Shown here piece after piece: positions 1 to 64,000 of a stretch of DNA of 64,000 nucleotides. The position numbers and the translations under genes are program-made. The DNA lies in IMG/VR virus record IMGVR_UViG_3300028026_000005, positions 22,962-86,961 of that record; one strand, given 5' to 3'. The notes beneath the pieces are model-generated. The model saw only the letters and a list, made by a program, of their open reading frames with translations, was not told where the DNA came from and searched no databases. Numbering within the stretch: the first letter of the stretch is position 1; each line of letters starts with the position of its first letter. This DNA comes from a virus.

Positions 1-58
1 TAACCAATTTGATAACGTAGTTCAATGGGCACATCTACTTAATGAATCTGCCGAAGAC

Positions 59-271
59 TTGTCAATGACTGCCGCTGAACTGAGGCGAGATTTTTGCGTT
101 GATTTACCTGTTAATCCTAAAGTTGACGAGATTAACCCCCTCTCTGAACATGTCGAAGGACATGTCGAAGGACATGTCGAAATCGAACCCCACTCTATTG
201 ACCCCCCTTTAGGCAAGGGCAACGATAAACGTAAGCCAGGTGATTACGGAGTTAGCTGTAGCGGCGTCTAG
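59..271 (+). CDS. Hypothetical protein, possibly the 3' part of a gene starting before the window
   Basis: ORF track; its stop is followed by GGAGG and the next gene; contains HVEG x3. Confidence 0.4.
   Translation: MSMTAAELRRDFCVDLPVNPKVDEINPLSEHVEGHVEGHVEIEPHSIDPPLGKGNDKRKPGDYGVSCSGV
148..182 (+). repeat. 12-nt tandem repeat ACATGTCGAAGG x~3 (HVEG)
   Basis: Seen directly: acatgtcgaagg acatgtcgaagg acatgtcgaaa. Confidence 0.9.
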
Positions 272-276
272 GAGGC

Positions 277-831
277 TTGATGTTTATTTTTACAAACAAA
301 CATTCTAACGAAAGGGAAGCCTTAATGGCTTCCCATAAGATTTTAGTAAAACAGAACCACGTCGATATAATTGATGTCTATCTTGTAATTTTCAGTACAT
401 TTGCAAGGGACCCAGAAGAAATCAAGTGCATATACCATATTTTTGAAGAACTCAAGAACAGCTCGGTATTGCGGAGTACTATTTCAATGATCTCTGAAAC
501 CGGAATGTGCACTGAAGATATTGACGTATTGCTCAACTTTGAGATTAGCGAGGCGCTGGCAACTCAACTTTATGCTTGGCCAGAAAAGCGTGTAAAACAG
601 GTAATAGGTGAGATGAGAAAAGGTTCTAAGATAAACAACAAACTCATTGACGATATCCACATGTTGCTAAAATCTTTGCTTGTATTCGATCGAGTAATAA
701 AAACCTTACATAGAACCTACATCTCCGCTAAGTCAGCCTTGATGAATATCGATAAAGTCAAAAATCTCCCTAAGAGCATCTCAGAAAGTCAGAACACCCT
801 CGGAGAAGTTTGTGAAATGCTAAAAGGATGA
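277..831 (+). CDS. Hypothetical protein (helical)
   Basis: 184-aa ORF, GGAGG upstream, tightly packed with neighbours; no recognisable motif. Confidence 0.6.
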   Translation: MMFIFTNKHSNEREALMASHKILVKQNHVDIIDVYLVIFSTFARDPEEIKCIYHIFEELKNSSVLRSTISMISETGMCTEDIDVLLNFEISEALATQLYAWPEKRVKQVIGEMRKGSKINNKLIDDIHMLLKSLLVFDRVIKTLHRTYISAKSALMNIDKVKNLPKSISESQNTLGEVCEMLKG

Positions 832-847
832 AGGCCGCTGGTGAAAT

Positions 848-1150
848 ATGAATAATTTGCTTCCGAGAGTATTACGTTGTGCAGAGGGTTTCTTTTGGCT
901 ATTCACGCTCTTCCTAGCAATGATAGTCATTGTCTTATGTGTAAATGAATATAGGGAAAAAAAAGAACAAGTAGCAACGTTACGCGCCCAGCCACCTGAG
1001 ATCTCAGAAGAGATTGCCAAAACTAAAAAGAGAAAGATACTACGACTGCACTGGAAGATGGTTGGCATTTGGATCCTTGTTGCGTACTGCATAGCGGCGA
1101 TACCGCTTTCTTTCTGGCGAATTTCTCTGCTTTTTTTAGAAGCGAAATAA
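848..1150 (+). CDS. Small membrane protein (two hydrophobic segments)
   Basis: Hydrophobic stretches FFWLFTLFLAMIVIVLCV and MVGIWILVAYCIAAIPLSFW separated by a charged linker. Confidence 0.6.
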   Translation: MNNLLPRVLRCAEGFFWLFTLFLAMIVIVLCVNEYREKKEQVATLRAQPPEISEEIAKTKKRKILRLHWKMVGIWILVAYCIAAIPLSFWRISLLFLEAK

Positions 1151-1186
1151 CTGCAATGATAATTGTGCTGCCTCCTTAGTGGGGGC

Positions 1187-1214
1187 AGCCTCTTACTGAG
1201 AGGCTTTTTTTTTT
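1187..1214 (+). terminator. Rho-independent terminator
   Basis: AGCCTCT-tactg-AGAGGCT stem-loop followed by a long T run. Confidence 0.8.
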
Positions 1215-1278
1215 ACCTATTTCGGGTATACTTTGATATGACATTCTCAACAATAAATCAATAAGCAAGGAGAATAGT

Positions 1279-2196
1279 TTGGGCGAGAATCATGAGCAGG
1301 ACAACCCTTCTGACAATGGACAAACCTTACCGTTTAATGGTGGGCAATTTGGGTTGGGAGGCTTAGGCCTCAATTCTTTAGGTGAGGGCAGCATATTTTC
1401 TCTCCTCTCGATGCTTCCAAGAATGTTTTCCAATAAGTCTCGCGAAGAAATTTTGTACATGCTATATAACATAGCAGCCATAGAACCTAAGACGCCGATA
1501 GATAGTGAGCTTGAACCCCCTACATGGGAACCTAGGCCAGCTCAGCAAGATCAAGGCACGCAAGAAGAAAATATCAAGGAAGCAGTTGGGCCAGCAGCAG
1601 CATTTTCTGGTATTCCCAACCTAATCGAAATAATACAAGTGTTATGCTATTTCATAGTTAGTCATGACAACCAACTTGTTAACTATAAAAAGTCTGGACA
1701 ACTAGCTCAGCGTTCATGGGAGAGGTTGCAAGAGATTGGGGACCCAAGGGGAGATATCAATAATCTAAACGAAGCTGTTGGTGAATTAATGTCTGCCCAT
1801 AGAGAGACTCAGCGAGCCGTTGCTGCAGCGACCGGATCATATAGGGATATTATAGAAAATGGGGCTCCTCCTCCTCCTCAGTTTAACGAGCTACCTCAAG
1901 AAGACTTGAAGCCTGAGGATATTGCAGCTAACCAACAAGAGGAAGAGCTGACGCAAGCAGAGTCAAACTCTAAGAAACCTGAGCCTGAGCCTGAGCCTGT
2001 TAAAGAGGACGAAATTGTCAAAGAACGGATAGAGCGCAAACAAATTGAAGTTCAAAAGGAGGAAGAGGAAAAGGAAGAGGAGGAAGAAAAAAGGGACGAA
2101 GAACTTGAAAGACAGTGGGCGAATAGGTTCCCTTATCTGCCTCGCTGGGTGGTTAATACTAAAAGGAAAAAGGTTCCGAAGGAGAACAACATTTGA
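1279..2196 (+). CDS. Hypothetical protein with acidic/Pro-rich low-complexity C-terminus
   Basis: 305-aa ORF, AAGGAG before the TTG start; PEPEPEP and poly-E/K segments. Confidence 0.7.
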   Translation: MGENHEQDNPSDNGQTLPFNGGQFGLGGLGLNSLGEGSIFSLLSMLPRMFSNKSREEILYMLYNIAAIEPKTPIDSELEPPTWEPRPAQQDQGTQEENIKEAVGPAAAFSGIPNLIEIIQVLCYFIVSHDNQLVNYKKSGQLAQRSWERLQEIGDPRGDINNLNEAVGELMSAHRETQRAVAAATGSYRDIIENGAPPPPQFNELPQEDLKPEDIAANQQEEELTQAESNSKKPEPEPEPVKEDEIVKERIERKQIEVQKEEEEKEEEEEKRDEELERQWANRFPYLPRWVVNTKRKKVPKENNI

Positions 2197-2483
2197 ATCG
2201 AGCAGGTTTAGCGAAATGGGTAATAGATAGATTGAGCGAATTAGTCTTAATTGATAAAATAAAAAAGGAAGAAGTGTTTGAGATTGTGCAATCCACAGCA
2301 AATGTAGAGGCTCTTCAATGCAAACTAGTTGGGAACAAGATAATCATACTGCCTGGAACCTCAACATGGAGATCTTTTAGCGCTAAGTTTCCAGGTTATG
2401 GAACTTACACTGTAATAACAAAGGGAAAGCGGATCAAAATTCTTGGCGACGAAAGTACGTTAGTGGAGCTTGGCAATGTCTAA
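2193..2483 (+). CDS. Hypothetical protein
   Basis: 96-aa ORF overlapping the stop of the upstream gene and the start of the ligase (coupled arrangement). Confidence 0.6.
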   Translation: MNRAGLAKWVIDRLSELVLIDKIKKEEVFEIVQSTANVEALQCKLVGNKIIILPGTSTWRSFSAKFPGYGTYTVITKGKRIKILGDESTLVELGNV

Positions 2484-3906
2484 GTCTAAGTATCCAAAGC
2501 CTTTCAACGCTGACAAGAAAGCGATTGATCTACCTGTTCTGGCTCGTCCTGAAAAATGGCGATTTGTTATACAAGAGCATGTTGCCGACAAAGCTGGTAG
2601 GCACTATGACGTGCGTGTAATAGACCCAAAGGGGAAGATTGCTTACTCTTGGGCTGCACGCAGACTGCCTGCTAATGGGCAAATAACTGGAGCGTTTAGG
2701 CAACCAGACCACTCAGTGGCCTCGGCTGAGTTTGAAGGTAGCATCCCTGAAGGGTACGGTAAGGGTGAAGTGAGAAAGATTATGGATGCTGATGCAGATA
2801 TATTGTATTCTGGCCCACAAAAGATGCGCTTAGCTATCCATAAGGGCAAGAGAACAGATGAGCTTATTTTCATTAAGGGTAAAGACAGGGACGTCGCAGA
2901 TAGCTGGATGTTACGGAACATTACACCTACGAGGAGCAAGCTCAACATACCTGCTGATAAACCTGCCTATAAATCAATAACGGAAGAGGAAGCGAATAAG
3001 CTTATAGCGGCTGATAATTGGTTAGCTATGCCAAAACTTGACGGAGCTGCAGTGTACATACGATTGCGACCAGGAAAGCAGATGCAAGTTTTTTCTTACC
3101 GTCCACCGAAAGGGAATCCTGATGAATTAATTCAACACACTTATAGAATTCCACAGATAGTAGGTCAGCCTATAGACAAGCTACCCAAGGGAAAGAAAGA
3201 AATAATCTTAAGGGGTGAGTTGTATGCTCTCGGAGAGGACGGGAAAGCGTTACCTTCGGAAAAGATAAGTGGTATCCTTAACTCTGGGGTAGTGCGAAGT
3301 CGAGAACTTCAAAAGAAACAGAAAGTAAGAATGAGGCTTGCGGTTTTTGATGTTGAGTCGGTTGACGGTGTTAATTTGAGAACGACGCCTTACTCGCAGA
3401 AGCTTGACTTATTAAGAGAGACTAGCATAACCGTTCCTCATTTGGACGTTCCAGTATTCGCAATATCCCCAGAGCATAAGAGCGAGCTTTACGATCAAAT
3501 AAGGGCGGACAAGTTTCCAGACACAAGCGAAGGTCTCGTATTTTGGAAGCTTGACGAGCCTGCTGCCCCACGTAAGATGAAGTTTCGCGAGCAGTACACA
3601 GGGTATATCAAAGGAATATTTCCATCAACAAAGCAAGGAGAAGCAGGAGGCTTACAGGTCTCATGGAAAGAACACTCAGAGCCAGTTGTTCGAATTGGTA
3701 CAGGATTTTCTCGGCGGCAAAGACAGGATATGCTTGCAAGACCGGATCAGTATCTAGGCCGGAAGATTTCCTTTACTGGACAAGGTGTTTACGAAAACAA
3801 AGACAACCCTAACTTGTCAACTGTAAGGTCTCCATCGTTTCAGCATATCCACATGGATGAATCGGACCTTGTTGATGTGAATACAGAGAAGAGGAATAAT
3901 GATTAA
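2476..3906 (+). CDS. ATP-dependent DNA ligase with N-terminal LigD-type 3'-phosphoesterase domain
   Basis: N-term FVIQEH..RHYDVR..SWA..DH..FEGSIPEGYGKGEV (LigD PE signature); ligase motifs PKLDG (I), LRGELY (III), VFDV (IIIa), EGLVF (IV), RKMK (V); OB-fold RIGTGFS and RSPSF; GGAG precedes ATG 2476 (track start 2470). Confidence 0.9.
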   Translation: MSKSKYPKPFNADKKAIDLPVLARPEKWRFVIQEHVADKAGRHYDVRVIDPKGKIAYSWAARRLPANGQITGAFRQPDHSVASAEFEGSIPEGYGKGEVRKIMDADADILYSGPQKMRLAIHKGKRTDELIFIKGKDRDVADSWMLRNITPTRSKLNIPADKPAYKSITEEEANKLIAADNWLAMPKLDGAAVYIRLRPGKQMQVFSYRPPKGNPDELIQHTYRIPQIVGQPIDKLPKGKKEIILRGELYALGEDGKALPSEKISGILNSGVVRSRELQKKQKVRMRLAVFDVESVDGVNLRTTPYSQKLDLLRETSITVPHLDVPVFAISPEHKSELYDQIRADKFPDTSEGLVFWKLDEPAAPRKMKFREQYTGYIKGIFPSTKQGEAGGLQVSWKEHSEPVVRIGTGFSRRQRQDMLARPDQYLGRKISFTGQGVYENKDNPNLSTVRSPSFQHIHMDESDLVDVNTEKRNND

Positions 3907-4084
3907 ATACTTTAATTCTGAAAGCTTTTCAGGGCAAAATATCATTTGTTCTAATTGTGGGAATATAATTGGGGAAGATGGAGACTCAGCAAGACAGCTT
4001 TGCAAGGCTTGCAGAGAAAGACTAAAAGAGGCAGAAGATGAGCAACAGCGTAATATACACTCGAAAGATAAGCCCGAGAATTAG
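3899..4084 (+). CDS. Small zinc-finger protein
   Basis: CSNC...CKAC pairs in a 61-aa ORF overlapping the ligase stop. Confidence 0.55.
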   Translation: MIKYFNSESFSGQNIICSNCGNIIGEDGDSARQLCKACRERLKEAEDEQQRNIHSKDKPEN

Positions 4085-4865
4085 CGATGACCCATTCCGG
4101 GAAGGGGTAAAAATATTAACTTGGGCAAAGGGTTGCACGGAAGAGTGTTCTTTTTGTCGGTCTGGTGCAGGTGAAGGTCTGATCTTGTCAGATAAGCCAA
4201 ATGATATTGACTTAGTTGTTCGTAAATTCCTCAGACAGGAAACAAAACCAGTTGTTCTTGATGCTACTGTAAATATTGATGGATTTCTTGAGCCGGTTGC
4301 TGCGGAGTTGGTGAGGGTCATAACAGCTTTTGCTGACAAAAATAAAAACTTAAAAGAGCATAAACTCTTAATTTCAACTAGACAAGCTAAAGTACCCAAC
4401 CTCTTTGCAGCAACCTGCCCTGAAATGAATAATATTATCTTCAGAGTTTATCTTACCGCTTGGGATTTATATGCCATGTATGAAACAGGCTGTCCATCCC
4501 CATTTGAGCGTATTCAGATGCTGCAGTCTCAGCCATTCCAATCATTGCTTGCAAGAGGAGCTAAGGTTGAAATAGTGTTTGGACCTGTTGCCACTGGCAG
4601 ATTCATGTTCATGCGTACGACTATCGATAGCTTAGCTAAAGCCAACATTGTACGTTTTGTACGGATTCAACCTATTGAAATCGATCCGCAGTACGAAATA
4701 ACAGCTCAACAAGCTTTTGTATGCGGACATTATAAATTAACTAAGGACTCATCGACTCGAAAGATGGTACTGAGGAAAAACGCAAGAGACGAATTAATTG
4801 ACAAGGTGACCCAGTACGTTGAGCAGAAAGGGTTTCAAGTTATTTCCGATTCGCTTGAGCACTAG
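4038..4865 (+). CDS. Radical SAM protein, spore-photoproduct-lyase-like
   Basis: GCTEECSFC = CxxxCxxC; later ETGCPSPFERIQML..RGAKVEIVFGPV resembles the EPGAPxPxERL..GIPVGVxIAPI segment of SPL-like radical SAM proteins. Confidence 0.6.
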   Translation: MSNSVIYTRKISPRISDDPFREGVKILTWAKGCTEECSFCRSGAGEGLILSDKPNDIDLVVRKFLRQETKPVVLDATVNIDGFLEPVAAELVRVITAFADKNKNLKEHKLLISTRQAKVPNLFAATCPEMNNIIFRVYLTAWDLYAMYETGCPSPFERIQMLQSQPFQSLLARGAKVEIVFGPVATGRFMFMRTTIDSLAKANIVRFVRIQPIEIDPQYEITAQQAFVCGHYKLTKDSSTRKMVLRKNARDELIDKVTQYVEQKGFQVISDSLEH

Positions 4866-4881
4866 AGCAACCTTCTTCCTT

Positions 4882-4924
4882 CCCCCTCCTAAGCCATAAA
4901 GGCCTCTTGGAGGGGGTTTCTTTT
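4882..4924 (+). terminator. Probable intrinsic terminator
   Basis: CCCCCTCC (4882-4889) pairs with GGAGGGGG (4909-4916), followed by TTTCTTTT. Confidence 0.65.
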
Positions 4925-5387
4925 GTCTTTTTTGCAGGTAAGCTTATATGTGATAGATATTAATGTGATTCGCATAGACAAGGTAACCGAAGAAGTTAGT
5001 CTTGGGTTTGGGTCTCAACCCAGAACGTGCATTGGAAACCGAAAGGTAGTGCAACAGTTTGTGATGGGAATGTTGACCGATAAAGGCAGCGACTTTATGA
5101 GACCAGGTTTTGGTGGCGGGCTATCTACTATGCGAATAAACACTTACTCAGCCGGAGAAGAGGGATTGCAGATTTTTACAGCTGATATTGTGGATAGGAT
5201 GCGCTCTGTGAGGGATGAAATCATTGCAAGTCAACCAAAGGCAACAAAGTTGTTAGCAAGCGAAACCCTACTGAGGGCTGAACTTAAGAAGATTAATTTG
5301 TTGAGCGGGGAGCCTAAAATAGCAATTCACATAGACGTAATAACAGGCGATAACTCTCGCAAAAGAATACATTTAGAGCGGAGCTGA
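4923..5387 (+). CDS. Baseplate gp25/gpW-like protein
   Basis: GNRKVVQQFVMGMLTDKGSDFMRPGFGGGL resembles the gp25-family LLT..GS...P..G motif; lies directly before a baseplate J-like gene; true start probably slightly downstream. Confidence 0.7.
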   Translation: MSFLQVSLYVIDINVIRIDKVTEEVSLGFGSQPRTCIGNRKVVQQFVMGMLTDKGSDFMRPGFGGGLSTMRINTYSAGEEGLQIFTADIVDRMRSVRDEIIASQPKATKLLASETLLRAELKKINLLSGEPKIAIHIDVITGDNSRKRIHLERS

Positions 5388-6571
5388 TGGCTAGTTACTG
5401 GGATCGATTTAAGGATAGTGTACTAGAGGGGTTTAGGGATGGGGTTGATGCCATTGCTGAAATCTTAGTAGAATACAGCCCAGAGCTTGACGTTAGACAG
5501 GGGACAGCTCTTCATGAGTTGATGATTAAGCCTATAGGGGTAACTAACGCTACTATCCTTCAGAACCTTGAAACGCTCATCGATCGGCTTTCGTTGGTTA
5601 ATTACGAGACTATGGCTGAAGCCGACATGGACAGGATCGTTTCAACTATTTTTATTTACAGACGCGAGGGAAGTAAAGCTAGAGGTGTTGTTCGCATATA
5701 TTTTGAAGAGCCTTTATCCGTAACGGTGTCTACTGGAGTGGTAGCGGTTGATGACTTAGGCCAAAGATTTGTTGCTGCAAATTCATATAGCTACCCAATC
5801 TCTGAGGTAATGAACAAGAGAGATGGAATGCTCTATTATGTGGATATTGTCGTTGAGGCTGAGGAAGAGGGTGAATCGTACAATATTGATGCGCATAAGA
5901 TTATCTCGTTAGAAGGTCTGAATGTCCCTTGGGTTAAGGTCGACAATCTCTATGCCATTTCATCAGGTCTTAACAGGGAGACTAACCAGGAACTGTTCAC
6001 ACGATCTCGTGATGGATTAACTTCTCGAACTTTAGCTCACAAGAGAGGTATTCGTCAATTCCTTTTCGAGAAATTTGATGCAATTAAGGATGTTGTTGTT
6101 ATTGGGTACGGTGATCCTGAGATGCAGAGAGACATAGCAAGGCAGGTAATTTTAGATTCCCGTGATCCAGAAGAAGAAGCGAACTTTTTTGCTAAGATAC
6201 AAGGGACTGACAACCCTAACCCGCATTACTTATATAAGGCAACCTTAGAAGAAGGGGATTTACCTCTACCGACGATAATAACGCTGCCACAAAACGAAGT
6301 TTCTCAAGATGACTACAATATTATTGGGCAAAAGAATTTAAGCCATATCACTTACGAGACAAATATTATCTTCCAAGACGATTTTGGTCGATTAGACGAT
6401 AATGCCGTTGGCAACGACTGGGTTAGCGGAGAAAATGACTTAAGCTGGGGTAAAGAATTGATGGGCCGTGAATGTCGCGTAGAGAACAAGCGGCTGATAT
6501 TGGGTATAACAACCGTTACTGACGAGGAAGAGCAATACTTAAACAAATGGAGCGCTAACCTTGACTCATAG
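5387..6571 (+). CDS. Baseplate wedge (J/gp6-like) protein, N-terminal part
   Basis: DVRQGTALHELMIKP, IYRREGSKARGVVRIYF, VEAEEEGESYNI, SGLNRETNQELFTR..LTSR are typical baseplate J motifs; ends in the start of a lectin-like fold. Confidence 0.8.
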   Translation: MASYWDRFKDSVLEGFRDGVDAIAEILVEYSPELDVRQGTALHELMIKPIGVTNATILQNLETLIDRLSLVNYETMAEADMDRIVSTIFIYRREGSKARGVVRIYFEEPLSVTVSTGVVAVDDLGQRFVAANSYSYPISEVMNKRDGMLYYVDIVVEAEEEGESYNIDAHKIISLEGLNVPWVKVDNLYAISSGLNRETNQELFTRSRDGLTSRTLAHKRGIRQFLFEKFDAIKDVVVIGYGDPEMQRDIARQVILDSRDPEEEANFFAKIQGTDNPNPHYLYKATLEEGDLPLPTIITLPQNEVSQDDYNIIGQKNLSHITYETNIIFQDDFGRLDDNAVGNDWVSGENDLSWGKELMGRECRVENKRLILGITTVTDEEEQYLNKWSANLDS

Positions 6572-7811
6572 TTTAGGCCACTCAGTGGCTTTATTGGGCG
6601 GGAGATTCCCGGTTGACCACGCAACGACAGTATTGAGGTCAGTGAGAGCCAATGAATTTGGATCTTCGATTGGCGACGTGCTTTCAGAAAGGTTGAAAGA
6701 GCTCTTCAGAGAAGAGAAGGAAGAGAAGGATAAAAAACTCGAGAGAAAGAAAGTATCTCAAGCAGAGAAAAGGAGTACCATGGACGTATCGAAAGAGGCT
6801 AAGAGACTGTTCAAAGGAGCGGTAGAGATGGCTGGTGAAACAGGCCCCTTCGGCTCTCAACCAGCGCCGCCGGTAGCTGGACAACAACAGCAGCAACAAC
6901 AGCAACAGGTGGATCCAGCGAAGCAGCAGTTGTTGACAGATATCCAGGCTGTCCAAGGCATCGTACAGAACAGGATGAATGCTGCGGCAATTATACAGGA
7001 AGGTATAGCCCAAGTCCAAGGGGAAGAGTTAGCCAAGTATTTGCAAGAGAAATTTGCAGTGCCTGTTGAAACAAAGGAAGAGCTATCCTCATTAAGCACC
7101 TTAGAAGGAGCTATGGCATGGGCACAGAACAAGATATACGAATTTGGTGGGACAACCCCTATGGGCGGTAACATGATGTATATAGCTCAAGCACTTAACT
7201 TGAGCAGTTCTCCTCACGAGATAACCATAGGGCTAGGGGGTATTAGCGGTATTGAGATGGCTGGAACACCACCAGAACAAGACGCTAAGCAAGCAAGCTA
7301 TACATTAACCCCTCCTGAACAAGCTGTGCGCACCAAAAGGATTTTGGCAACTAAGGTAGCCAGCTTATTTAAGGGTGGAGGGACTTTGCCTCCAGGTGGA
7401 GTCTACAATTCGATAGGGGAAGTTGCAAGGCAGCAGAATATTGCTAAGCTAGGGCCTGCAGGGGCGCAGATGACGCTAAACGATTTAACTAAAAAGAAAA
7501 ACAAGGCTGTGCACCAACTTGCGGCAGGACCTCCTCCTATGCCAACAGCTGTTCCTTTCAAGGTGGCTGGTTTGTATAAGGGGGCTTCTTCCGACAGTGA
7601 TAAAATTACTCGCAGCGAATTACTCGCTTTAGCAAGTGCGGCAAGGCGAGAGAATGGCGGGGTTGCCAATTTTGGCAAAATTAAGACCGTTGAGGATAAA
7701 CAAAAGAACTTGGAAAAAGCCTATGGGGCTTTAGGGGAATCTATTCTCAGTGGGAAAGACCCTGCCACCATAGTTCAGAATTTAAGTCGCGCAACTGGCG
7801 ACAGGCAATAA
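6561..7811 (+). CDS. Putative internal-head/virion protein with K-x-A motifs; strong start at ATG 6780
   Basis: AAGGAG-tacc-ATG at 6770-6782; SKEAK, KQASY, KVASL, KVAGL motifs; poly-Q tract. Confidence 0.7.
   Translation: MTHSLGHSVALLGGRFPVDHATTVLRSVRANEFGSSIGDVLSERLKELFREEKEEKDKKLERKKVSQAEKRSTMDVSKEAKRLFKGAVEMAGETGPFGSQPAPPVAGQQQQQQQQQVDPAKQQLLTDIQAVQGIVQNRMNAAAIIQEGIAQVQGEELAKYLQEKFAVPVETKEELSSLSTLEGAMAWAQNKIYEFGGTTPMGGNMMYIAQALNLSSSPHEITIGLGGISGIEMAGTPPEQDAKQASYTLTPPEQAVRTKRILATKVASLFKGGGTLPPGGVYNSIGEVARQQNIAKLGPAGAQMTLNDLTKKKNKAVHQLAAGPPPMPTAVPFKVAGLYKGASSDSDKITRSELLALASAARRENGGVANFGKIKTVEDKQKNLEKAYGALGESILSGKDPATIVQNLSRATGDRQ
6576..6590 (+). repeat. GCCAC-N3-GTGGC palindrome copy (GGCCACTCAGTGGCT)
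   Basis: Seen directly, starting 5 nt after the baseplate stop codon. Confidence 0.85.
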
Positions 7812-7831
7812 CAACCAACTAAGGAGCGACA

Positions 7832-8224
7832 ATGAGTCCGCAAAACCATAACAATCCAGTAGTGGAAGGTAAAGACTTAGAGTTTATAACTAAAATCGCC
7901 GTCTACTTTGCATATCAAGGCAGTAGGTTGGCCGACCATGTGTTTCGTCTTGAAAAGAATGCGGCTGCCATAGACGGCGTATCAGGGTTTATGGCTGGAC
8001 ATACTGACCAGACAACTCAACAGGAGAAGAATATCAACGGCCAGGCGATGCCAAAGGTGGACAGTTCCGGTGCTGTTGCTTCATCTCCAACTCAGAAAGG
8101 TGGAATGATTCAGGGTGGAAACATCCCTGGCATTGGAGGCATAAACGCAGGGACACCTACCCCTAAGAATGAAACCAGTAAAATAGCATCAGCCTTGCAA
8201 ACCCTTGCTTCAATTATGCGCTAA
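7832..8224 (+). CDS. Putative internal-head protein (K-x-A family)
   Basis: AAGGAG RBS; TKIAVYFAYQGSRLADHVFRLEKNAAA module shared with the next ORF. Confidence 0.7.
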   Translation: MSPQNHNNPVVEGKDLEFITKIAVYFAYQGSRLADHVFRLEKNAAAIDGVSGFMAGHTDQTTQQEKNINGQAMPKVDSSGAVASSPTQKGGMIQGGNIPGIGGINAGTPTPKNETSKIASALQTLASIMR

Positions 8225-8235
8225 AGCTTAGCGAT

Positions 8236-8928
8236 ATGAATGACCGAACGACACTTTGCTCAGCATCCGACCTGTTAAATCAAAAAGATTTGACGGTTAG
8301 CGGAGCTATTAAATTTGCAGGTGCTTCAAGCGCGATTAAAGCCGTTGGCACAGTTGCAAAGAAGGTGTTTGGCAAAGGTGGAAAGATACAAGCATTTATT
8401 GCTAAAGGAGGATTAAAGACCTTAGGTAGAGGAGCCGCGAGGACTGCAGGTGATGTTGCGGTTTGGTCGGCAGCTGATGCATTAATTGGCAAAGCCGGAG
8501 ATGCGTTAGCTAAAGCCAAGGAAGAAAAGGATTCTCCTGGCAAGAAGAAACGAGAAAAAAAGAACGGGCAGCAGCCCACAAAAAAACAAGCCCAAAATCA
8601 GGGTTTAGGTAAACAAGGAGCAGAAATGAGTCTCTTTACAGCTTTAGTAGAAACCCAGAAGACTGCAGCTGCAGATGAAAACATTCAAAAAATAGCCGGA
8701 GCGCAAGAGAACCAGCAAGATGACTGGATGAACAATGTTGCAAAAGTGGCAATGTATTTTGCTCACCAAGGAAGGACTCTCGCTGATAAAGTATTTAGGA
8801 TTGAGAAATTAGCGGCCTCTGGCGTAGAGGTGCAGCAACAAGCTGAAGAACAACAGGCGACTATTGGCCCACTAACCCAAGCTGCGTTCGTAGTTGAGAC
8901 TGCTGCCGGCAACCTTCCGGTAGAATAG
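8236..8928 (+). CDS. Putative internal-head protein (K-x-A family) with internal start at 8626
   Basis: IKFAG, KTAAA, KIAGA, KVAMY, KLAAS; AAGGAG-cagaa-ATG at 8615-8628 in frame. Confidence 0.7.
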   Translation: MNDRTTLCSASDLLNQKDLTVSGAIKFAGASSAIKAVGTVAKKVFGKGGKIQAFIAKGGLKTLGRGAARTAGDVAVWSAADALIGKAGDALAKAKEEKDSPGKKKREKKNGQQPTKKQAQNQGLGKQGAEMSLFTALVETQKTAAADENIQKIAGAQENQQDDWMNNVAKVAMYFAHQGRTLADKVFRIEKLAASGVEVQQQAEEQQATIGPLTQAAFVVETAAGNLPVE

Positions 8929-8940
8929 TAACCTGTTGCA

Positions 8941-10596
8941 ATGGCTGAGCAAATACTGGATTTATTCCCTGTTGTCTTCCGTGATATCTCACGGGACAAT
9001 AACGTCAAAATAACAGGAACCTTCAGGACTTCTGATAAAAGTGCTGAAGGTCGCCCCTGTTACATTCTTATCAGAAGGCCAAACGAGGTTGATTCTGATG
9101 GGAAGAATCTTTTGACTCAAGGGTTTGGTATTGCTTGGCGCAAGTCTTCGGCGGGTTGTCCAAATCTGTTTGTCGTTGATCAGTCTATTGATATTCCAGA
9201 AATGGTTGTTGACGGAGCTGATATTGCTATGGGTGAAGCGCAGAGGCAATATCTAGCTCACGCTTACAAGGAGATCCTAGTAGATACAGACTATAAGTTT
9301 GAGCTAACGATTAACAACCAAAACGCGGTTCAGCTCCGCATCTGGGAAAGTAGTGCCAGTCGCCCGATAGTTGCTGATTTAACTTACGGCGCCTATCGGG
9401 CACTGACGTCTGGTACCTACTTTGGAATAGGAGTTTTGGGTACAGAAGGTGGAGAATGGCAATTTGACGACTTGACAATATATGGTTTAGGCCCCGAGTA
9501 CGCAACCTACATAGCCTCTTTTGAGACATCGTTTATCCCTGTAACGGCTGATATTATGGTTAGAGGGTATGGTGTTGGCAATAACTCCGGGGCCGAAGGC
9601 TATGGTATCGAATTGCTTATTTTTAATTACACCCAAAACAAGTGGGAATTAATAGGTTCTAACTCGGCAAGCGAGATGTCATCCGTAGGAGATAAGACAA
9701 TAACGCTAAATGACTTCCAGTTTTACGGAGAAAACGCTGATGATTATATGTCACCTAATGGAGCGCAGCGAATCTTCTTGATGGTAAGATCAAGGTACCC
9801 ATCTATTATCAATGACGATGTAACTATACAATCTAAAGTTGGGTTAGACTACGTTGAAATAGCGGGGTATATAGCTTCAGGGTTTCATGCTGGAGGGAAA
9901 GTTGACATATACGTGAGAACAACCAACCGTACAGCAACTTCTCAAACAGTGTTATCAGCTCCAAAAAGAATCAAGTTAGTAAAAGGACAATTCAACCTGC
10001 CTATTGCACGAATAAAAAGGGTAGTCTTGCTTGATGCCAGTTTAAGCGAGATAGGCGAGCTTACTAGTTCGGAATGGACACTAGAGGTTATTGATCAAGA
10101 AACAAGGTTTTCTACTGAAGAGCTGCTAGTTATCGTTATTGACGATGCCTATCTGTATAACCCTATTAAGATTGAATATGAATATTTCGATAGCGTTCAA
10201 GACGTGCAGAACGCGCTTAATGAGGAAATGACATCCGTGACAGGGTTGGCGGAACCTGGAACAGATTTTCTAGCTAAGGAGCTCATTCCCGCCTTTATAG
10301 ACGTTAACGTTGAGTATAGAGGGCCTGATGTTGAGCCTGCAGATGTAAAGGCTTCGATAATTTCGTGGATTAACACTACGCTAACAACAAGCTTTGAGAA
10401 GAGCGACTTGGTGGCTTACATGTATCAACTTGGAGCAGATTACGTTAATTTGGATGAGATGGACGTTGTGGTGTCTGTAACCAAGAAAGATGGCGGAATT
10501 GACACCTTTACTGTTGCTGACGCTGTTACCCTTCAGCGTATAGAGCGATTTATTGCAGATAAAGTAAATGTAACCCGGCTTGCGGAGGAAACATGA
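8941..10596 (+). CDS. Baseplate wedge (J/gp6-like) protein, C-terminal part, preceded by a lectin-like beta-sandwich
   Basis: GFHAGGKVDIYVRT and C-terminal DVNVEY..VKASIISWINT..FEKSDLVAYMYQLGADYV match the baseplate J C-terminal pattern. Confidence 0.65.
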   Translation: MAEQILDLFPVVFRDISRDNNVKITGTFRTSDKSAEGRPCYILIRRPNEVDSDGKNLLTQGFGIAWRKSSAGCPNLFVVDQSIDIPEMVVDGADIAMGEAQRQYLAHAYKEILVDTDYKFELTINNQNAVQLRIWESSASRPIVADLTYGAYRALTSGTYFGIGVLGTEGGEWQFDDLTIYGLGPEYATYIASFETSFIPVTADIMVRGYGVGNNSGAEGYGIELLIFNYTQNKWELIGSNSASEMSSVGDKTITLNDFQFYGENADDYMSPNGAQRIFLMVRSRYPSIINDDVTIQSKVGLDYVEIAGYIASGFHAGGKVDIYVRTTNRTATSQTVLSAPKRIKLVKGQFNLPIARIKRVVLLDASLSEIGELTSSEWTLEVIDQETRFSTEELLVIVIDDAYLYNPIKIEYEYFDSVQDVQNALNEEMTSVTGLAEPGTDFLAKELIPAFIDVNVEYRGPDVEPADVKASIISWINTTLTTSFEKSDLVAYMYQLGADYVNLDEMDVVVSVTKKDGGIDTFTVADAVTLQRIERFIADKVNVTRLAEET

Positions 10597-10901
10597 CAGA
10601 CAGTAATCCAATCTTAACGGCACTGGGTGGCCTTAAGCCTACACTGCTTGAGCAAGAGCCTCCGACACAGCAGCCTGTGCAACCATCGAGCCCAGCTCCA
10701 CAGGTAGCTTTTGGAGCGCCTACCCCCATTCAACCAGCTGCTGCTGGTAACAATCCAGCTGTGAATCAACAGCAAACTGCATTGACTCCACCGTCGTTTG
10801 CTAAGGGAGTAAAAATAACCCCACCTAAAGTTGCGAGTACTTTTATTGACAAACTTGCAATGAAAATAGTGTTAGGCGCCAAAACTAGTAAGGCAGGTTA
10901 G
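10593..10901 (+). CDS. Pro/Gln/Ala-rich hypothetical protein
   Basis: GGAGG RBS; low complexity; ends IDKLAMK. Confidence 0.6.
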   Translation: MTDSNPILTALGGLKPTLLEQEPPTQQPVQPSSPAPQVAFGAPTPIQPAAAGNNPAVNQQQTALTPPSFAKGVKITPPKVASTFIDKLAMKIVLGAKTSKAG

Positions 10902-10905
10902 AACA

Positions 10906-12093
10906 TTGGCTTACGGTAACTATAAATACTTACCAGACGAGGTAGCTAACCTTTGGAAGGTTCTTGCGTCTTATTGGCGTCAAATGTTCAAAGCCTCGGA
11001 CATTGATTTAATGGAGCATGTTTGGTATTCAATGTTTGAGACTAGCAAAACACATCGCTTTAAGTACATAAGGGTGTTGTATAGTAGGGCTCTCGAGTCT
11101 TTTTACAACGCTTTTTACGAGAAGAGGTACTGGGTAAAATTTGAGTTTACTAGCGAAAACCAAATCGATACGGCAGGCAAAGTATTCAAGGTTGATGGCA
11201 GTATCGCTAAATTGGCAGTGTTGCAGAGCAATCTTCTAGATACAAAAGACAAACTTGATGAGGGTTCACAGTTTACCTTTGAGCCTGGAACTTGGGTGCC
11301 AAAAGTTAAAGATAGTTACGAAAGATTTTGGGAAGGAAACTTTAAGGCTTCGAGAGTAACGTTTGCGACAGCGCCAACCTTACCTGTCACATACTGGTCC
11401 CCTGAAGTACAATATAATAGAGCGTTGGCGGCAAAACTATTTGGTATGCTCGTAGATTACGCTAGAGTGCAAAATTGGGGCGGCTCAAAAGGGAAGTTCT
11501 CAGAGCGTCAATATGTGAAGGCAGTTGCTACGTTGATTAGATGCTACTTGGACGGTCCTTGTTTTAAGTCGATTTATTCTGGTCTTAGTGCAATGTTGTA
11601 CTTGCCAACAGCTGATGCTGATGGTGTCATTAGTCAAATAGTAAAGAATGGCAACATTTACACCGTCAAAATCATTGCTGATGACGGTAAGGAGGAATTT
11701 GAGCAGGTGTTACCAGAGGGGTTCGACCCAAGAGTCGCTGTCGGTGATCATGTAGTTACTTTCGAACCTTTGACAAATGCGGTACATATTGGTACTAACA
11801 AAGAGGAAAATTGGAAGCACACAATGTGGCATCTTCGTATTCCGCAAAATAGATTTACTGTGTTTGTACGCATCCGAAATGATGTCCCGTTTTTATCTGA
11901 CACCCTAGAGGATGCGGAGACATTTTTAGACAATATACTGTCTGCCAGTAGAGACTGGAGGATGTTATTTGTCGACAAGCAGAATGATCCGCTTTGCCCT
12001 ATGTGTATAGTTGGCGAGACGGAAATGAATCCCGCAAACATTGCGCCTTACTCGACGATAATTTCGCTCGGTAGGCCTTTGGTATTTAGTTAG
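10906..12093 (+). CDS. Putative baseplate/wedge structural protein
   Basis: 395-aa ORF in the baseplate cluster; N-terminal LASYWRQMFK..DL pattern recalls wedge proteins of large myoviruses. Confidence 0.45.
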   Translation: MAYGNYKYLPDEVANLWKVLASYWRQMFKASDIDLMEHVWYSMFETSKTHRFKYIRVLYSRALESFYNAFYEKRYWVKFEFTSENQIDTAGKVFKVDGSIAKLAVLQSNLLDTKDKLDEGSQFTFEPGTWVPKVKDSYERFWEGNFKASRVTFATAPTLPVTYWSPEVQYNRALAAKLFGMLVDYARVQNWGGSKGKFSERQYVKAVATLIRCYLDGPCFKSIYSGLSAMLYLPTADADGVISQIVKNGNIYTVKIIADDGKEEFEQVLPEGFDPRVAVGDHVVTFEPLTNAVHIGTNKEENWKHTMWHLRIPQNRFTVFVRIRNDVPFLSDTLEDAETFLDNILSASRDWRMLFVDKQNDPLCPMCIVGETEMNPANIAPYSTIISLGRPLVFS

Positions 12094-12101
12094 GAGATTG
12101 C

Positions 12102-12659
12102 ATGGGAACAACAGATTATACTCAACAAAGCACTTGGCTTGATGTTACGCTTGCTAATACAGCGCGAGGGCTAGATACTTCTGGCTCATACTCTGCAAAG
12201 TGGGAAGCCAACGCTCAGCCGACGATAACTATCAGTGAATCAGCTGCACACTACGAAACGTGGTTGTGGGAAATTCAGTTATTGCTTTCGTCTGACTTGG
12301 GATTTGACGTTAATAGGGCATTTGAAGTAGTCCTCACGTCATCAGTAACAGCATATAGTCGCACGATCTTTAGCATAAGCGATACAATGGAATTTATTAA
12401 TAGGGCTGCTTTACGCTTTGAGTCAATGCCCATAAAGCTTGTGCAAAACGCTGAGCCGACGGTTTTATTCAAAACAGTACTAGCTCTTAGGCCTGGACAG
12501 CAAATCTTGCAGGGGGATACTCTTAAAATTATGCACTCGAATAGTGGAACAGAAGAAACCAATAATGCAAATTTAACAGGAACAATGTGGATTAATGTCC
12601 ATACTTCCAGGTATTATGGTGATGACGTCAAACGACATTACCAAGTACCTACACCTTAG
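12102..12659 (+). CDS. Hypothetical virion protein (beta-rich)
   Basis: AGGAG RBS; Thr/Ser-rich; located in the structural cluster. Confidence 0.6.
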   Translation: MGTTDYTQQSTWLDVTLANTARGLDTSGSYSAKWEANAQPTITISESAAHYETWLWEIQLLLSSDLGFDVNRAFEVVLTSSVTAYSRTIFSISDTMEFINRAALRFESMPIKLVQNAEPTVLFKTVLALRPGQQILQGDTLKIMHSNSGTEETNNANLTGTMWINVHTSRYYGDDVKRHYQVPTP

Positions 12660-12661
12660 GA

Positions 12662-14185
12662 GTGGTAATGTTTATAGATACTCTAGCAGAAAAACTTGCG
12701 TTAAAAAAAGTAGCGGGCCCTTTTATGAAGAAAAGGACGCGACGAAAGAGTAAAAAGCCGACGCATAAACCACCTAGCGTAAATCACCCAAGCAAAAAGA
12801 AACCTGCGAATAAAGGGCCTGAAAGTAAGACGCTCGGCAGATTAAGCGACCAAGTGGCTTTACAGGCTGGAATTGATCCTAAGATGCTAGGCTTGCAAGA
12901 CAGATTGATTATAAACAATGCAGTTGTGAAACATTATGATCCAAGTACTCCAGAAAGAAGTTTAGCAAAAGCCACTGTTATTGCAGGTAAAAAATTTCTC
13001 GGAATGCAGCAAGAGATTGAACATGCGGAAAAGATTAAAAAAGCGCTTAGCATAGCCAAAGCGAAAAAGTACGGCATACGGGCTGCTGTTGGCGCTGGGG
13101 TTTTAGGCGCAGGGATACTTGGGGCTAGAGCCGCTCGTGGAGACGGACAGCCTATGGTGGTAATTGCTCCGCCAGAAGAAGAATTAAATAAAAAGGAGAT
13201 AAAGATGGCATCAATCAACGCTAATGATTTTTTAGGTAACCTCGCTCTGCATATGGTGCAGACAAAGCTTGCCAGCAATCAAGCAGAGCAACCAAAAGGC
13301 GTCCAAGCGCTCATAGAAAAACTTGGCTTTGCAGGAAAACCGATAACGCCTAAGGCTAAACCCAAGCCTATTAGTCTTACAAAAGGAACAGTCCCTACCT
13401 CGAATAACGTTCCTTCTGCTGTTCGCCCTGACAAAATTGATATGTCTAAAGCGGTGCCAAAATCAGGCACGAATCCAAAAGTTAAGGTTGGGCCGCTTCT
13501 CTCTGGAAGCACTTTTGGGTATCAGAAAAAGATAGATCTATCTAAGAACAAGACGCCCAACCCGTTGGCTAAGAAAAGCTCACTACTGAAAGGAGCTGGG
13601 CCTCAGCCCAATTTTTTTAACTCTCTCAAGGAAACCTTTAGTCCGTTAGCACAAAACGCGGTACAGTTTTCTAGTAGAGCCGTTGACGCCGCTAGAGCCG
13701 GTGGAGCAGACTTGCTGCGTGGAACAACTAAGTTCTACAACGAAACAGTAGTGCCAACATATAGAACTAGGGTTTCCCCTTTTCTCCAAGAGCTTAATGC
13801 GAGAGGCGCACAAGTAGCCGACAATGTAAAGAACAAACTGCTCGGTATACCGAGAGGTGTTGGAGCCACGCCAACAAATCCTGTTACTCCTGAAGTTGCT
13901 GGTCCGTTCAAAACACCTTGGGATAGCAGACAGGCTCAATCGATCCCTACCGCCTCAGCGGTTAATGTTGTTGGCCCGCAGATACCCAACAGAGGTGGAA
14001 TACTAGGCGGCGTCCAAAATATCGGAAAGAATATGGGCGGCAATGTTGGGCAGTTTGTCGAAAACAAGCCTGGTGCAGCGTTAGCCATAGGTCTTGGGGG
14101 CACTGCTTTAATCGGCGGCGCACTAGCAAGACTTCTTAAGAAGAAGAAAGATAAGGATAAGGAAAAAAAAGAGTTAGGAGTATAG
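12662..14185 (+). CDS. Basic putative internal-head/ejection protein with Gly/Ala hydrophobic segments; internal start at 13205
   Basis: EKLAL, KKVAG, KMASI, KLASN; hydrophobic AAVGAGVLGAGILGA and AALAIGLGGTALIGGALA segments. Confidence 0.7.
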   Translation: MVMFIDTLAEKLALKKVAGPFMKKRTRRKSKKPTHKPPSVNHPSKKKPANKGPESKTLGRLSDQVALQAGIDPKMLGLQDRLIINNAVVKHYDPSTPERSLAKATVIAGKKFLGMQQEIEHAEKIKKALSIAKAKKYGIRAAVGAGVLGAGILGARAARGDGQPMVVIAPPEEELNKKEIKMASINANDFLGNLALHMVQTKLASNQAEQPKGVQALIEKLGFAGKPITPKAKPKPISLTKGTVPTSNNVPSAVRPDKIDMSKAVPKSGTNPKVKVGPLLSGSTFGYQKKIDLSKNKTPNPLAKKSSLLKGAGPQPNFFNSLKETFSPLAQNAVQFSSRAVDAARAGGADLLRGTTKFYNETVVPTYRTRVSPFLQELNARGAQVADNVKNKLLGIPRGVGATPTNPVTPEVAGPFKTPWDSRQAQSIPTASAVNVVGPQIPNRGGILGGVQNIGKNMGGNVGQFVENKPGAALAIGLGGTALIGGALARLLKKKKDKDKEKKELGV

Positions 14186-14187
14186 TC

Positions 14188-14940
14188 ATGTCTTCTAAAG
14201 TTGCATCTGATTTATCTAGAGCTTTTTCTAAGTCGCTCCACATTATAGATATGGCTAAGGTGGCTCAGACCGGTCAGACTAGCTTCACTTTAACTCCAGT
14301 AACCGACCCAATACCGGACTTTAACGTTCAAAACCTTGCAACCCCTAATGTTAATGTTAATGACCCAGTTAAATTGCCTACCGTAAAGCCGCTTAAGATT
14401 AATAAAGATACTACGGATGCCTTCTCAAAAAGAATTAGAGAAAACCAGCAAAATAGTCAGTCTAACACAGTGAAATTGACTGGAACAAAAAAAACAGGAT
14501 CTTCGCTATTAAACAAGCTAGCTGAAACCGTAAAAAATCCCTATGCTCCATTGAGCGCAAAACCATTAAATTATGGCAGTAAGGCAGGCAGGCCTACAAA
14601 CGCTTATGTCGCTGACTCTTTATTGCGCAACCAAGGGTTTTTCTCAAGACAAGCCGGGAATATAGGTAGAGGCGCTGCTGCTGCAGGTGCCGCTGCTCTT
14701 GGAGCCGCTTTGCTGTTCGGGAAAAAGAAAGTAGATACTTTCTACGGCCCACAGAAGGTGAAACGTGGTTTATTGGCTAGGATTTTAGGTGGTGCTGCTC
14801 TTGTAGGTGGAGGACTTGCTGCAGCTAGCGCCCTTAGTAGAGGTTCTAGGTTCGAAACTCAGCGGCATAACATGCTGAATAGCGGAGGCGCCAGGGCGAA
14901 TATTGTGCAAAAGCAAATAAATCCAATGCCAGCTAAGTAG
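14188..14940 (+). CDS. Putative internal-head/ejection protein (K-x-A family)
   Basis: SKVAS, AKVAQ, NKLAE; two Gly/Ala hydrophobic segments. Confidence 0.7.
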   Translation: MSSKVASDLSRAFSKSLHIIDMAKVAQTGQTSFTLTPVTDPIPDFNVQNLATPNVNVNDPVKLPTVKPLKINKDTTDAFSKRIRENQQNSQSNTVKLTGTKKTGSSLLNKLAETVKNPYAPLSAKPLNYGSKAGRPTNAYVADSLLRNQGFFSRQAGNIGRGAAAAGAAALGAALLFGKKKVDTFYGPQKVKRGLLARILGGAALVGGGLAAASALSRGSRFETQRHNMLNSGGARANIVQKQINPMPAK

Positions 14941-14955
14941 TTTAACGGAGGAATA

Positions 14956-17900
14956 ATGGACGAACTTAATCTGCAACGTGGAATGGTTGTTGTTGCGCCC
15001 ACGTTAGAACAGTTACGTAACAATATCAACAACCTGAACGTAGCTCGACACGCCATCCCTTTCGTGAAAAGTTTTGGTGTTATTGTAGGAGAAGAGCGAC
15101 AGGACACTGGTGAAATCCTGTCTGACGAGCTTAAAGTTGTGGAAGGCTCTGGGAATATTGTTATCAAACCCGGATATGCCATCGTTAAAGGTGTCGTCCA
15201 TTTTTACTTCCCAACCAATACACCAGCGGTAGATACTGAGTATGAGTCTACCAAATGCATCCCTGTCATTGAAAATGTTACGGTTAGTTTCCCGTCACAA
15301 GATGTAGAATACAACTTAATTCTAAAGCCAAAGAAAAATTACACTGAGCCACATGCAAAGACATGCAATAACTGTTACAATGGCGAAGACAAACTACGCT
15401 ACGCTGACAGTTACGAGACAGAGATGAGGTTGGCTACTGGTGCCGCCCCTGATATTGGTCTTGGTGAGGTCTGGTTAGCTACGGCAAAGCTCTCCAGTGG
15501 CTCTGGTGTGATTACGGTTGTAGATAAACGACAAGAGAACATTTTCCGCTGGAAAGACACCCTCATCCCGAGATATAGACCAGATGTTCCAATTCAAGCA
15601 GTAATTTACAAGATTGAAAGCAATTTTATCAAGACCTTACACCCCAATGCAACACCGGAAGAAAAAGCTAAATTGGGAGATGATTGTTATATTCAGTTGC
15701 AAATTGGATACGAAGGGCAAGGTACGCGAGATGGCTCTAATACGAAGAAGCTTAATATAACAACGACCATTGATCCTGCGTATGGCATAGATATGTGGTA
15801 CAATCATAAGCTTTACATTAAGCAAGGAAGCAATTGGGTTCCATTTACTATAGCTGGCAACGATGCTTCATCTGTTACATGCACTGAAGATTTGCCTGTT
15901 GGTGGCCCTCATGATATTATCATTTCCCCAGGCGCTGAAATTTACGAATACCTGATTATCCCCAAAGACTCTACTGGGTCTCGAGAGTATAACAAGGCTG
16001 TTAGTTTCAGGCAAATAAAAAATGGAGACGACAATGTACCTACTCCAATACTTTACCTTGCGAAACCTTTTGAACCTAATGTTAAGCACGACATTTTCGT
16101 CAGAGGAATATCTAGGGATGGATACCTAGGCCCATTTTCAGCAGATTACGCGGGAACACCCTCTCACCCATCTATCGATGTGGCTACCCCGACTCTTGAA
16201 GTTGCAGCTGAAGTGGCAATGACTGAGGATAAGGCATATCCAGCAGCTCCAAAGTTGATTAACTCTATTGCTTCATTTGAGTTGTCCCTGGCAGGAGGCT
16301 ATTCATCAGACGAAGAAGGTTTAGCCCCAAAGACTTGTTATATACAATGGGAATGGGGAGAGAAACTTGATGCAACGCGAAATTCGGGAAACGCCAAGCG
16401 GGTCGATTGTGTAAACGTTGGGCAATCTTGGATCGCGAACTGTTGGGTTGGGCAATATCTCTCATATCACGACATTGCCGCTGGCGTATGGAAGAAAACT
16501 AAGGTAACAGCTAACGATGCGACAAGCTCAGGCACTGCAAGTATCTATGTAGAGGAAGATATCCCGGTAGGTACTGTGGACTACGTCGTAGGGCCAGGGG
16601 CTTGGGGATATAAGTTAGTGCAATGGCTCGAAGATGAATCGAACAAGGTAATCGAAGAATCACAGCAAGAAATCTTTATCACGAAAGACAGTAGAGACAA
16701 TACAGACAGCCCTACTCCTCCCAGAACTTTTGTTCAGGGGTTGCTGCCTGGTAAAACGTATAAAGCTAAGGTCAAATCCCTATCTCCCGCCGGAGAGTAC
16801 GAGACTGATTTTTCCGTTGCCAGGACGCAAATCACTCCAAGTATCGCTATCGCTGCGCCTCCTCAGCCAAAAATTATAGGCGTTGAAGAGAAATGTAGCC
16901 GAGATTTTTTGTCGACAGGTATGGTTAGGGAATATACCTATCAAGGTGAAGGGGCTGCCACTAAGCCAGTCTTTGCAACTGGACAAACCAATCTTATGTC
17001 GCACGCAGGAAGCATTGCCCAGGGAGTGTCTCATGCAATCTGGTGGGGAGACAAGGGGCAAGGAGATAAGGACGCCACCAATCCGTACAAGCTGAATGTC
17101 ACTTCAAGCAAATGGGGCGGATGGACGGATGACTGGTGGATTGGGCAAAAACTAGTTATCGGACTTAATGTATTTGATGTTATCGACAGCGGTTCTAACT
17201 GGGTGGAAGTAAACCATTCAGGGAATGAGCTGCCAGCTGGAACAGGTCACCACTATGTTCTGGGGCCAAATGCAGAAGCTTATGAGCTAGAAGAAGAAGT
17301 GCTGGATGCTTCTGATGATATTTTACCAGAATTGCATTCCGGTATTGCTCTATTTCGTAAATTCTCGCCGGTACCGCCTTATAAAACACTTCACTCGCGA
17401 GTGCCGCACGTGAAATACAAGTATAAAGTGCGCAGTGTTCATGCTAACGGGGTAACTAAGAGTGATTATAGTGCTTGGTACGAACAAGTTGCTGGTGTTT
17501 CAATAGCCAGAGTTGAGTGGGATAGCTCTCAAGCCTTAACGCTGGAAATGCAGGAACCTGGTTCCGCCCAAGTATCGATTCCTGAGCCAAGCTCAAATTC
17601 AAATATTGTTGATTCATACGAGCTAATCTACGAGGACGATGGTGTAACAGAAGGGGAAACATCGACTCCAGACTTCTCAAAAGATTCTAGACAAGTTATT
17701 GCTCCAGCAGCTAAACGAAGAATGATAGTCCCAACCAAGCCTTCAAGATTTGTTAAGGTGAAAGTTGCGGCCATAGACTGCTTAGGGCGGAGATCATTCT
17801 CTCATTTGACTTCAGAACGAGCGTCCCTTGGAGCGATGGCCTTAAAGGCTCAAAAGGTTTGGGGACCCATTCAATTTGACCTGACTGGCACCACTGAAGC

Positions 17901-18207
17901 AGATAGGTTTATAGCTCTCGTAGGTTGCATCCGTCAGATTTATACAGTAATTGCTGTTGATGTAACTTTGACGAAAATGACTGGAGATACACAAGCAGGA
18001 ATCCGTGTGTTCCCAGATGGTAGACCTGGCTTCGCTGAATATTTAGATTTTGTCGACACTGATATTGGAAAGAACAAGGTGTTTGAGATAGATCTAACGA
18101 TGTCTGAGCTGTTAACCTTAAGGATAGATGGTTACGACACATCTCATACGCCAGACCTGGCTGGATTTTTGAGTATTACTTATATTGAACCTGAAATACA
18201 AAAGTAA
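14956..18207 (+). CDS. Large tail/baseplate appendage protein with repeated FN3-like modules
   Basis: 1083 aa; GGAGG RBS; three homologous ~200-aa units ending in FN3-like strands (HDIFVRGIS, TYKAKVKSLS, KYKYKVRSVH). Confidence 0.7.
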   Translation: MDELNLQRGMVVVAPTLEQLRNNINNLNVARHAIPFVKSFGVIVGEERQDTGEILSDELKVVEGSGNIVIKPGYAIVKGVVHFYFPTNTPAVDTEYESTKCIPVIENVTVSFPSQDVEYNLILKPKKNYTEPHAKTCNNCYNGEDKLRYADSYETEMRLATGAAPDIGLGEVWLATAKLSSGSGVITVVDKRQENIFRWKDTLIPRYRPDVPIQAVIYKIESNFIKTLHPNATPEEKAKLGDDCYIQLQIGYEGQGTRDGSNTKKLNITTTIDPAYGIDMWYNHKLYIKQGSNWVPFTIAGNDASSVTCTEDLPVGGPHDIIISPGAEIYEYLIIPKDSTGSREYNKAVSFRQIKNGDDNVPTPILYLAKPFEPNVKHDIFVRGISRDGYLGPFSADYAGTPSHPSIDVATPTLEVAAEVAMTEDKAYPAAPKLINSIASFELSLAGGYSSDEEGLAPKTCYIQWEWGEKLDATRNSGNAKRVDCVNVGQSWIANCWVGQYLSYHDIAAGVWKKTKVTANDATSSGTASIYVEEDIPVGTVDYVVGPGAWGYKLVQWLEDESNKVIEESQQEIFITKDSRDNTDSPTPPRTFVQGLLPGKTYKAKVKSLSPAGEYETDFSVARTQITPSIAIAAPPQPKIIGVEEKCSRDFLSTGMVREYTYQGEGAATKPVFATGQTNLMSHAGSIAQGVSHAIWWGDKGQGDKDATNPYKLNVTSSKWGGWTDDWWIGQKLVIGLNVFDVIDSGSNWVEVNHSGNELPAGTGHHYVLGPNAEAYELEEEVLDASDDILPELHSGIALFRKFSPVPPYKTLHSRVPHVKYKYKVRSVHANGVTKSDYSAWYEQVAGVSIARVEWDSSQALTLEMQEPGSAQVSIPEPSSNSNIVDSYELIYEDDGVTEGETSTPDFSKDSRQVIAPAAKRRMIVPTKPSRFVKVKVAAIDCLGRRSFSHLTSERASLGAMALKAQKVWGPIQFDLTGTTEADRFIALVGCIRQIYTVIAVDVTLTKMTGDTQAGIRVFPDGRPGFAEYLDFVDTDIGKNKVFEIDLTMSELLTLRIDGYDTSHTPDLAGFLSITYIEPEIQK

Positions 18208-18211
18208 TGTT

Positions 18212-18232
18212 AAGGCCACCAAGTAGCCTTTT
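18212..18232 (+). promoter_or_regulatory. Degenerate GCCAC-N3-GTGGC family hairpin (AAGGCCAC-CAA-GTAGCCTT-TT)
   Basis: Intergenic, one mismatch from consensus, followed by a T run; may be a weak terminator. Confidence 0.5.
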
Positions 18233-18249
18233 GCATTTAGGAGGCAAAA

Positions 18250-18657
18250 GTGATTTTAATCCCTAGAGTGACGGAAGCTTCTCTATTGTTTGACAACGCT
18301 GGCGTAAATGGTGTTGGCGGTGAAGCATTGAGCAGCGTTGTTCATGTAGGAGATCTTACGGTTATGGGGTTTTACTTTAAGCAAAGCGGCGCCGCCCCTG
18401 AAATAGAACTGTATGTTCGTCCTTATGGAAATCTTAAAGACCGAGGCGAAGTGCCTTTAGCGTCTGACAGTGATTGGGGGGCATGGGAACTTATTGAAAC
18501 CTATTCAGGAGTCAAAACTGTTTGGCAACATTCGCCTGTAGGCATTAGTTATGGAACTTTTCTTCAATTCAAAGCCGTTGGAATAACGGGTAACGGATCA
18601 GATACTGCTGTTACATTACGTTTCCTCGGCCAGCGAATTGGTTACTATATGTACTAG
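18250..18657 (+). CDS. Small beta-sandwich virion protein (paralog 1)
   Basis: GGAGG RBS; aligns by eye with the next ORF (..DSDWGAW..FLQFKAVGITGNGSD). Confidence 0.65.
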   Translation: MILIPRVTEASLLFDNAGVNGVGGEALSSVVHVGDLTVMGFYFKQSGAAPEIELYVRPYGNLKDRGEVPLASDSDWGAWELIETYSGVKTVWQHSPVGISYGTFLQFKAVGITGNGSDTAVTLRFLGQRIGYYMY

Positions 18658-18666
18658 GAGATAAAA

Positions 18667-19062
18667 ATGTATCCACATAAAACAAGTCAATTTGAGATCG
18701 CTGATAACATTTCAGTGAATGGCGTGACCAACGTTTTGGCTTCAAGTTTCGCAATAGACAGGGCGAGACAGATGTCTTTGTTCTACAAATTAACGGGGAG
18801 CTCGCCTAACATTACGATCCAAGTTAGAGCTTACGCAGGTCTTGCTGAAAATTTCGGACAAATACCTGACAATGCAGATAGCAAATGGACGGACTGGGTA
18901 GACGTTGTGACGTCGACTGAAAAAGACAAATGGAAGGTCGTTACCATTGATAGTAGTATTATTCCATTTTCAGCTTTTTTAGGGTTTAGAATTGTTGGCG
19001 TAACAGGCAATAGCAGTGACGCTGAAGTATCAGCTTTGGTGCTAGCTCAACTCTTAAGATGA
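18667..19062 (+). CDS. Small beta-sandwich virion protein (paralog 2)
   Basis: AGGAG RBS; ..DSKWTDW..FLGFRIVGVTGNSSD. Confidence 0.65.
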   Translation: MYPHKTSQFEIADNISVNGVTNVLASSFAIDRARQMSLFYKLTGSSPNITIQVRAYAGLAENFGQIPDNADSKWTDWVDVVTSTEKDKWKVVTIDSSIIPFSAFLGFRIVGVTGNSSDAEVSALVLAQLLR

Positions 19063-19072
19063 GCGAATAGCC

Positions 19073-20731
19073 ATGAAACGCATTGTTTTACTCTTAGCGC
19101 TTCCCTATATTGCGTTTGCACAATATTCTTCATGGGCTCGTGACGCAACATTTAGAAGGTTGAGAATTTATGAGGGTATACGCCCTGTCTCTGGGAAACT
19201 TGTGTATATAGGCACCCCAATGAGACCTTTTTCTAGGGTCTGCGTTGACTCTGTCTTTGCTACATACTTAAAGGCTGGAAAACAATCAATAGATACTGTA
19301 TCAGCAGGAATTCTAAAGGTAGATACATCTATACTGTTTAATAATTTGAGTGCGTCGTTGCCAGATACGTCAGACGGAACTATGCTTTATCACCAAAGCG
19401 ATTTAATATTTTGGAAAGGAACTAACCGTATAGTTTTGACCGATGCTAGTTTTTTTGGCAGCGAGATTAACTGGAGCGAACTAGCTCAGAACGTCCAAGA
19501 CTCCATACAAGATTCCATTGCTTGGCCACGACTTACCCAAGCCGTAAAGGATTCTATACTGCGGTTCGGTTCCATCATTAACTGGGGAGAACTTGCTGGC
19601 TCTGTCCAAGACTCCATACAAGATTCCATCCCCTGGTCGCAAATTACTGCTGCTGCAAAGAACATGACAGATTCAACAATTCAAGGTCTGCCAGTCGTAG
19701 AAACAGCCCCGTCGGACAACTATATCTTAAAATATGATCAGGCATCAAGCAAGTTGCAGTGGGAGCCGGACGCTGCAGGTGCAGGCTCATCTTTAATAGC
19801 CAGTAGGGGTATTAGTCAAGACTCTTTGACCAAAGACACTATTTGTGTAATTTTAGATATATCTGACGGCTCACTTGACGACGACAATGACAGTCTAAAG
19901 GTTAAACAAGGTGGTATTGCGGCAGCCCATCTGTCTGCTGCTGTGCAAACCGATATAGATGAAGTAACATGGGGAGAGTTAGTCTCAGCTACGCAAGATT
20001 CAGTTGTAAAGTTTAGAGGAATTCAAGGGAAGGGGATTTCTGTCGACGCCGAAGACAGTATCCACCTGAACATAGATCAGTCATATGGTACGCTTGATTT
20101 ATATGATGACAGTCTCTCTGTTAAATTAGATGGCGTTGATGATAGATTTATAGACTGGGGTACAGGTTCTGATCAAGTTAACTCTGACGATATTCCTGAA
20201 GGAAGCAGCAATGCGTGGATGTCCAAAGCTTCCGTCGATCTTACTCTTTGCCCAGAGTATCCAGGTGCGTGCTTATACGCTACCGACACCACCAAAGATT
20301 CATGTGATCTTATAGCAACCAACACTGGTTCATCATCAAGTAAACGTAGAAACTATTATCAACTATGGTCAGAAAACTCCACCTTACAGCAATACGGCAT
20401 AACAATTCGATTCCAACTACCGACAGAGTTCTCTTCGTGGGATTCCGATTCAGCGATAACGATTTGGTTTATGACTGAATACGATTCTGCGGACAGCAAT
20501 AAAGTTAACGTGGCAGTTTACGAAGAAAGCGGTTCTTCTGCTGACGCGACATCTACAGGAAATCATTCTAATAATGCTTGGAGTACAATCGTGATTGATG
20601 ACTCTGCTCTTGGCGACTTAAATGCCGCCGAAGAGTACGGAGTGATTTTATTGACGCTATACAGTGTTAACGGAAGTAAAACTAATAATTTTGCCAGAGT
20701 TGGTGATATTAGACTGAGGTATAATAGATGA
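19073..20731 (+). CDS. Tail-fibre/adhesin-like protein with predicted Sec signal peptide
   Basis: MKRIVLLLALPYIAFA|Q (n/h/c regions, AxA site); fibre-like motifs YILKYDQASSKLQW, LKVKQGGI, IDWGTGSDQV; 37-aa internal repeat. Confidence 0.65.
   Translation: MKRIVLLLALPYIAFAQYSSWARDATFRRLRIYEGIRPVSGKLVYIGTPMRPFSRVCVDSVFATYLKAGKQSIDTVSAGILKVDTSILFNNLSASLPDTSDGTMLYHQSDLIFWKGTNRIVLTDASFFGSEINWSELAQNVQDSIQDSIAWPRLTQAVKDSILRFGSIINWGELAGSVQDSIQDSIPWSQITAAAKNMTDSTIQGLPVVETAPSDNYILKYDQASSKLQWEPDAAGAGSSLIASRGISQDSLTKDTICVILDISDGSLDDDNDSLKVKQGGIAAAHLSAAVQTDIDEVTWGELVSATQDSVVKFRGIQGKGISVDAEDSIHLNIDQSYGTLDLYDDSLSVKLDGVDDRFIDWGTGSDQVNSDDIPEGSSNAWMSKASVDLTLCPEYPGACLYATDTTKDSCDLIATNTGSSSSKRRNYYQLWSENSTLQQYGITIRFQLPTEFSSWDSDSAITIWFMTEYDSADSNKVNVAVYEESGSSADATSTGNHSNNAWSTIVIDDSALGDLNAAEEYGVILLTLYSVNGSKTNNFARVGDIRLRYNR
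19493..19629 (+). repeat. 26-nt identical direct repeat (19493-19518 and 19604-19629) within a 37-aa protein repeat
   Basis: gtccaagactccatacaagattccat occurs twice, 111 nt apart (VQDSIQDSI). Confidence 0.9.
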
Positions 20732-21417
20732 GCTTTTTAATCGGCTTATTATTCTTAATACAAGATGTGGATACACTTTATTCATACTCGGGCGATGGTT
20801 GCGTGTGTTATCAAGGATTAACGTGGTCATCGTGCCGAGATGCAAGTAGCGGAACGGCTGAAAATGGACGAGATACTCTGATGGCAGCTACCTCTTACGA
20901 TGGTTTTACCACTCCTGCGACTTACGGGATAGCTCGTGCAGGAATAAGCTTTCCACCGTTGGGAATAGGGTCTGATATTACAATAGATTCCGTTTTAGTA
21001 CAAATAACAGTAAAAACCTCCAGTAACTCTCCTTATGCGTTTTTAACAGACGGTTATGCGGCTGATAGCAGCTCTATCGCTGACGGTGATTATCCTGGGC
21101 TACTGTCTACAACCCTCCGTAGCAATGATAGTATCACAGGCACCGGAGCTGGCAAATTTTGGCTTGACTCAACAGCTATAAGCGGCTTGTCGCGTTCTGG
21201 TGGGTGCAATAAATTCTCAATTTTGGAACGCAATGATCTGCGGGATTTCACTCCTTCAGATCAGCGACAAATAGTATTTTACTCTAGAGAAAGCTCTACT
21301 CAAACAAATCGGCCAATATTGGTCATCTACACGTCGACAAATGATTTCCCGTTAGATGGTAGGCTTCGTGGCGGTAAGTGGCTAACAAAAGGTAAGGTAG
21401 TAATAAAGACCCCATGA
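20728..21417 (+). CDS. Putative extracytoplasmic/virion beta-sandwich (DNRLRE/CBM-like) protein
   Basis: Short hydrophobic N-term MSFLIGLLFLI; ARAGISFP..ITIDSV and FYSRESS..RPILVIY resemble DNRLRE-type domains; four Cys. Confidence 0.5.
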   Translation: MSFLIGLLFLIQDVDTLYSYSGDGCVCYQGLTWSSCRDASSGTAENGRDTLMAATSYDGFTTPATYGIARAGISFPPLGIGSDITIDSVLVQITVKTSSNSPYAFLTDGYAADSSSIADGDYPGLLSTTLRSNDSITGTGAGKFWLDSTAISGLSRSGGCNKFSILERNDLRDFTPSDQRQIVFYSRESSTQTNRPILVIYTSTNDFPLDGRLRGGKWLTKGKVVIKTP

Positions 21418-21470
21418 GGGTTTTGTATGTATGTGGTTAAAAGGGTTTCGACAATAAATTGGAGACAAGT

Positions 21471-22019
21471 ATGACTAAAAAAAATAAAAAAATAGGTGGT
21501 GAGGAGAACAAATACAAAGATCGTTCGCGCCGCGTTTTTTCTAAAGCTAGTGTTGCAGCGATAGAATCAATGCCGATTCCAGTAGTGGTTATTAGCAAAA
21601 GCTTCGAGCTGATGTACGCCAACAAACAGGCTTTGGCTTTGTATAAAGATAAGATAAGAAAGATAGGTAATCCTGTTGGGCAAAAGTGTTACAGTTTTTT
21701 CTATGGTGAAAAAGCTCCATGCTTAGGTGAGTGTCCAGTGCTTGCGTTGCTAACTCTCCATAGGGATGAGCCATACGAACATATTACAAAGCCAATTGAA
21801 ATAAATGGGCATATTTCACTTGGAGTTGTTTCTTCTATTCTAAAAGGAGAGGATGGCGAGGAATATATTATCGAGGTTAATTTGCCGGTTACACGCGATG
21901 GGTGGAGAAAACTTGTAAGTTTGATTAAAGTAGATGTTGGAATACAACATTTTAACGAAATAATGGACAAGGTTAAAAAACTAAGAACTGAGAATCAATT
22001 ATCGCAATGTTCTGACTAG
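21471..22019 (+). CDS. Stand-alone PAS-domain protein
   Basis: AIESMPIPVVVISKSFELMYANKQA..VGQKCYSFFYGEKAPCLGECPV is a PAS_4-type signature; GGAG before ATG 21471 (track start 21459); short coiled-coil tail. Confidence 0.75.
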   Translation: MTKKNKKIGGEENKYKDRSRRVFSKASVAAIESMPIPVVVISKSFELMYANKQALALYKDKIRKIGNPVGQKCYSFFYGEKAPCLGECPVLALLTLHRDEPYEHITKPIEINGHISLGVVSSILKGEDGEEYIIEVNLPVTRDGWRKLVSLIKVDVGIQHFNEIMDKVKKLRTENQLSQCSD

Positions 22020-22046
22020 CTATAATATAATAAAAAGGAGTGCAAT

Positions 22047-22568
22047 ATGAGCAACCAGCGGGGGGATCAGCCTGCAGGCGTAGACTTAGGAGAAAAGCTT
22101 ATGGAGCTAATTGTTTCGATAGCTAAAGCAAATACTGATACGACAACTGAGCAGGTACGCTTAACCGAGGTACAAAAGACGATTTTGCATGGTATCGAAC
22201 GAGCTAACGCAAAACTATACAACGGGATGGTATCCGAAATAGTTGCCAAGGTTATCGAAAAGGTTAAAATGCTATTCGAACAATCCCGTTCGCAGTCTCA
22301 AGCTAACGCTGATCTTAATGCGAAAGATACAAGTGGGATTTTATCGCTGGCTATAGAAACAAAAAACTTGCTAACCAATAATCGTTGTGGATTAGCAGCC
22401 ATAGAAACCAAAGTTGAAAGCCTGAAAGAACGAAATTCGCTGCTTAAAAAAATTCGTAATCAAAATATAGTTATTTTCATCTTATTGGCTGGCTTAATTG
22501 CACAAATGCTAGGGCTGATTGGTTTAAGTGTTAAAATGCTAATTGATTTTGTTTCCGCGCTTGGGTAA
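22047..22568 (+). CDS. Coiled-coil protein with C-terminal transmembrane segment (holin-like candidate)
   Basis: AAGGAG RBS; NIVIFILLAGLIAQMLGLIGLSV at the C-terminus. Confidence 0.6.
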   Translation: MSNQRGDQPAGVDLGEKLMELIVSIAKANTDTTTEQVRLTEVQKTILHGIERANAKLYNGMVSEIVAKVIEKVKMLFEQSRSQSQANADLNAKDTSGILSLAIETKNLLTNNRCGLAAIETKVESLKERNSLLKKIRNQNIVIFILLAGLIAQMLGLIGLSVKMLIDFVSALG

Positions 22569-22610
22569 TGAAAGGCCTTGACATGAGCGCTCAAGTACAT
22601 ATACTAACTT

Positions 22611-23450
22611 ATGGATAAGCATCAACAAGACAATTACAAAACCCCTGATGGTTTTGGGAATATCCGTGGAGACAAGCATCTTGGGCCTGAGTTCGCCATG
22701 CCGATATATGGCTTTGAGCCTAAGCATTTTCGCGGATTGAAGCAAATGAAAAAGCTGGAAACAGCAATCCTGTTTACTTCAAACGAAACATACCCTAAAG
22801 TGCCTTACGAAACATTAATGTCTTATCTAGGTACAATTATTCCATCTAAGACTTCACTCTTCCATGTCCCTGCAAAAACTAGTTCTGCGTCTAAAAATAC
22901 TGGCATCAAAAGACTTATTACTTTAGCGTTAGATAAACCAAACTTAGCCGGTGCGTTTATTATAAACCCATCCGTTATGCACGTAAGGAGTAGAGCAGTT
23001 TTTTATAAATTACTAGCATGGAACGTGGATGTAATGGCTGTTCCTGCATATTTACTTCTTCCGAGACAGTATAACAATGAATCGGTAGGGCAAATGGATG
23101 CGTATAAGCGAAATTCAGAAAATGTGCTTATGCCGTTATCTGCAAGAGAGTATTTGCTTCGCCAGCATCAACGTCCGATAGTAGTTGATGTTGCGGCTCC
23201 TAACTTTATGTGGATAAGCGGAAATGTTTTGCGCAAACTAAAGGGCTATCAAAACAAAAATCTCTTTCGGGTAACTGATGACTGCATGGATGAAAACGTT
23301 TCATTTTGTCGAGCCATCACTGAAGAGGCAGATGCGTCTATCTTGCTTGAACCAACGTTGTTTGGTATAACACAAGCTACGATCAACATTGGAACAGAGA
23401 CGTTGAAGAGGGATTACTTTTCCGCTTTGTCACAAGGATCTGATGAATGA
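22611..23450 (+). CDS. Degenerate GT-A (family 2-like) glycosyltransferase-like protein
   Basis: VDVAAPNFMWISGNVLRKL..F..MDENVSFC..ILLEP resembles phage GT2-like GxGFxLIxRxV..EDxxFC..IxxDP. Confidence 0.45.
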   Translation: MDKHQQDNYKTPDGFGNIRGDKHLGPEFAMPIYGFEPKHFRGLKQMKKLETAILFTSNETYPKVPYETLMSYLGTIIPSKTSLFHVPAKTSSASKNTGIKRLITLALDKPNLAGAFIINPSVMHVRSRAVFYKLLAWNVDVMAVPAYLLLPRQYNNESVGQMDAYKRNSENVLMPLSAREYLLRQHQRPIVVDVAAPNFMWISGNVLRKLKGYQNKNLFRVTDDCMDENVSFCRAITEEADASILLEPTLFGITQATINIGTETLKRDYFSALSQGSDE

Positions 23451-23881
23451 GCGCTAAAAAGGGTTTTGAACGCCATTTTGAAATTTGGCCAGTGATTGTT
23501 GGAACAGAATCTTCTCTTGAGATACCTTTGAGAGACAAAGAAGGCAACCCAGTGGCTTCCCCGTCTATTACTGATATCTATGACGAAATTGTATTAACTG
23601 CACATACTCAATCTGCTGATGCAACTAAACCATTGTTAGCTATAAAGAGATCGGAGAAGCCTGGTCAATTTGAAGTTGATTTAACTGACACTAGCAACCC
23701 AACGCTTAGGATAACCTTGCTTCCAACCGACACGTCAGAGTTTTACACTAAAAGCTTGCCAATTATTGCTGATTTTGAGGTCCGCGCATTAAACCTCAAA
23801 CCTGCGTACCAAGCAACTTATCCTGCTGTTATCGTTTTAGATACAGGGATCTTCAATTTGCAAACTGGTGTTGTGATTTAA
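23447..23881 (+). CDS. Hypothetical Ig-like (BppU N-terminal-like) protein
   Basis: Beta-strand pattern LEIPLRDKEG..LRITLLPTDT..DFEV; overlapping start/stop coupling. Confidence 0.4.
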   Translation: MSAKKGFERHFEIWPVIVGTESSLEIPLRDKEGNPVASPSITDIYDEIVLTAHTQSADATKPLLAIKRSEKPGQFEVDLTDTSNPTLRITLLPTDTSEFYTKSLPIIADFEVRALNLKPAYQATYPAVIVLDTGIFNLQTGVVI

Positions 23882-23893
23882 TTAGGAGGCGTA

Positions 23894-24676
23894 GTGTTGT
23901 TTAACCCCTTAGGTGGTTTACGGATTTTAGTTTCCTCAGAATCTGCTACGAACGATATTTATGAGCTTAATGAATACTTGAGAAAAAATTACAAAGCATT
24001 GCAATCCTTTGAAGGGATTATTATGCACCATTCAGCAACAAAAGACGCTGTACACTATCGGGACACGACAGGCATTAAAAGATTTCATACCTCTTACCGT
24101 ATCAAGGGTAGGATTTTATCTAAAGCTGAAGTGGACAAGAAAATTTACGCTAAATTCAAGAAAAAACCGTCGTCTGAGACAGAGCGTAAAAAGTTAGCTG
24201 CAAAGTGTCATATTCAAGCCCCGTGGAGAGATGTGGGTTATCAGTTCTTAATAGAGCAGGTCGATAGCATAAAGAAGGAAACATTTTGGACTTTTGACAG
24301 TAGCTGGGTGCCAAAAGTTTCTGTAGTAGAAACCCTTAAGGAAAGCACTTTCACTTTGCAAATAGGAAGACCACTAACAGACCCCAAAACAGGCAAGGCG
24401 ATGTCAGGGGCGCACACCAGAGGGTGTAATAGAACCCATATAGGCATCTGTGTCGTTGGTAATTTTGACAAGAAAGTGCCGAGCAAAGAACTGCTTAAGT
24501 TTGGGGCGAACGTTGTAAATACAATAAGAAGGTATCAACCAGGAATAACAGTAGATAAGGTTGAACCGCACCGTAAGTACGCAAAAAAAACTTGTCCTGG
24601 AAGACTGTTTGATATGATCTTATTTAGATCTATGTTGACACCTTCAAATAAACTAAACACATGGAGGCCAGAGTGA
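23894..24676 (+). CDS. N-acetylmuramoyl-L-alanine amidase (Amidase_2) endolysin
   Basis: IIMHHSAT, VGYQFLI, GAHTRGCNRTHIGICVVGNFD, PHRKYAKKTCPG zinc-amidase motifs; AGGAGG RBS. Confidence 0.88.
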   Translation: MLFNPLGGLRILVSSESATNDIYELNEYLRKNYKALQSFEGIIMHHSATKDAVHYRDTTGIKRFHTSYRIKGRILSKAEVDKKIYAKFKKKPSSETERKKLAAKCHIQAPWRDVGYQFLIEQVDSIKKETFWTFDSSWVPKVSVVETLKESTFTLQIGRPLTDPKTGKAMSGAHTRGCNRTHIGICVVGNFDKKVPSKELLKFGANVVNTIRRYQPGITVDKVEPHRKYAKKTCPGRLFDMILFRSMLTPSNKLNTWRPE

Positions 24677-25098
24677 GCGCAACGAGAAAACTTATATTTT
24701 TACAATGCGGAGCATTAGGGATGGTAATAGGTCAGGTAGAAGTAATAAAGGCTGATGTTGATTTCTCTGCAGCCGATTTTGCAGCAAAAATCGGAAAATA
24801 TAATCAACTGAAATTATATCAGCCTATGGGCGTAGGCGTACAGATAGCTGGTAGGGTAAATCTAACTGAATCCACCAATTTGTTTGGGCTATTCCCGGTA
24901 ATGTTCAAAGATCCTTCAGACAAAGAAAGCTGTATTTTTATACCATCGAGAAGTATTACTGTCATAAGTACTGACATGCCAAACGAGATTAAGGAAGCAT
25001 ATCGCGCAGCAACGAACAAATTTGAGCTTTCGATTAAAGAGATTGGTAAATCACCTATTATCAGGACGGCTGCTGCGTCAAACGTTAAACTTAAATAG
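24673..25098 (+). CDS. Hypothetical protein
   Basis: GTG start overlapping the amidase stop, GGAGG upstream (track start 24661). Confidence 0.6.
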   Translation: MSATRKLIFLQCGALGMVIGQVEVIKADVDFSAADFAAKIGKYNQLKLYQPMGVGVQIAGRVNLTESTNLFGLFPVMFKDPSDKESCIFIPSRSITVISTDMPNEIKEAYRAATNKFELSIKEIGKSPIIRTAAASNVKLK

Positions 25099-25125
25099 TT
25101 TATTTTAGCCAAAAAGGAGGCTTAC

Positions 25126-25494
25126 ATGATACCCGAAGAGTTAGCAAACAATGGAACCTTTTTTGTTATAACAATAACCTGGGGCATTTTAGTGTCTATT
25201 GCTGCAAAGGTAATGTTTAAGGCTAAACCTTTCCCAAAATGGTTTAAGGTTGTCGCTCCACCTTCTACAGTTTTGATATGCATTGTTGCAGCTGCATTTA
25301 TAACTGGGCAATATAAAAACTGGCATAGTTTTATGGACTGGGCTACAGGCATCCTCGGTGGGTTGTTGGCTATGCAGACTTGGTATCTCTATTTAGACAA
25401 GCGTGTTATGCAAATTTTCCCTTGGTGGAGGAAGCTTGCTGAAGATCGACCAAAACCTAAAGAATCTAGCAAGAAGAAAAAAAATAAAAAATGA
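25126..25494 (+). CDS. Putative holin (three hydrophobic segments, basic C-terminus)
   Basis: AAGGAGG RBS; three TM-like stretches and a KKKKNKK tail; near the amidase. Confidence 0.6.
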   Translation: MIPEELANNGTFFVITITWGILVSIAAKVMFKAKPFPKWFKVVAPPSTVLICIVAAAFITGQYKNWHSFMDWATGILGGLLAMQTWYLYLDKRVMQIFPWWRKLAEDRPKPKESSKKKKNKK

Positions 25495-25946
25495 ATTCAT
25501 GGGGAAGCTTGCCATTTCGTGCAATACAGTATGTCTCTGAGCAATATAATAAGCTATATTCATTAGGGGCGTTTGATTTTACTGATACTGACAACACCTT
25601 AGAGTACCAGCTTGAAAACTTCTCTGAAATTGAGCACGTAGCTCAAGCTCAACAGTGTGTTTTGCGTGCTTACGGAGAGAATCAAAAGGTTCATCTTCTA
25701 TGGGCTATCTTCCATCTTATGTACGCAACCGGTACCGCACACAGGCATTTGCCAAGTTGTTTTCATGGTGGGGCTATAATTAGCATGTCTAAGTTAAGTG
25801 AAAATCTAATTTGCGAGGACAGTCTTGTTGTTTTCGACAAAATGATGAGCGCTGTTTTCCTTTCGCATGTCAACCCAGAAGCTGCAACTAAAGCGTTATT
25901 CTACATGCTTTGGTTTCTTCAGCTTCAATACTTGAGAGGTAAGTAA
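25491..25946 (+). CDS. Hypothetical protein
   Basis: 151-aa ORF coupled to its neighbours. Confidence 0.55.
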   Translation: MNSWGSLPFRAIQYVSEQYNKLYSLGAFDFTDTDNTLEYQLENFSEIEHVAQAQQCVLRAYGENQKVHLLWAIFHLMYATGTAHRHLPSCFHGGAIISMSKLSENLICEDSLVVFDKMMSAVFLSHVNPEAATKALFYMLWFLQLQYLRGK

Positions 25947-25948
25947 TT

Positions 25949-26707
25949 ATGCCAAATGAAACTTTTAGAGATATGGAAAAACGAGCCGCCCTTGAGGCGA
26001 TTGATTCGTTTTTAGATACAGGCTTTGAGATACCTAATCATTTAGATGAAATTCTAATTAAAGAAGCTGGGGCCACGATTGTTTCTTTACCAGTAGGAAC
26101 TAGGCAGGAGATAGAACAGTCGATAGAAACGTTTCAAGGCATCAGAGATAGCCTTAGCCCAGTCGTTCGAGCGCAGATTGGCATCAAACTAGCATCTGTT
26201 GCAAAAACAAATCACGCACTCATGGCTCCCGCCTTTGCAAAGTATGCGAATACAAAATTCTCTCCTTTTGCAGAATTAGAGTTAGAAAAACGAGCAGAGC
26301 TTGCGGTTAATTTATCTCCTGAAGCCATGTTCGCTTACCAGCGACTTCAAGAGCTGCTGCCTCGGACTAATCCAGTCAAACTTGCGATGGCAACTACCTT
26401 ATATGATGACGCTTTTGGGTTAACCGAATACTATGGTTCAAAATTAAACGAACCTGTGCCATATATGCTCTCAAAAGTTGGTGAAGAATACCCTGATGCT
26501 GAAGCGTTTATGGCTGCATCTTGGAATGTAGGTGACGATGTATTGACTAGTAATGAATTAAGGGATGCCTTGTTAACTAAAGAAGCGACCTTCCGCGAAT
26601 ATTTTGCTGATTCAATTACAGATCAGTTGCAGGAAAACCCAGAAGCTGTTTTTGATGCTATGCCCGATGGGTTCAAGTCAGTTGTTTTGAGGATTGTCAA
26701 GTCATGA
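25949..26707 (+). CDS. Putative head-associated protein (K-x-A family)
   Basis: EKRAA, IKEAG, IKLAS, EKRAE, VKLAM. Confidence 0.65.
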   Translation: MPNETFRDMEKRAALEAIDSFLDTGFEIPNHLDEILIKEAGATIVSLPVGTRQEIEQSIETFQGIRDSLSPVVRAQIGIKLASVAKTNHALMAPAFAKYANTKFSPFAELELEKRAELAVNLSPEAMFAYQRLQELLPRTNPVKLAMATTLYDDAFGLTEYYGSKLNEPVPYMLSKVGEEYPDAEAFMAASWNVGDDVLTSNELRDALLTKEATFREYFADSITDQLQENPEAVFDAMPDGFKSVVLRIVKS

Positions 26708-27933
26708 GCGATACTGAGAATAAGATTATCAAAAACATCAGTGGTGTTAACGCTAGGATTAGAAAAGTGTCCAAAGATAAGAGGACATCTGCTGACGAGT
26801 TTTTTAATTCCGTTAAGGGAAAGTCTGGTGATTTTGGTAATATTCCTCCTGGAAAAACTAAAGCTGCCGTTCCTAAAAAACCTCCCAAAAAACGCAAGGC
26901 CCCACCTAAGACTGAACCTGCCATTCCCGAAAATGAGAAGTCTGAAACTGGCATTCAGAAAAATGCGACTCAAGAAACAGCATTCCCCGCAGGCTTGAAC
27001 ATTATGGATATCCCTAAAGCCCCGCCGGTCAATCCAGATGATGCTGAATTGAAAGATCCTCCAGCAAAAGATACGGTGACATCTGACTACGCGCTTGGCA
27101 CAATAGCTGACATCTACTCATCTTCAGCTCCTGTGTTTATTGGGCCTTTGTGCAATTATCTTCTTGCGGCTATAGAAGAGGAAAATTGGGTTGAGCTTTG
27201 GCACCCCCAGGATTCCGCTTTGCAAATTCTAGGCGTCAACCCAATACAGGCGACAACAGAGCAAGTTATTGAAAAAGTAAGGGAATTAATTGCTCCATTC
27301 GGAAAACCAGAGGGGTACTGGCAAGTCAAAGACCCGATATTGTTCCTTAACAGACTTTCCTTGGCGCACGTCATGCTGGGGCTAAAGGAAGGAACAGACA
27401 TTCCATTTTTTAGAGATGTTACGGCATTTAGCATGACTGCAGCTACGTTAAATGGTAGACAATCGCTCATCACCGGACAAGTACAGGCATCGTCCCCAGA
27501 GCAATTGTTCTTCATGTTCGATCAGCTTAGGCCATCTGGTTTTGAAGCTGGTGCATGGGATTGGACAAATGTACTGTCAGATGCAGCGATCCACTACGTG
27601 GCTAAAACCTTTACTTTTCATGAAAACTTGGTTCTACCAAAGGAGCTTGCGTCGATAAACGATGTAATGGATTCATTTTTATCTCCTGACGCTAAGGCTA
27701 TTAAGCAAAAAACACTTAATGCTTTCTTGAAGTATTATAATGGAGAGCCGAATCCTAGTGAAGCTGAAGATCCTGCAGTCGCTCGCCAAATCGAAAAGGT
27801 AAACACATTAGCCGAATATGCTCAGGTTGCACGAGCTAATTTCTTTGAGCAGCAGTGGCCTCGCATAGTGGATGTGTTTCAACGATTGGGCTGTGACGTT
27901 GCTGACATCGATAAATTAGCTGAAATCCCTTGA
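26704..27933 (+). CDS. Hypothetical protein upstream of the portal
   Basis: 409-aa ORF, Lys/Pro-rich N-terminus; no recognised family. Confidence 0.65.
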   Translation: MSDTENKIIKNISGVNARIRKVSKDKRTSADEFFNSVKGKSGDFGNIPPGKTKAAVPKKPPKKRKAPPKTEPAIPENEKSETGIQKNATQETAFPAGLNIMDIPKAPPVNPDDAELKDPPAKDTVTSDYALGTIADIYSSSAPVFIGPLCNYLLAAIEEENWVELWHPQDSALQILGVNPIQATTEQVIEKVRELIAPFGKPEGYWQVKDPILFLNRLSLAHVMLGLKEGTDIPFFRDVTAFSMTAATLNGRQSLITGQVQASSPEQLFFMFDQLRPSGFEAGAWDWTNVLSDAAIHYVAKTFTFHENLVLPKELASINDVMDSFLSPDAKAIKQKTLNAFLKYYNGEPNPSEAEDPAVARQIEKVNTLAEYAQVARANFFEQQWPRIVDVFQRLGCDVADIDKLAEIP

Positions 27934-27952
27934 TGGGATACCAGGAGGAAAA

Positions 27953-29899
27953 ATGTCAGGTAGCTACTTAACCCAACGAGAGAATATAGGTCCTACGGAG
28001 AATGCCCCGCACGTACAGATCTTAAAAAGACTAATAGATGAACCGGGCCCTCAAAATTTCAGAAAACTGATGAAGACTTGCCGTGAACTGATAGTAAGTA
28101 ATGACATTATAGGCCCATCGATTTATAAAATTGCCCAATATGGGGCTACAGATATCATAATTGTTGGGGAAAATGATATTGATGATCTTTTAGACAATTA
28201 CTCTGATAAAGAGTCGGAAGAGTCTGCGGAGCAAAAACAAAAACTTAAGAAGAAGAAAAAGATCATTGAAAGATTCAAGAAAGTTCTCAAAGAACTTAAC
28301 CCGCGTAGAATGTTGTTGGAATTAGGGATTGATTTTACTGGGAGTGGAAACGCGATACTTACTCCTGCGCAAAGATTTACGCGACACCTTATATGCAAGA
28401 AAACAGGTTATGTTGCTCCAATTCAGAATTTCAAAGAATACAAATGGGATATGAACAAACAGTCCTTTGAGGCTAAGTGTCCTCAGTGCAAATCATGGCA
28501 TCGATTTGAAGTACTAGATTCTGTGGAAAAGGATAAGTTTTATTTGGTTCGGTGGGATTTGACAAAAATCGACATGGAAACCAACCCTATTACCCAGAAT
28601 ATAGTATACTACTACAATCCCCCTAGTACATTCAGAAAGATCTTAGAGGAAGGCAAGCCACACAAATTTCTCGAAGAGACTCCACTTGAAATACTTGAAA
28701 CTGCTAGTAAGAATAAAAAGTTTATACTAAAAGATGCAGCTCACTTAAAACGGGCTGCACCAAACGGCTTTCCAGGGTTTGGCGTCCCAGTTATTCTCCC
28801 CGCTATTCGCTTATTAGCCTTCCGAGAGCTCTTATTTAAGGAGCAGGAAGCGATTGCGCTCGACTACATATTGCCTTTACGTGTTTTATTCCCAACGGTA
28901 GCCGAAGGGGCTGTTGGAGACGTTACGAGCAATACGGACCTTAGACTTTGGAGGCAAATGGTAGAGAAGGGGGTTTCTCAGTGGCGGAAAGACCCTCTGT
29001 ACATTTTATTCCTCCCGTTTCCTATAGGACAAGAACAGTTTGGTGGAAACGGTAACAATATGTTCGTAACGCCTGTATTGGAATTTGTAACCAGACAGGT
29101 TATCGCAGCAATTGGGATGCCGCAGGATTTCCACTATGGAAGAGGAACCTTCTCTGGAACTTTAGTAAATATGCGACTCTTTGAAAATTTCGGCGCCAAT
29201 TTCAACAATGAAGTTGAGCGATTCCTGAATGACACTCTTGTCCCAAAGCTTTTGAGATTAATGGGCGTTAACGATCCTGACGTTGAAATAACTTTGAAAA
29301 TCAAACAACCTAAGACAGCTGACGATTTACAGAAAAAAACTATGCTAGCCAACCTCGCTGCGGCGAACAAGCTTTCTAATACGACACTTTTCAAAGAACT
29401 TGGGTTAAATTTCAAAGATGAGCAGGCGAATATTCTAAGAGAGCTGAAAGTTGGAGAGAAGATTGCTTTAGAACAAGCGAAAGCAGCTGGAAAACAACAA
29501 GCAGCAAGTGAAAGCGGGTACAAAGAGGAACAGGTTGGAGAATTAACGGAACAGATGCAAGCCTTTCCAGTGGCATTGATGTTAGCAAAGTACACTCAGC
29601 AGCTATTGGAGATGAATCGAGAAGAAGCTACTCAACAGCTTAAAGCAATAAAGGAATACGCACCTCAACTTGCGGATACTCTTGAAAACCTATGGGGTAT
29701 TGCTACCGATTCCCAGATGGGCGAACTTTTAATGAAAGCAAGGACTACTCAAGAGTTCACTCAGCTAGTGACCCAAATGAGTGGAGGTGTACCTGGTACC
29801 CAGATAGGTGCACCGCAGGCAACACCACCTAGCCAAGGGGTAAACACAAACCCTTTACCTAATCAGAGGCCTCCAAGAACGCCAAATTCAACAATATAG
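27953..29899 (+). CDS. Portal protein
   Basis: 648 aa, AGGAGG RBS; portal-like helical succession (GVPVILPAIR, LPLRVLFP, IAAIGMPQDF, LANLAAANKLSNTTLFKELGLNFKDE) with a CKK..CPQC insertion. Confidence 0.65.
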   Translation: MSGSYLTQRENIGPTENAPHVQILKRLIDEPGPQNFRKLMKTCRELIVSNDIIGPSIYKIAQYGATDIIIVGENDIDDLLDNYSDKESEESAEQKQKLKKKKKIIERFKKVLKELNPRRMLLELGIDFTGSGNAILTPAQRFTRHLICKKTGYVAPIQNFKEYKWDMNKQSFEAKCPQCKSWHRFEVLDSVEKDKFYLVRWDLTKIDMETNPITQNIVYYYNPPSTFRKILEEGKPHKFLEETPLEILETASKNKKFILKDAAHLKRAAPNGFPGFGVPVILPAIRLLAFRELLFKEQEAIALDYILPLRVLFPTVAEGAVGDVTSNTDLRLWRQMVEKGVSQWRKDPLYILFLPFPIGQEQFGGNGNNMFVTPVLEFVTRQVIAAIGMPQDFHYGRGTFSGTLVNMRLFENFGANFNNEVERFLNDTLVPKLLRLMGVNDPDVEITLKIKQPKTADDLQKKTMLANLAAANKLSNTTLFKELGLNFKDEQANILRELKVGEKIALEQAKAAGKQQAASESGYKEEQVGELTEQMQAFPVALMLAKYTQQLLEMNREEATQQLKAIKEYAPQLADTLENLWGIATDSQMGELLMKARTTQEFTQLVTQMSGGVPGTQIGAPQATPPSQGVNTNPLPNQRPPRTPNSTI

Positions 29900-29911
29900 G
29901 AGGAAGAAGAG

Positions 29912-30391
29912 TTGGCTGATAAAACAAAAGACAACAATGGAAATTTTGCGGGATCTCCTTTAGTTGAGGATGATTTCAAGCGCTTTCAAGACGTTTCTAG
30001 TCAAAACAAAAAACTTAGAAGCGTATTAAACAAGCATGATGGGCCTTCTGTCTCTAGGGTTGTGCCTGCTGGCAGCCCTGCAGGCATTACAGATATACCT
30101 GACAGGTTGAGATACCGCACAATTTCTTGGAAGATACGTAACAAGAGAGATGCCCGCAGGTTTGATAAAGAGCTTGCTGAGGTGATTAATTCTTCTAGGC
30201 ATATTGGAGAAAGTTGGAGACAGTGGCTTTTTGAAAAGGAGATTGTCAAAACGCTTTTTGGTTCATATTTGCATATTGTGATTTCTTTTTCTCAACCTGA
30301 CGAGGAAAGATTGAATCAAGACTTATGGAGAGCCAAGTTGGCACGCGATATTACTGCTGATGAAGAGCGGAAAGAGGCTACTGATGGCTAA
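29912..30391 (+). CDS. Hypothetical protein translationally coupled to the RNA polymerase gene
   Basis: AGGAGG RBS; its stop overlaps the probable RNAP start ATG at 30384. Confidence 0.6.
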   Translation: MADKTKDNNGNFAGSPLVEDDFKRFQDVSSQNKKLRSVLNKHDGPSVSRVVPAGSPAGITDIPDRLRYRTISWKIRNKRDARRFDKELAEVINSSRHIGESWRQWLFEKEIVKTLFGSYLHIVISFSQPDEERLNQDLWRAKLARDITADEERKEATDG

Positions 30392-33300
30392 GCCGTGGGA
30401 AGATGATATCTTTGGCTTCAATGACGGCTTAGTTAATAATCCAGAGTATCTTAATCATGTAACTCAGCAGATCAGTCAGGTATTTCCGGTGCAAGTAGGA
30501 GAAAGAGAACTTGTTCTTGAAAATATCGAAGTTCAATCTCCTGAAGCAGCTGAGGACAACATAGATAAGCAGAAAAAAGCTAAATTAAACGGCCAAACGT
30601 ATTCCCATAGAGTAGTGGGAACCCTTGCGTTAAAGGAGAACGGTAAGACAATCGAACGCAAGCGAACAAAATTAGTGGATGTCCCTGTGGTTACCCGCAG
30701 GGGCACAGTTCTAGTCGACGGTTCCGAATACTCTGTCCCATATCTACAGCGAACAAAGCCTGGGGTTTACACTTTGCAAAAAGATGATGGGTCTGTGGCA
30801 ACCAGGTTTAATTTAGGATGGGGAAAGAACTTTTGGATATCTACAGGCGAAAATAATATCGTCCAGTTTAACGTTGGAGCTCGCAAGATACCAGCTATGC
30901 CGGTGTTAAAAAGGCTTGGTGTTTCAGAAGGACAACTCAAAACAGTGTTCGGGAAAGCGTTGTATGATATTAACTCTCGCAAGACTGCTGGCCGTAACGG
31001 AAACTTGGCTTTTTTGCGATTTCATGACTCGTTAATAACTGATTCTCGAAAAAACGGTGAAGTTGACCCAAGGAAAGCGTATGACAACCTGATGGAGTAT
31101 TTTGCTAAAACAAAAGTGGACCCAGAAGTAACAAAAAGAACTTTAGGAGCCAAATTCAGCTCACTTTCTCCTAAAGCCTTGTTGTTAGCTATGCAAAAAT
31201 TTGTCAATGTCACCAAGGGCGCAGATAAACCTGACGGCGACACTGATCTGTCGTTTAAGTCAATACATAGCCCCGCTGAGATGCTTGGAGAGCGGCTTGG
31301 CCTGGCTTCTAAGCAAATTAAGCGCAAGTTTGCTTTTAGGTTAAAAACAAAACCTACCATTAACGAAATATTTGATAGAAAGCAATTGCAAAAGCCAATT
31401 CGCTCTTTCTTTACTCAAACTAGAATTTCAGGTCTTTCTGAAGATGTCAATCCAATTGGTTTACTGTCTTCTATGGAACGATTAACCTCATTTGGAGAGG
31501 GCGGCATTACAGATATTGACCAGATTCCGATGAGGATGAGATTGCTCGAAAAAAGCCAGTTTGGCTATGTTGACCCACTGTATACTACTGAAGGAGCTAA
31601 AAAGGTTGGAATTAATCTTCATGTTGCTCCAATTAATTTGGGCGTGAATAACGGTTCTCTGCAACTGTTGACTAGAGATAGAAAAACAGGACGAAGGACA
31701 GTATTGTCTCCGGCGGAAGCTCAGCGAGCCATCATCGCTACTAGAGAGCAGCTACGAAACGTCCCTGCTGACGGTAAAGTTTTAGCGATGATTGGCGGCA
31801 ATGTTCCAAAAAAAGTCTCAGTGAATAAGGTTACGCACACTATTCCTGCAGCTTCACTATATAACCATACTACATTATTGATTCCATTCCTGTCGCACAA
31901 CGCAGGGCAAAGGGCTATGATGGGCGACAAAATGTTAACCCAAGCAGTTCCATTAAAACACCGAGAAAAACCTTTAGTCGCCAGCGCTGCTAGTAAGGAT
32001 GTCTCTTGGGATGAAATAGTTGGGAAAAGATTTACTACGCTGAGTGGTAGATTGCCAAAAGGGGAGAAGTCCACGAAATTTAAGGTGGTTAATGTTGGAA
32101 AAAAATTAATTCAATTACAGTCAGTATCTGGAGACAAAAAGATTTTCTCTTTTCCAATCCACCGTAATTATCCGTTAGCGGAGGGTTCATTTATTGACGC
32201 AAAGCCAACTGTCTCCCCTGGAGATGTTGTAACAAAAGATGATCCGTTGATTGAGCTTAACTTTACTAAAGACGGAGGTTTGGCGCTAGGCACAAATCTG
32301 CGTACAGCGTATCTGCCTCACAAGGGCTACACTTTTAAGGATGGCGTAGTTATCTCTCAAAGTGCAGCAAAGAAGCTTACTTCAATGCATCTGCATAAAG
32401 TGAGTTTACCCCTCTCTCCGACCACTGAAATTTCTAAAAGTAAAGCTCGAGCCCTATTCCCGACCCACGCTCAGGAATTTAACGCAGAACACTTAGATGA
32501 CAATGGCGTGGTTAAGCCTGGTAGCACAATAACCCCAGGATCAATTTTAGTTGCTGCCGTTAGCCAAGGTGTACCAACCACAGAAGATATTCTTTTAGGC
32601 AACTTGAGCCATAAATTAAAGAACCCGCACAAGAACAGTACGTTGTTTTGGGACGAGGAAGTGCCTGGGAAGGTTGTTGACTTAGTAAAGAGGAAGGATA
32701 GTCTTGATATTTATATTCGGACAGAGGAGCCCGCTCAAGTTGGAGACAAGCTTTGTGTAGTAGGGGATACCTGTGTGTTAACTCCTGGTGGTTGGATTCC
32801 TATTGCTGAACTATCAACTGTCGATTCTGTAGCTATTTTAGACAAAACTCGCACAAAGGTAATATTTGAATATCCACAAAAGCGGCACAAGTATTTTAAG
32901 CCGACGATCGAAGAAGAAAGCTGGGTGCTTGACGGCGTGTATGTAAACCAGGAGTTTTCCGACAAGCATAGGATTTTTGCTGCAATAGACAAGGACGCTA
33001 CTGAAATTGATTTCGATTTACACATGATAAGCAAAGAAGACAACCCTGGCAAACTGTGGAATACAGTTTATCTTGGCGCTCTTGACTGGCCAGCCTTGCT
33101 TCAGCCGTCCGAGTTAGACAAAGATCGGCATAGATATGCCCCTAAGAGCAAATTAGAGTTTTCAGTTTTTTGGAAACTGGCACTTCTTGTTGCTATGGAT
33201 GGAGAAAGACGGGAAGATGTTCTTATTATTAAGAAGAGGCCAGAACATACCCCATGTCTCGAGAAGGGAACCACTGACTTGCTAGAAAAAGCTTTCGGAA

Positions 33301-36300
33301 ACGACTTTACGAATCATGACGACGGCTTTTACATCGACGTTAAACACCCTTGCATGACAGATATATTAAAGCACTGCGGAACTGCCCAAGGTTCAAGGTC
33401 GTTAAAGGCTCCTCAGTGGCTGCTTACTTTGCCAACAGACTTCTTGGCGGAGATGTTCGTCTGGATTGGTATCCTGAACATGGTTTCGCCAGGGAACAGT
33501 CAACACGAACTTAAAGTTAGTGAAAAAAATAAAAAGACAGCAGAATGGTTAATCGAGCTAGCTTTCAAATTAGGTTGGGCTGCTAAAATAGAAGATGGCG
33601 ATAGCGCTTTAAGGGTAGTAGTTACTCAAAACCCAGCAGATTCGGATAAATTAGCCCGTCTCCGGCAAGTTAAGGATAGTAAAGCCTTTTACGGCTTAAC
33701 TGTATCAAGCGGCATCTTTCTCACAAAAAGAAATGGGAAAATTTCATTTACTGGAAACTCTGGTAGGTATGGCAATAAATCTATTATTACAAAGATCGTT
33801 CCAGATGACAAAATACCGTACACTGTCGATGAAAATGGAGACAAGCACGCTATCGATTTATTGTTCAGCCCATTAAGTGTAATCACCCGAGGTAACCCTG
33901 GACAAATCTTCGAAACCATTGGTGGTAAGGTAGCTAAAAAATTAGGCACACAGTATCTGGCGCAGAATTTTTCCGGCAGAGACCCTATTAAGGATCTCAA
34001 GCTGGCAATGAAAGCTGCAGATGTTTCTGATAAAGAAATTGTCTACGACCCTGAGACTGGGAACAAACTAGAAAATAAAGTTTTGGTGGGCGAACAGTAT
34101 GTGCTCAAATTGAAACATCTTATTCGAAAAAAGTTTGCAGCGAGAGGTGGTAGCGCAGGATATGATGAGAACATGCAACCTCTCGGAGGTCTCTCTGGTG
34201 GGGCGCAGAGCCTTGATTATCAAAGTATAATGGCGTTATTGACTCATGGGGCTGAAAACGTTTTACAGGAAGCTATGACGCATAAAAGCGAATGGAGCCC
34301 AGAGTTTTGGCAGGCCGTGAAAACAGGGCAGCTTACTCCTCGAGGGAAGCCTACGTTTGCTTATCGTAAGTTTTTGGCTCACCTTAAAGGATTAGGGCTA
34401 ACGATACATGAACCTAAAAAGGGAGAGAAGTTCCTGCAGCCGATGACAGACTCGGAAATACTTAAATTGTCTGGTGGAGCAATAGAAGATCCTGCCGTAA
34501 TGGTTAGAGCTAAGGATTTAGCTCCTATCAAAGGAGGTCTTTTTGATAGAGCTATCACAGGAGGAACCAGAGGAGGCAATTGGTCGCACATCCCTTTAAG
34601 TGAACCGACACCAAATCCAATCTTTGAGTCCGGGATCAAACGCCTTCTCGGCTTAACGCAATCGCAATTTGATAATTTAGTAAGCGGGAAAACAAAAGTA
34701 ACAACAGATGGACAGGTAGTGCCTTCAGAGCAAGAAGGTGGAGGGATCATCGGTGGTGCAGCCATAGAATATCTGTTATCTAGAATAGATGTTGACGACG
34801 CCCTTGAGAAGACCAAGAAGCAACTGCTTTCAGCGCCGAAAAGTAAAATTGGGATACTTTCTAATAAGTTAAGGTACTTGCATGGGCTCAAGAAAGCGAA
34901 ACATAAACCTACCGATTGGATGCTGCATAATTTACCAGTATTGCCTCCAAAATTTAGGCCTGTCTACCCGTTGGAGTCAGGAGATCTTAATTCATCTCCA
35001 ATAAATTACGGATATCAGGGCGTTGGGCATATTAACAGGCAACTTCGTAACGCACCCTTGCTAGAGGCAGACCCTGAACTTGCAACTAAGCTTAGGGCTG
35101 ATTTATATAAATCGACAAAAGCCTTGATGGGGCTAGGTGAGCCTACGGTAGGGATATTAGGTTCTAAGGGTACTCAAGCGCAATGGAGGGGCATCCTTGA
35201 TATAGTCGCCGGGACATCTCCTAAAAAAGGATATTTCCAAAGCAAGCTACTAAAGAGAAGGCAAGATTTATCCGCTCGCTCAACAATAGGGTTAGAGCCA
35301 GATATTCCACTCGATCACGTCGCCCTTCCGGTGGATATGGCTAAAACGCTTTATGAGCCATTTGTGTTGCGAGATCTCCGTAAGCAAGGAGTCGGTTTCC
35401 TTGACGGCAAAAAGCTGCTTAATAGCAATGACCCGATGGCAATCCGAACATTGCAACGCATTATGGATGATCACCCAGTTATAATGAATAGGGCACCAGT
35501 TCTTTATAAGTTTGGCATCATGGCTATGAAACCCAGATTAACTACTGGAAAGCAGATAAAACTGCATCCTCTGGTAACGATTGGGTTTAATGCTGATTAT
35601 GACGGAGATACAATGGCGGTTTATGTTCCCGTTACCAAAAAGGCTATTGAAGACGCTAAGAGAATGTTGCCTAGCGCCAACCTCACAAAACCAGGCAACC
35701 CGACAAGGCCGATACTTGAGCCAGAGGAGGATTTGCTAGTAGGGCTTTATATGGGTACCAAACTAGGTAAGGATTCCGGTAAAACATTTGCTTCCCCACA
35801 AGAGGCTATAAAAGAGTTTAACAGAGGGGATTTGGAACGAGACGCTGTTATACGCCTAAAAGATGATATGGGTAAAATTAGAGAAACTACCCCGGGCCGA
35901 TTGATGCTTGAAAAAAATCTTCCGCAAGGAATTACGATTGATGGTCCACTAAACTCTAAAAGCATTAGCTCTTTAATAATGAAAATAAACCAAGCAGCTC
36001 CGAATAGTTTAGCTAAATCTTTAGATGCTATCGTAAGGCATGGGGCCGATTGGGCATACAAGACAGGATTTTCAATCGGACTTGACGATTTTGTTGTAGA
36101 CAGCAAGGTTGAAAACGCTTTCACTAAAATATTAAAGGATAAAAGCGTTACGCCAGATGAACGCAAATCTAAAGTAGAAGAGTTACTAATGGGGCATTTA
36201 CCAAGGACAAATTCTTTGTACATACAGGCTATAAGCGGCTCTAGGGGTAAGCCATCTCAGATTAGACAGCTACTTGCTGGAATAGGTGGCGTACCTGGCG

Positions 36301-37517
36301 AAAGTGGGGAAATAATCGACCTTGGGACTAACAACTTAACAAAAGGTCTAGATCCAGTTTCGCATTTTGCAGCTCAATACGGCAGCAGGCAAGCTGTGAT
36401 AGCCAAGTCTCTTCAAACTAGTATGCCAGGGGAGTCTGCAAAGGTTGCCGTAGCGGCAATGCTACCGTTTCGCATAGTCCCAGACAACAAGTCCGATGGA
36501 GACCCTGGTATCCCATTATCTATTAAAAACAATGATATTGTCGGAAGGTATCTGGCAGAGCCTGTCAATGTAGGCGGTAAGACTATACCGCAAAACACAT
36601 TAATCACACCAGATCTCGTAGAAACACTTAAGGTCGCAAAGCATAAGAGCGTCAAGGTAAGATCGCCGCTTACAGATAGAACTGTAGGAGGTGTTACGGC
36701 TAAATCTTTCGGTCTTCGTGAAGATGAGCGGATTCCGCAAGAAGGCGAGAATGTTGGTGTATTGGCTGCGCAGACAATGTCCGAGCCTTTGACTCAGATG
36801 ACACTTGCCAGTTTCCATAGCGGAGAAAAAGAGCATAAAGGATTCCCGGCCATAGCTGAACTGCTAAGCACTAGCGTAGGGTCTAAACCTGCGGAGTTGG
36901 CGCCTATCTCTGGTAAGGCTAAGGTCGTCAAGTATAGAGATGGCGGAGGGATTATCTCTGTTGGACAATACCAAGTAGATATCCCGCCAGGAACAAACAT
37001 TTTAGTTAAAGATGGACAAACAGTTTCACGTGGTGATAAGTTGTCAACTGGAAAAATAAACTTTAATCACATGATAAAACTTAAGGGAGTAATCCCTACA
37101 AGGATATACTTAGCAGACAAGCTAGCTAAGGCCTATCAGGATGCTGGCGTAAAGATCAGTAGGCGTTATCTGGAGACAATAGTTAGGCAGATGACTAATT
37201 TTGGAGAGATAGAACATCTTCCAGAAAGCTTAATGGACGAGCTCGCTCCAGCAGATGTTGTGCCGCTTACTAAATTAGAAGCTTTATCGCAAAGACATCC
37301 TGGGCTTAAGTATAAACCGCTTGTACTAGGAATGACAGCTGTCCCTACTGCATACAAAGACTGGATGGACAGGCTGGGATATAGGAACTTGAAGCACGTA
37401 GTTCAGAGAAGTGCTCTCGAGGGTTGGTCATCTAAAGTGACTGGTGCAAATCCTATCGCAGCGTTGGTTGAGGGAATACCAGCGATCTCCTCATGGAACC
37501 CTCAAGAAGACGATTAG
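30384..37517 (+). CDS. rpoBC: Fused multisubunit RNA polymerase beta-beta' with intein
   Basis: beta motifs GTVLVDGSEY, LIPFLSHNAGQRAMMG..QAVP, GYTFKDGVVIS, GDKL/SGRYGNK, YVLKLKHL, QPLGG; beta' motifs GGLFD, LPVLPPKFRP, NRAPVL, catalytic NADYDGD (35589-35609), trigger loop AAQTMSEPLTQMTLASFH; no stop between subunits (junction ~34400-34440); track start 30360. Confidence 0.95.
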   Translation: MAKPWEDDIFGFNDGLVNNPEYLNHVTQQISQVFPVQVGERELVLENIEVQSPEAAEDNIDKQKKAKLNGQTYSHRVVGTLALKENGKTIERKRTKLVDVPVVTRRGTVLVDGSEYSVPYLQRTKPGVYTLQKDDGSVATRFNLGWGKNFWISTGENNIVQFNVGARKIPAMPVLKRLGVSEGQLKTVFGKALYDINSRKTAGRNGNLAFLRFHDSLITDSRKNGEVDPRKAYDNLMEYFAKTKVDPEVTKRTLGAKFSSLSPKALLLAMQKFVNVTKGADKPDGDTDLSFKSIHSPAEMLGERLGLASKQIKRKFAFRLKTKPTINEIFDRKQLQKPIRSFFTQTRISGLSEDVNPIGLLSSMERLTSFGEGGITDIDQIPMRMRLLEKSQFGYVDPLYTTEGAKKVGINLHVAPINLGVNNGSLQLLTRDRKTGRRTVLSPAEAQRAIIATREQLRNVPADGKVLAMIGGNVPKKVSVNKVTHTIPAASLYNHTTLLIPFLSHNAGQRAMMGDKMLTQAVPLKHREKPLVASAASKDVSWDEIVGKRFTTLSGRLPKGEKSTKFKVVNVGKKLIQLQSVSGDKKIFSFPIHRNYPLAEGSFIDAKPTVSPGDVVTKDDPLIELNFTKDGGLALGTNLRTAYLPHKGYTFKDGVVISQSAAKKLTSMHLHKVSLPLSPTTEISKSKARALFPTHAQEFNAEHLDDNGVVKPGSTITPGSILVAAVSQGVPTTEDILLGNLSHKLKNPHKNSTLFWDEEVPGKVVDLVKRKDSLDIYIRTEEPAQVGDKLCVVGDTCVLTPGGWIPIAELSTVDSVAILDKTRTKVIFEYPQKRHKYFKPTIEEESWVLDGVYVNQEFSDKHRIFAAIDKDATEIDFDLHMISKEDNPGKLWNTVYLGALDWPALLQPSELDKDRHRYAPKSKLEFSVFWKLALLVAMDGERREDVLIIKKRPEHTPCLEKGTTDLLEKAFGNDFTNHDDGFYIDVKHPCMTDILKHCGTAQGSRSLKAPQWLLTLPTDFLAEMFVWIGILNMVSPGNSQHELKVSEKNKKTAEWLIELAFKLGWAAKIEDGDSALRVVVTQNPADSDKLARLRQVKDSKAFYGLTVSSGIFLTKRNGKISFTGNSGRYGNKSIITKIVPDDKIPYTVDENGDKHAIDLLFSPLSVITRGNPGQIFETIGGKVAKKLGTQYLAQNFSGRDPIKDLKLAMKAADVSDKEIVYDPETGNKLENKVLVGEQYVLKLKHLIRKKFAARGGSAGYDENMQPLGGLSGGAQSLDYQSIMALLTHGAENVLQEAMTHKSEWSPEFWQAVKTGQLTPRGKPTFAYRKFLAHLKGLGLTIHEPKKGEKFLQPMTDSEILKLSGGAIEDPAVMVRAKDLAPIKGGLFDRAITGGTRGGNWSHIPLSEPTPNPIFESGIKRLLGLTQSQFDNLVSGKTKVTTDGQVVPSEQEGGGIIGGAAIEYLLSRIDVDDALEKTKKQLLSAPKSKIGILSNKLRYLHGLKKAKHKPTDWMLHNLPVLPPKFRPVYPLESGDLNSSPINYGYQGVGHINRQLRNAPLLEADPELATKLRADLYKSTKALMGLGEPTVGILGSKGTQAQWRGILDIVAGTSPKKGYFQSKLLKRRQDLSARSTIGLEPDIPLDHVALPVDMAKTLYEPFVLRDLRKQGVGFLDGKKLLNSNDPMAIRTLQRIMDDHPVIMNRAPVLYKFGIMAMKPRLTTGKQIKLHPLVTIGFNADYDGDTMAVYVPVTKKAIEDAKRMLPSANLTKPGNPTRPILEPEEDLLVGLYMGTKLGKDSGKTFASPQEAIKEFNRGDLERDAVIRLKDDMGKIRETTPGRLMLEKNLPQGITIDGPLNSKSISSLIMKINQAAPNSLAKSLDAIVRHGADWAYKTGFSIGLDDFVVDSKVENAFTKILKDKSVTPDERKSKVEELLMGHLPRTNSLYIQAISGSRGKPSQIRQLLAGIGGVPGESGEIIDLGTNNLTKGLDPVSHFAAQYGSRQAVIAKSLQTSMPGESAKVAVAAMLPFRIVPDNKSDGDPGIPLSIKNNDIVGRYLAEPVNVGGKTIPQNTLITPDLVETLKVAKHKSVKVRSPLTDRTVGGVTAKSFGLREDERIPQEGENVGVLAAQTMSEPLTQMTLASFHSGEKEHKGFPAIAELLSTSVGSKPAELAPISGKAKVVKYRDGGGIISVGQYQVDIPPGTNILVKDGQTVSRGDKLSTGKINFNHMIKLKGVIPTRIYLADKLAKAYQDAGVKISRRYLETIVRQMTNFGEIEHLPESLMDELAPADVVPLTKLEALSQRHPGLKYKPLVLGMTAVPTAYKDWMDRLGYRNLKHVVQRSALEGWSSKVTGANPIAALVEGIPAISSWNPQEDD
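32754..33758 (+). mobile_element. Intein (335 aa) with probably degenerate LAGLIDADG endonuclease remnant
   Basis: Splits the beta motif GDKL|SGRYGNK; starts CVVGDT, ends FTGN, +1 Ser; internal LALLVAMDG and WLIELAFKLGW blocks. Confidence 0.9.
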
Positions 37518-37540
37518 CATAGGTATTGACAGGAGAAAAA

Positions 37541-37780
37541 ATGAAACTAAAGTTATGGACAAAGTGGTGGGAATGGGTTGTCGCAGGAGTTTTATGGGCT
37601 ATAGTTGGCCACTTAGTGGCTGTGTACTGCACTTTAACAGCTATAACAGTACCTACTCTCGTCATAGGTAAAATTATTGGGCTAGCTATCGTTCTTTTGG
37701 GTGCAGTTTCAATCGTCATAGGTGTTGCTTTTTTTATGTCCAGTGTTAACAAATTAGTGGAGAAGATTAACAACCAGTAA
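37541..37780 (+). CDS. Small two-helix membrane protein
   Basis: AGGAG-aaaaa-ATG at 37541 (track start 37526); two long hydrophobic segments. Confidence 0.7.
   Translation: MKLKLWTKWWEWVVAGVLWAIVGHLVAVYCTLTAITVPTLVIGKIIGLAIVLLGAVSIVIGVAFFMSSVNKLVEKINNQ
37607..37622 (+). repeat. GCCAC-N3-GTGGC copy (GGCCACTTAGTGGCTG)
   Basis: Seen directly; 15/16 identical to the reverse complement of 38707-38722. Confidence 0.8.
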
Positions 37781-37800
37781 TCAACCATCCTTTTTCGCTC

Positions 37801-37842
37801 TGCGAGGCTTGATGTTTCTCTTTTGATTCTTCGAGCCTCGCA
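37801..37842. other. 12-bp stem-loop just upstream of the HUH promoter
   Basis: TGCGAGGCTTGA pairs with TCGAGCCTCGCA (one G-T pair). Confidence 0.7.
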
Positions 37843-37850
37843 CTAATTTC

Positions 37851-37878
37851 TTGACAAAAGTAAAATTGGTGTTATAAT
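37851..37878 (+). promoter_or_regulatory. Consensus sigma70 promoter with extended -10
   Basis: TTGACA-N16-TATAAT with TGn before the -10. Confidence 0.85.
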
Positions 37879-37924
37879 AGCAGTCCGCTGTTAAGGACGC
37901 AACTAGCGGAAAGGAGAACTAAGG

Positions 37925-38371
37925 TTGAGTAGCTCGGGACAGATCAAGATAGCTCGTCAGCAATTTGCTGATTCATTTAACATTATACCATGGGAATACT
38001 TCGTAACAATAACTTATGCAAAAAAACCAACATTAGATTGGGCTGACAACAAAGGCTGGCCTATTTTTTGCAACATTATTAGAGATCAACTCCCGCACAG
38101 GCATAGATTTGACTTTATTCGCGCAACCGAGCAGCACAAAAGCGGATACCCGCACCATCACGCCTTAATAACCGGCGTTGGACCCACCCTAAATTGTGAC
38201 AAAATACAAAGGAAATGCTTTACCGCCTTAGGGCGTATGAATATCCAACCATTTATCCTCAACGGAGGAGCCCTCAGGTATTGTTTTAAGCGTTTAGGGG
38301 AAGGTTCCTACTTAACAGTATCAAGATCTATCAAAAAGCGCATCGTAGGTAGCCCTCAAGCTGGCAGCTAA
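37925..38371 (+). CDS. Minimal HUH endonuclease (rolling-circle Rep-like)
   Basis: Motif I FVTITY, motif II EQHKSGYPHHHALI, motif III YCFK (YxxK); AAGGAG RBS; no helicase domain. Confidence 0.8.
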   Translation: MSSSGQIKIARQQFADSFNIIPWEYFVTITYAKKPTLDWADNKGWPIFCNIIRDQLPHRHRFDFIRATEQHKSGYPHHHALITGVGPTLNCDKIQRKCFTALGRMNIQPFILNGGALRYCFKRLGEGSYLTVSRSIKKRIVGSPQAGS

Positions 38372-38706
38372 AGTGCATTACTGGCTTTCGTAGTCACGGT
38401 AATCTTTGCGCGCCCAATAATAGAAGTTTAGCCAAAAGCTTCTTGCGGTCACGAAAACCTGTAGCAAGGGATTGCTCTTGTATGGGATAGAACTATCTAA
38501 AAATTTTTAAGTTCAGCTTTTCAACAATTTATTTCTTTTTGAGATTCAACTTTTCAATTTCAGTTATTAATTTAGTTTTCTAGTTTTATCGTGATTGCAT
38601 CCTTATTTTTTAGCCATCGCATTTCAGCGTTCCATAGTGTCTCTATATCATTTCCCAATAGATGTTATTCGTCCGTCCCGCTAGGCTCGCTTTTCTTGGT
38701 AAAATT

Positions 38707-38722
38707 CAGCCACTGAGTGGCC
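38707..38722 (-). repeat. GCCAC-N3-GTGGC copy (minus strand GGCCACTCAGTGGCTG)
   Basis: Plus strand CAGCCACTGAGTGGCC. Confidence 0.85.
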
Positions 38723-38726
38723 CTAT

Positions 38727-38763
38727 AAAAAAGCCCTCCAATGCCAAAGCAAAGGAAGGCTTT
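38727..38763 (-). terminator. Intrinsic terminator of the minus-strand operon
   Basis: Minus strand GCCTTCC..GGAGGGC stem followed by TTTTTT, about 20 nt after the stop at 38786. Confidence 0.7.
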
Positions 38764-38785
38764 ATGAAGAAGCTATTAAGAAGGT

Positions 38786-40099
38786 TTAAGTGTTAAATGT
38801 GATCGCGTTATTGTCTTTATCGTATTCTAGCTTATTTTGGTTATATGGGAGAACTAACATTACCACTTGGTCTACTTGCGACCTTGACGGTCGATACAGT
38901 TTAGCCCTCTGGGCAGCCGTAGAGTGGTCTGGATGGGCTTCTATTTCCATTTTAATGCCATAGGTTAGCTCTACGTATTTTACGAACCTAGCGACGTCTT
39001 CTTGTCCTTTCTTATTACCTAAGTACGTTGGGTCTAGATTGCTCTCGATGTATAGGTTGACGACTTTATCTCCTATTTCCGAACATTCCTGCTCGTCTAT
39101 ATCGGTTTTAATCACATGTTTGGGGAGTTCAGCGCTAATCTTTATACTTCTTGCTCCCTTGTCATCCCATGCTGGCAAGCTTATTTTTTTGAAATCGCCA
39201 AGAGATAGATAAACTTTGGTACCTATGGGCCATTCAAGGTGATCCATAGATGGGTTGTTTGACATATCTATGGTTATAGAGCTTGATGAAACGGCAATGA
39301 TTTCACCGGCAACTCTAGTTGTCGAGACATTTTTATTTTCAGCACGCAGTTGTTCGTCTGTAAGTGTTTTGTATCGATGGATAATCTCGGCTAATTTTTT
39401 GCTAGCAACAGGTTTATATACTCCTTTTTCCTTAGCTTCAGCAACACTGCTACATTTCTGTGGTAATGGCTCTATTGTTTTTTCCCATTCATCAATGTGT
39501 TTTCCTAACTGCGCTAAACGCCTATGTGACGTATCTTGGACATACTTGTCAAACGCTTGATAAACATCATTGTTACCAGTATTTATAAGCGTTACCATGT
39601 TTTCGGCTGATCTTTTTATATATTTAGCCCATGAGTAAGATGTAATACCAGTCTGAGAGATGAAGCTCTTGAAATTTGTTATTCCAAAATGCCTGCCGAA
39701 CTCACTCTCCCAAACTTTATTTTTATCAGCATGGTATAGGAATAAACCGATATTGATAGAGCCTATAAAAGCCAATCGTTGGTTTTGCGCTACGAAACTG
39801 CACATTTTATTAAATACTCGTTCAAGCATAGCATCCCTGCTTTCTCCACTGGAAGTTTGCCCTTCGTCAAACATGCTTAAAACATTTTGCATCATTGTAG
39901 CAAGAGTGCTCATTTCAACAATAGGTTCTCCAGGCTTTAATCCGCCGGTAACAGGTACGTTGTTGGTTAAATTTTCAGTTAAGTCTTCGGTTATCTCTTT
40001 TGGGGCTATTTCGCCCTTGATTACGCTAGTTGTTATCTCAGCCGCAGTGTTTAATTTGCGAATAACTGTAGTGAAGGAATCTTTTTTTTCTGAATCCAT
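38786..40099 (-). CDS. Hypothetical protein, possibly DNA-binding
   Basis: GGAGG RBS; IGLFLYHADKNKVW..FKSFISQTGITSYSWAKY loosely recalls phage DUF3102-like HTH segments. Confidence 0.65.
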   Translation of the reverse strand: MDSEKKDSFTTVIRKLNTAAEITTSVIKGEIAPKEITEDLTENLTNNVPVTGGLKPGEPIVEMSTLATMMQNVLSMFDEGQTSSGESRDAMLERVFNKMCSFVAQNQRLAFIGSINIGLFLYHADKNKVWESEFGRHFGITNFKSFISQTGITSYSWAKYIKRSAENMVTLINTGNNDVYQAFDKYVQDTSHRRLAQLGKHIDEWEKTIEPLPQKCSSVAEAKEKGVYKPVASKKLAEIIHRYKTLTDEQLRAENKNVSTTRVAGEIIAVSSSSITIDMSNNPSMDHLEWPIGTKVYLSLGDFKKISLPAWDDKGARSIKISAELPKHVIKTDIDEQECSEIGDKVVNLYIESNLDPTYLGNKKGQEDVARFVKYVELTYGIKMEIEAHPDHSTAAQRAKLYRPSRSQVDQVVMLVLPYNQNKLEYDKDNNAITFNT

Positions 40100-40116
40100 A
40101 AAAACCTCCTAAGGTG

Positions 40117-40659
40117 TTAAATATTCTTGTCTGCGCTAATGCGCAATTCCCAGCTGACGAACATTGTTCCGCCGACTAAATTTTTATCCCAAGTACGCTT
40201 GATCCACAAACCGAAAGGTGCTCCCGCATCTATTGGTGCTGAAGATAAAAGTGTAGGGTTGTCTTTGCTTCCAGCTTGTATCCATGTTATATTGTTAGGC
40301 TCAGTATTAATATCTGCAATGGTTTGTATTGTCCAGTCACCATTTTGATTGACAGCCTGTTCATATCCTATTTCAAAAGAATCAAGTTGATTAGGTAAGC
40401 TGATGTTCAAATGCTCCCTAGTAAGAGAAGCCTTAATGTCTTTTATAGCCGAATCGGTGTTGTTTAAGACAAACAATGCTTGGTAAGTTGTTGCAACCCC
40501 AGTCTTTGGGGTTGTTATAGAAGTCAAAAACATAGCCTTTGAAAAGGCGTGATGATTAGACATAACACCCCCAAGAGAGGCTAGAGGGTTTGAGTTGTCT
40601 TTCCCACCACTAAACAAATAATTGAAGCTCAAGTACGGAGCCATGTAATCTGTAGGCAT
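40117..40659 (-). CDS. Hypothetical phage protein, probably structural (beta-rich)
   Basis: SGGKDNSNPLASLGG..LFVLNNT..TIADINTEP..LWIKRTW pattern recalls a recurrent uncharacterised phage family. Confidence 0.55.
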   Translation of the reverse strand: MPTDYMAPYLSFNYLFSGGKDNSNPLASLGGVMSNHHAFSKAMFLTSITTPKTGVATTYQALFVLNNTDSAIKDIKASLTREHLNISLPNQLDSFEIGYEQAVNQNGDWTIQTIADINTEPNNITWIQAGSKDNPTLLSSAPIDAGAPFGLWIKRTWDKNLVGGTMFVSWELRISADKNI

Positions 40660-41549
40660 TACTTTTGTTCCTTATTGTTATTGCCATACAAGGCTTCACT
40701 TAATTTTTCTCTAGGGTCGCGGAGATATAAATGTTCCTTGAAATCTACAGGAGCAGCAGGCGTAGGCTTGTAACATTCCGCGAATTCTTCGCAAGCGCGG
40801 AAATCTATTTTGTGCTTTTCAGGGTTTACGTCTGTAAACTCTAAAAATTTCTTAAATAGAAGACCCATTTTTTCCGGCCAGAACATATTAAGCCCAAGAG
40901 AAACGCCTAAGCCAGATAATGTTTTGCCGTAAAAACGCTTGTTCCCATTGAAAAAATTCTTCCGAGCTATTTCGGCAAATTTATCGAAAATCCAATTAAC
41001 GTATCCGTCTTGAGTATCGCTTTCGAGTTTGTTTGGGTCTAGTATTTGATCTGGAAGAGCTATTACACAAGCTAAGAGCCCTGCGTTGATATCTAGTCTA
41101 AAAGCTATGCGTGTAACGATTTCGGCCGTTGCAGCAAAGTCTGGAGCTGTATCTAAAAGAAATGCACGTACATTTTCTTTCGTTATCTTTAGGGGATCTT
41201 TAGAGGCAGGTGTCTTAAACTGAAAACCTAGATTGATTTCAGTTATTCTATCTGTAGCTAACAATAACGTCTCGAATATTGGCCCAACATTTGGAGAACG
41301 TTTAGTGCTTGGATTTTGGGTGAAATCCCTAACTAGTAAACACTTATCAGTGATCTTTTTTTCCGCAGCTTCTTCTTGCACCCTCTTAGGTGTAAATTTT
41401 TGCGTTGGTCTTAGTTTAACGATAGCTTTAGCAAGTTTCTCGTCGTAAATAGTGTTACTCGTAACATTGAAACCTCTTAGCTTGCAAGCTATCTTAAGCT
41501 CAGCTATTACGGGACTGTTTGTCCCAACGGTAATAAATTTTGGTTTCAT
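40659..41549 (-). CDS. Protein with N-terminal peptidoglycan-binding-like domain
   Basis: GTNSPVIAELKIACKLRGF..YDEKLAKAIVKL resembles PG_binding_1; C-terminal domain unassigned. Confidence 0.45.
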   Translation of the reverse strand: MKPKFITVGTNSPVIAELKIACKLRGFNVTSNTIYDEKLAKAIVKLRPTQKFTPKRVQEEAAEKKITDKCLLVRDFTQNPSTKRSPNVGPIFETLLLATDRITEINLGFQFKTPASKDPLKITKENVRAFLLDTAPDFAATAEIVTRIAFRLDINAGLLACVIALPDQILDPNKLESDTQDGYVNWIFDKFAEIARKNFFNGNKRFYGKTLSGLGVSLGLNMFWPEKMGLLFKKFLEFTDVNPEKHKIDFRACEEFAECYKPTPAAPVDFKEHLYLRDPREKLSEALYGNNNKEQK

Positions 41550-41965
41550 TTGGTTTGCTCCTTGTTTTCTGTTAAAAGCATTGCAAAGGCTATGATTCGC
41601 TCTATATTTTGATCAGTAAGTTTTTGTTGATTAATTTGATTCGCAAGTTTAGACAGCTGTATCGGATGAGTCTCAAAGGCTGTATATATATCTTCAGGTA
41701 CAAAGTGGGTGCCAGCAACTTTGTTGTATAAAGAAAAAACAATACTTGGAGTAAGCTTCAGTAAAGTTACTAGTTCGTATAAAGGTTTAGGCGAGCGCAA
41801 AACTCTTTTCCCAGTACACACCTTAAATAGGTTAGACTGATCATTGAGCCCTGACTTCAAGGGAAGCTTGTTCGAACTTAAGTTATATCCAGCAGCATGT
41901 ATGGCGCTCTTAATTATTGAATACAAGCGTTCCCCTGCATGTTTTTTATTTTCAGGTTTGTTCAT
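41546..41965 (-). CDS. XRE-like helix-turn-helix regulator (probably leaderless, ATG 41965)
   Basis: LYSIIKSAI..SGLNDQSNLFKVCTGKR..LYELVTLLKL HTH pattern; the track's TTG start at 41998 coincides with a -35 box. Confidence 0.55.
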   Translation of the reverse strand: MNKPENKKHAGERLYSIIKSAIHAAGYNLSSNKLPLKSGLNDQSNLFKVCTGKRVLRSPKPLYELVTLLKLTPSIVFSLYNKVAGTHFVPEDIYTAFETHPIQLSKLANQINQQKLTDQNIERIIAFAMLLTENKEQTK

Positions 41966-41970
41966 ACCTG

Positions 41971-41998
41971 ATTTTAATGATTTTTTGCCACTTGTCAA
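41971..41998 (-). promoter_or_regulatory. sigma70 promoter (minus strand)
   Basis: Minus strand TTGACA-N16-TAAAAT, 5 nt before ATG 41965. Confidence 0.7.
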
Positions 41999-42107
41999 GT
42001 TATTTAAGGAGCCTTGCTCTCGAATAGAGACTAACTTAAGGTCTGAATTGACTTGTTTTCGTGTAAGGTATGGTAGGGTAAGTGTTTAACGTTTTTTTTC
42101 AGTTTTG

Positions 42108-42127
42108 GCGCATACTTAAGTATGCGC
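42108..42127. promoter_or_regulatory. Perfect 20-bp palindrome GCGCATACTTAAGTATGCGC
   Basis: Seen directly in the divergent intergenic region, 26 nt before the first head-module gene. Confidence 0.7.
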
Positions 42128-42153
42128 ATATCAATTCCAACAGGAGGCTTTTA

Positions 42154-43185
42154 ATGCCTAATTTGACAATAAGACAGGTAGGAATAGGGGTGCCTACTAG
42201 TAGAGGCGCTGGTTTTGAATTTGTGGATAAGATAAGCACTTCTGTTGCCGACCAAATAACAAAAGACAGCTCTCCGGCATTTGAGCCTAATCCCCTAATT
42301 TTTGCCGAAGCTGTAAAAAACAATTTAACAGAAGAGCAAATAAAACGTGTTTGCGAACAAGTGAACGTTAAGATCTATAAAAAGTTTTTTGACAGGAATA
42401 AACCTGCTGATATTAGATTCGAACTGGCTAACGCAGCCGAGGTTTGTCGCAATGTTAAGAGGCATCGGAAAGAAATTGAACCAAGCTTAGAGCCTACCGG
42501 AGGGATGATCAAAGAGACCGAAGCCGACCTCAAAGAGTTAGCTAGAAAAATAGTTAAATCTGGCGGGATTCGTTCACCGGAAGTAGATTATACAGCACTG
42601 ATGGGGTTAAAATCATTCGACGTGAAGCCACCCAGTGGCTCTATGAGCAAAGAGGCGCAAGCTGTCGTTGATTTTTTCATTAAAGAAGCTGGTAAAAATG
42701 GTAACGTAGGTGGATTTAGGGGAATAGATCGTACTGGGTTTGCAACAGTAAAAGCTAAGGCTATGCTGAACGACTTAGAGCGAAAGTATATAGTTGCGCT
42801 GAACAAGCATGGGAAATTGTATAGTTTGCTGAAGCAGGCCTATGTTCTTAATTTGATAGACGACGGAGCTAATCCTGTTGAACCGTACTGGTTGTTAGAA
42901 AAGATAGCTGCGGAGAATAAAAAAGTTGCTGAACATATTGAGGTAGTTAAAGCTAGTATTGATGCTGGACTCTCTGAACTTGTCTCGAGGAGATTTTTGC
43001 CAAATGATTTCTCGCTACTGGGGAAGACTGCAAGCTTGAGATATAAGATTGCCCCAGTTAACTACGACAACACCATTGCGCAGAACATGGTTAAACTTGC
43101 CGAGGCCTATCACGAGTCATCCATATTGCTTGAAAACATAGAAAACGTAAAAAAGGCTATTGCTATCATGGAGGCGTTAAAGTGA
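42154..43185 (+). CDS. Putative internal-head protein (K-x-A family)
   Basis: AGGAGG before ATG 42154 (track start 42082); SKEAQ, IKEAG, LKQAY, EKIAA, GKTAS, VKLAE. Confidence 0.7.
   Translation: MPNLTIRQVGIGVPTSRGAGFEFVDKISTSVADQITKDSSPAFEPNPLIFAEAVKNNLTEEQIKRVCEQVNVKIYKKFFDRNKPADIRFELANAAEVCRNVKRHRKEIEPSLEPTGGMIKETEADLKELARKIVKSGGIRSPEVDYTALMGLKSFDVKPPSGSMSKEAQAVVDFFIKEAGKNGNVGGFRGIDRTGFATVKAKAMLNDLERKYIVALNKHGKLYSLLKQAYVLNLIDDGANPVEPYWLLEKIAAENKKVAEHIEVVKASIDAGLSELVSRRFLPNDFSLLGKTASLRYKIAPVNYDNTIAQNMVKLAEAYHESSILLENIENVKKAIAIMEALK
42626..42640 (+). repeat. GCCAC-N3-GTGGC copy (AGCCACCCAGTGGCT), intragenic
   Basis: Perfect 6-bp arms, loop CCA. Confidence 0.7.
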
Positions 43186-43568
43186 ACGGTTTGGTAGCTG
43201 ACGGACTAAAAAAGATTGCTGGGAAAGTATCATTTTTAAGAAAAGGCAAGGCAGGTAAAAAAAGATCTCCATTCTCTTCGCTTTTTGGGGGCGCCTCTCG
43301 AAAAAAACTTCCTATTGGCTCGCTCGTTAGAGACGCAACCCCTTATCTTTTAATTGCCGCTGTTCCATCGGCAGCGCGAGTGGCTGCTACTGTGATTAAC
43401 AAGGAAAAGATTGAAAACCAAGAAATTCCTTTATCGGAATTAGATAAAGCTCTTCTGATACGGAAGCGCATGAGGGAAATTGGGGAGAGGAGTGGCGAGC
43501 TTTCCCCTGCGGAGACAATTATTGCCAATGGTGTAGCAAAAGCAGAAGGGGCCGAAAATGCCGAATAA
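43182..43568 (+). CDS. Small head-module protein with one hydrophobic segment
   Basis: KKIAG; YLLIAAVPSAARVAATVI; coupled to neighbours. Confidence 0.6.
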   Translation: MNGLVADGLKKIAGKVSFLRKGKAGKKRSPFSSLFGGASRKKLPIGSLVRDATPYLLIAAVPSAARVAATVINKEKIENQEIPLSELDKALLIRKRMREIGERSGELSPAETIIANGVAKAEGAENAE

Positions 43569-44613
43569 AATAGGCGCAGGCGTAGCTGACATCTTGGTCC
43601 CAGCAGCACTAGCTGCAAGTCAAGTAACAGCAGAAGCTGCTACAGGTAGTCTTTTGGCTGATGTTAGTGATAAGCAAACACGGATATCTAATCAACGGTT
43701 CCTTAATCTCTTAGAGGGAGCATATCCTAAACCTAAAAAAGAAGAAAAAGTTGATAGAGAGAGTGAAGAGGAAAGCGTTGGACAAAGGAGTAATATGTCG
43801 AACGCAACATTTAACGATTTAGGAGCAGATGTAGCAACTAAGGTTGCGTATTCCCAAGCTACATTAAAGAAGCTGGCGATTAAAGAAACTGACAAACGAT
43901 TATATGATACGCCGCCAGAGACTATGAAAGGTTTGGGTGCAATAGGTGCAATAACGGCACCAGCCTCTATCGCCGCAAGTTTTATCCCTGGCGTTGGAGT
44001 TCCTTTAAGCCTTGGATTAGATGCTGCAGAGGTGGTTGCAGCAAGAATTTCAGACGAGGGCGGCAAAAAGATGAGGATGCAATATTTTTTTGAAAGAGGC
44101 TTAGATGAAGCGGGCAAAAGCAAGCAATCGTTTATAGCAAGATTATCTGAAAAGCTTAAACAGTTAGGGTTAGCAAAAAAGGCTGAACTCGAGGAAGACC
44201 AAGGGTTTGGCTTGGCCCCATTGCTTGTCTCTACGGGGGTACGTGAAGGTGTTAAGGGGGCTTTAGGGGTAGTTAAGCACGTGGGGACGAAAGCGGTTAA
44301 GGCTGCCAGCGAGGCGATTGAAAAGAAAAAGTTTAAGAAAGAGTTTGGGAAGGCGTTTGCTAAAATGATGGAAGCCAACCCTGACTTTTTAGATCATCCG
44401 GTCGAGCTTGTTCAGGAGGGGGCTAGAGTTTTTGCCAGGTTTGCCCCAAGGTTAGCTGTTGACCATGTTACTCTCGGAACAGTAGTGCGTCAATATTTAG
44501 CGACTTCAGTAAATGAACAAGGGAGACACATCGGCCAGGTTGTGCCTGGGCAAGTCAAAGACTGGACAGATGCTGAGAAAAACCTAAGCCAGATAGAAAA
44601 GAATAAGAACTAA
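43558..44613 (+). CDS. Putative internal-head protein with internal start at 43795
   Basis: AAGGAG-taat-ATG in frame; TKVAY, KKLAI, KKAEL; Gly/Ala hydrophobic segments. Confidence 0.7.
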   Translation: MPNKIGAGVADILVPAALAASQVTAEAATGSLLADVSDKQTRISNQRFLNLLEGAYPKPKKEEKVDRESEEESVGQRSNMSNATFNDLGADVATKVAYSQATLKKLAIKETDKRLYDTPPETMKGLGAIGAITAPASIAASFIPGVGVPLSLGLDAAEVVAARISDEGGKKMRMQYFFERGLDEAGKSKQSFIARLSEKLKQLGLAKKAELEEDQGFGLAPLLVSTGVREGVKGALGVVKHVGTKAVKAASEAIEKKKFKKEFGKAFAKMMEANPDFLDHPVELVQEGARVFARFAPRLAVDHVTLGTVVRQYLATSVNEQGRHIGQVVPGQVKDWTDAEKNLSQIEKNKN

Positions 44614-44621
44614 GGCCAAAA

Positions 44622-46421
44622 ATGATTAAATATATTACCGCAAATTATGAGGGGGATGGGAAACCTCTACTTCGCGTTTTGGAGCAAGGTTTAATAAAAG
44701 GGGCAAGTTCAGTTGGCGAAATTGTTGCAAATAGCGGAGAGAGTAGACCTAGCTTAGAGGGCTTGGGTCCGCACATAATAGATTACGTTAATAACGTTTT
44801 ATTAAACGGCAAGCAGCCAAATGAAATATATATATTAGTTAATGCTGTTGCGGCTTGGGAAGCGTGGGGGGCAAACAAAAACGGAGATGCGTTTCCAGAG
44901 GAAATGCTGAGAGAGTGCCATTCGACATTTGAGTTGTACGGCAATGTGTTTAGAGAGCATAAACACACTGATAAAAATAATGCTATAGGTAGAGTTGTTA
45001 AGTCCTTTTATACTTGGTCTCAAAAAAGGGTGCAACTTATTATAGCTGTATACAAAGATAAAGCCAAGGATATTGTAGATAAAATAAATAAAGGACAGGC
45101 CTTTTCCGTGTCGATGGGCATCCATGTTCCATATGATATTTGTTCTATTTGTGGGAATAGGGCTAAAGCCAGGAAGTTTTACTGCGAACATTTGGCCTAC
45201 CATATGGGCGAGATTCTCGAAGATGGTAGACAGGTTTGCGCCATAAACCCACCAGGGAAATTTTTTGACTTATCCGTTGTCGGTGTTGGGGCTGACGAGA
45301 CGGCTTGGGGATTACAGAAAGTAGCGTCTGTTGGCGCGAAACCCAACAGTCATACTGTTACGCCTTGGGATTTTTCGCAAAAGAAGCAAGCGTCAAGTGT
45401 TACTGAAGAAAAAATTGAAAACATAGTTGCAGGGGTTCCTGAAGCGAATTTAGCAATAAATGAAGTTGTTAAACATGCGCCAGTATTTTTAGCGATCGAT
45501 AAGGATTTGCCTGAAGAGTTTTTCGAAAAGGTTGTCCCATATCATTCAACTGACGAAATCGTATCGTCTTGCGCTTCGATAGGGATACCATTAAAACCAC
45601 GTGAATTTATTAGAATAATATTGATAAAAGAATTTGACCTTAGTTCCCCAGCTACGCGAGGCGTACCGCAGGTTATTATTGACGACACAGCTGCAGCTTC
45701 GGCGACAGCTATGCTAGAAACTAAAGACATAGCATTTAGGAATATTGCGTCGTTGAGAGGTGCAGTTAATTCGGAAATAGTAAAGTATTTGGCAAAAATC
45801 GGCGCCATTAAAGAACGATCATTTGCTTATCCATTCCCAGGTATGCGATTAGCCGAATTCATGTCTGGGAACCGAACGATAACCGCGTCCGAACCTGTGG
45901 TACGTCTCGCAACCTTAGATAAAACTGCTGGGATAGCGACAGATCTTTTGACTGTTGGAGGGTTGTACCTTTTATCAAAAAAGGCGCCTGTGATTGGAGG
46001 GCTTGTAAACAAAGCCCAAGACACAATGAAAAAACATCCTTGGCTTATTCCTGCTACGTTAGGATTAGCTTTAGCTTTTGCACCAGGGCGTGGAGAAAAG
46101 GCGATCTCGACTATAATGCGCCCAACTAATGTTACGAAATTTTCTTCGCTATATCAAGATGTGATGCCGCACTTAGGGGCAGTAACTCCTTTGACGGCTG
46201 TTTTCCCTGTTGCGTACACAAAATTGAGTACGATTAACAAAGATGCCCGTGCCATGCTGACGAAGGCGTTAGCACCAAGAATGGTGGGGCATATAAGCAA
46301 GGTGGCAAGCCTTAAATCTGGTAGAGACCGTGCTGAAAGGTTGGTGCCACCGTCAGTTTCCGATTTAATGTTGTTAAACCAAGCTAGCAATAAGTTGGCT
46401 AGTATTAACAATATTACTTAG
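44622..46421 (+). CDS. Prohead maturation protease with long C-terminal extension
   Basis: FREHKH..AIGRV, FSVSMGIHVPYDICSICGN..CEHL, FFDLSVVGVGADETA (His/Ser protease motifs with Zn insertion); located before scaffold-like genes and the capsid. Confidence 0.75.
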   Translation: MIKYITANYEGDGKPLLRVLEQGLIKGASSVGEIVANSGESRPSLEGLGPHIIDYVNNVLLNGKQPNEIYILVNAVAAWEAWGANKNGDAFPEEMLRECHSTFELYGNVFREHKHTDKNNAIGRVVKSFYTWSQKRVQLIIAVYKDKAKDIVDKINKGQAFSVSMGIHVPYDICSICGNRAKARKFYCEHLAYHMGEILEDGRQVCAINPPGKFFDLSVVGVGADETAWGLQKVASVGAKPNSHTVTPWDFSQKKQASSVTEEKIENIVAGVPEANLAINEVVKHAPVFLAIDKDLPEEFFEKVVPYHSTDEIVSSCASIGIPLKPREFIRIILIKEFDLSSPATRGVPQVIIDDTAAASATAMLETKDIAFRNIASLRGAVNSEIVKYLAKIGAIKERSFAYPFPGMRLAEFMSGNRTITASEPVVRLATLDKTAGIATDLLTVGGLYLLSKKAPVIGGLVNKAQDTMKKHPWLIPATLGLALAFAPGRGEKAISTIMRPTNVTKFSSLYQDVMPHLGAVTPLTAVFPVAYTKLSTINKDARAMLTKALAPRMVGHISKVASLKSGRDRAERLVPPSVSDLMLLNQASNKLASINNIT

Positions 46422-46452
46422 TAGCAACCATAATCCTTACAAGGAGGAATTT

Positions 46453-47265
46453 ATGATGTTCCAGCCCTCGAACAAAAACCAAGTTGACAGGAACGAGATT
46501 CTAGCTCTCAGTGAGATATTGAAAGCAAATGCAAACCTTACAAAGAACGCTGGTGTCAACGACCCTTATGCAAACTATATGAGTAAAACTGCTGCCGACA
46601 AGATGAAAAAGGCCGATGAGGCTATGGCTCAGTTTTTCACAGAACTTTCAAAAACAGGTTCATACACCCCGCAGGATTTCAGTAATCTCAGAAATGCTAT
46701 GTTGTTGTATGGTATAGGTGCTATGGCAAAGACAGCGGTTAAAAAAGCTTTCTTTAACCGTAAGGCAACTCTTAACGATGTCGAGACTAAGATAGCTTCT
46801 GGCGAACTTGGTGCGGAACAGATTTATCAGATAAAGACAGCAGGGTCAACTCCTGAGAGCCGCGAAGTAGCGAGTTATTACGTTGCGCTAATAAAAGAAG
46901 GCGAAGAGCTCGCTAAAGAGACTCTGGGCGAAAACGACGTTCAGGGAGTTGTTCAAGCTGCTGCTGAAGAGATAGACAAAGATCAAAACATGCAGGAAGC
47001 TGTGGCTAGCAACCCTGATGCGCTAACTGAAGTCATCACCACTGTTGCCGATGGAGGCCTTGAGTTGGCTAAAGAGCAGATTATTTCAGCCGGTGCTCCC
47101 CCAGAAGATCCTACCGTGCAGGGAGCTATGGCCGGAGCAAGTCTTGCTGCGGAGAGCATGAAAGCAATAGGCGAGCAGATCGGGGCTGGTCTTATGGAAG
47201 AAAGCCAGGCTAGGGTCGACGCTGCTGGTCAAGGAGGCGCTGAAGAACCGCCTGTTAGCGCATAG
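46453..47265 (+). CDS. Putative scaffolding/internal-head protein
   Basis: AAGGAGG RBS; KNAG, KTAA, KTAV, KTAG; acidic Ala-rich C-terminus. Confidence 0.65.
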   Translation: MMFQPSNKNQVDRNEILALSEILKANANLTKNAGVNDPYANYMSKTAADKMKKADEAMAQFFTELSKTGSYTPQDFSNLRNAMLLYGIGAMAKTAVKKAFFNRKATLNDVETKIASGELGAEQIYQIKTAGSTPESREVASYYVALIKEGEELAKETLGENDVQGVVQAAAEEIDKDQNMQEAVASNPDALTEVITTVADGGLELAKEQIISAGAPPEDPTVQGAMAGASLAAESMKAIGEQIGAGLMEESQARVDAAGQGGAEEPPVSA

Positions 47266-47478
47266 GTGGTCGACGTGGGTGCATTTAACGATATTGCCAC
47301 AAAAACATTAGCCAACCTCTTGAAAGGTAACAGTCTTAATAAGACTGCAAACAATGCTGCACCCGCACCTGAAACTGACGACACAATAACTGAGACTAGT
47401 CAAATAGAGAAAGTAGCCTCATTGTTGCATGAGCACGGTGAGTTCTTAGAAGAGCTCAGTTCGGGTGCGTCGCAATGA
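47266..47478 (+). CDS. Small K-x-A family head protein
   Basis: NKTAN, EKVAS. Confidence 0.55.
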   Translation: MVDVGAFNDIATKTLANLLKGNSLNKTANNAAPAPETDDTITETSQIEKVASLLHEHGEFLEELSSGASQ

Positions 47479-48017
47479 ATGCCCCGCCTTTGTTTGTGCC
47501 GAAGTTTAGTGAGTTAATTGCTAATGACCTTGCGAGAGATACACAGGTTATTCTTGGAGAGATATCTTCAAGATATGTTGATAATCCTTTATTGAAACAA
47601 GCACTCGTATTTGATGCGATAGACTTAGCTGGCTCTGGAGCTCTTTATGCTGGTCAGACTTTAGCTGGCGGTGTTGGGGCTTTCTTGCGTAAGGCTGTAA
47701 ATACTGCACGTGGAGAAAAAGGTAAAAACACGGCAAGATTCCAGATACAGCAATTGAAACGAAAGCTGCAACATGACAGAAACATACTTAGGATGCAACA
47801 AGAAGCCTACAATAAAGCAATGCCGTACCAATATGTAGAAACAAAATTAAAGGAAAAAGCCAAATACGAAAGGTCGCCGGCATGGTTGCGTAACCCTAGC
47901 GGTAATCCGAAACACAAGGCGGTAGACCCTCAGCCCCATTTGCAAATAAAAGGAGCGGCTTTGAAATTGTCGTCGTTGTTTAATGACTCGGTACGTCATG
48001 AGGAGAATGAAAAATGA
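47475..48017 (+). CDS. K-x-A family head-module protein
   Basis: LKQAL, IKGAA; coupled to neighbours. Confidence 0.6.
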   Translation: MNAPPLFVPKFSELIANDLARDTQVILGEISSRYVDNPLLKQALVFDAIDLAGSGALYAGQTLAGGVGAFLRKAVNTARGEKGKNTARFQIQQLKRKLQHDRNILRMQQEAYNKAMPYQYVETKLKEKAKYERSPAWLRNPSGNPKHKAVDPQPHLQIKGAALKLSSLFNDSVRHEENEK

Positions 48018-48397
48018 GCGAAGTTTCTTTAGACAGTAACTATCTCGGTAAATTGAGTGTTTTGCTCAAAACAGCAAGCTTTATGTTGACCGAAGAGCGT
48101 CAAAAAGTGCAAGAACTTGAGAAAAAGCTCGCAGAACTAACGAGTGGCAATGAAACGAAAGTAGCCACTGACAAAGCGGTTACGTTGCTTAAAGCTCATC
48201 CAGCATTTAGCTCCATGAGCGATGAGCAGCTGCAAAAGGTGGCTAATTCACTAGGCAAGGATGGCGTTGCGCAGATCGTCAAACAGGCGCAAGGCCCAGA
48301 ACCTTTAGGAGACCCTAGTGCTGGACCATCTTCTTCTGCTGGTAGAATTCCTCGTCAGATGGTAGGGCTTGTTGAAGCCTTGTCTGCCAACCGATGA
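48014..48397 (+). CDS. Putative scaffold protein (coiled coil)
   Basis: LKTAS, TKVAT, QKVAN, VKQAQ; coiled coil; just before the decoration and capsid genes. Confidence 0.6.
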   Translation: MSEVSLDSNYLGKLSVLLKTASFMLTEERQKVQELEKKLAELTSGNETKVATDKAVTLLKAHPAFSSMSDEQLQKVANSLGKDGVAQIVKQAQGPEPLGDPSAGPSSSAGRIPRQMVGLVEALSANR

Positions 48398-48443
48398 AGA
48401 TGAAGTTGATTGACATGATGAAACGCCTAGGAGGCAAATTATT

Positions 48444-48911
48444 ATGAATTTTAAAAGAAAAATAGAACCTTTGCAAGGTTTAGGTAAAACAATGCACCTC
48501 TATAGTTTAGAGTGCGTGAACGCTTGCACAGCCAAGACTGGAGCGACTGTTGGCTACGACACTGCAGGGTTGCTGGATATAACTGGAACCACACCGCCTG
48601 CACAGATGTTTTTAACCTACTACGGTTATGATGAGATCGGACATGGCCCAATGGCTTCAGATTTGAATGGTGAGGAAGGCGCTCATTTTAGCGCCAATAT
48701 GCTCACCGTTCTTCGAGGAGAGGGTAAGGTTGCCCTACATACCGACTTTGTTGATAGTGCAAGCGGCTTGTCAGTAGGCGACACTCTTACTGCTCGCGGT
48801 GGTAAACTTTATGCTGCAGCGACTGGACAGTATATCCACGCTGTAGTAGCTAAGGCTGCAGCCAATAACTACATTGAACTTGAAATCGGCCACTATGGCG
48901 TGAAGTCCTAG
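48444..48911 (+). CDS. Head decoration/cement-like protein
   Basis: Immediately before the capsid gene; LSVGDTLTARGGKL..HAVVAKAA pattern of small head-decoration proteins. Confidence 0.55.
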   Translation: MNFKRKIEPLQGLGKTMHLYSLECVNACTAKTGATVGYDTAGLLDITGTTPPAQMFLTYYGYDEIGHGPMASDLNGEEGAHFSANMLTVLRGEGKVALHTDFVDSASGLSVGDTLTARGGKLYAAATGQYIHAVVAKAAANNYIELEIGHYGVKS

Positions 48912-48923
48912 GAGGAATGAATA

Positions 48924-49931
48924 ATGTCTACTAAAGAAGCAACAAGTCATATACATGAGTTTAACCAGAACGACTTGGTTAAATCAGCAAGTATCTTACG
49001 GGAATTCGTAGACGGTACCCCTAGCTCTTGGGATAATTTTGTAAAAGCCGCAGCCGAACCTGCTTCAGCAATCAAGATATCTAACGGTATAGCGTCTTAT
49101 GTATCGATGAAAATGCGCGAAGAAATGTTCACCGACATTGTTCTGCCGCCCGTAAAGGTTCTTCCTAATGAGCTTATCCCCATGCAGGATGAAGACAAAG
49201 TATATTTCATGGTTGAACGAGATGATACAGAAACCGAAGCATACTGGACACCTTTTGAGGCAGGATCTGTTGGTGAAATTAACCCGACATCTAGACGTTT
49301 GCCTATTCCTATGGAAAAGATAAAAATAAAAACCATTCGAAAAGAAAAAACTGACCTATATGCTTACAAGATGGATTTGATGAGCCTGATTGATAAAGCT
49401 ATCTTTGATGCGATCCGTGCGGTCGTTGACTCAGGCTTTTTAACAATAGCCGGGCAAATAATCTCACAACACTCCGAAAACGCTGTTACTCTCAGTGGCG
49501 GAACATTAGAGAAACAGCATATTGTTGCGCTAAAGAAAAAGATGGCAGATTTCAGGATCGATCCAATACCAAGCAATGTTCCTAAGGCAGAAGATAGTAC
49601 TCCCGCCTGTTTGCTTTTCAACAGATCGAGATTCTACGATGTCGAAAATTGGGATCCAGATTCCGTAGGTGATGATATTACAAAAGAACTTTTCATCAAC
49701 GGTTATTCATGGCCTACCTTTATGGGTCTACGATTTGCCAAGAGTTTTGATGCTCCGAAAGATAAGATCTGGCTGTTTGGTCCGCCTAAATATTTGGGAG
49801 TCAATGCAATCCTTGACGATTTGACTGTAACTGTACGAGTTGAAGCTGATACTCTTATTATTGATGCATGGATGGTACGCGGACTTGGTATAGTCAACAC
49901 TAAGCCCGTAATTGAAGGCACACTGACCTAG
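48924..49931 (+). CDS. Major capsid protein (HK97-like fold)
   Basis: 335 aa, AGGAGG RBS; YVSMKMREEMFTDIVLPP, IKTIRKEKTDL..MDL, KIWLFGPPKYLG; position between protease/scaffold and neck genes; strong hairpin downstream. Confidence 0.75.
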   Translation: MSTKEATSHIHEFNQNDLVKSASILREFVDGTPSSWDNFVKAAAEPASAIKISNGIASYVSMKMREEMFTDIVLPPVKVLPNELIPMQDEDKVYFMVERDDTETEAYWTPFEAGSVGEINPTSRRLPIPMEKIKIKTIRKEKTDLYAYKMDLMSLIDKAIFDAIRAVVDSGFLTIAGQIISQHSENAVTLSGGTLEKQHIVALKKKMADFRIDPIPSNVPKAEDSTPACLLFNRSRFYDVENWDPDSVGDDITKELFINGYSWPTFMGLRFAKSFDAPKDKIWLFGPPKYLGVNAILDDLTVTVRVEADTLIIDAWMVRGLGIVNTKPVIEGTLT

Positions 49932-49944
49932 AATGTTAAAACAA

Positions 49945-49968
49945 TGAGGCGGCTTTTTGGCCGCCTCA
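49945..49968. terminator. Stem-loop after the capsid gene (terminator/attenuator)
   Basis: TGAGGCGGC-tttttg-GCCGCCTCA; lacks a long U tract. Confidence 0.55.
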
Positions 49969-49984
49969 AATCTGGAGGATAATT

Positions 49985-50512
49985 ATGTCGCCAAATTTTC
50001 CTGAAAGAACATACCCAACGCCGATTACGATAGAGGTGTTGCCTAGCAGTTGGGGCGTAGGTACTCTTGTTATAGGAAGAATCCTATTAGAGGGTCCTAC
50101 TGAAGAAAAGACATTGTTCACCGTATCTGCTGCGCAGGCCACGAAGTCGTCAAGAGCAATCAGAAAAAGTGTAGAGAGGGGAATAATAGAAGTACATGAA
50201 ACACCTATTGCAGCTTCTTCTAAAGAGAAGAAAGAGAAGAAACTGAAAGACGAAAAGAAAAAGTTCTCCAATGAAGATGACAGTGAAGTAAAGATACTTT
50301 CTTTCAACGAAAGTAAAAAGAACAAGATTATTTCTACTGGTCCTGAAACTGGTCCTGAAACTGGTCCTGAAACTGGCCCTGAAACTGGTCCTACTGGTCC
50401 TGAAACTGGTCCTGAAACTGGCCCTGAAACTGGCCCTGAAACTGGTCCTACTGGTCCTGAAACTGGCCATACTGGTGGCAGTAAGAAAAAGAACAGAAGG
50501 AAAAGAAAGTAG
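49985..50512 (+). CDS. Hypothetical protein with TGPE repeat tail
   Basis: GGAGG RBS; charged linker, (TGPE)n, basic C-terminus. Confidence 0.7.
50336..50470 (+). repeat. 12-nt tandem repeat (ACTGGYCCTGAA) encoding (TGPE)4-TGP-(TGPE)4[10 protein letters not shown]
   Basis: Seen directly. Confidence 0.95.
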
Positions 50513-50539
50513 AATGCAAAGTAGAAAGGTGTCTCGTTA

Positions 50540-50995
50540 ATGCCTCTAGGTAAGTCAAAGATGACGATGGAAAAGTACATCGCTATTGTTCGGGTTAAAA
50601 TTAGGGATTACCCAGAGCTAAATCGCCTAGAGAAATTCGAAAAGGCAATAAATTCAGATGCAATGATTGCGATGGCTATAGAAACAGGGCTTGAAAAATT
50701 TAACGGGACACCTCCATCTACAAACGTAACAGTCGAAACGTTCCCAAGAAAATATTTGTTAGTTGACTTAGCTCTGTTGGAGTTGCTTATTTCTGAAGGT
50801 CTGTTTTATACTAAAAATTCTCTTTCTTATCAAGATGCGAGAGTAATGATTTCAGATAAGGAGGGCAAGGATAATTCGACGATGATGTGGATTAAGCAAT
50901 TTATGCAAACAACGATACTTAGTACTCGGGAATTCAAAAAAGAACAAAATCTTCGTGGAGCGTTTGGGGGGATAAGCTCTGGTTATGCCAGGTAA
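50540..50995 (+). CDS. Head-tail adaptor/neck protein
   Basis: [21 protein letters not shown]; position after the capsid gene. Confidence 0.6.
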
Positions 50996-51758
50996 AATAG
51001 TTGACATTGACATTGCTTCTGCCGGTCGCAATGCAGTGGTGTTAAACTGGGCATATTGGCTTGATCCTTACGATCTTGCAGACAATGTTTCAAACTATAG
51101 TGTCCATGTGTCTTATTCTGAGCATCCTGAGGTGGGCTATAGCCAACCAATTTCAGTAGACCTTAGTGATAAAGAAGTAAAGTTTGAGGGGCTGAAACAT
51201 TTGAGTCAGCTTGGTTTTTTATATTATTGGAAAGTAGAGTTGTATAGGGGGCAAGAGCTGCTTGAAACAAAGTTAATATGGCTAAAGCCTAAACCTGATG
51301 GCATTGCAAATGTTTTTAGAGAAAAATATGAAATCGCGATGAAATATGTTTTACGAAAGACGGCGCGTCTTTATATGCAACGAATAACCGAAGGTGCCTG
51401 TCCTGAGTGTGTAGATATTAGGACTGGTGATCCGATAGCTGAAGAGTGCGAGTCATGTTTAGGCTCGCGGAAAAAAGGTGGCTATTGGGATCCTGTCGAG
51501 ATATGGATTAATCCAGACCCTGAAGTTTTTACAGATGATAACTCTTTGGTGTCATCAGATAGAACTATGCGTAATTTCTTACTGCCGTTTTATCCTTCTC
51601 CGCGAGAAAAAGATATAGTGTACTTTGAGGAAGAAGGTGTGTTGTATATGATAAACAATTTAGTCCCGAACGTGCGAAGCGGAGGATATATCTATATAAT
51701 TGCGTCAGTTATCGCTTTACCAAGGGATCACGTTGCATATAAATTGTTGGAGCCATAA
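50985..51758 (+). CDS. Neck/head-closure protein with Zn ribbon
   Basis: CPEC..CESCLG..GGYWDP; FLLPFYPSPREKDIV. Confidence 0.6.
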   Translation: MPGKIVDIDIASAGRNAVVLNWAYWLDPYDLADNVSNYSVHVSYSEHPEVGYSQPISVDLSDKEVKFEGLKHLSQLGFLYYWKVELYRGQELLETKLIWLKPKPDGIANVFREKYEIAMKYVLRKTARLYMQRITEGACPECVDIRTGDPIAEECESCLGSRKKGGYWDPVEIWINPDPEVFTDDNSLVSSDRTMRNFLLPFYPSPREKDIVYFEEEGVLYMINNLVPNVRSGGYIYIIASVIALPRDHVAYKLLEP

Positions 51759-52066
51759 TGAGCAATTTTGTAAACGAGAATGCGGGCGGGCTGTTGGCTG
51801 CTAACGCAAGAAGAGCGGCTCTTAGTATGAATTTACCTCAAGATAGCGAGTCGATAAAAAAGAAGATTAGGGAAAATTTCAAAAACAGGGTTAAGCTACC
51901 TTCTAGTATGATTCCGAAATTGGCCGTAGCCACGATAACTAAGATTTTAGAAAGTGGCAAATACCCGCTGAAATTAAAGAGTATAGTCAATGAGATTGCA
52001 AAAGGGTTTGTTGCAACTGAAAAGCAGATAAAATCTGCAAAAGCAGTTGGGTGTTGCGATGTCTGA
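51758..52066 (+). CDS. Hypothetical protein
   Basis: 102-aa ORF coupled to neighbours in the neck cluster. Confidence 0.5.
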   Translation: MSNFVNENAGGLLAANARRAALSMNLPQDSESIKKKIRENFKNRVKLPSSMIPKLAVATITKILESGKYPLKLKSIVNEIAKGFVATEKQIKSAKAVGCCDV

Positions 52067-52715
52067 TTTTGCAACATCATTGTTCCAGATATATGAGGTT
52101 GGAGAAGAGCGAAGTAGATTCAATTTTGTCGAATTGATCGAAGAAAGATTAGTCTTGCGGCTGAAAGATTGGTTTTACAGAGCTATTGAGAGCGGGAGTT
52201 TACATTACGATTGGAACGACGGTGCTGATTCCGATTTCGCAATTATTACGCAGTATCCGTGGGACTTATCAGGTACTGATCAGGTTAACGTAAGGCGCGG
52301 GATAGTAGTTGAGGCTCAAGGGGTTACGGATAAACATAGGAGCATTGGAGACAGCGTAGACAAGGTAACGTGGAGTTATCCTCAATACCACCATCTTGAA
52401 GCATTGTCTTCTGTTGTGGAACTAACAGCTTTTTCTTATATCCGAGCTGAAGTAGGACAGCTGTTGTCAAGCATTTTTGCGCTTATCAAGTACGATCCAA
52501 GCGCTTTTCTTGCTGGTGCATTTAGCTATATTGGTCAACCACAAATTACGGCGATTGGCAGGCTGCAGCCTCAATTCCTTCCGAAATCTCAACAGGATTT
52601 TCCGTTTGTCGGAAGGATTGTGTTGCCGGTTACTGTTCGCCACGATTGGGTGACGTCGATTGAAAACGCTCCAGAGTTGGCTGGGTTTAATATTCTCACG
52701 ATCGAGGAAGAGTAA
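52059..52715 (+). CDS. Tail terminator/completion protein
   Basis: Position directly before the sheath; beta-strand pattern VVELTAFSY..FVGRIVLPVTV (track start 52047). Confidence 0.5.
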   Translation: MSDFATSLFQIYEVGEERSRFNFVELIEERLVLRLKDWFYRAIESGSLHYDWNDGADSDFAIITQYPWDLSGTDQVNVRRGIVVEAQGVTDKHRSIGDSVDKVTWSYPQYHHLEALSSVVELTAFSYIRAEVGQLLSSIFALIKYDPSAFLAGAFSYIGQPQITAIGRLQPQFLPKSQQDFPFVGRIVLPVTVRHDWVTSIENAPELAGFNILTIEEE

Positions 52716-52733
52716 TGAAGTTTATCAAACAGT

Positions 52734-52748
52734 GGCTACTCGGTAGCC
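52734..52748 (+). repeat. GCCAC-N3-GTGGC family variant with compensatory change (GGCTAC-TCG-GTAGCC)
   Basis: Intergenic, 20 nt before the sheath start; both arms changed while symmetry is kept. Confidence 0.7.
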
Positions 52749-52767
52749 TTAAAATAAGGAGGACATA

Positions 52768-54630
52768 ATGGCATATCAGCCACCTGGTGTGAACATATAT
52801 CAAAAGTATGTAACCCCAGCCCCAGTCCTCGTTGAACCAGATCTGCCTGCAACAATTGTGGGCCCTGCGTTTCGTATCGTAGATCAAGAAGGCGTTAGCC
52901 CTGCAGTATACGCAGGCTCTCAACAAGCGTATGATATTGACGGGCTTGAGCCTTCGGATGTACTAAAGGGATATACGTCAACTTTTAAGGCGTATATTCG
53001 CAACGCAGCCGACTTGACGGTTTACGAGGTTGGATCAAGTGAAATTACTTTAGATGATCTTTTGCACAAGTTTACTCTCGCCGCCGGGATCGAAGTGAGT
53101 TTTGCAAATTATAGCACCGCTAACGGAGAAGTTGAAACAGGTGCTACATATACTCTTAAATCGACAGGCGCAGAATTCGAAGCTGATAAAATCATCATTG
53201 GGGACAAAGTTGTTCTTGACGACGGAACAGATCAGTTGACAACTACAGTTATTGCTGTAATTGATGATACTCACTTGCAGTTTAAGGATGAGTGGACACA
53301 CGGCCCGACAACATTGACGTATACAATTACTAGGCCTCTTTCTGGGGCGGTGTTGTGTTCATGTAAAGCTTTGCGGACAGATATAGCTTTGCAGATGTTG
53401 CCAATAGATTCTTATACTGATATTGCCACCTCGGTTGGCGATATAGATCCAGACAACCCTTTGGGGTACGCGTTATCAAAAGCGTACAGCAATTCTCAGG
53501 GGCAACGTATTTACGGCATGGCTATACCAGAAGATACGCCTTCTGGGTATTTATTAGCAAAGGATCAATTGAACTTGCAGGAAGCGCCTTACGCGATTAC
53601 TCCATTGTTTTTCGCTAATGACACGGCATGGGCTTCAACAGCTGGTGCGTTTGTTGATTTAGTTAGAACAAAAAGTTCTCCAGAAAGATGCGAGTTTGCC
53701 GTGCTCAATATGGCGCTAAAATATCTCCCTGATGAAGAGATTCTTGTAAATCGAAGTGGATTGTCTATTTCTCTCTCTCAAGGCGGAAATGAGTTTGAAG
53801 ATTCTGGAGCTACATTTGAGACAGTCGAAGTTGCTGCAGGAGATAAATTACGTATCGTTGATGCAGGTTCTGCGGATGCTGTCGAGGCAGATTGGACTAT
53901 ACTGGGAGTTGCTTCGGAACATAAGCTGTTTATAGCTGGAACATGGCCAGCCGCAGCTACAGTTGCAGAGTATAAAATTGTGAGAGAAAACTCTAAATCG
54001 GAAAAGGCTACCGCATTAAAGAAAATAGGTCAAGCTTACTTGAATCATCGAGTACGTTTGCAGGTGCCACAATACTGCAAAGATGGGAATGATGTGGTTG
54101 AAGGCTACCATATTTCTGCAGCAGTGTCTGGGCAAGATGCCGGAATGAACCCACCCTCCAGTCCGACCACAAACTATCCATTGAATGGATTCTCTGACAT
54201 TATGTACGCTAACGGGTATTTCGAACCAGCTGATCTTAACGAGATAGCGGAAGGTGGTATCGAGATATTCATCCAGGATGTTCCTGGCGCTCCATTTTTG
54301 TCGAGACATCAAATGACCACAGATACCACTCAAATAACTAAGCGTGAGCGTTCGATCGTTCGTGCGGTGGACTGGTTTTCCAGGTTTGCTAAAAAAGCTC
54401 TTGCTAAGTTTATTGGGCGGAACAATATCAGTGGGACATTTTTAACAATACTACGATTTATTGTGCAAGCTCTGATTAATTTTGCTAAAGACGTAAAAAG
54501 AGTTGTCGCCCCAGGAACTGTGCTTCAAAGCCTGGAGCAGAACGCCGACCAGCCCGATCATGTTGATGTTACTGTGAAGATTGCCAACTACTTCCCTGCG
54601 AATTATATAATAATGACCGTATTTGTATAA
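52768..54630 (+). CDS. Contractile tail sheath protein
   Basis: MAYQPPGVNIYQ N-terminus; C-terminal SRHQMTTD..RERSIVRAVDW..DHVDVTVKIANYFPANYI; AAGGAGG RBS. Confidence 0.85.
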   Translation: MAYQPPGVNIYQKYVTPAPVLVEPDLPATIVGPAFRIVDQEGVSPAVYAGSQQAYDIDGLEPSDVLKGYTSTFKAYIRNAADLTVYEVGSSEITLDDLLHKFTLAAGIEVSFANYSTANGEVETGATYTLKSTGAEFEADKIIIGDKVVLDDGTDQLTTTVIAVIDDTHLQFKDEWTHGPTTLTYTITRPLSGAVLCSCKALRTDIALQMLPIDSYTDIATSVGDIDPDNPLGYALSKAYSNSQGQRIYGMAIPEDTPSGYLLAKDQLNLQEAPYAITPLFFANDTAWASTAGAFVDLVRTKSSPERCEFAVLNMALKYLPDEEILVNRSGLSISLSQGGNEFEDSGATFETVEVAAGDKLRIVDAGSADAVEADWTILGVASEHKLFIAGTWPAAATVAEYKIVRENSKSEKATALKKIGQAYLNHRVRLQVPQYCKDGNDVVEGYHISAAVSGQDAGMNPPSSPTTNYPLNGFSDIMYANGYFEPADLNEIAEGGIEIFIQDVPGAPFLSRHQMTTDTTQITKRERSIVRAVDWFSRFAKKALAKFIGRNNISGTFLTILRFIVQALINFAKDVKRVVAPGTVLQSLEQNADQPDHVDVTVKIANYFPANYIIMTVFV

Positions 54631-54636
54631 GGAGTT

Positions 54637-55308
54637 ATGATGCCACAATCTCTTACCTTACCTCCGTGGAATTACAAGAACAAGCACGTCGAAAGCGGCA
54701 TCAAGCCGAATCAGTTTGTTGGTGCGCAGAACTGTTTGTTGTGTGCTGGGCCTGCTGCTTTAGAGTCTGGGGATGGTTCGTTCAATCTCCAGACGATTGG
54801 CGTAGTTGAAAACGTAATGATCAATCAGGCTAAAGCGTTACAGCGTATTTATGAAGTTGGTTCAAGTCTTCCATATATTGTACCTGGGCAAGTAAGTGTT
54901 GCCTTACAGCTCTCGCGTATTTTTATTTACGGGATGAGCTTGTTAGGTAGACTCTATCAGACTTATTTAGATATGGACGACGAGGATAATCCTCGCCCGT
55001 ACATTGATGATATAGAACAGGCATACCCTGACCCTGCAAGCCCTCCAAATTCTGGACAGCTTTACGCTAATTTGCAAAGTGACTTTTTCTCTCAGCCCAT
55101 AGGGATACTGTTTTGGTTCATGGATAATCAACCGCAAAACGCTGATACTCCAGGCCACACTGTTGGTGTAATGTACTCTGAGCATACTTTTGTAAGCTCT
55201 CATCAGTTTCAAATTAATTCTGGAGCGGTGATAATAATGGAAAGTAGTGCGCTTGAAGCAAGACGACTTTTCCCAGTAGATCTGCAAAGCATAGAAGTCC
55301 CAGTGTAG
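54637..55308 (+). CDS. Tail tube protein
   Basis: Follows the sheath; IGVVENVMINQ..QRIYEVGS..LQLSRI pattern. Confidence 0.75.
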   Translation: MMPQSLTLPPWNYKNKHVESGIKPNQFVGAQNCLLCAGPAALESGDGSFNLQTIGVVENVMINQAKALQRIYEVGSSLPYIVPGQVSVALQLSRIFIYGMSLLGRLYQTYLDMDDEDNPRPYIDDIEQAYPDPASPPNSGQLYANLQSDFFSQPIGILFWFMDNQPQNADTPGHTVGVMYSEHTFVSSHQFQINSGAVIIMESSALEARRLFPVDLQSIEVPV

Positions 55309-55331
55309 CTCGCTCTGGAACCGTAAAAAAG

Positions 55332-55363
55332 GAGGGTTGATCTTTTAGGTCAACCCTCTATTT
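55332..55363 (+). terminator. Intrinsic terminator after the tail tube gene
   Basis: GAGGGTTGA..TCAACCCTC stem, A run before and TATTT after. Confidence 0.75.
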
Positions 55364-55365
55364 AC

Positions 55366-55393
55366 TTGCTAAATCTATTATTTTTCGTATACT
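55366..55393 (+). promoter_or_regulatory. Probable sigma70 promoter
   Basis: TTGCTA-N16-TATACT, 5 nt before ATG 55399. Confidence 0.5.
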
Positions 55394-55398
55394 AGGCT

Positions 55399-55902
55399 AT
55401 GGGGAAAAATAATTTAATCCAAAAAAACATACCGAACGATCCATTTCTTAATGCCCAATTGGTGGCAAAACAACGGACGTCTTCAGTAAGGCAAATTCGA
55501 AGTTGGCTTCAAAGGAAACACAATGTTTATGTATCCTTAAAAGAAGTGTCCAAGCGATTGTCTCAATTGGTTAGAAGGCGCGTTCCTAAACTTGGCTTAT
55601 ACAAAATAGCTAAAAACGATCCTCTGGTTATTGAATTAACTCCTGTTGGTGAGATTTTTGTTGGACTTATTTGCGAATGCTCTAAGATAAAAAAACAAGT
55701 TACACCAAGGGAATGTTTGGAGTGTTTCGCTTTGCAGATGTGGGGCAAGGAAGTTAGTTGGGAAAAGTGTAGGGCTGTTAATACCGTAGTGTTGCCAGAT
55801 TCTTTAAGGAGATTGCTGTTTGCCGTCAAGTTTAAGCTCGGCACGACATACGTAGCCAGACAGGGAGAATTGGCTGAAGCCGACTCTAACCAGGGTACGT
55901 GA
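55399..55902 (+). CDS. Putative HTH + Cys-cluster DNA-binding protein
   Basis: SVRQIRSWLQRKHNVYVSLKEVSKRL (HTH-like); CECS..CLEC..C; no SD sequence. Confidence 0.5.
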   Translation: MGKNNLIQKNIPNDPFLNAQLVAKQRTSSVRQIRSWLQRKHNVYVSLKEVSKRLSQLVRRRVPKLGLYKIAKNDPLVIELTPVGEIFVGLICECSKIKKQVTPRECLECFALQMWGKEVSWEKCRAVNTVVLPDSLRRLLFAVKFKLGTTYVARQGELAEADSNQGT

Positions 55903-57580
55903 GAGCATCGCGAATTAAGTTAGATCGCTTAACTTGAGCTTTAACTATTTTGCTAGCCAATCGCGCGTAAACCATTGCATGACAAAAATCATCTGGTTCG
56001 TCTACTGAATGATCATAATAAAATCTTGAAACACCAAGAGTGCCAGTAGTTTGATCGGAGAAAATATGCAATATGTCTTGAGCTAAATAGTCCCACGTTT
56101 CAAAGTACGGAACCATAAGTTTTCTCTCTTTAATATCATTAAAAAGATCAGCCATGCTTTGAGTCCTGTTTGCGTGATATTCTTTTGGTGGGCCTTTTAC
56201 AAAATGTAAATCTTTGACGGAATTAACATACCTTAGCGACCAGAATCGTTGTGGAAAGTGAGCTTGAAAGGCAGGGTTGAAATATTCTCCTCCGCCCCCA
56301 GCGTCTGCAAAGGTAAAGCGTGGCTTGATCGCGTAAAGGAATTTACCTAACAGTTCACGCATATCTCTCTCGTTTGCTTCTTGCCCTTTGAAACGATATC
56401 CAAAGAGTAGTCTTGTTCTCGAATCATCAATCAATTCGAGGACTGCGAGCACTGTTGCTGAATTGATGTCTGGCCCCCAATCAATCCCGCAAACTAGAGG
56501 GTGTCTTTGCGCTTTAACGAGTTCTGGTCCACGGTCTAGAATTTGACTCTTTGTTAGTAATTTGTAGTTTCCAAACTCGCCAGCTTTGCGTAACTCTATT
56601 TCAGACAATGGCCTTGTGGCGTGTTCTGCGGATAGGGCTAACACTTCATTGTTAAACTTTGCCTCACTATATTCTTCCCGTGGCTCTAAAATTTTATCTC
56701 TCCAGTGGGATTCGCTCCTGATGATCCACGGCACCATCAGCTTGCATATTCTAAAGCCTCTTACGGACGCCTTTGGGTTACCTGCAACCCACCTAGCTTT
56801 TTTGGGGTTTAATGGGTCTAGTGGCTTTCCACATGCGGAGCATATAGGTCCAACTTTACCGATATTGTCTGCGCTAAGAATTTGCTCTTTGTTACAATGC
56901 TCGCACGTGACGATCCATTCTGCTCTAGTGCTTCTTTTCCAATAATATTCCGTACTGTGCTCGAATGTTTTTGGCGTGCCTGCATACCAAACCCACCCAA
57001 GTTCTGAGTGGGATAATGCTTCTTTTACGACTGGGATATGATCAGCCAAGATGTCCTGTAATTCATCAACAGCTAAAATGTCGGCGGTAATCCCTCGTGT
57101 TCTATCTGCGCCAGTGCCAGTCAGTACTGGACGTAAGTAAAAATGACTTCTGTTAGAAAGTTCCTTGTCCATGACGTGATGGCTTCCAGAAGTGCGTTGT
57201 TTTGGGATAAATAATTTAACGACAGGAGAGTCAATCATGAAGCGTTTGAGTTTTTGATTCGAAAAATCACGAAGCTGAATAAAAGATGGGTTAATGTAGA
57301 TGATGCCTATGCCGGGGTACTGTAAGCCTGCTACTATGGCTTTTGCAGCTATTGTTGTTGATTTTTCGCACTGCCTGGCGAACCTTAGGAGCAAAGGCCT
57401 GTCGGGCGGCCCGTCATAAACGGCTGGCAAATATGGTCTGCCGGATAGGGAGAATGGTTTGCGGTCGAGGACTAGTATCTGTTGAGCTATTTGATGTTGG
57501 TATCCCGCTAAAACGATTTTGTCGTTTTGCGCCTTTTTGAGGCCTGGTAGCTCACCATGAATGGAAACGTAACGGGACAC
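55886..57580 (-). CDS. terL: Terminase large subunit (GpA-like)
   Basis: RQCEKST Walker A variant, LAVDELQD Walker B, GTPKT, CEHC..CSAC Zn finger, RNase H-like GIDWG and DDFCHA. Confidence 0.88.
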   Translation of the reverse strand: MSRYVSIHGELPGLKKAQNDKIVLAGYQHQIAQQILVLDRKPFSLSGRPYLPAVYDGPPDRPLLLRFARQCEKSTTIAAKAIVAGLQYPGIGIIYINPSFIQLRDFSNQKLKRFMIDSPVVKLFIPKQRTSGSHHVMDKELSNRSHFYLRPVLTGTGADRTRGITADILAVDELQDILADHIPVVKEALSHSELGWVWYAGTPKTFEHSTEYYWKRSTRAEWIVTCEHCNKEQILSADNIGKVGPICSACGKPLDPLNPKKARWVAGNPKASVRGFRICKLMVPWIIRSESHWRDKILEPREEYSEAKFNNEVLALSAEHATRPLSEIELRKAGEFGNYKLLTKSQILDRGPELVKAQRHPLVCGIDWGPDINSATVLAVLELIDDSRTRLLFGYRFKGQEANERDMRELLGKFLYAIKPRFTFADAGGGGEYFNPAFQAHFPQRFWSLRYVNSVKDLHFVKGPPKEYHANRTQSMADLFNDIKERKLMVPYFETWDYLAQDILHIFSDQTTGTLGVSRFYYDHSVDEPDDFCHAMVYARLASKIVKAQVKRSNLIRDALTYPG

Positions 57581-57583
57581 GAG

Positions 57584-58573
57584 CTAATCTTTCTCTGGTT
57601 CCTTGTTTTCTTCGCCCTCGACCTCTATGTACGGGAGTTCCTCTTTTGTTGGCTGTATCTCTATACCACGAATATGCTCTTTGGCTTCCGCTAATTCTTG
57701 GTTTCTTTCGTGTTCCAGAGAAGAGTATGGCAAAAATACCGACACAATATTAGCTAGTCGTTCGCAAGCTGGATATTTTTTTGCATCTTGCATTGGATCA
57801 TCAGTAGGCATAAGAAGGCGCATTAAGCAATGGTATGCCGTTGAGACGACATTATCGGCCATGTTTTTTGGTATTTCGCCAGGGATTACACCTAGCTTGA
57901 GTAAAAGTAGCCCGTCATCCTTTTCTCGCAAAGCTTCCAAGTATATTGACTTACTAGCTCCTGCTGGTAAATTTCCTGGAAGGAGAGTTTCTATGTACTT
58001 AGTTAGGGCTTTGGAACCATAGGCGCTTAAATCCCAAAACAAATCTTTGTATGCTTCGATTATTTTTGGATTAACGACAATGGTTAGATACGATCTGATC
58101 GCTTGAGATAATTTAACGGAAGGAAGTCCGCGAATAGTGTAGATGTCGACAAGAAGGCGTACCAGTCCACCTGCACCAAAAAGAATCTTATCTTCTATTT
58201 CGTCAAGTAAATCAACTGTTTTCGTTTTGCTAAGTTCAAACTTAACTTTGCCTTCGGGCTTAAGGAAATCCCAATAATTTTCTAACTCAAGGAGTTTAAT
58301 TACTTCAGGTGGCGGAGGAGAGTTCCAGTCCCACGCCTTAATGGTTGGGTGGTCTTTCAAGTTGTCAAACCATAACTGAAGTTCGTTGCTCGTAATGTCG
58401 GCTATGTGATAATTTACTGTGAAGAGCTCAATCTCATGAGGATCGGTTTTTGTGAGGAATAATGCTTTAAGAAATCTCCTTTGGGGAAGGCTGTCAAGAG
58501 GTGAGGCACCAGCAGCCTCGGCAACAACGAGATGTTTTAACCTCTTGAGAACTTTCTGGGGGATATTGCTCAT
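57584..58573 (-). CDS. Hypothetical protein upstream of terL (terminase small subunit candidate)
   Basis: Position only; helical with an acidic tail. Confidence 0.4.
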   Translation of the reverse strand: MSNIPQKVLKRLKHLVVAEAAGASPLDSLPQRRFLKALFLTKTDPHEIELFTVNYHIADITSNELQLWFDNLKDHPTIKAWDWNSPPPPEVIKLLELENYWDFLKPEGKVKFELSKTKTVDLLDEIEDKILFGAGGLVRLLVDIYTIRGLPSVKLSQAIRSYLTIVVNPKIIEAYKDLFWDLSAYGSKALTKYIETLLPGNLPAGASKSIYLEALREKDDGLLLLKLGVIPGEIPKNMADNVVSTAYHCLMRLLMPTDDPMQDAKKYPACERLANIVSVFLPYSSLEHERNQELAEAKEHIRGIEIQPTKEELPYIEVEGEENKEPEKD

Positions 58574-60879
58574 AGCGACAATTCTTTTAGGTCTTCAAGG
58601 GTTGTAATAACTGATTCTATTCCAGTTAAAGATGAAATTATTGACTGAGAAGGGAGATTTGCTCCTAGTTGAGTGGACATAAGCATCTGAGCTAATAGGT
58701 TTTTTGTATTTTTCAAGACAGGTACTTGTTGGACGAAAACATGAATGTTCTCCGGCCCTATAAGCTGAACGCTAATAAGGTTCTCGCCCAACGCTTTTGA
58801 ATCAACAATGCTGCCACCACATTTTTCGAAAGCTTCAACAATGGCTGGTGAGGTAGAAATCTCTATAGCCTCAACTATAAGGTTTTTAGCTATCCCGTTG
58901 GTAGTTTGGTGTAAACTTGCTAGCTTGTCTTGAGTCTCTTTGCTTAAAGTTATTCTACCCGCGCGACTGATTTCGTCAACAACATTTCTCTCAACAAAGA
59001 TATCAAAGGCGTATGAGAATTCGGTAAAACCATCATTTTTAAGTTCTAAATCTTTAATTTTTTCTTCGATAGCGTTAAGAATAGCGGAAACAGTTTCACC
59101 TGACATGCCGTAACGCTTCAGTATTAACGCGCACCGTTCACGTTTGCAGGTTACCTCGAACTTTATGTTTGAACCCAAAGGGTCTTTTGTTGTGTCAGAT
59201 ACTTCTTCTTCTGCGCGTTGTATCACTTTTAGTGCGTACTCGTCATTTGGGAGGGCACGTATTGTAATTTCGACTCTTCTTGGGAGGTAATTTGGGGGCC
59301 TAGAGAACTCTAAATTCAAGCTGTTTTTTGTAAGATCTAGCTGTACAAATACAGCGCTTCCTGGGATTTGTAAGGATTTCTTTTTTGGGTCAGTTGAATC
59401 GGAAAGTAAATATCGTTTAAGTCCATCCAGGGCTGTGATTTGGTATGCTCCGCAGTAGAATGAGTCGAACTTAACAGAAAAAACAACATTGTCTTCCGCT
59501 TCGGAAAAAGATTCTGTAATTGTTCCAGGTGGAGTTGCAACCCATTTATCATCAGTTAAATCAAACCATACAAAACAGCCTGTTGTTCCACTTAGCGGCT
59601 GCTGCGTGCCGCATTGCTCAAGAAAGCTTAAAGTCTCATTCATGTCCCCAGTTTCTTTTGTCTCGAATGGAAAAAAATCTTCCCCTTCTTTTTGTTCGTA
59701 AATGTGGACTCTTTTGCTTTCAGGGTCTATGAAAATATTCATCTTTCCCACTGGCTCTGGTACGAAAGAATCTAAATTCAGCACAACTAGAGGGCCTGAA
59801 TAAGTTCTAACAAAACAGAGAGCTGTAGGCTTGGATTCTAGCTCTTTTTTTACATCTTGATCAATTTTTGTGTTTTCTGAATCTTTGTCTTTGATGCCAC
59901 TTATAAAAACTTCATCAGGAGAGACGGTAGGGACATTTATAACCTCGACAGATTCTCCAATTTTTAGGGTAGACAGAGTATCGGGGTCGAACCCTCTAGG
60001 CTTAAGTGAGTCGTTAATTACTTCGCTTGTTGCCTCAAATTGAATGGGATCAGAACCTTGTTTGACCAGCAAGTCAGTGTCAAGTTCGAAAACACTTGAA
60101 CTTATTTTTGTAAGCATTAGGACTTTCTCGTCCAGTAAAATTTCGGATGCCTGTTTATAAAAGGCGTCCTCACTGGCTGCGCTACCCAAGAAAGCTACAG
60201 CGGCAGGGAAAACATTTTCGAATTCTTTTGCTAGCCGTGGATTTTCATTGAGTTGAGTAAGAATTCTACCAGCTGTTTTGTCAAGTAGCGGCAATTCAGG
60301 TAAAATACTTTCCACTTTTACCAAGCCATTGTTGGCGGTTAGGATAGCTCCAGAGTTAAGTTTCTGACTAAACTCTTGCAGTGTCGTTCCAATCCCGAAA
60401 TTGCCGTACTGGTTTTTTGAAGAAGTGAACCCTAAAGGCTGAACAGGTTGGCTACTTGCGATAATCTTTTCAATGTTTTCTCTTGTTAATAAATATGGCT
60501 CACCTGTTGAGGTGTAGAACAAGAGCATGGTTTGGAGCATGTTGTTGGTAACAAAGATTGGTATCCTAATGACGGTACCGCTGCGATTTAATTGTCTCAG
60601 TTGCGTTCTACCTGTCTCTGGATCGGTATCTTGTTTTGGAAGTTCTAATTCTTTTGGGGTCAAAAGAATCGAAATATGTCCAACGCCATTACCTCTGGCA
60701 AGATCTGTTTTTTCCCAAGTTAAATGTTTTTGAGAAGACTTAAGCTCAGGATGATCTTGGTCTAACAATCTTAAAATTTCAGGGACCCAATCTTCTGGAG
60801 AAGATGTTTTTAATTTGGTAGGTGTTAATGGCTGAGACTCTATGTCGAACATAAAATCATTATTCAAACCTGTCGTCAC
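58570..60879 (-). CDS. Large hypothetical virion protein with K-x-A motifs
   Basis: 769 aa; DKTAG, YKQAS, DKLAS; coupled to neighbours. Confidence 0.65.
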   Translation of the reverse strand: MTTGLNNDFMFDIESQPLTPTKLKTSSPEDWVPEILRLLDQDHPELKSSQKHLTWEKTDLARGNGVGHISILLTPKELELPKQDTDPETGRTQLRQLNRSGTVIRIPIFVTNNMLQTMLLFYTSTGEPYLLTRENIEKIIASSQPVQPLGFTSSKNQYGNFGIGTTLQEFSQKLNSGAILTANNGLVKVESILPELPLLDKTAGRILTQLNENPRLAKEFENVFPAAVAFLGSAASEDAFYKQASEILLDEKVLMLTKISSSVFELDTDLLVKQGSDPIQFEATSEVINDSLKPRGFDPDTLSTLKIGESVEVINVPTVSPDEVFISGIKDKDSENTKIDQDVKKELESKPTALCFVRTYSGPLVVLNLDSFVPEPVGKMNIFIDPESKRVHIYEQKEGEDFFPFETKETGDMNETLSFLEQCGTQQPLSGTTGCFVWFDLTDDKWVATPPGTITESFSEAEDNVVFSVKFDSFYCGAYQITALDGLKRYLLSDSTDPKKKSLQIPGSAVFVQLDLTKNSLNLEFSRPPNYLPRRVEITIRALPNDEYALKVIQRAEEEVSDTTKDPLGSNIKFEVTCKRERCALILKRYGMSGETVSAILNAIEEKIKDLELKNDGFTEFSYAFDIFVERNVVDEISRAGRITLSKETQDKLASLHQTTNGIAKNLIVEAIEISTSPAIVEAFEKCGGSIVDSKALGENLISVQLIGPENIHVFVQQVPVLKNTKNLLAQMLMSTQLGANLPSQSIISSLTGIESVITTLEDLKELSL

Positions 60880-62015
60880 GATATTTGTACTCCTTTACTC
60901 AGGGCCTGCCAACTCCAGCTTTGCAAGGCCGCCATAAGATATGCGCCGATTTCTTTTGCTATTGGCGAAGAAGTCGCCCCAGAGCTTCCTGGCAAAGTTA
61001 TAGGGAGATTGGCAGGTAAAAGTGTTGTTTCAAGAGGCGCTCCTGGCGCCTGTGGGGGGCCTACTATGCAGTACATTGCAAACGTCCACAACATTGCGAA
61101 CAAACTGTTTCCTCGCACTGCTTGCTCGTATCCGATGGGTAGAAATCCTGGTGCAGGTAGTTTTGGCCCAGGAAACACAAGACCATTGCCTAAGCGTACC
61201 CATTTTGGCGAGCTAATAATAATGTTACCGTTTGGTTTCAATACTATAACGGCACGAATCAGTTGCGGTTCCGCAGAGCCATGCACGGGACCTATTCGTG
61301 GCATGAAAGGCGTTTCCGTGCTAAGCAATGGGATGCTTCCAGATTCTACTCGGATCTCTCCGTTTTTGTCGATATGTATTCGCGAGTTCTCAACCCTTGT
61401 CACGGCATTGTTTGTGTGCATCTCAAATACACCATTATTTTTCCCTGCTCTGATAGTGACAACTTCTTTTGTGCCAATTAATGGCTCTTTGTCACGAACT
61501 TTCATTGTAAACGTCGTCTCCCCTTCATCGTTATCCCATTCTACCCTACCTCCATCTGTGTCCATGCTGAATTTCGAGCTATGCAGTTGTATCCAGCCTG
61601 TAGGCGACCATAACATATTTGCTCTTGCGCTTGCAGCAACGATGACGGACCCGTCGCGCAGGAGTTGCATCCTACCTCCTCCGGGACCAACTATAGTTCT
61701 TCCTCCTCTTTGAGGTTTTTCTTTATATTCTGGGGCTTCGTTGGTGCCTTCTTTATTAGCTCTTAGCGACCCAAGAAGGAACATTGTGTGTGGATCCTCT
61801 CCGTCTCGACCGTCGTGCCACAGCATCATTAAGTCTCCGGCTTGCGGGATAGAGATGTCCCCAGAAGAACCGTCGGGGCGTTGATCGATGGACGCAATAT
61901 TTACGTTCCTAAATCTTTTGCCTCCATTAACTGTAACAACATCAGCTGTCCCATTTACTGGATTGCTCGATATGATTTGAACACATTCGGCTCTGTCGAT
62001 TATACCACTACTCAT
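60876..62015 (-). CDS. Baseplate hub/spike protein (gp5/gpV/VgrG-like N-terminal OB fold)
   Basis: GTADVVTVNG..FRNV..SIPQAGDLMMLW OB-fold pattern followed by beta-helix-like repeats IHIDKNGEIRVES. Confidence 0.65.
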   Translation of the reverse strand: MSSGIIDRAECVQIISSNPVNGTADVVTVNGGKRFRNVNIASIDQRPDGSSGDISIPQAGDLMMLWHDGRDGEDPHTMFLLGSLRANKEGTNEAPEYKEKPQRGGRTIVGPGGGRMQLLRDGSVIVAASARANMLWSPTGWIQLHSSKFSMDTDGGRVEWDNDEGETTFTMKVRDKEPLIGTKEVVTIRAGKNNGVFEMHTNNAVTRVENSRIHIDKNGEIRVESGSIPLLSTETPFMPRIGPVHGSAEPQLIRAVIVLKPNGNIIISSPKWVRLGNGLVFPGPKLPAPGFLPIGYEQAVRGNSLFAMLWTFAMYCIVGPPQAPGAPLETTLLPANLPITLPGSSGATSSPIAKEIGAYLMAALQSWSWQALSKGVQIS

Positions 62016-62056
62016 GCATTAAGAATACCAAAATTTTTGCAAAACGAAAGCTCAGG

Positions 62057-62085
62057 TTGACAAAGGTTAATTGAGGTGCTATAAT
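62057..62085 (+). promoter_or_regulatory. Consensus sigma70 promoter with extended -10
   Basis: TTGACA-N17-TATAAT, TGc before the -10. Confidence 0.85.
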
Positions 62086-62090
62086 TGAAA

Positions 62091-62103
62091 GCCGCTGAGT
62101 GGC
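62091..62103 (-). repeat. GCCAC-N3-GTGGC family variant (minus strand GCCACTCAGCGGC)
   Basis: Flanked by AAA and TTTTT; sits at the predicted +1 of the plus-strand promoter and upstream of the minus-strand operon. Confidence 0.7.
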
Positions 62104-62136
62104 TTTTTATAAATTGCTCTTTTTGCGAGGTATAAA

Positions 62137-62184
62137 ATGATACGTCCTGATATGCATAATAGTTACACTACTAGTAGACAATAA
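62137..62184 (+). CDS. Possible 15-aa micro-ORF MIRPDMHNSYTTSRQ
   Basis: GAGGT-N5-ATG; first ORF after the consensus promoter. Confidence 0.3.
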   Translation: MIRPDMHNSYTTSRQ

Positions 62185-62229
62185 ACCAGAGGTAAAGTAC
62201 TCTGTTTACTAATAGAAAAAGGAGAGTGA

Positions 62230-62451
62230 TTGCCAGTTGTAAAACCATCCTTTTTGAACAAAGCTGCCGCTGAAGAGCGGTTTATAAAAAACTTCCAGCG
62301 ATATCCTGGCTGGAGAAAAGACTTCTGGACGGAGACAAAAGAAGCCGTAAAAGACGCATTCGTGATTGGCTTAGTTTTATTTGTTTTCGGACTTGCAGCA
62401 ACAGTCCCAGCCGCAATAGCAGAAGCGCTTATCGATAAAGATAATACGTAA
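62230..62451 (+). CDS. Small membrane protein
   Basis: AAGGAG RBS; AFVIGLVLFVFGLAATVPAAIA hydrophobic segment. Confidence 0.6.
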   Translation: MPVVKPSFLNKAAAEERFIKNFQRYPGWRKDFWTETKEAVKDAFVIGLVLFVFGLAATVPAAIAEALIDKDNT

Positions 62452-62516
62452 ACAATAGATAATAATAGACAAACTTTGCATACAGGACTATTCTAACAGC
62501 GCCAAGGAGGCTTAAT

Positions 62517-63845
62517 GTGAATTTGCCTAAAAAGTTCCCAAAACGTGTGAGAACAACTGAACTTGTAAGGGCTGGTCTTTGCCCGTATAGAATTGCGTTG
62601 CATTCTAAGCACGGGATTAAAACGCCAGCGAACGAAAATATGATCATAGGTTCGATAGTCCATCGAATTTTAAGTATGGTTGATTTTTCGAAAGATTGGA
62701 ATAGCGAGCCGCTTGAAATACCGCCTAGGGATATGGCGGATAACAATGAAGAAGTAGTTTTTTCTTTTTCGGCAGCAACAAAAGCGTTGAAGCTTGCTAG
62801 AAAATATTTAGTAGATCGAGCGACTGGCTCTAAAATTATGGGAAGGGAGTTAGCTTTTGAAATAGAGGTTCCTTTTGTGTGGCATCCACCCAAATCAAAA
62901 GGAGAGCCCGTTTCAACGACAATAATACTAACTGGACACATAGATAGAGTTGACAGATTAATTAACGGTAAGGTATGCGTAACAGATTACAAGGTAGGTT
63001 ATAGTCGTGCGGATAAAGCGCAATTAATGATTTACTTGTGGGCGTTGCTTCAGTCGGAATTGTACGCAAACGAAAAAATGAACGCGCTAGACAAAGACGA
63101 CGATCGTAAATTTGTTGCTGGGGTTGACCTTGACCCAGAGGAGGTAGTGGCGCACATTAGGTTCGAATATATTCAAGAAAAAGGATGTTTCCCTGACGAG
63201 CGAGCTATTAAAGCAAAAGACCTCGTTTTGATTGAGTCTTATATAAAATATTTGCTAGATGTTTATTGCACGGCTGTAGTGTACCAAGACGCAGCTTATT
63301 CGTTTGGCGGTTGTGCTTGGTGTCCTTATTCTAAGCAGGACTCTTTATTTTGCGAGTATTACAAAGATCAAGTAGAGCGAATACTTACCGATGGAAAATC
63401 GATAGCAGAAATGTCGCCAGCAGAGAAGTTGCACTACTTTAGGATAATAACTTTGCAGAAAAACGATCTCGAAACGATGCGCACTAAATTATCTCGGGAG
63501 ATCAAGAAAGATTTGGTGGACGCGTATGACAATAAAATTATGGCGGACGGGTTAGAAGCGCAACTGGCATTTAGAAACATGACGATGATACGGCAAGAAG
63601 CAAATTGGCTTGTTCCGAGAGAGGTATTAGTCAAAGTAGGTAAACCGCACGAGAAGTTCGCAACAGAAGAAAATTTACAGTTACTGTCTGATGATGCTTT
63701 GCGGCAATTGCTTTACCTGCCGTTGAATGAATTGTCTAAAAAGTTTCCTGAATATTTAAAGGAGTTGTCCGAGCATATATTTGGCAGGACGTCCGTAACT
63801 TTGCAAGTAAAACCTACAAAAGTGAGTGACGGATTTGAGGCTTAA
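62517..63845 (+). CDS. Cas4/AddB-like PD-(D/E)XK nuclease with Fe-S Cys motif
   Basis: CPY..GSIVH, ELAFE, GHIDRVD, TDYK, QLMIY, CAWCPY..FC; AGGAGG RBS. Confidence 0.85.
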   Translation: MNLPKKFPKRVRTTELVRAGLCPYRIALHSKHGIKTPANENMIIGSIVHRILSMVDFSKDWNSEPLEIPPRDMADNNEEVVFSFSAATKALKLARKYLVDRATGSKIMGRELAFEIEVPFVWHPPKSKGEPVSTTIILTGHIDRVDRLINGKVCVTDYKVGYSRADKAQLMIYLWALLQSELYANEKMNALDKDDDRKFVAGVDLDPEEVVAHIRFEYIQEKGCFPDERAIKAKDLVLIESYIKYLLDVYCTAVVYQDAAYSFGGCAWCPYSKQDSLFCEYYKDQVERILTDGKSIAEMSPAEKLHYFRIITLQKNDLETMRTKLSREIKKDLVDAYDNKIMADGLEAQLAFRNMTMIRQEANWLVPREVLVKVGKPHEKFATEENLQLLSDDALRQLLYLPLNELSKKFPEYLKELSEHIFGRTSVTLQVKPTKVSDGFEA

Positions 63846-64000
63846 CGAACTATTCGGCAAGACACACGAGGGGGACAACACATCTCAAGGTGGAGTCCCC
63901 CTTGATAGTATCTCAGATTTTTTAAGAGCAATTTCTGGCTGGTGGGAAACAAAGTTGGCCGGTGGAGGCTCGACTGAACTGGCTGCTCTTACTCTGCTTG

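Follow-up and report, generated by a model that had tools for sequence, protein, structure and literature searches.

An uncultivated, vent-associated phage that encodes its own RNA polymerase carries a short palindrome, GCCAC-N3-GTGGC, in about a dozen copies, nearly all of them at gene borders. This palindrome is a genome-wide, non-random and polar cis element, and we tentatively propose that its copies serve the phage's HUH nuclease as cognate DNA sites, arranged much as in a REPtron and with side effects on expression. By analogy, the family may be the virus version of the bacterial REP repeats.

In the window (the whole 64-kb stretch of DNA analysed here), four perfect copies are found against 0.03 expected from dinucleotide shuffles, and twelve copies with at most one mismatch against 0.95. 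The whole 98,576-bp virus record holds six perfect copies (0.023 expected), and in fact the palindrome ranks first among all its 5-3-5 hairpins; the control maximum for any GC-rich 5-3-5 stem was 3-5, with intergenic copies left unshuffled. Synonymous-codon shuffling predicts 0.085 perfect in-gene copies and 1.7 +/- 1.2 at up to one mismatch, where 2-3 and 9-10 are observed. Thus, the enrichment suggested by the first-pass annotation is borne out by both kinds of shuffle, and all eight sites that it listed are present where it placed them and with the sequences it gave. With degenerate copies included, about 14 members can be counted; 10 of these are intergenic, where intergenic DNA makes up 5.7%. 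The copy at 2708 is a doubtful member, as its sequence encodes DHSVA of a phosphoesterase motif and is probably constrained by the protein.

The anatomy of the element is well defined (Table 1). The spacer is exactly 3 nt in six of the seven GCCAC..GTGGC pairs (all pairs within 60 nt counted), and the consensus extends to a 15-17-bp dyad, RR-GCCAC-T-N-A-GTGGC-YY, with conserved half-sites RRGCCACT and the central base as its sole unconstrained position; in 13 of 14 members, the first and third loop bases are complementary. Structure matters, as the stem variants run along a C-G, T.G, T-A series in which pairing is kept, and unrelated flanking sequence lengthens the stem to 8-13 bp in four copies. 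In five of the six perfect copies, one arm is flanked at a distance of 0-5 nt by a tetranucleotide tag, ATAG (background 4.9%; p ~2e-6), which is the top scorer of all 256 tetramers in this position. Its presence on one side gives the element a real polarity, the overall consensus being roughly ATAG, 0-5 nt, then the extended dyad. The strand polarity claimed in the first-pass annotation therefore stands by the tag, but not by the loop from which it was drawn: every loop was said to be Y-(A/C/T)-R when read along the strand of the local gene, and the copy at genome position 95941, outside the window, reads TGA within a + operon. The rule arguably also fails at 62091, where the + strand loop is TGA. 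This copy had been assigned to the minus strand, but its natural strand is + because a + strand sigma-70 promoter lies directly upstream.

In seven intergenic copies, 20-28 nt separate the end of the palindrome from the following start codon (P 2e-4 to 1.3e-3). The hairpins stand 0-23 nt past stop codons in spacers of 37-58 nt, and the intergenic members, set between co-directional genes, end 10-17 nt before a Shine-Dalgarno sequence; AT-rich sequence is found 3' of the 3' arm. Both orientations occur, and two perfect tagged copies lie inside genes, one of them (42627) antisense to its host gene, as its right-hand tag indicates. The earlier idea of a genome-wide control element agrees with this non-random, polar placement at gene borders, and the start-codon spacing fits a promoter or 5'-UTR role. 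A position just upstream of structural genes, also claimed, applies to the 18215 copy (22 nt from the 18250 start; it lies in a + operon despite its minus orientation) and to the 52735 copy, but 190 nt separate the 6577 copy from the 6780 ATG. The accompanying labels "sheath" and "XRE" find no support in Pfam or PHROGs, the "XRE" ORF having no Pfam match even at E 10.

Table 1. Palindrome copies and neighbouring features, in window coordinates
Feature	Position	Strand	Details
One-mismatch copy	2708..2720	-	in ligase gene
Perfect copy, GCCAC-TCA-GTGGC	6577..6589	+	ATAG at 6568-6571, its TAG being the stop codon of ORF 5387-6571; G..T closing flank
One-mismatch copy, GGCAC-TGG-GTGGC	10619..10631	+	in 11-bp imperfect palindrome, TTAA flanks; 26 nt past 10593 start codon
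Degenerate copy, GGCTAC-TTG-GTGGCC	18215..18227	-	8-bp stem; minus orientation by wobble and TTAA flank
Perfect copy, loop TTA	37608..37620	+	in small membrane-protein ORF 37526-37780; ATAG at 37601-37604; left half of inverted pair, arm 37607-37622
HUH gene's sigma-70 promoter	37851..37878	+	perfect 12/12; different leader hairpin 5 nt after
HUH endonuclease, Rep class (PF23343)	37925..38371	+	148 aa; motifs FVTITY, HHHALI, YCFKRL
AT-rich non-coding stretch	38490..38620		21-nt direct repeats; between HUH gene and right palindrome
Perfect copy, TCA on minus strand	38709..38721	-	tag as CTAT at 38723-38726 on + strand; right half of inverted pair, arm 38707-38722; just past minus operon's intrinsic terminator
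Perfect copy	42627..42639	-	in ORF 42082-43185; CTAT at 42641-42644 on + strand
Doubly changed copy, GCTAC-TCG-GTAGC	52735..52747	+	pairing kept; then CTTAAAA; 20 nt to 52768 start
Sigma-70 promoter	62057..62085	+	perfect 12/12 (TTGACA-17-TATAAT); reads into 62091 copy and + genes from 62230 on
One-mismatch copy, GCCGC-TGA-GTGGC	62091..62103	+	begins 5 nt past the -10, about at +1; AAA/TTT stem extension; G.T wobble on + strand

Two of the perfect copies bracket the only HUH gene in the 98.6-kb record. Its product matches PF23343 (E 1e-7, above the family cut-off), with T28, T30, E69, H77, H79 and Y119 invariant across 19 homologues, and its model (pLDDT 90) has geminivirus Rep, RepB and AAV Rep as nearest folds. 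Homology and modelling together identify it as a true HUH nuclease of the Rep class; its homologues are plain replication initiators on 0.7-9.7-kb replicons, and no gene for a Y1 transposase (PF01797) is present in the record. The bracketing copies form an inverted pair with 16-nt arms, 94% complementary, each lying about 300 nt from the nearer gene end and bearing its ATAG tag on the outer side. By our estimate, two of six sites would bracket this gene by chance with a probability of about 0.003, which rises to about 0.03 when ten gene classes are counted as "interesting". The first-pass annotation listed both copies and did not weigh them as a pair around the sole HUH gene. The AT-rich stretch between the gene and the right palindrome is a candidate origin-like region. 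Of nine homologue contexts, two have a CCAC..GTGG hairpin no more than 100 nt from the rep gene (about 0.3 expected), a weak signal.

HUH enzymes recognise a short duplex stem and a nearby single-stranded tag, where they nick or rejoin DNA. The anatomy of the palindrome (conserved stem, free centre, fixed 3-nt spacer, asymmetric tag) fits such a substrate. We infer that the phage's minimal HUH nuclease reads the tagged palindrome as its candidate site: the inverted pair would bracket its gene as REPs bracket the RAYT gene in a bacterial REPtron, and solitary copies would be bound or nicked in trans. Copies would have spread, or been retained, where they are harmless, in the spacers between genes. 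Transcribed copies could also form sense-strand stem-loops near the next ribosome-binding site and so may change expression. We envision that the outcome of binding might be selfish spread, nick-primed replication or recombination, or regulation. Both orientations and in-gene copies, one of them antisense, are predicted by a DNA-level element, unlike an mRNA signal. Two distant relatives that keep the RNA polymerase (30%-identical) have neither the palindrome, nor an HUH gene, nor any recurrent GC-rich hairpin. Conservation is not seen in these two distant relatives, and the joint absence of motif and HUH gene would count for the HUH-site reading, as a comparison of one genome with two relatives.

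The likeness to REP/BIME elements and to REPtrons (RAYT, TnpA-REP) lies in short dispersed palindromes, mostly extragenic (PMC3333891; also PMC3733652). In E. coli, a REP palindrome has GTAG on the 5' side of its foot and is bound only in single-stranded form (PMC3333891); here, ATAG occupies one side of the stem foot, members likewise vary by point changes that keep pairing, and copies flank the genome's single HUH gene. The phage unit is half as long (about 15-20 nt against 30-40 nt) and perfect where REPs are imperfect, its tag distance varies where that of REPs is fixed, its copy number is about 14 and not in the hundreds, it resides in a virus, and the nuclease is of the Rep class rather than the Y1-transposase family. 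The unit length, the variable tag distance, the class of the nuclease and the small-replicon setting of its homologues count against the HUH-site reading. So does the anchoring to downstream start codons, as passive REP-like scatter would need an added target-site preference, and complementary outer loop bases suit recognition of a double-stranded dyad better than of a hairpin. No insertion polymorphism was seen; the other samples that contain the phage hold the same phage at >99% identity.

The main idea of the first-pass annotation, that the palindromes are promoters of the phage RNA polymerase, seems unlikely. The polymerase itself is as described, a 2385-aa ORF encoding a fused beta-beta' enzyme. 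The GC-rich dyad and upstream ATAG would be its recognition element and the AT-rich run just after would melt, so that transcripts begin a few nucleotides downstream with a 12-20-nt leader containing the Shine-Dalgarno sequence. Such a polymerase needs its own promoters and the palindrome is the most conspicuous intergenic motif, at a tight distance from start codons, with most intergenic copies aimed at the next gene by tag or wobble. Upstream of the minus-strand terminase operon, a region with no strong sigma-70 match (at least 10/12), nothing conspicuous was found apart from the 62091 copy, and absence of the motif beside 30%-identical polymerases is expected of co-evolving promoters. However, the long late operons lack the motif at their 5' ends (neither the spacer preceding 42082 nor the 264-nt one preceding genome 21327 contains it), known promoters do not look like a dyad with a free centre, the 18215 copy faces against its operon and transcription from the 38709 copy would run antisense into the HUH gene. 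Neither the perfect in-gene antisense copy nor the inverted degenerate one is predicted, and seven start codons are preceded, at 43-71 nt, by another candidate promoter word, TAAAATAG. The proposed analogy with N4 does not hold. N4 has three hairpin promoters clustered at one genome end, conserved from -17 to +1 including a GC-rich centre at -11; once supercoiling and SSB have extruded them, they are read by a single-subunit virion polymerase of T7-like type (PMC4496689). A small GC-rich hairpin, a 3-nt loop and a phage-borne polymerase are shared, but the defining features are not (PMC4496689), the sites here being dispersed, the centre unconstrained and the polymerase of multisubunit type. 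A search for a T7-like polymerase found none, and its control was also silent.

We also doubt that the palindromes act as sense-strand RNA hairpins punctuating polycistronic transcripts, as processing or stability signals read by a stem-specific RNA-binding protein or endoribonuclease. Analogues exist in T7 RNase III sites and in Cas6/Csy4-type stem recognition, and the intergenic placement before Shine-Dalgarno sequences, the compensatory double change at 52735 and the HUH promoter's different hairpin of the same geometry would all suit this role; the 62091 copy would form the extreme 5' end of the sigma-70 transcript. Sense RNA out-folds antisense in seven of the ten intergenic copies, by 9.0 kcal/mol at genome 9049, 6.8 at genome 15583 and 4.1 at 62091, but by our estimate this bias is not significant (~0.06 one-sided), and the hairpin matches no Rfam family. 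Moreover, the loop, usually the part of an RNA hairpin that is read, is the most variable here, although its outer bases are complementary to each other. A perfect tagged copy runs antisense within one gene, the sense strand at 18215 carries a C.A mismatch and the 38709 copy lies past a terminator.

Double-stranded operators of a putative dimeric phage regulator, which would repress at +1 of the early promoter and serve at gene borders as a roadblock or an activator, are a distinctly unlikely alternative. The dyad with conserved half-sites and an exact spacer, the occurrence of both orientations and of in-gene sites, and one site over -1 to +13 of the strongest sigma-70 promoter would agree with it. 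Against this, the lengthening of stems by unrelated sequence, like the C-G, T.G, T-A series, indicates pairing rather than half-site reading, a symmetric dimer leaves the ATAG asymmetry unexplained, and the 98.6 kb, about half of the genome, yielded no HTH_3 or ParB_N domain. The closest comparison is with the dispersed stoperators of mycobacteriophage L5, asymmetric 13-mers of a temperate phage with a known repressor; dispersed parS/sopC sites of N15-type phage-plasmids are also many copies of a short protein-binding word, often in short intergenic spacers. Neither shows stem extensions or compensatory changes, unlike the palindrome, and parS systems need ParB.

Finally, ordinary intrinsic terminators or attenuators that share a stem by chance are very improbable: the hairpins do follow stop codons, with T-rich tails after the 6577, 18215 and 62091 (+ strand) copies, but most copies have no T-run, a terminator scan of 1-20000 returned neither the 6577 nor the 18215 copy, the clear terminators of this genome combine 8-11-bp stems with T7-T10 runs, and a shared stem sequence, fixed 3-nt loop and tag are not expected of generic terminators.

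The palindrome also resembles the PeSL (promoter-early stem-loop) cassettes of T4-type phages, ~100-bp composites that always contain a sigma-70 promoter; speculatively, their conserved stem was proposed as the target of a specific DNA-binding protein (PMC2839356). Here, only one copy is clearly associated with a sigma-70 promoter, spacers are short and the stem alone is conserved. In both cases, conserved stem-loops with G-T pairs occupy the spacer from a stop codon to the following Shine-Dalgarno sequence, and one PeSL class places its stem-loop just downstream of a strong sigma-70 -10, as at 62057-62103 (PMC2839356).

The palindrome GCCAC-N3-GTGGC forms a genuine dispersed family in this phage. 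All eight sites listed in the first-pass annotation were found as written, and the enrichment that it suspected holds against both shuffles. In the window there are four perfect copies against 0.03 expected after dinucleotide shuffling, and the whole record holds six against 0.023. When protein sequence and codon usage are preserved, two to three in-gene perfect copies compare with 0.085 expected, and nine to ten with 1.7 +/- 1.2 if up to one mismatch is allowed. In fact, no other 5-3-5 hairpin in the record is as common, and six of the seven GCCAC..GTGGC pairs lying up to 60 nt apart have a spacer of exactly three. A chance origin is excluded, even allowing for a post-hoc pick among 1024 stems. 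Relaxed searches extended the family to the roughly 14 sites treated here as members, spread over the whole 98.6 kb with gaps of about 1-19 kb; ten of the 14 are intergenic, against 5.7% of the DNA (p 3e-10). Sequencing runs containing the same phage (>99% identity) show no substitution or indel at any palindrome site. The proteins of genes holding intragenic copies have no homologues in the relatives, and Rfam and tRNA scans returned nothing.

Coordinates of palindrome copies and of the features discussed with them (starts only for palindromes, words and deletions)
Feature	Window	Genome (whole record)	Remark
Perfect palindrome copies	6577; 37608; 38709; 42627	15583; 95941	genome copies from relaxed search, outside window
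Intergenic members with longer stems		3351; 9049; 19299	relaxed search, outside window
HUH gene (+)	37925-38371		148 aa
Inverted arms around HUH gene	37607-37622; 38707-38722		
AT-rich non-coding stretch	38490-38620		
Sigma-70 promoters, perfect 12/12	37851-37878; 62057-62085	15900-15927	
Sigma-70 promoters, 11/12	22578-22611; 41971-41998		
(T)AAAATAG before start codons	5316; 8180; 10863	1718; 7038; 9031; 16427	
Polymerase ORF	30360-37517		2385 aa
ORF earlier called XRE (minus), with its promoter	41546-41998		
Tandem-repeat region	50335-50470		inside minus ORF 49966-50580
3-nt deletions in source-run assembly	50444; 50462		
HNH endonuclease gene		3386-4018	outside window
Palindrome (A)GGGG-TAG-CCCC(T)		763-779; 89591-89609	outside window

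The core measures 13-17 nt and is perfect in six copies. Complementarity continues on both sides of the arms: of the 14 members, 13 have complementary outer loop bases, 13 a complementary first flanking pair and 11 a complementary second one. This leaves the central base as the sole free position (eight different loops among the 14 members), so the half-site becomes RRGCCACT. Two features of the sequence suggest that the stems really pair. At stem position 3 the copies form a series, with C-G in most, T.G at genome 9049 (+ strand) and 18215 (minus strand), and T-A at 52735, and in four copies the stem is lengthened to 8-13 bp by unrelated flanking sequence. A second sub-type, GGCTAC-TYG-GTRGCC followed by TTAA, comprises 52735, 10619, genome 19299 and, reversed, 18215.

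The element is polar, and it is so by a tag rather than by its loop. The tetramer ATAG stands 0-5 nt outside one arm of five of the six perfect copies, against a background of 4.8-6.3% (combined p ~2e-6), and comes top of all 256 tetramers beside perfect copies. Its distance from the stem varies, it is missing at most degenerate copies, and its TAG is a stop codon in two copies and not in three. The tag is oriented rightward at 6577, 37608 and genome 95941 and leftward at 38709 and 42627, the last of these lying antisense within a 367-aa ORF. The loop had been proposed to read Y-(A/C/T)-R on the strand of the local genes; this rule breaks at genome 95941, where the loop is TGA in a + operon.

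Seven intergenic copies end 20-28 nt upstream of the next start codon, which leaves 10-17 nt to the Shine-Dalgarno sequence. They keep this spacing even in spacers of 52-122 nt, the preceding stop lying 0-83 nt away. If copies were placed uniformly, so narrow a range would have a probability of 2e-4, or 1.3e-3 with 14 nt reserved for the ribosome site. This anchoring to start codons is the strongest argument that the copies bear on how the next gene is expressed. At 7 of 10 intergenic copies the sense RNA has a better fold than the antisense RNA, a bias that is suggestive and not significant. As for 62091, formerly given to the minus-strand terminase operon, it starts 5 nt past the -10 of a rightward, perfect TTGACA-17-TATAAT promoter and has its G.T wobble on the + strand; because of these two features it would fit a + transcript more naturally, which also speaks against the loop rule.

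Two perfect copies, 37608 and 38709, bracket a gene for an HUH endonuclease of the Rep class. This ORF matches PF23343 at 32.6 bits (family cut-off 27.8), the only gene in the record to do so, and its FVTITY (motif I), HHHALI (HUH motif) and Y119 (catalytic Tyr) stand in canonical order and are invariant across a 19-sequence alignment; an exhaustive search yielded 19 distant homologues. An alignment-based AF2 model shows an HUH domain at a pLDDT of 90 (45 for a single-sequence fold). The nearest solved folds in Foldseek are geminivirus Rep, RepB and AAV Rep (AAV-OBD), with weak E-values of about 1e-2, and the RAYT structure 4er8 comes at rank 43. The transposase family Y1_Tnp (PF01797) has no match in the record and does match in control genomes. 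Homologues reside on replicons of 0.7-9.7 kb, some visibly circular, which points to a family of rolling-circle initiators.

The two arms form a 16-nt inverted pair (94% complementary) around the HUH gene, with tags facing outward from it. The two distant relatives that have the polymerase, G001 and G002, keep it in split form and possess neither an HUH gene nor a recurrent GC-rich hairpin; TTAAA-N3-TTTAA (16 copies in G002) was rejected as an analogous element, every copy being intragenic. A CCAC..GTGG hairpin lies beside rep in only two of nine homologue contexts, which are short contigs. An analogy with M13 was also set aside: its origin hairpin GTCCAC-N11-GTGGAC with ATAG by the right arm is real, but its gpII belongs to PF05144, not PF23343. 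The non-coding DNA between the HUH gene and the right-hand copy includes an AT-rich part, containing two direct repeats of 21 nt, that looks like an origin or iteron region.

We tentatively rank first the possibility that the palindromes are cognate sites of the HUH protein, in an arrangement like that of a REPtron. Under this reading the conserved stem and its unconstrained centre, the tag, the signs of pairing, the bracketed gene and the restriction to one lineage would all make sense, as would members inside genes and in both orientations; alone, it leaves the start-codon anchoring unexplained. REP/RAYT (PMC3333891) is the system most alike in working; a REPtron HUH gene is likewise bordered by a dispersed palindrome and REPs are likewise mostly extragenic. 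In REPtrons the HUH protein binds and cuts single strands specifically, and the repeats are mobile. Our family is nevertheless not a member, for it departs from several defining features: the enzyme family (Y1 transposase, PF01797, against PF23343), unit length (imperfect palindromes of 30-40 nt), copy number (high in REPs) and the fixed distance of the tag, a conserved tetranucleotide 5' of the palindrome foot that also gives REPs their polarity.

Could the palindrome instead be the promoter of the phage polymerase? The fused RNAP of the first-pass annotation is indeed an RNA polymerase of the multisubunit type, its beta and beta' parts joined in one chain, with matches to Rpb2 domain 6 and Rpb1 domains 1-5. 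Such an enzyme needs promoters somewhere, and the promoter reading explains the start-codon anchoring and most orientations. Still, we consider it unlikely, as the motif is missing upstream of the long late operons, two members are wrongly oriented, and known promoters do not look like dyads whose centre is free. The proposed likeness to N4 hairpin promoters also fails (PMC4496689): those are few and clustered at the first-injected genome end, whereas ours span the record; they conserve a GC-rich centre at -11 and the stretch from -17 to +1, whereas our centre alone is unconstrained. The polymerase type may differ as well: N4 promoters are served by a single-subunit virion RNA polymerase of the T7-like kind, and the only polymerase found in the record, which is about half of the genome, is the fused enzyme (a PF00940 search for the T7-like type gave no match in the record, control genomes being equally silent). 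A competing promoter candidate is the word TAAAATAG, or (T)AAAATAG. It has 25 + strand copies, and 7 of them precede a start codon by 43-71 nt where about 0.9 would be expected; possibly it is a -10-like word of promoters that lack a -35. Its copy at genome 9031 is immediately upstream of a palindrome copy.

Just as doubtful is a hairpin punctuating sense RNA, which the location of the copies and the 5'-terminal position at 62091 would fit; antisense and inverted members, a copy beyond a terminator and the variability of the loop weaken it. PeSL cassettes of T4-type phages (PMC2839356) have in common with our family their location and one promoter-joined copy, but each PeSL unit carries a strong sigma-70-like promoter, whereas only 62091 follows a consensus promoter here, no sigma-70 promoter of at least 10/12 having been found adjoining the other members. 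The PeSL authors speculated on a stem-specific DNA-binding protein (PMC2839356).

A plain double-stranded operator seems a little less probable again. The dyad and the +1 position suit it, but the stem extensions and the tag do not, and no candidate regulator was found in the record. ParB/parS was rejected for want of a ParB_N domain in the record, and so was an XRE regulator: HTH_3 finds nothing in the record, and nothing in Pfam matches the ORF earlier called XRE, even with the threshold relaxed to E 10. That ORF has an 11/12 sigma-70 promoter. Finally, an intrinsic terminator is very improbable, given hairpins mostly of only -6 to -10 kcal/mol and inconsistent T-runs 3' of the stem instead of a stable stem followed by a T-run, the absence of 6577 and 18215 from a terminator scan, and obvious terminators elsewhere in the genome that are unlike the palindrome copies.

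The ranking, fairly flat, thus places HUH-cognate sites first, promoter and RNA hairpin level behind them, then operator and, last, terminator. If the HUH protein bound the sites and through this also controlled expression, such a hybrid of readings would cover all that was observed. More speculatively, HUH-cognate sites could belong to a viral counterpart of the REPtron whose HUH nuclease is of the Rep class instead of a Y1 transposase. Here, the 148-aa enzyme would recognise self-seeded, ATAG-tagged mini-palindromes of 13-17 bp at gene borders, used for nick-primed replication, module exchange or expression punctuation near ribosome-binding sites. To our knowledge, dispersed tagged palindromes serviced by HUH enzymes are known from bacterial chromosomes, and neither from lytic-type phage genomes nor with Rep-class enzymes. 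If the link is true, REP-like repeat families would have a second origin, independent of the first, and the protein (148 aa) and its site (about 20 nt) would make a compact pair of enzyme and target. Should the sites be promoters, they would be the first defined for the single-chain beta-beta' phage polymerases, a large and uncharacterised clade. On either reading, the element marks gene borders where the expression of an otherwise unannotatable phage is likely controlled.

From the three perfect sigma-70 promoters, it is very likely that the host polymerase transcribes part of the phage genes, including the HUH gene. Two of the three have a hairpin 5 nt downstream, at the predicted 5' end of the transcript. 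The 11/12 promoter at 22578-22611 has its -10 ending 5 nt before the ATG of ORF 22611-23450, and its mRNA would be leaderless or nearly so; it is the nearest strong sigma-70-type promoter found upstream of the long + gene run that includes the polymerase.

The 98,576-bp IMG/VR record, of which the window takes up bases 22962-86961, is about 53% complete by CheckV, so about half of the genome is missing. Two metagenomes contain the same phage (>99% identity): an epibiont one, which is probably the source, and one from a hydrothermal vent. Besides the polymerase, Pfam and PHROG name a terminase, a ligase, a PD-(D/E)XK nuclease, a baseplate wedge protein and an HNH endonuclease, and nearly all remaining ORFs have no match in them; the genes beside the palindrome copies could mostly not be given a function. 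Megablast against phage records found no match, and searches of viral contigs with three proteins turned up nothing closer than relatives of 23-33% identity, or no relative. Polymerase homologues number more than 1000 in metagenomes, the nearest 37% identical. In G002 (G002:C1:13516-17766 and 43463-44908), and likewise in G001, the polymerase is split in two, with beta and N-terminal beta' together and C-terminal beta' about 26 kb off; here it is a single chain. A repetitive stretch at 50335-50470, where the source-run assembly fragments into short contigs and has two 3-nt deletions, is a variable tandem-repeat region within a gene. The HNH endonuclease, with a C-terminal helix-turn-helix-like tail, is encoded directly 3' of the long-stem palindrome copy at genome 3351. 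A second small palindrome, (A)GGGG-TAG-CCCC(T), also has a 3-nt loop, and both of its copies lie in long intergenic regions.

What the first reader, a model, noticed from the sequence alone, without database searches (positions are those of the whole stretch)
30384..37517. Single-chain beta-beta' RNA polymerase embedded in the virion-morphogenesis region, next to the portal
Seen: one uninterrupted ORF carries all core beta and beta' motifs including the catalytic NADYDGD. After removing the intein each half is only about 1,000 aa. The gene sits two genes after the portal, and no alpha, omega or sigma homologue is recognisable in the window. Established: phiKZ-like phages split beta/beta' into several genes; beta-beta' fusion is known in Helicobacter and Wolbachia; tailed phages with deep-branching multisubunit RNAPs have been described from metagenomes (mReC, Weinheimer and Aylward 2020). 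Inference: this is a compact, possibly alpha-independent enzyme that may be packaged in the virion or dedicated to late transcription, with unknown promoter recognition.
Basis: partly seen in the sequence, partly recalled or inferred. Interest (0 to 1): 0.8.

Follow-up and report, generated by a model that had tools for sequence, protein, structure and literature searches.

The report
Single-chain phage RNA polymerase with intein
A phage from hydrothermal-vent and epibiont metagenomes encodes both large subunits of a bacterial-type RNA polymerase as one protein, interrupted by an intein and placed just behind the portal gene. It is a divergent, cysteine-free member of a very large phage family whose single-chain design I found described in no paper I could search.

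Summary
Window 30384-37517 is one open frame: beta, a 335-residue intein in the GDK..GNK active-site motif, then beta' joined without a linker at about nt 34416, with NADYDGD intact. The 648-residue gene two genes upstream is a portal, shown by fold and by its homologues.

The gene is neither a host capture nor an assembly artefact. In separate beta and beta' trees it groups (100) with phage proteins, apart from all bacterial sequences sampled. At least 535 IMG/VR contigs carry relatives, and 70 of 71 untruncated loci among the best 80 are single frames of 2,000 residues or more. Portal, RNAP and terminase keep the same order.

Cultured cousins exist: Salmonella phage Arash and Vibrio phage D69. 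Arash gp206 crosses the same beta/beta' junction and gave the highest spectrum count in purified particles, which also contained a sigma factor.

Complete relatives encode sigma70-family factors, no alpha, no omega and only one RNAP. Promoter recognition is therefore probably sigma-based. Independence from alpha is possible but untested.

Special to this copy: it is the most divergent member, and all four cysteines of the second beta' zinc site are replaced, so the spliced enzyme has no cysteine.

This scan already reported the fused family on three other genomes.

The parts
27953..29899 (+). Portal protein gene (648 aa), first gene of the conserved portal-RNAP block
   Evidence: Homologues hit portal PHROGs (19 of 35). 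The AF2 model has pLDDT 73 and all 50 best PDB fold matches are portals. BLASTP to Arash portal gp204 gives E 2e-47. A homologue lies upstream of the RNAP on the same strand in 48 of 68 informative loci.
29912..30391 (+). 159-aa ORF of unknown function between portal and RNAP; its stop overlaps the RNAP start
   Evidence: No Pfam or PHROG match and no homologue in the 80 related loci. Arash has an unrelated 92-aa gene (gp205) at this position.
30384..37517 (+). Single-chain beta-beta' RNA polymerase gene with intein (2377 aa from ATG 30384; the frame is open from 30360)
30384..32753 (+). Beta, N-terminal extein (residues 9-798 of the 2385-aa frame); includes the flap and flap-tip helix (about 32559-32636) and ends in GDKL
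   Evidence: Alignment to Salmonella and Staphylococcus beta; Pfam Rpb2_3 and Rpb2_6.
32754..33758 (+). Intein (335 aa): Cys1, block-B His, terminal Gly-Asn, Ser+1. It has one LAGLIDADG-like motif; the second is degenerate
   Evidence: It is allelic to inteins at the same site in 8 of 119 relatives. No Pfam hit even at E<=1. It holds all five cysteines of the protein.
33759..34415 (+). Beta, C-terminal extein (residues 1134-1352): SGRYGNK motif and the beta C-terminal clamp part
   Evidence: Pfam Rpb2_6 at residues 1134-1277; alignment.
34416..37514 (+). Beta' part (residues 1353-2385), joined to beta without a linker. The Zn1 ribbon is deleted. Lid, clamp helices (about 34992-35135), rudder, bridge helix, trigger loop (no SI3) and jaw are present
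   Evidence: PDB beta' chains match at E 4e-95.
35589..35609 (+). Catalytic NADYDGD loop
   Evidence: aligned to NADFDGD of Salmonella beta'.
36474..36719 (+). Region equivalent to the second beta' zinc site (E. coli C814, C888, C895, C898); all four cysteines are replaced here
   Evidence: S/D/T/S in the window, against C/C/C/C in 25 of 25 sampled relatives; these four columns are Cys in at least 95% of the other 119 members.

Best explanation
The gene encodes the catalytic core of a bacterial-type multisubunit RNA polymerase as one chain, beta followed directly by beta'. It belongs to a large lineage of contractile-tailed phages of about 160-215 kb that includes the cultured Salmonella phage Arash and Vibrio phage D69.

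Shown:
- The fusion, its junction and the catalytic motifs.
- The intein and its insertion site.
- Grouping of both halves with the phage family, apart from the sampled bacteria.
- The conserved portal-RNAP-terminase order.
- One RNAP gene per complete relative.
- Sigma70-family genes, but no alpha or omega genes, in complete relatives.

Inferred:
- The precursor is made late, together with the portal. The genes abut or overlap and no promoter-like site stands out between them.
- The intein splices out and restores GDKL-SGRYGNK.
- The single chain folds into a two-barrel core without a phage alpha or omega.
- The core binds a phage sigma factor through the retained beta flap tip and beta' clamp helices.
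- Part of the enzyme is packaged into the capsid and starts transcription in the next host, as the Arash particle proteome suggests.

This copy is the most divergent member of the family. It has lost the second zinc site as well as the first, so the mature enzyme has no cysteine.
For: Identity and integrity:
- Pfam beta and beta' domains are in order, and PDB beta' chains match at E 4e-95.
- 151 of 174 family-invariant columns are kept.
- NADYDGD, both Lys of GDK..GNK, the bridge helix and the trigger-loop His are present.

Family:
- All 120 best hits are fused proteins of 2,002-3,719 aa.
- At least 535 IMG/VR contigs carry relatives. 70 of 71 untruncated loci have a frame of 2,000 aa or more.
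- 2,321 clusters match at E<=1e-30 in 1.84 billion representatives. That count probably includes cellular beta'.

Trees:
- Beta': 20 bacteria on one side (100); window, fused proteins, P0122 and P0123 on the other (100).
- Beta: the same split, with Arash and D69 on the phage side.

Cultured cousins:
- Arash gp206 aligns to window residues 24-799 and 1134-1833, so it crosses the same junction. gp216 aligns to residues 1844-2372.
- In particle mass spectrometry gp206 gave 3,516 spectra (the highest count), gp216 1,210 and sigma Gp10 467.

Synteny.

Sigma, alpha, omega. A stand-alone beta' relative is followed directly by a sigma70 gene.

Intein: splicing residues and allelic relatives.
Against: - No expression, splicing or proteome data exist for this phage. 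No RNA run holds the sequence.
- The Arash authors themselves note that abundant enzymes may simply co-purify with particles.
- The record is only about 53% complete, so its sigma genes could not be confirmed.
- The one sigma candidate, a 245-aa ORF at G000 87155-87889 just outside the window, rests on language-model and predicted-structure likeness only. Pfam region 4 scores E 0.064. It has no homologue, is not hit by an HMM of the relatives' sigmas, and gave a poor fold.
- The complex prediction gave no verdict.
- This copy sits on a long branch and has lost residues that are invariant elsewhere, including the second zinc site, which could mean relaxed constraint.
- The intein ends in Gly-Asn rather than His-Asn, although its allelic relatives do so too.
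- A perfect sigma70 consensus promoter at 37851-37878 suggests that the host polymerase also reads part of this genome.
Confidence: 0.7

Rival explanations
1. The phage chain supplies only beta-beta'. It assembles with the host's alpha dimer and omega, and possibly a host sigma, into a hybrid enzyme, so it is not alpha-independent.
For: No alpha or omega gene occurs in any complete relative, which fits borrowing as well as independence. Most of the beta region aligned to E. coli 1080-1342 and the beta' region aligned to 1216-1320 is retained. From my own knowledge, these regions include alpha-contacting surfaces in bacterial RNAP, and the cellular fused enzymes of Helicobacter still use alpha.
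Against: The enzyme is only 25-32% identical to any bacterial beta or beta', so host-specific interfaces are unlikely to be conserved across the many hosts of this family. The beta' C-terminal region that binds omega in E. coli is shortened (50 of 88 positions aligned). No alpha is listed among the enzymes the Arash paper names from particles, but I did not read its whole table.
Confidence: 0.2
2. It is a non-virion polymerase dedicated to middle or late genes, like phiKZ or AR9 nvRNAP. Its place next to the portal is only a matter of gene order.
For: The gene sits in a late-looking operon. Relatives carry sigma factors, which could serve a temporal switch. A perfect host-type promoter exists nearby, so early genes may be read by the host enzyme.
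Against: Complete relatives have a single RNAP gene. In Arash that protein gave the highest spectrum count in particle preparations, together with a sigma. The two roles do not exclude each other.
Confidence: 0.25
3. Recent capture of host rpoB-rpoC, contamination, or an assembly or frameshift artefact that falsely joins two genes.
For: None found. The idea rests only on the fact that bacterial rpoB and rpoC are adjacent.
Against: - Both halves fall outside all sampled bacteria with full support.
- Bacterial beta' from many phyla score alike, 320-343 bits.
- The same junction, without a linker, is present in all 25 sampled relatives and in Arash gp206.
- 70 of 71 related loci are single frames.
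- An independent assembly is identical.
- Phage genes flank the gene: portal, protease, capsid, terminase.
Confidence: 0.01
4. This copy is decaying. The long branch, the lost zinc site, the degenerate homing endonuclease and the substitutions at invariant positions could mean an inactive or re-purposed protein.
For: 23 of 174 family-invariant columns are changed, against at most 13 in any other member. All four cysteines of the second zinc site are gone. The end branches are long, 1.5-1.6.
Against: A 7.1-kb frame without a stop is not kept by chance. All catalytic motifs and the intein splicing residues are intact. Near-identical fragments occur in three other metagenomes from separate studies, so the phage is circulating.
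Confidence: 0.07

Closest known systems
RNA polymerase of Salmonella phage Arash (gp206 + gp216; OQ632216, PMC10585845) and of Vibrio phages D69/D181/D148
   Same: - Same lineage in the beta tree.
- gp206 crosses the same linker-free beta/beta' junction.
- Same order: portal, small gene, RNAP.
- One RNAP per genome.
- No alpha-like RNA_pol_L (PF01193) domain in Arash.
- A sigma factor is encoded.
   Different: There the beta' is split after about residue 1835 (window numbering) into a second gene, 4.8 kb away in Arash and 0.6 kb away in D69. Those genes have no intein at the GDK site and keep the four cysteines of the second zinc site. They are only 25-35% identical to the window protein. The paper and the record label gp206 simply 'beta'.
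mReC, multisubunit-RNAP-encoding Caudovirales (Weinheimer and Aylward 2020, PMC7481178)
   Same: Tailed phages from metagenomes with a bacterial-like but separately branching beta/beta'. The subunits are compact, with beta about 1,000 aa and beta' about 900-1,000 aa in one of their two size classes.
   Different: Every mReC row in the two parts of the table that I read lists two different proteins, none fused, and several contigs carry two RNAP sets. Their capsid and terminase families (PF07068, PF03237) differ from the window's (phrog_2522; PF05876/phrog_675). I had no mReC sequences, so the relation (same clade, sister or separate) is untested.
Cellular beta-beta' fusions (RpoBC of Helicobacter and Wolbachia; from my own knowledge, not tested here)
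   Same: Same order, with the beta C-terminus joined to the beta' N-terminus in one polypeptide.
   Different: Those are ordinary cellular enzymes with alpha, omega, both zinc sites and lineage-specific insertions, and they nest in their bacterial clades. Here the chain is about 700 residues shorter than Salmonella beta plus beta' (2,050 against 2,749), has no zinc site, and groups apart from the sampled bacteria.
phiKZ/AR9 virion and non-virion RNAPs (PMC7598289, PMC7824862)
   Same: Phage-encoded two-barrel RNAPs without alpha or omega; one set is packaged in the virion.
   Different: In those phages beta and beta' are split into four or five polypeptides. They have two enzymes per genome, no sigma homologue (gp68/gp226 takes that role), and are far more divergent from cellular enzymes.
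Single-chain virion RNAPs of crAss-like phages and the tape-measure-fused RNAP of Thermus phage P23-45 (PMC7481178 text; bioRxiv 10.1101/2022.12.01.518664)
   Same: One polypeptide carries both barrels; it is encoded among virion genes and delivered with the DNA.
   Different: Those are highly diverged, YonO/RdRp-like enzymes with no detectable COG0085 or COG0086 similarity. The window protein aligns along nearly its whole length with bacterial beta and beta'.

Membership tests
Bacterial-type multisubunit RNAP beta/beta' core | Beta and beta' domain set with the catalytic NADFDGD loop and the beta GDK..GNK lysines | tested here: met
   Pfam Rpb2_6, Rpb1_2 and Rpb1_5 score above their cut-offs. 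PDB bacterial beta' matches at E 4e-95. Motifs.
Bacterial-type multisubunit RNAP beta/beta' core | Two beta' zinc sites (E. coli C70/72/85/88 and C814/888/895/898) | tested here: not met
   The first zinc ribbon is deleted, and the second site reads S/D/T/S. The extein has no cysteine.
Fused phage beta-beta' lineage (Arash/D69-like and uncultured relatives) | One frame across a linker-free beta/beta' junction | tested here: met
   Junction at residue 1352/1353, aligned with 25 of 25 relatives and with Arash gp206.
Fused phage beta-beta' lineage (Arash/D69-like and uncultured relatives) | Both halves group with the family, apart from bacteria | tested here: met
   SH-aLRT 100 for the family and 100 for the bacteria in the beta' tree and the beta tree. 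These were quick searches, the window sits on a long branch, and there was no archaeal outgroup.
Fused phage beta-beta' lineage (Arash/D69-like and uncultured relatives) | Gene placed downstream of the portal gene on the same strand | tested here: met
   Window: portal, 159-aa ORF, RNAP. The same holds in 48 of 68 informative loci and in Arash.
Fused phage beta-beta' lineage (Arash/D69-like and uncultured relatives) | Exactly four cysteines forming the second zinc site | tested here: not met
   Kept in 25 of 25 sampled members and in at least 95% of the other 119, but lost in the window.
mReC (Weinheimer and Aylward 2020) | Membership of their RNAP clade; separate beta and beta' genes | tested here: inconclusive
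   No mReC sequence was available for a tree. Their table lists only two-gene forms, whereas the window gene is fused.
Intein (class 1, with LAGLIDADG endonuclease) | Cys/Ser1, block-B His, C-terminal Asn, nucleophile at +1, insertion in a conserved host motif | tested here: met
   C799, SDKH block, N1133 and S1134, inserted inside GDKL|SGRYGNK. Weak but significant similarity to inteins at the same site (E 4e-9).
Intein (class 1, with LAGLIDADG endonuclease) | Penultimate His; two intact LAGLIDADG motifs; match to intein or endonuclease profiles | tested here: not met
   The penultimate residue is Gly, as in most of its allelic relatives. The second motif has lost its Asp. There is no Pfam hit at E<=1.
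Virion-packaged RNA polymerase | Protein present in purified particles and active on injection | not testable with these tools
   Only indirect evidence: the Arash particle proteome and conserved linkage to the portal gene.
Sigma70 family (for the 245-aa ORF at G000 87155-87889, outside the window) | Regions 2 and 4 recognised by curated profiles | tested here: inconclusive
   Pfam region 4 scores E 0.064, below the cut-off, and region 2 is not found. Atlas features score 0.96-0.97, and predicted-structure TM-scores reach 0.58 to sigma factors. It has no homologues, scores E 1.3 against an HMM of the relatives' sigmas, and its AF2 model has pLDDT 47.

The most novel reading that the evidence does not exclude
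The spliced protein is a self-sufficient, metal-cluster-free, cysteine-free single-chain RNA polymerase core. It needs no alpha, omega or zinc for folding, is loaded into the capsid with a phage sigma factor, and performs all phage transcription. That would make it a minimal, single-gene version of the bacterial enzyme. It would also be a natural test of whether joining beta to beta' can replace both the alpha scaffold and the zinc site that cellular beta' needs for assembly.
Probability: 0.3. Interest if true: 0.8.

Novelty: new variant of a known kind. Interest (0 to 1): 0.6.

Why it matters
Bacterial RNA polymerase is assembled stepwise on an alpha dimer. From my own knowledge of published work on E. 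coli, the second beta' zinc site is needed for that assembly.

A natural lineage with hundreds to thousands of members makes beta and beta' as one chain and has no alpha or omega gene. It offers a one-gene, bacterial-type, probably sigma-directed polymerase for structural work, for in vitro transcription, and for asking what alpha, omega and zinc are really needed for.

The window's copy goes furthest, having neither zinc site and no cysteine.

The conserved position behind the portal gene and the Arash particle proteome suggest a third, independent way of packaging a cellular-type polymerase in phages, beside phiKZ-like and crAss-like phages.

The family is also a dense intein landscape, with at least nine insertion sites.

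The papers I could search do not describe the single-chain form. The cultured examples are annotated as plain 'beta' and 'beta-prime'.

Tried and rejected
- Complex prediction of the sigma-like ORF with beta' residues 1463-1800 scored 0.05. That is no verdict, and not evidence either way.
- An AlphaFold model of the sigma-like ORF from a single sequence had pLDDT 47, too poor for a fold search.
- A homologue search for that ORF found only itself. An HMM built from six relatives' sigma factors did not pick it up (E 1.3), and it has no match in relatives' genomes.
- A single-protein scan of IMG/VR with the beta' part found nothing. The alignment-based scan was needed.
- PHROG and Pfam searches of eight neighbouring genes returned nothing for the portal or the flanking ORFs. 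The portal was identified only through its homologues and its fold.
- Pfam on the intein alone gave no hit.
- The promoter and terminator scan of 25500-38600 found no more sites than shuffled sequence gives. Only the perfect consensus promoter before the HUH gene stands out.
- Literature searches for a description of the fused phage enzyme found none. Absence from this library does not prove absence from the literature.
- The match in contig length (180,819 bp) between P0014 and the Arash genome is a coincidence. P0014 is only 34% identical to Arash.
Full report
OBSERVATION

A single frame runs from 30360 to 37517 on the + strand, 2385 codons. The likely start is the second ATG, at 30384. It has AAGAGG six bases upstream and overlaps the stop of the preceding 159-aa ORF. 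The database copy of the protein has 2377 residues.

Pfam finds beta domains and then beta' domains in one chain: Rpb2_6 at E 6e-43, Rpb1_2 at 2e-24, Rpb1_5 at 7e-19, and weaker Rpb2_3 and Rpb1_1, 3 and 4. Solved bacterial beta' chains match at E 4e-95. NADYDGD lies at residues 1744-1750.

Residues 799-1133 are an intein. It starts with Cys, ends in Gly-Asn, and is followed by Ser. It splits the beta active-site motif into GDKL and SGRYGNK. Without it, beta is about 1,010 residues and beta' about 1,033.

Alignment with Salmonella and Staphylococcus subunits and 25 relatives puts the junction at residue 1352/1353, about nt 34416. There is no linker, and about a dozen N-terminal beta' residues are missing.

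SURROUNDINGS

The 648-residue gene at 27953-29899 had no Pfam or PHROG hit of its own. I identified it as a portal from three results:
- 19 of 35 homologues hit portal PHROGs.
- The AlphaFold model built on their alignment has pLDDT 73, and its 50 best PDB matches are all portal proteins.
- It matches Arash portal gp204 at E 2e-47.

The order is portal, 159-aa ORF, RNAP. The genes abut or overlap, and no promoter-like site stands out between them.

The rest of the window holds a baseplate gene, an amidase, a prohead protease, the major capsid protein and, on the other strand, the large terminase.

The record is an IMG/VR contig of 98,576 bp, estimated 53% complete.

IS THE FUSION REAL?

A Logan assembly of the probable source run covers 29800-37700 with no difference and no gap. 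Fragments at or near 100% identity occur in three other metagenomes from separate studies, one epibiont and two hydrothermal-vent. The same junction is also seen throughout the family, as described next.

THE FAMILY

- The 120 best hits in 5.8 billion proteins are all fused beta-beta' proteins. They are 2,002-2,120 aa without inserts and up to 3,719 aa with inteins. Identity is 30-43%, and they lie on contigs of up to about 200 kb.
- An alignment-based scan of IMG/VR found at least 535 contigs. Among the best 80, 70 of 71 untruncated loci have one frame of 2,000 residues or more over the match.
- A profile search of 1.84 billion cluster representatives gave 2,321 clusters at E<=1e-30. That count probably includes cellular beta'. 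Most of the best 150 are 2,000 residues or longer, with the beta' match 1,100-1,900 residues in.
- A few true stand-alone beta' genes exist inside the lineage. P0122 has its beta gene 4.3 kb upstream. P0283 is followed directly by a sigma70 gene.

TREES

Beta' tree (54 rows, 936 columns, LG+C20): the 20 bacterial sequences form one side of a branch (SH-aLRT 100). The window, 28 fused proteins, P0122 and P0123 form the other (100). The window is sister to all the rest (93), on a long branch of 1.5.

Beta tree (40 rows): the same split, 100 and 100, with Arash and D69 on the phage side.

Bacterial beta' from Betaproteobacteria, Clostridia, Fusobacteria and CPR all score alike against the window, 320-343 bits at 28-32% identity.

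Limits of these trees: they were quick searches, they have no archaeal outgroup, and the window is a long branch. However, the shared junction, the shared deletion of the first zinc ribbon and the shared synteny support family membership independently.

CULTURED COUSINS

Earlier notes of this scan pointed to Salmonella phage Arash, and I checked it myself.

- Gene order in Arash: portal gp204, gp205 (92 aa), gp206 (1525 aa, annotated 'beta'), nine small genes, gp216 (606 aa, which the paper calls beta'), then a helicase. A sigma gene lies nearby.
- gp206 aligns to window residues 24-799 and 1134-1833, so it covers beta plus the first third of beta', including the catalytic loop. gp216 aligns to residues 1844-2372.
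- Vibrio phage D69 is built the same way, with chains of 1527 and 609 aa.
- In mass spectrometry of Arash particles, gp206 gave the most spectra (3,516), gp216 gave 1,210 and the sigma factor Gp10 gave 467. The authors note that abundant enzymes might co-purify.

SYNTENY

A homologue of the window's portal lies upstream of the RNAP, on the same strand, in 48 of 68 loci with enough upstream sequence. The median distance is 1.8 kb. A terminase homologue lies 4.9-7.5 kb downstream, on the same strand, in 28 loci. In the window the terminase is instead 18 kb away on the other strand.

PARTNERS

I searched four complete or near-complete relatives (189-215 kb, one with terminal repeats).
- None has alpha (PF01000) or omega (PF01192). 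The alpha-like RNA_pol_L domain (PF01193) is also absent from three of these four relatives (G002-G004) and from Arash, apart from one sub-threshold hit in a broken frame.
- Each relative, and Arash, has a single beta' catalytic locus.
- Two relatives encode a full sigma70-family protein of 266-272 aa with regions 1.2, 2, 3 and 4, plus a second protein of 236-243 aa with regions 3 and 4. A third relative has only weak hits.

In the window protein the beta flap tip helix and the beta' clamp helices are retained with their hydrophobic pattern. These are the two sigma docking sites of bacterial RNAP. A sigma-directed enzyme is therefore the most economical reading.

In this genome no sigma region 2 was found. 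A 245-aa ORF just beyond the right end of the window (G000 87155-87889) is a candidate only:
- Pfam region 4 scores E 0.064.
- ESM Atlas features score 0.96-0.97, with sigma70 families among the neighbours, and predicted-structure TM-scores reach 0.58 to sigma factors.
- It has no homologue anywhere and no hit from an HMM of the relatives' sigmas.
- Its AF2 model is poor, and the complex prediction gave no verdict.

WHAT IS COMPACT, AND WHAT IS SPECIAL HERE

Compared with E. coli-type subunits, the chain lacks SI1, SI2, SI3 and part of the lobe, and it has a shortened beta' C-terminus. It keeps the fork loop, flap, lid, rudder, bridge helix, trigger loop and jaw.

The N-terminal beta' zinc ribbon is deleted in all 25 sampled relatives as well. 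Those relatives usually have exactly four cysteines, the ligands of the second zinc site. These four columns are Cys in at least 95% of the other 119 aligned members.

In the window all four are replaced, and the only five cysteines of the 2385-residue product lie in the intein. The window keeps 151 of 174 near-invariant family columns. Every other member keeps at least 161.

THE INTEIN

Eight of the 119 relatives carry an intein at the same GDKL|S/T site, and most also end in Gly-Asn or Cys-Asn. The window's intein is weakly but significantly similar to them (E 4e-9).

It is about 20 residues shorter than the inteins at this site in its relatives. It has kept the first LAGLIDADG-like motif and lost the acidic residue of the second, so the homing endonuclease is probably dead while the splicing residues are intact. 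No Pfam model recognises it.

The family alignment shows at least nine insertion sites. The most used, in 20 of 120 sequences, lies directly after NADFDGD.

COMPARISON WITH THE LITERATURE

The mReC paper describes 97 phage contigs with a separately branching RNAP. Its table, in the two parts I read, lists two different proteins for beta and beta' in every row. Several contigs carry two RNAP sets. The text mentions fusion only for crAss-like phages.

Reviews of jumbo-phage RNAPs do not mention this form. I found no paper that describes the single-chain enzyme.

This scan reported the same family on three other genomes.

VERDICT

The gene is a real, probably functional, single-chain beta-beta' polymerase of a large phage lineage.

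'Unknown promoter recognition' should be replaced by 'probably phage sigma70-type factors'. Independence from alpha remains open.

The copy is notable within its family for having no zinc site and no cysteine.

Noticed in passing
G000:C1:87155-87889 (+), about 200 bp beyond the right end of the window (would be window 64194-64928): An orphan 245-aa ORF with a sigma region-4-like helix-turn-helix near its C-terminus. ESM Atlas features and predicted structure point to sigma70-family factors, but every sequence-based test was weak or negative.
   Followed up: yes
window 37851-37878 and 37925-38371: A perfect TTGACA-16-TATAAT promoter with a TG extension lies directly before a 148-aa HUH/Rep-like ORF (Pfam REP_ORF2-G2P, E 1e-7), just downstream of the RNAP gene. 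It suggests that the host polymerase reads at least this gene.
   Followed up: partly
window 55886-57580 (-): The large terminase (phrog_675 E 4e-50; GpA_ATPase) lies 18 kb from the RNAP on the opposite strand. In 28 related loci it lies 4.9-7.5 kb downstream on the same strand, so this phage's head module has been rearranged.
   Followed up: partly
family alignment of 120 fused proteins (P0001-P0121): The family is an intein hot spot, with at least nine large-insert sites. One lies directly after NADFDGD in 20 of 120 sequences. Some proteins reach 3,000-4,700 aa with several inserts.
   Followed up: partly
L102 (Salmonella phage Arash, OQ632216) 8944-13521 and 18292-20112; L002 (Vibrio phage D69): The Arash gene annotated 'RNA polymerase subunit beta' (gp206) in fact spans beta plus the first third of beta', including the catalytic loop. 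gp216 is only the remaining two-thirds of beta'. The D69 genes are annotated as hypothetical proteins.
   Followed up: yes
L110 8001-11971: A true stand-alone beta' (977 aa) of this lineage is followed at a 3-bp distance by a 344-aa sigma70 gene (regions 2 and 4). This is direct gene linkage of polymerase and sigma in a relative.
   Followed up: no
mReC Supplementary Data 2 (PMC7481178): Several published mReC contigs carry two distinct beta/beta' pairs (about 1,365+1,005 aa and about 1,005+905 aa), which recalls the virion and non-virion pairs of phiKZ-like phages. The fused lineage studied here has only one polymerase per genome.
   Followed up: no
window 29800-37700: Fragments at or near 100% identity occur in one further epibiont metagenome and two hydrothermal-vent metagenomes, all from different studies. 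The phage is therefore spread across samples and is not a one-off assembly.
   Followed up: partly
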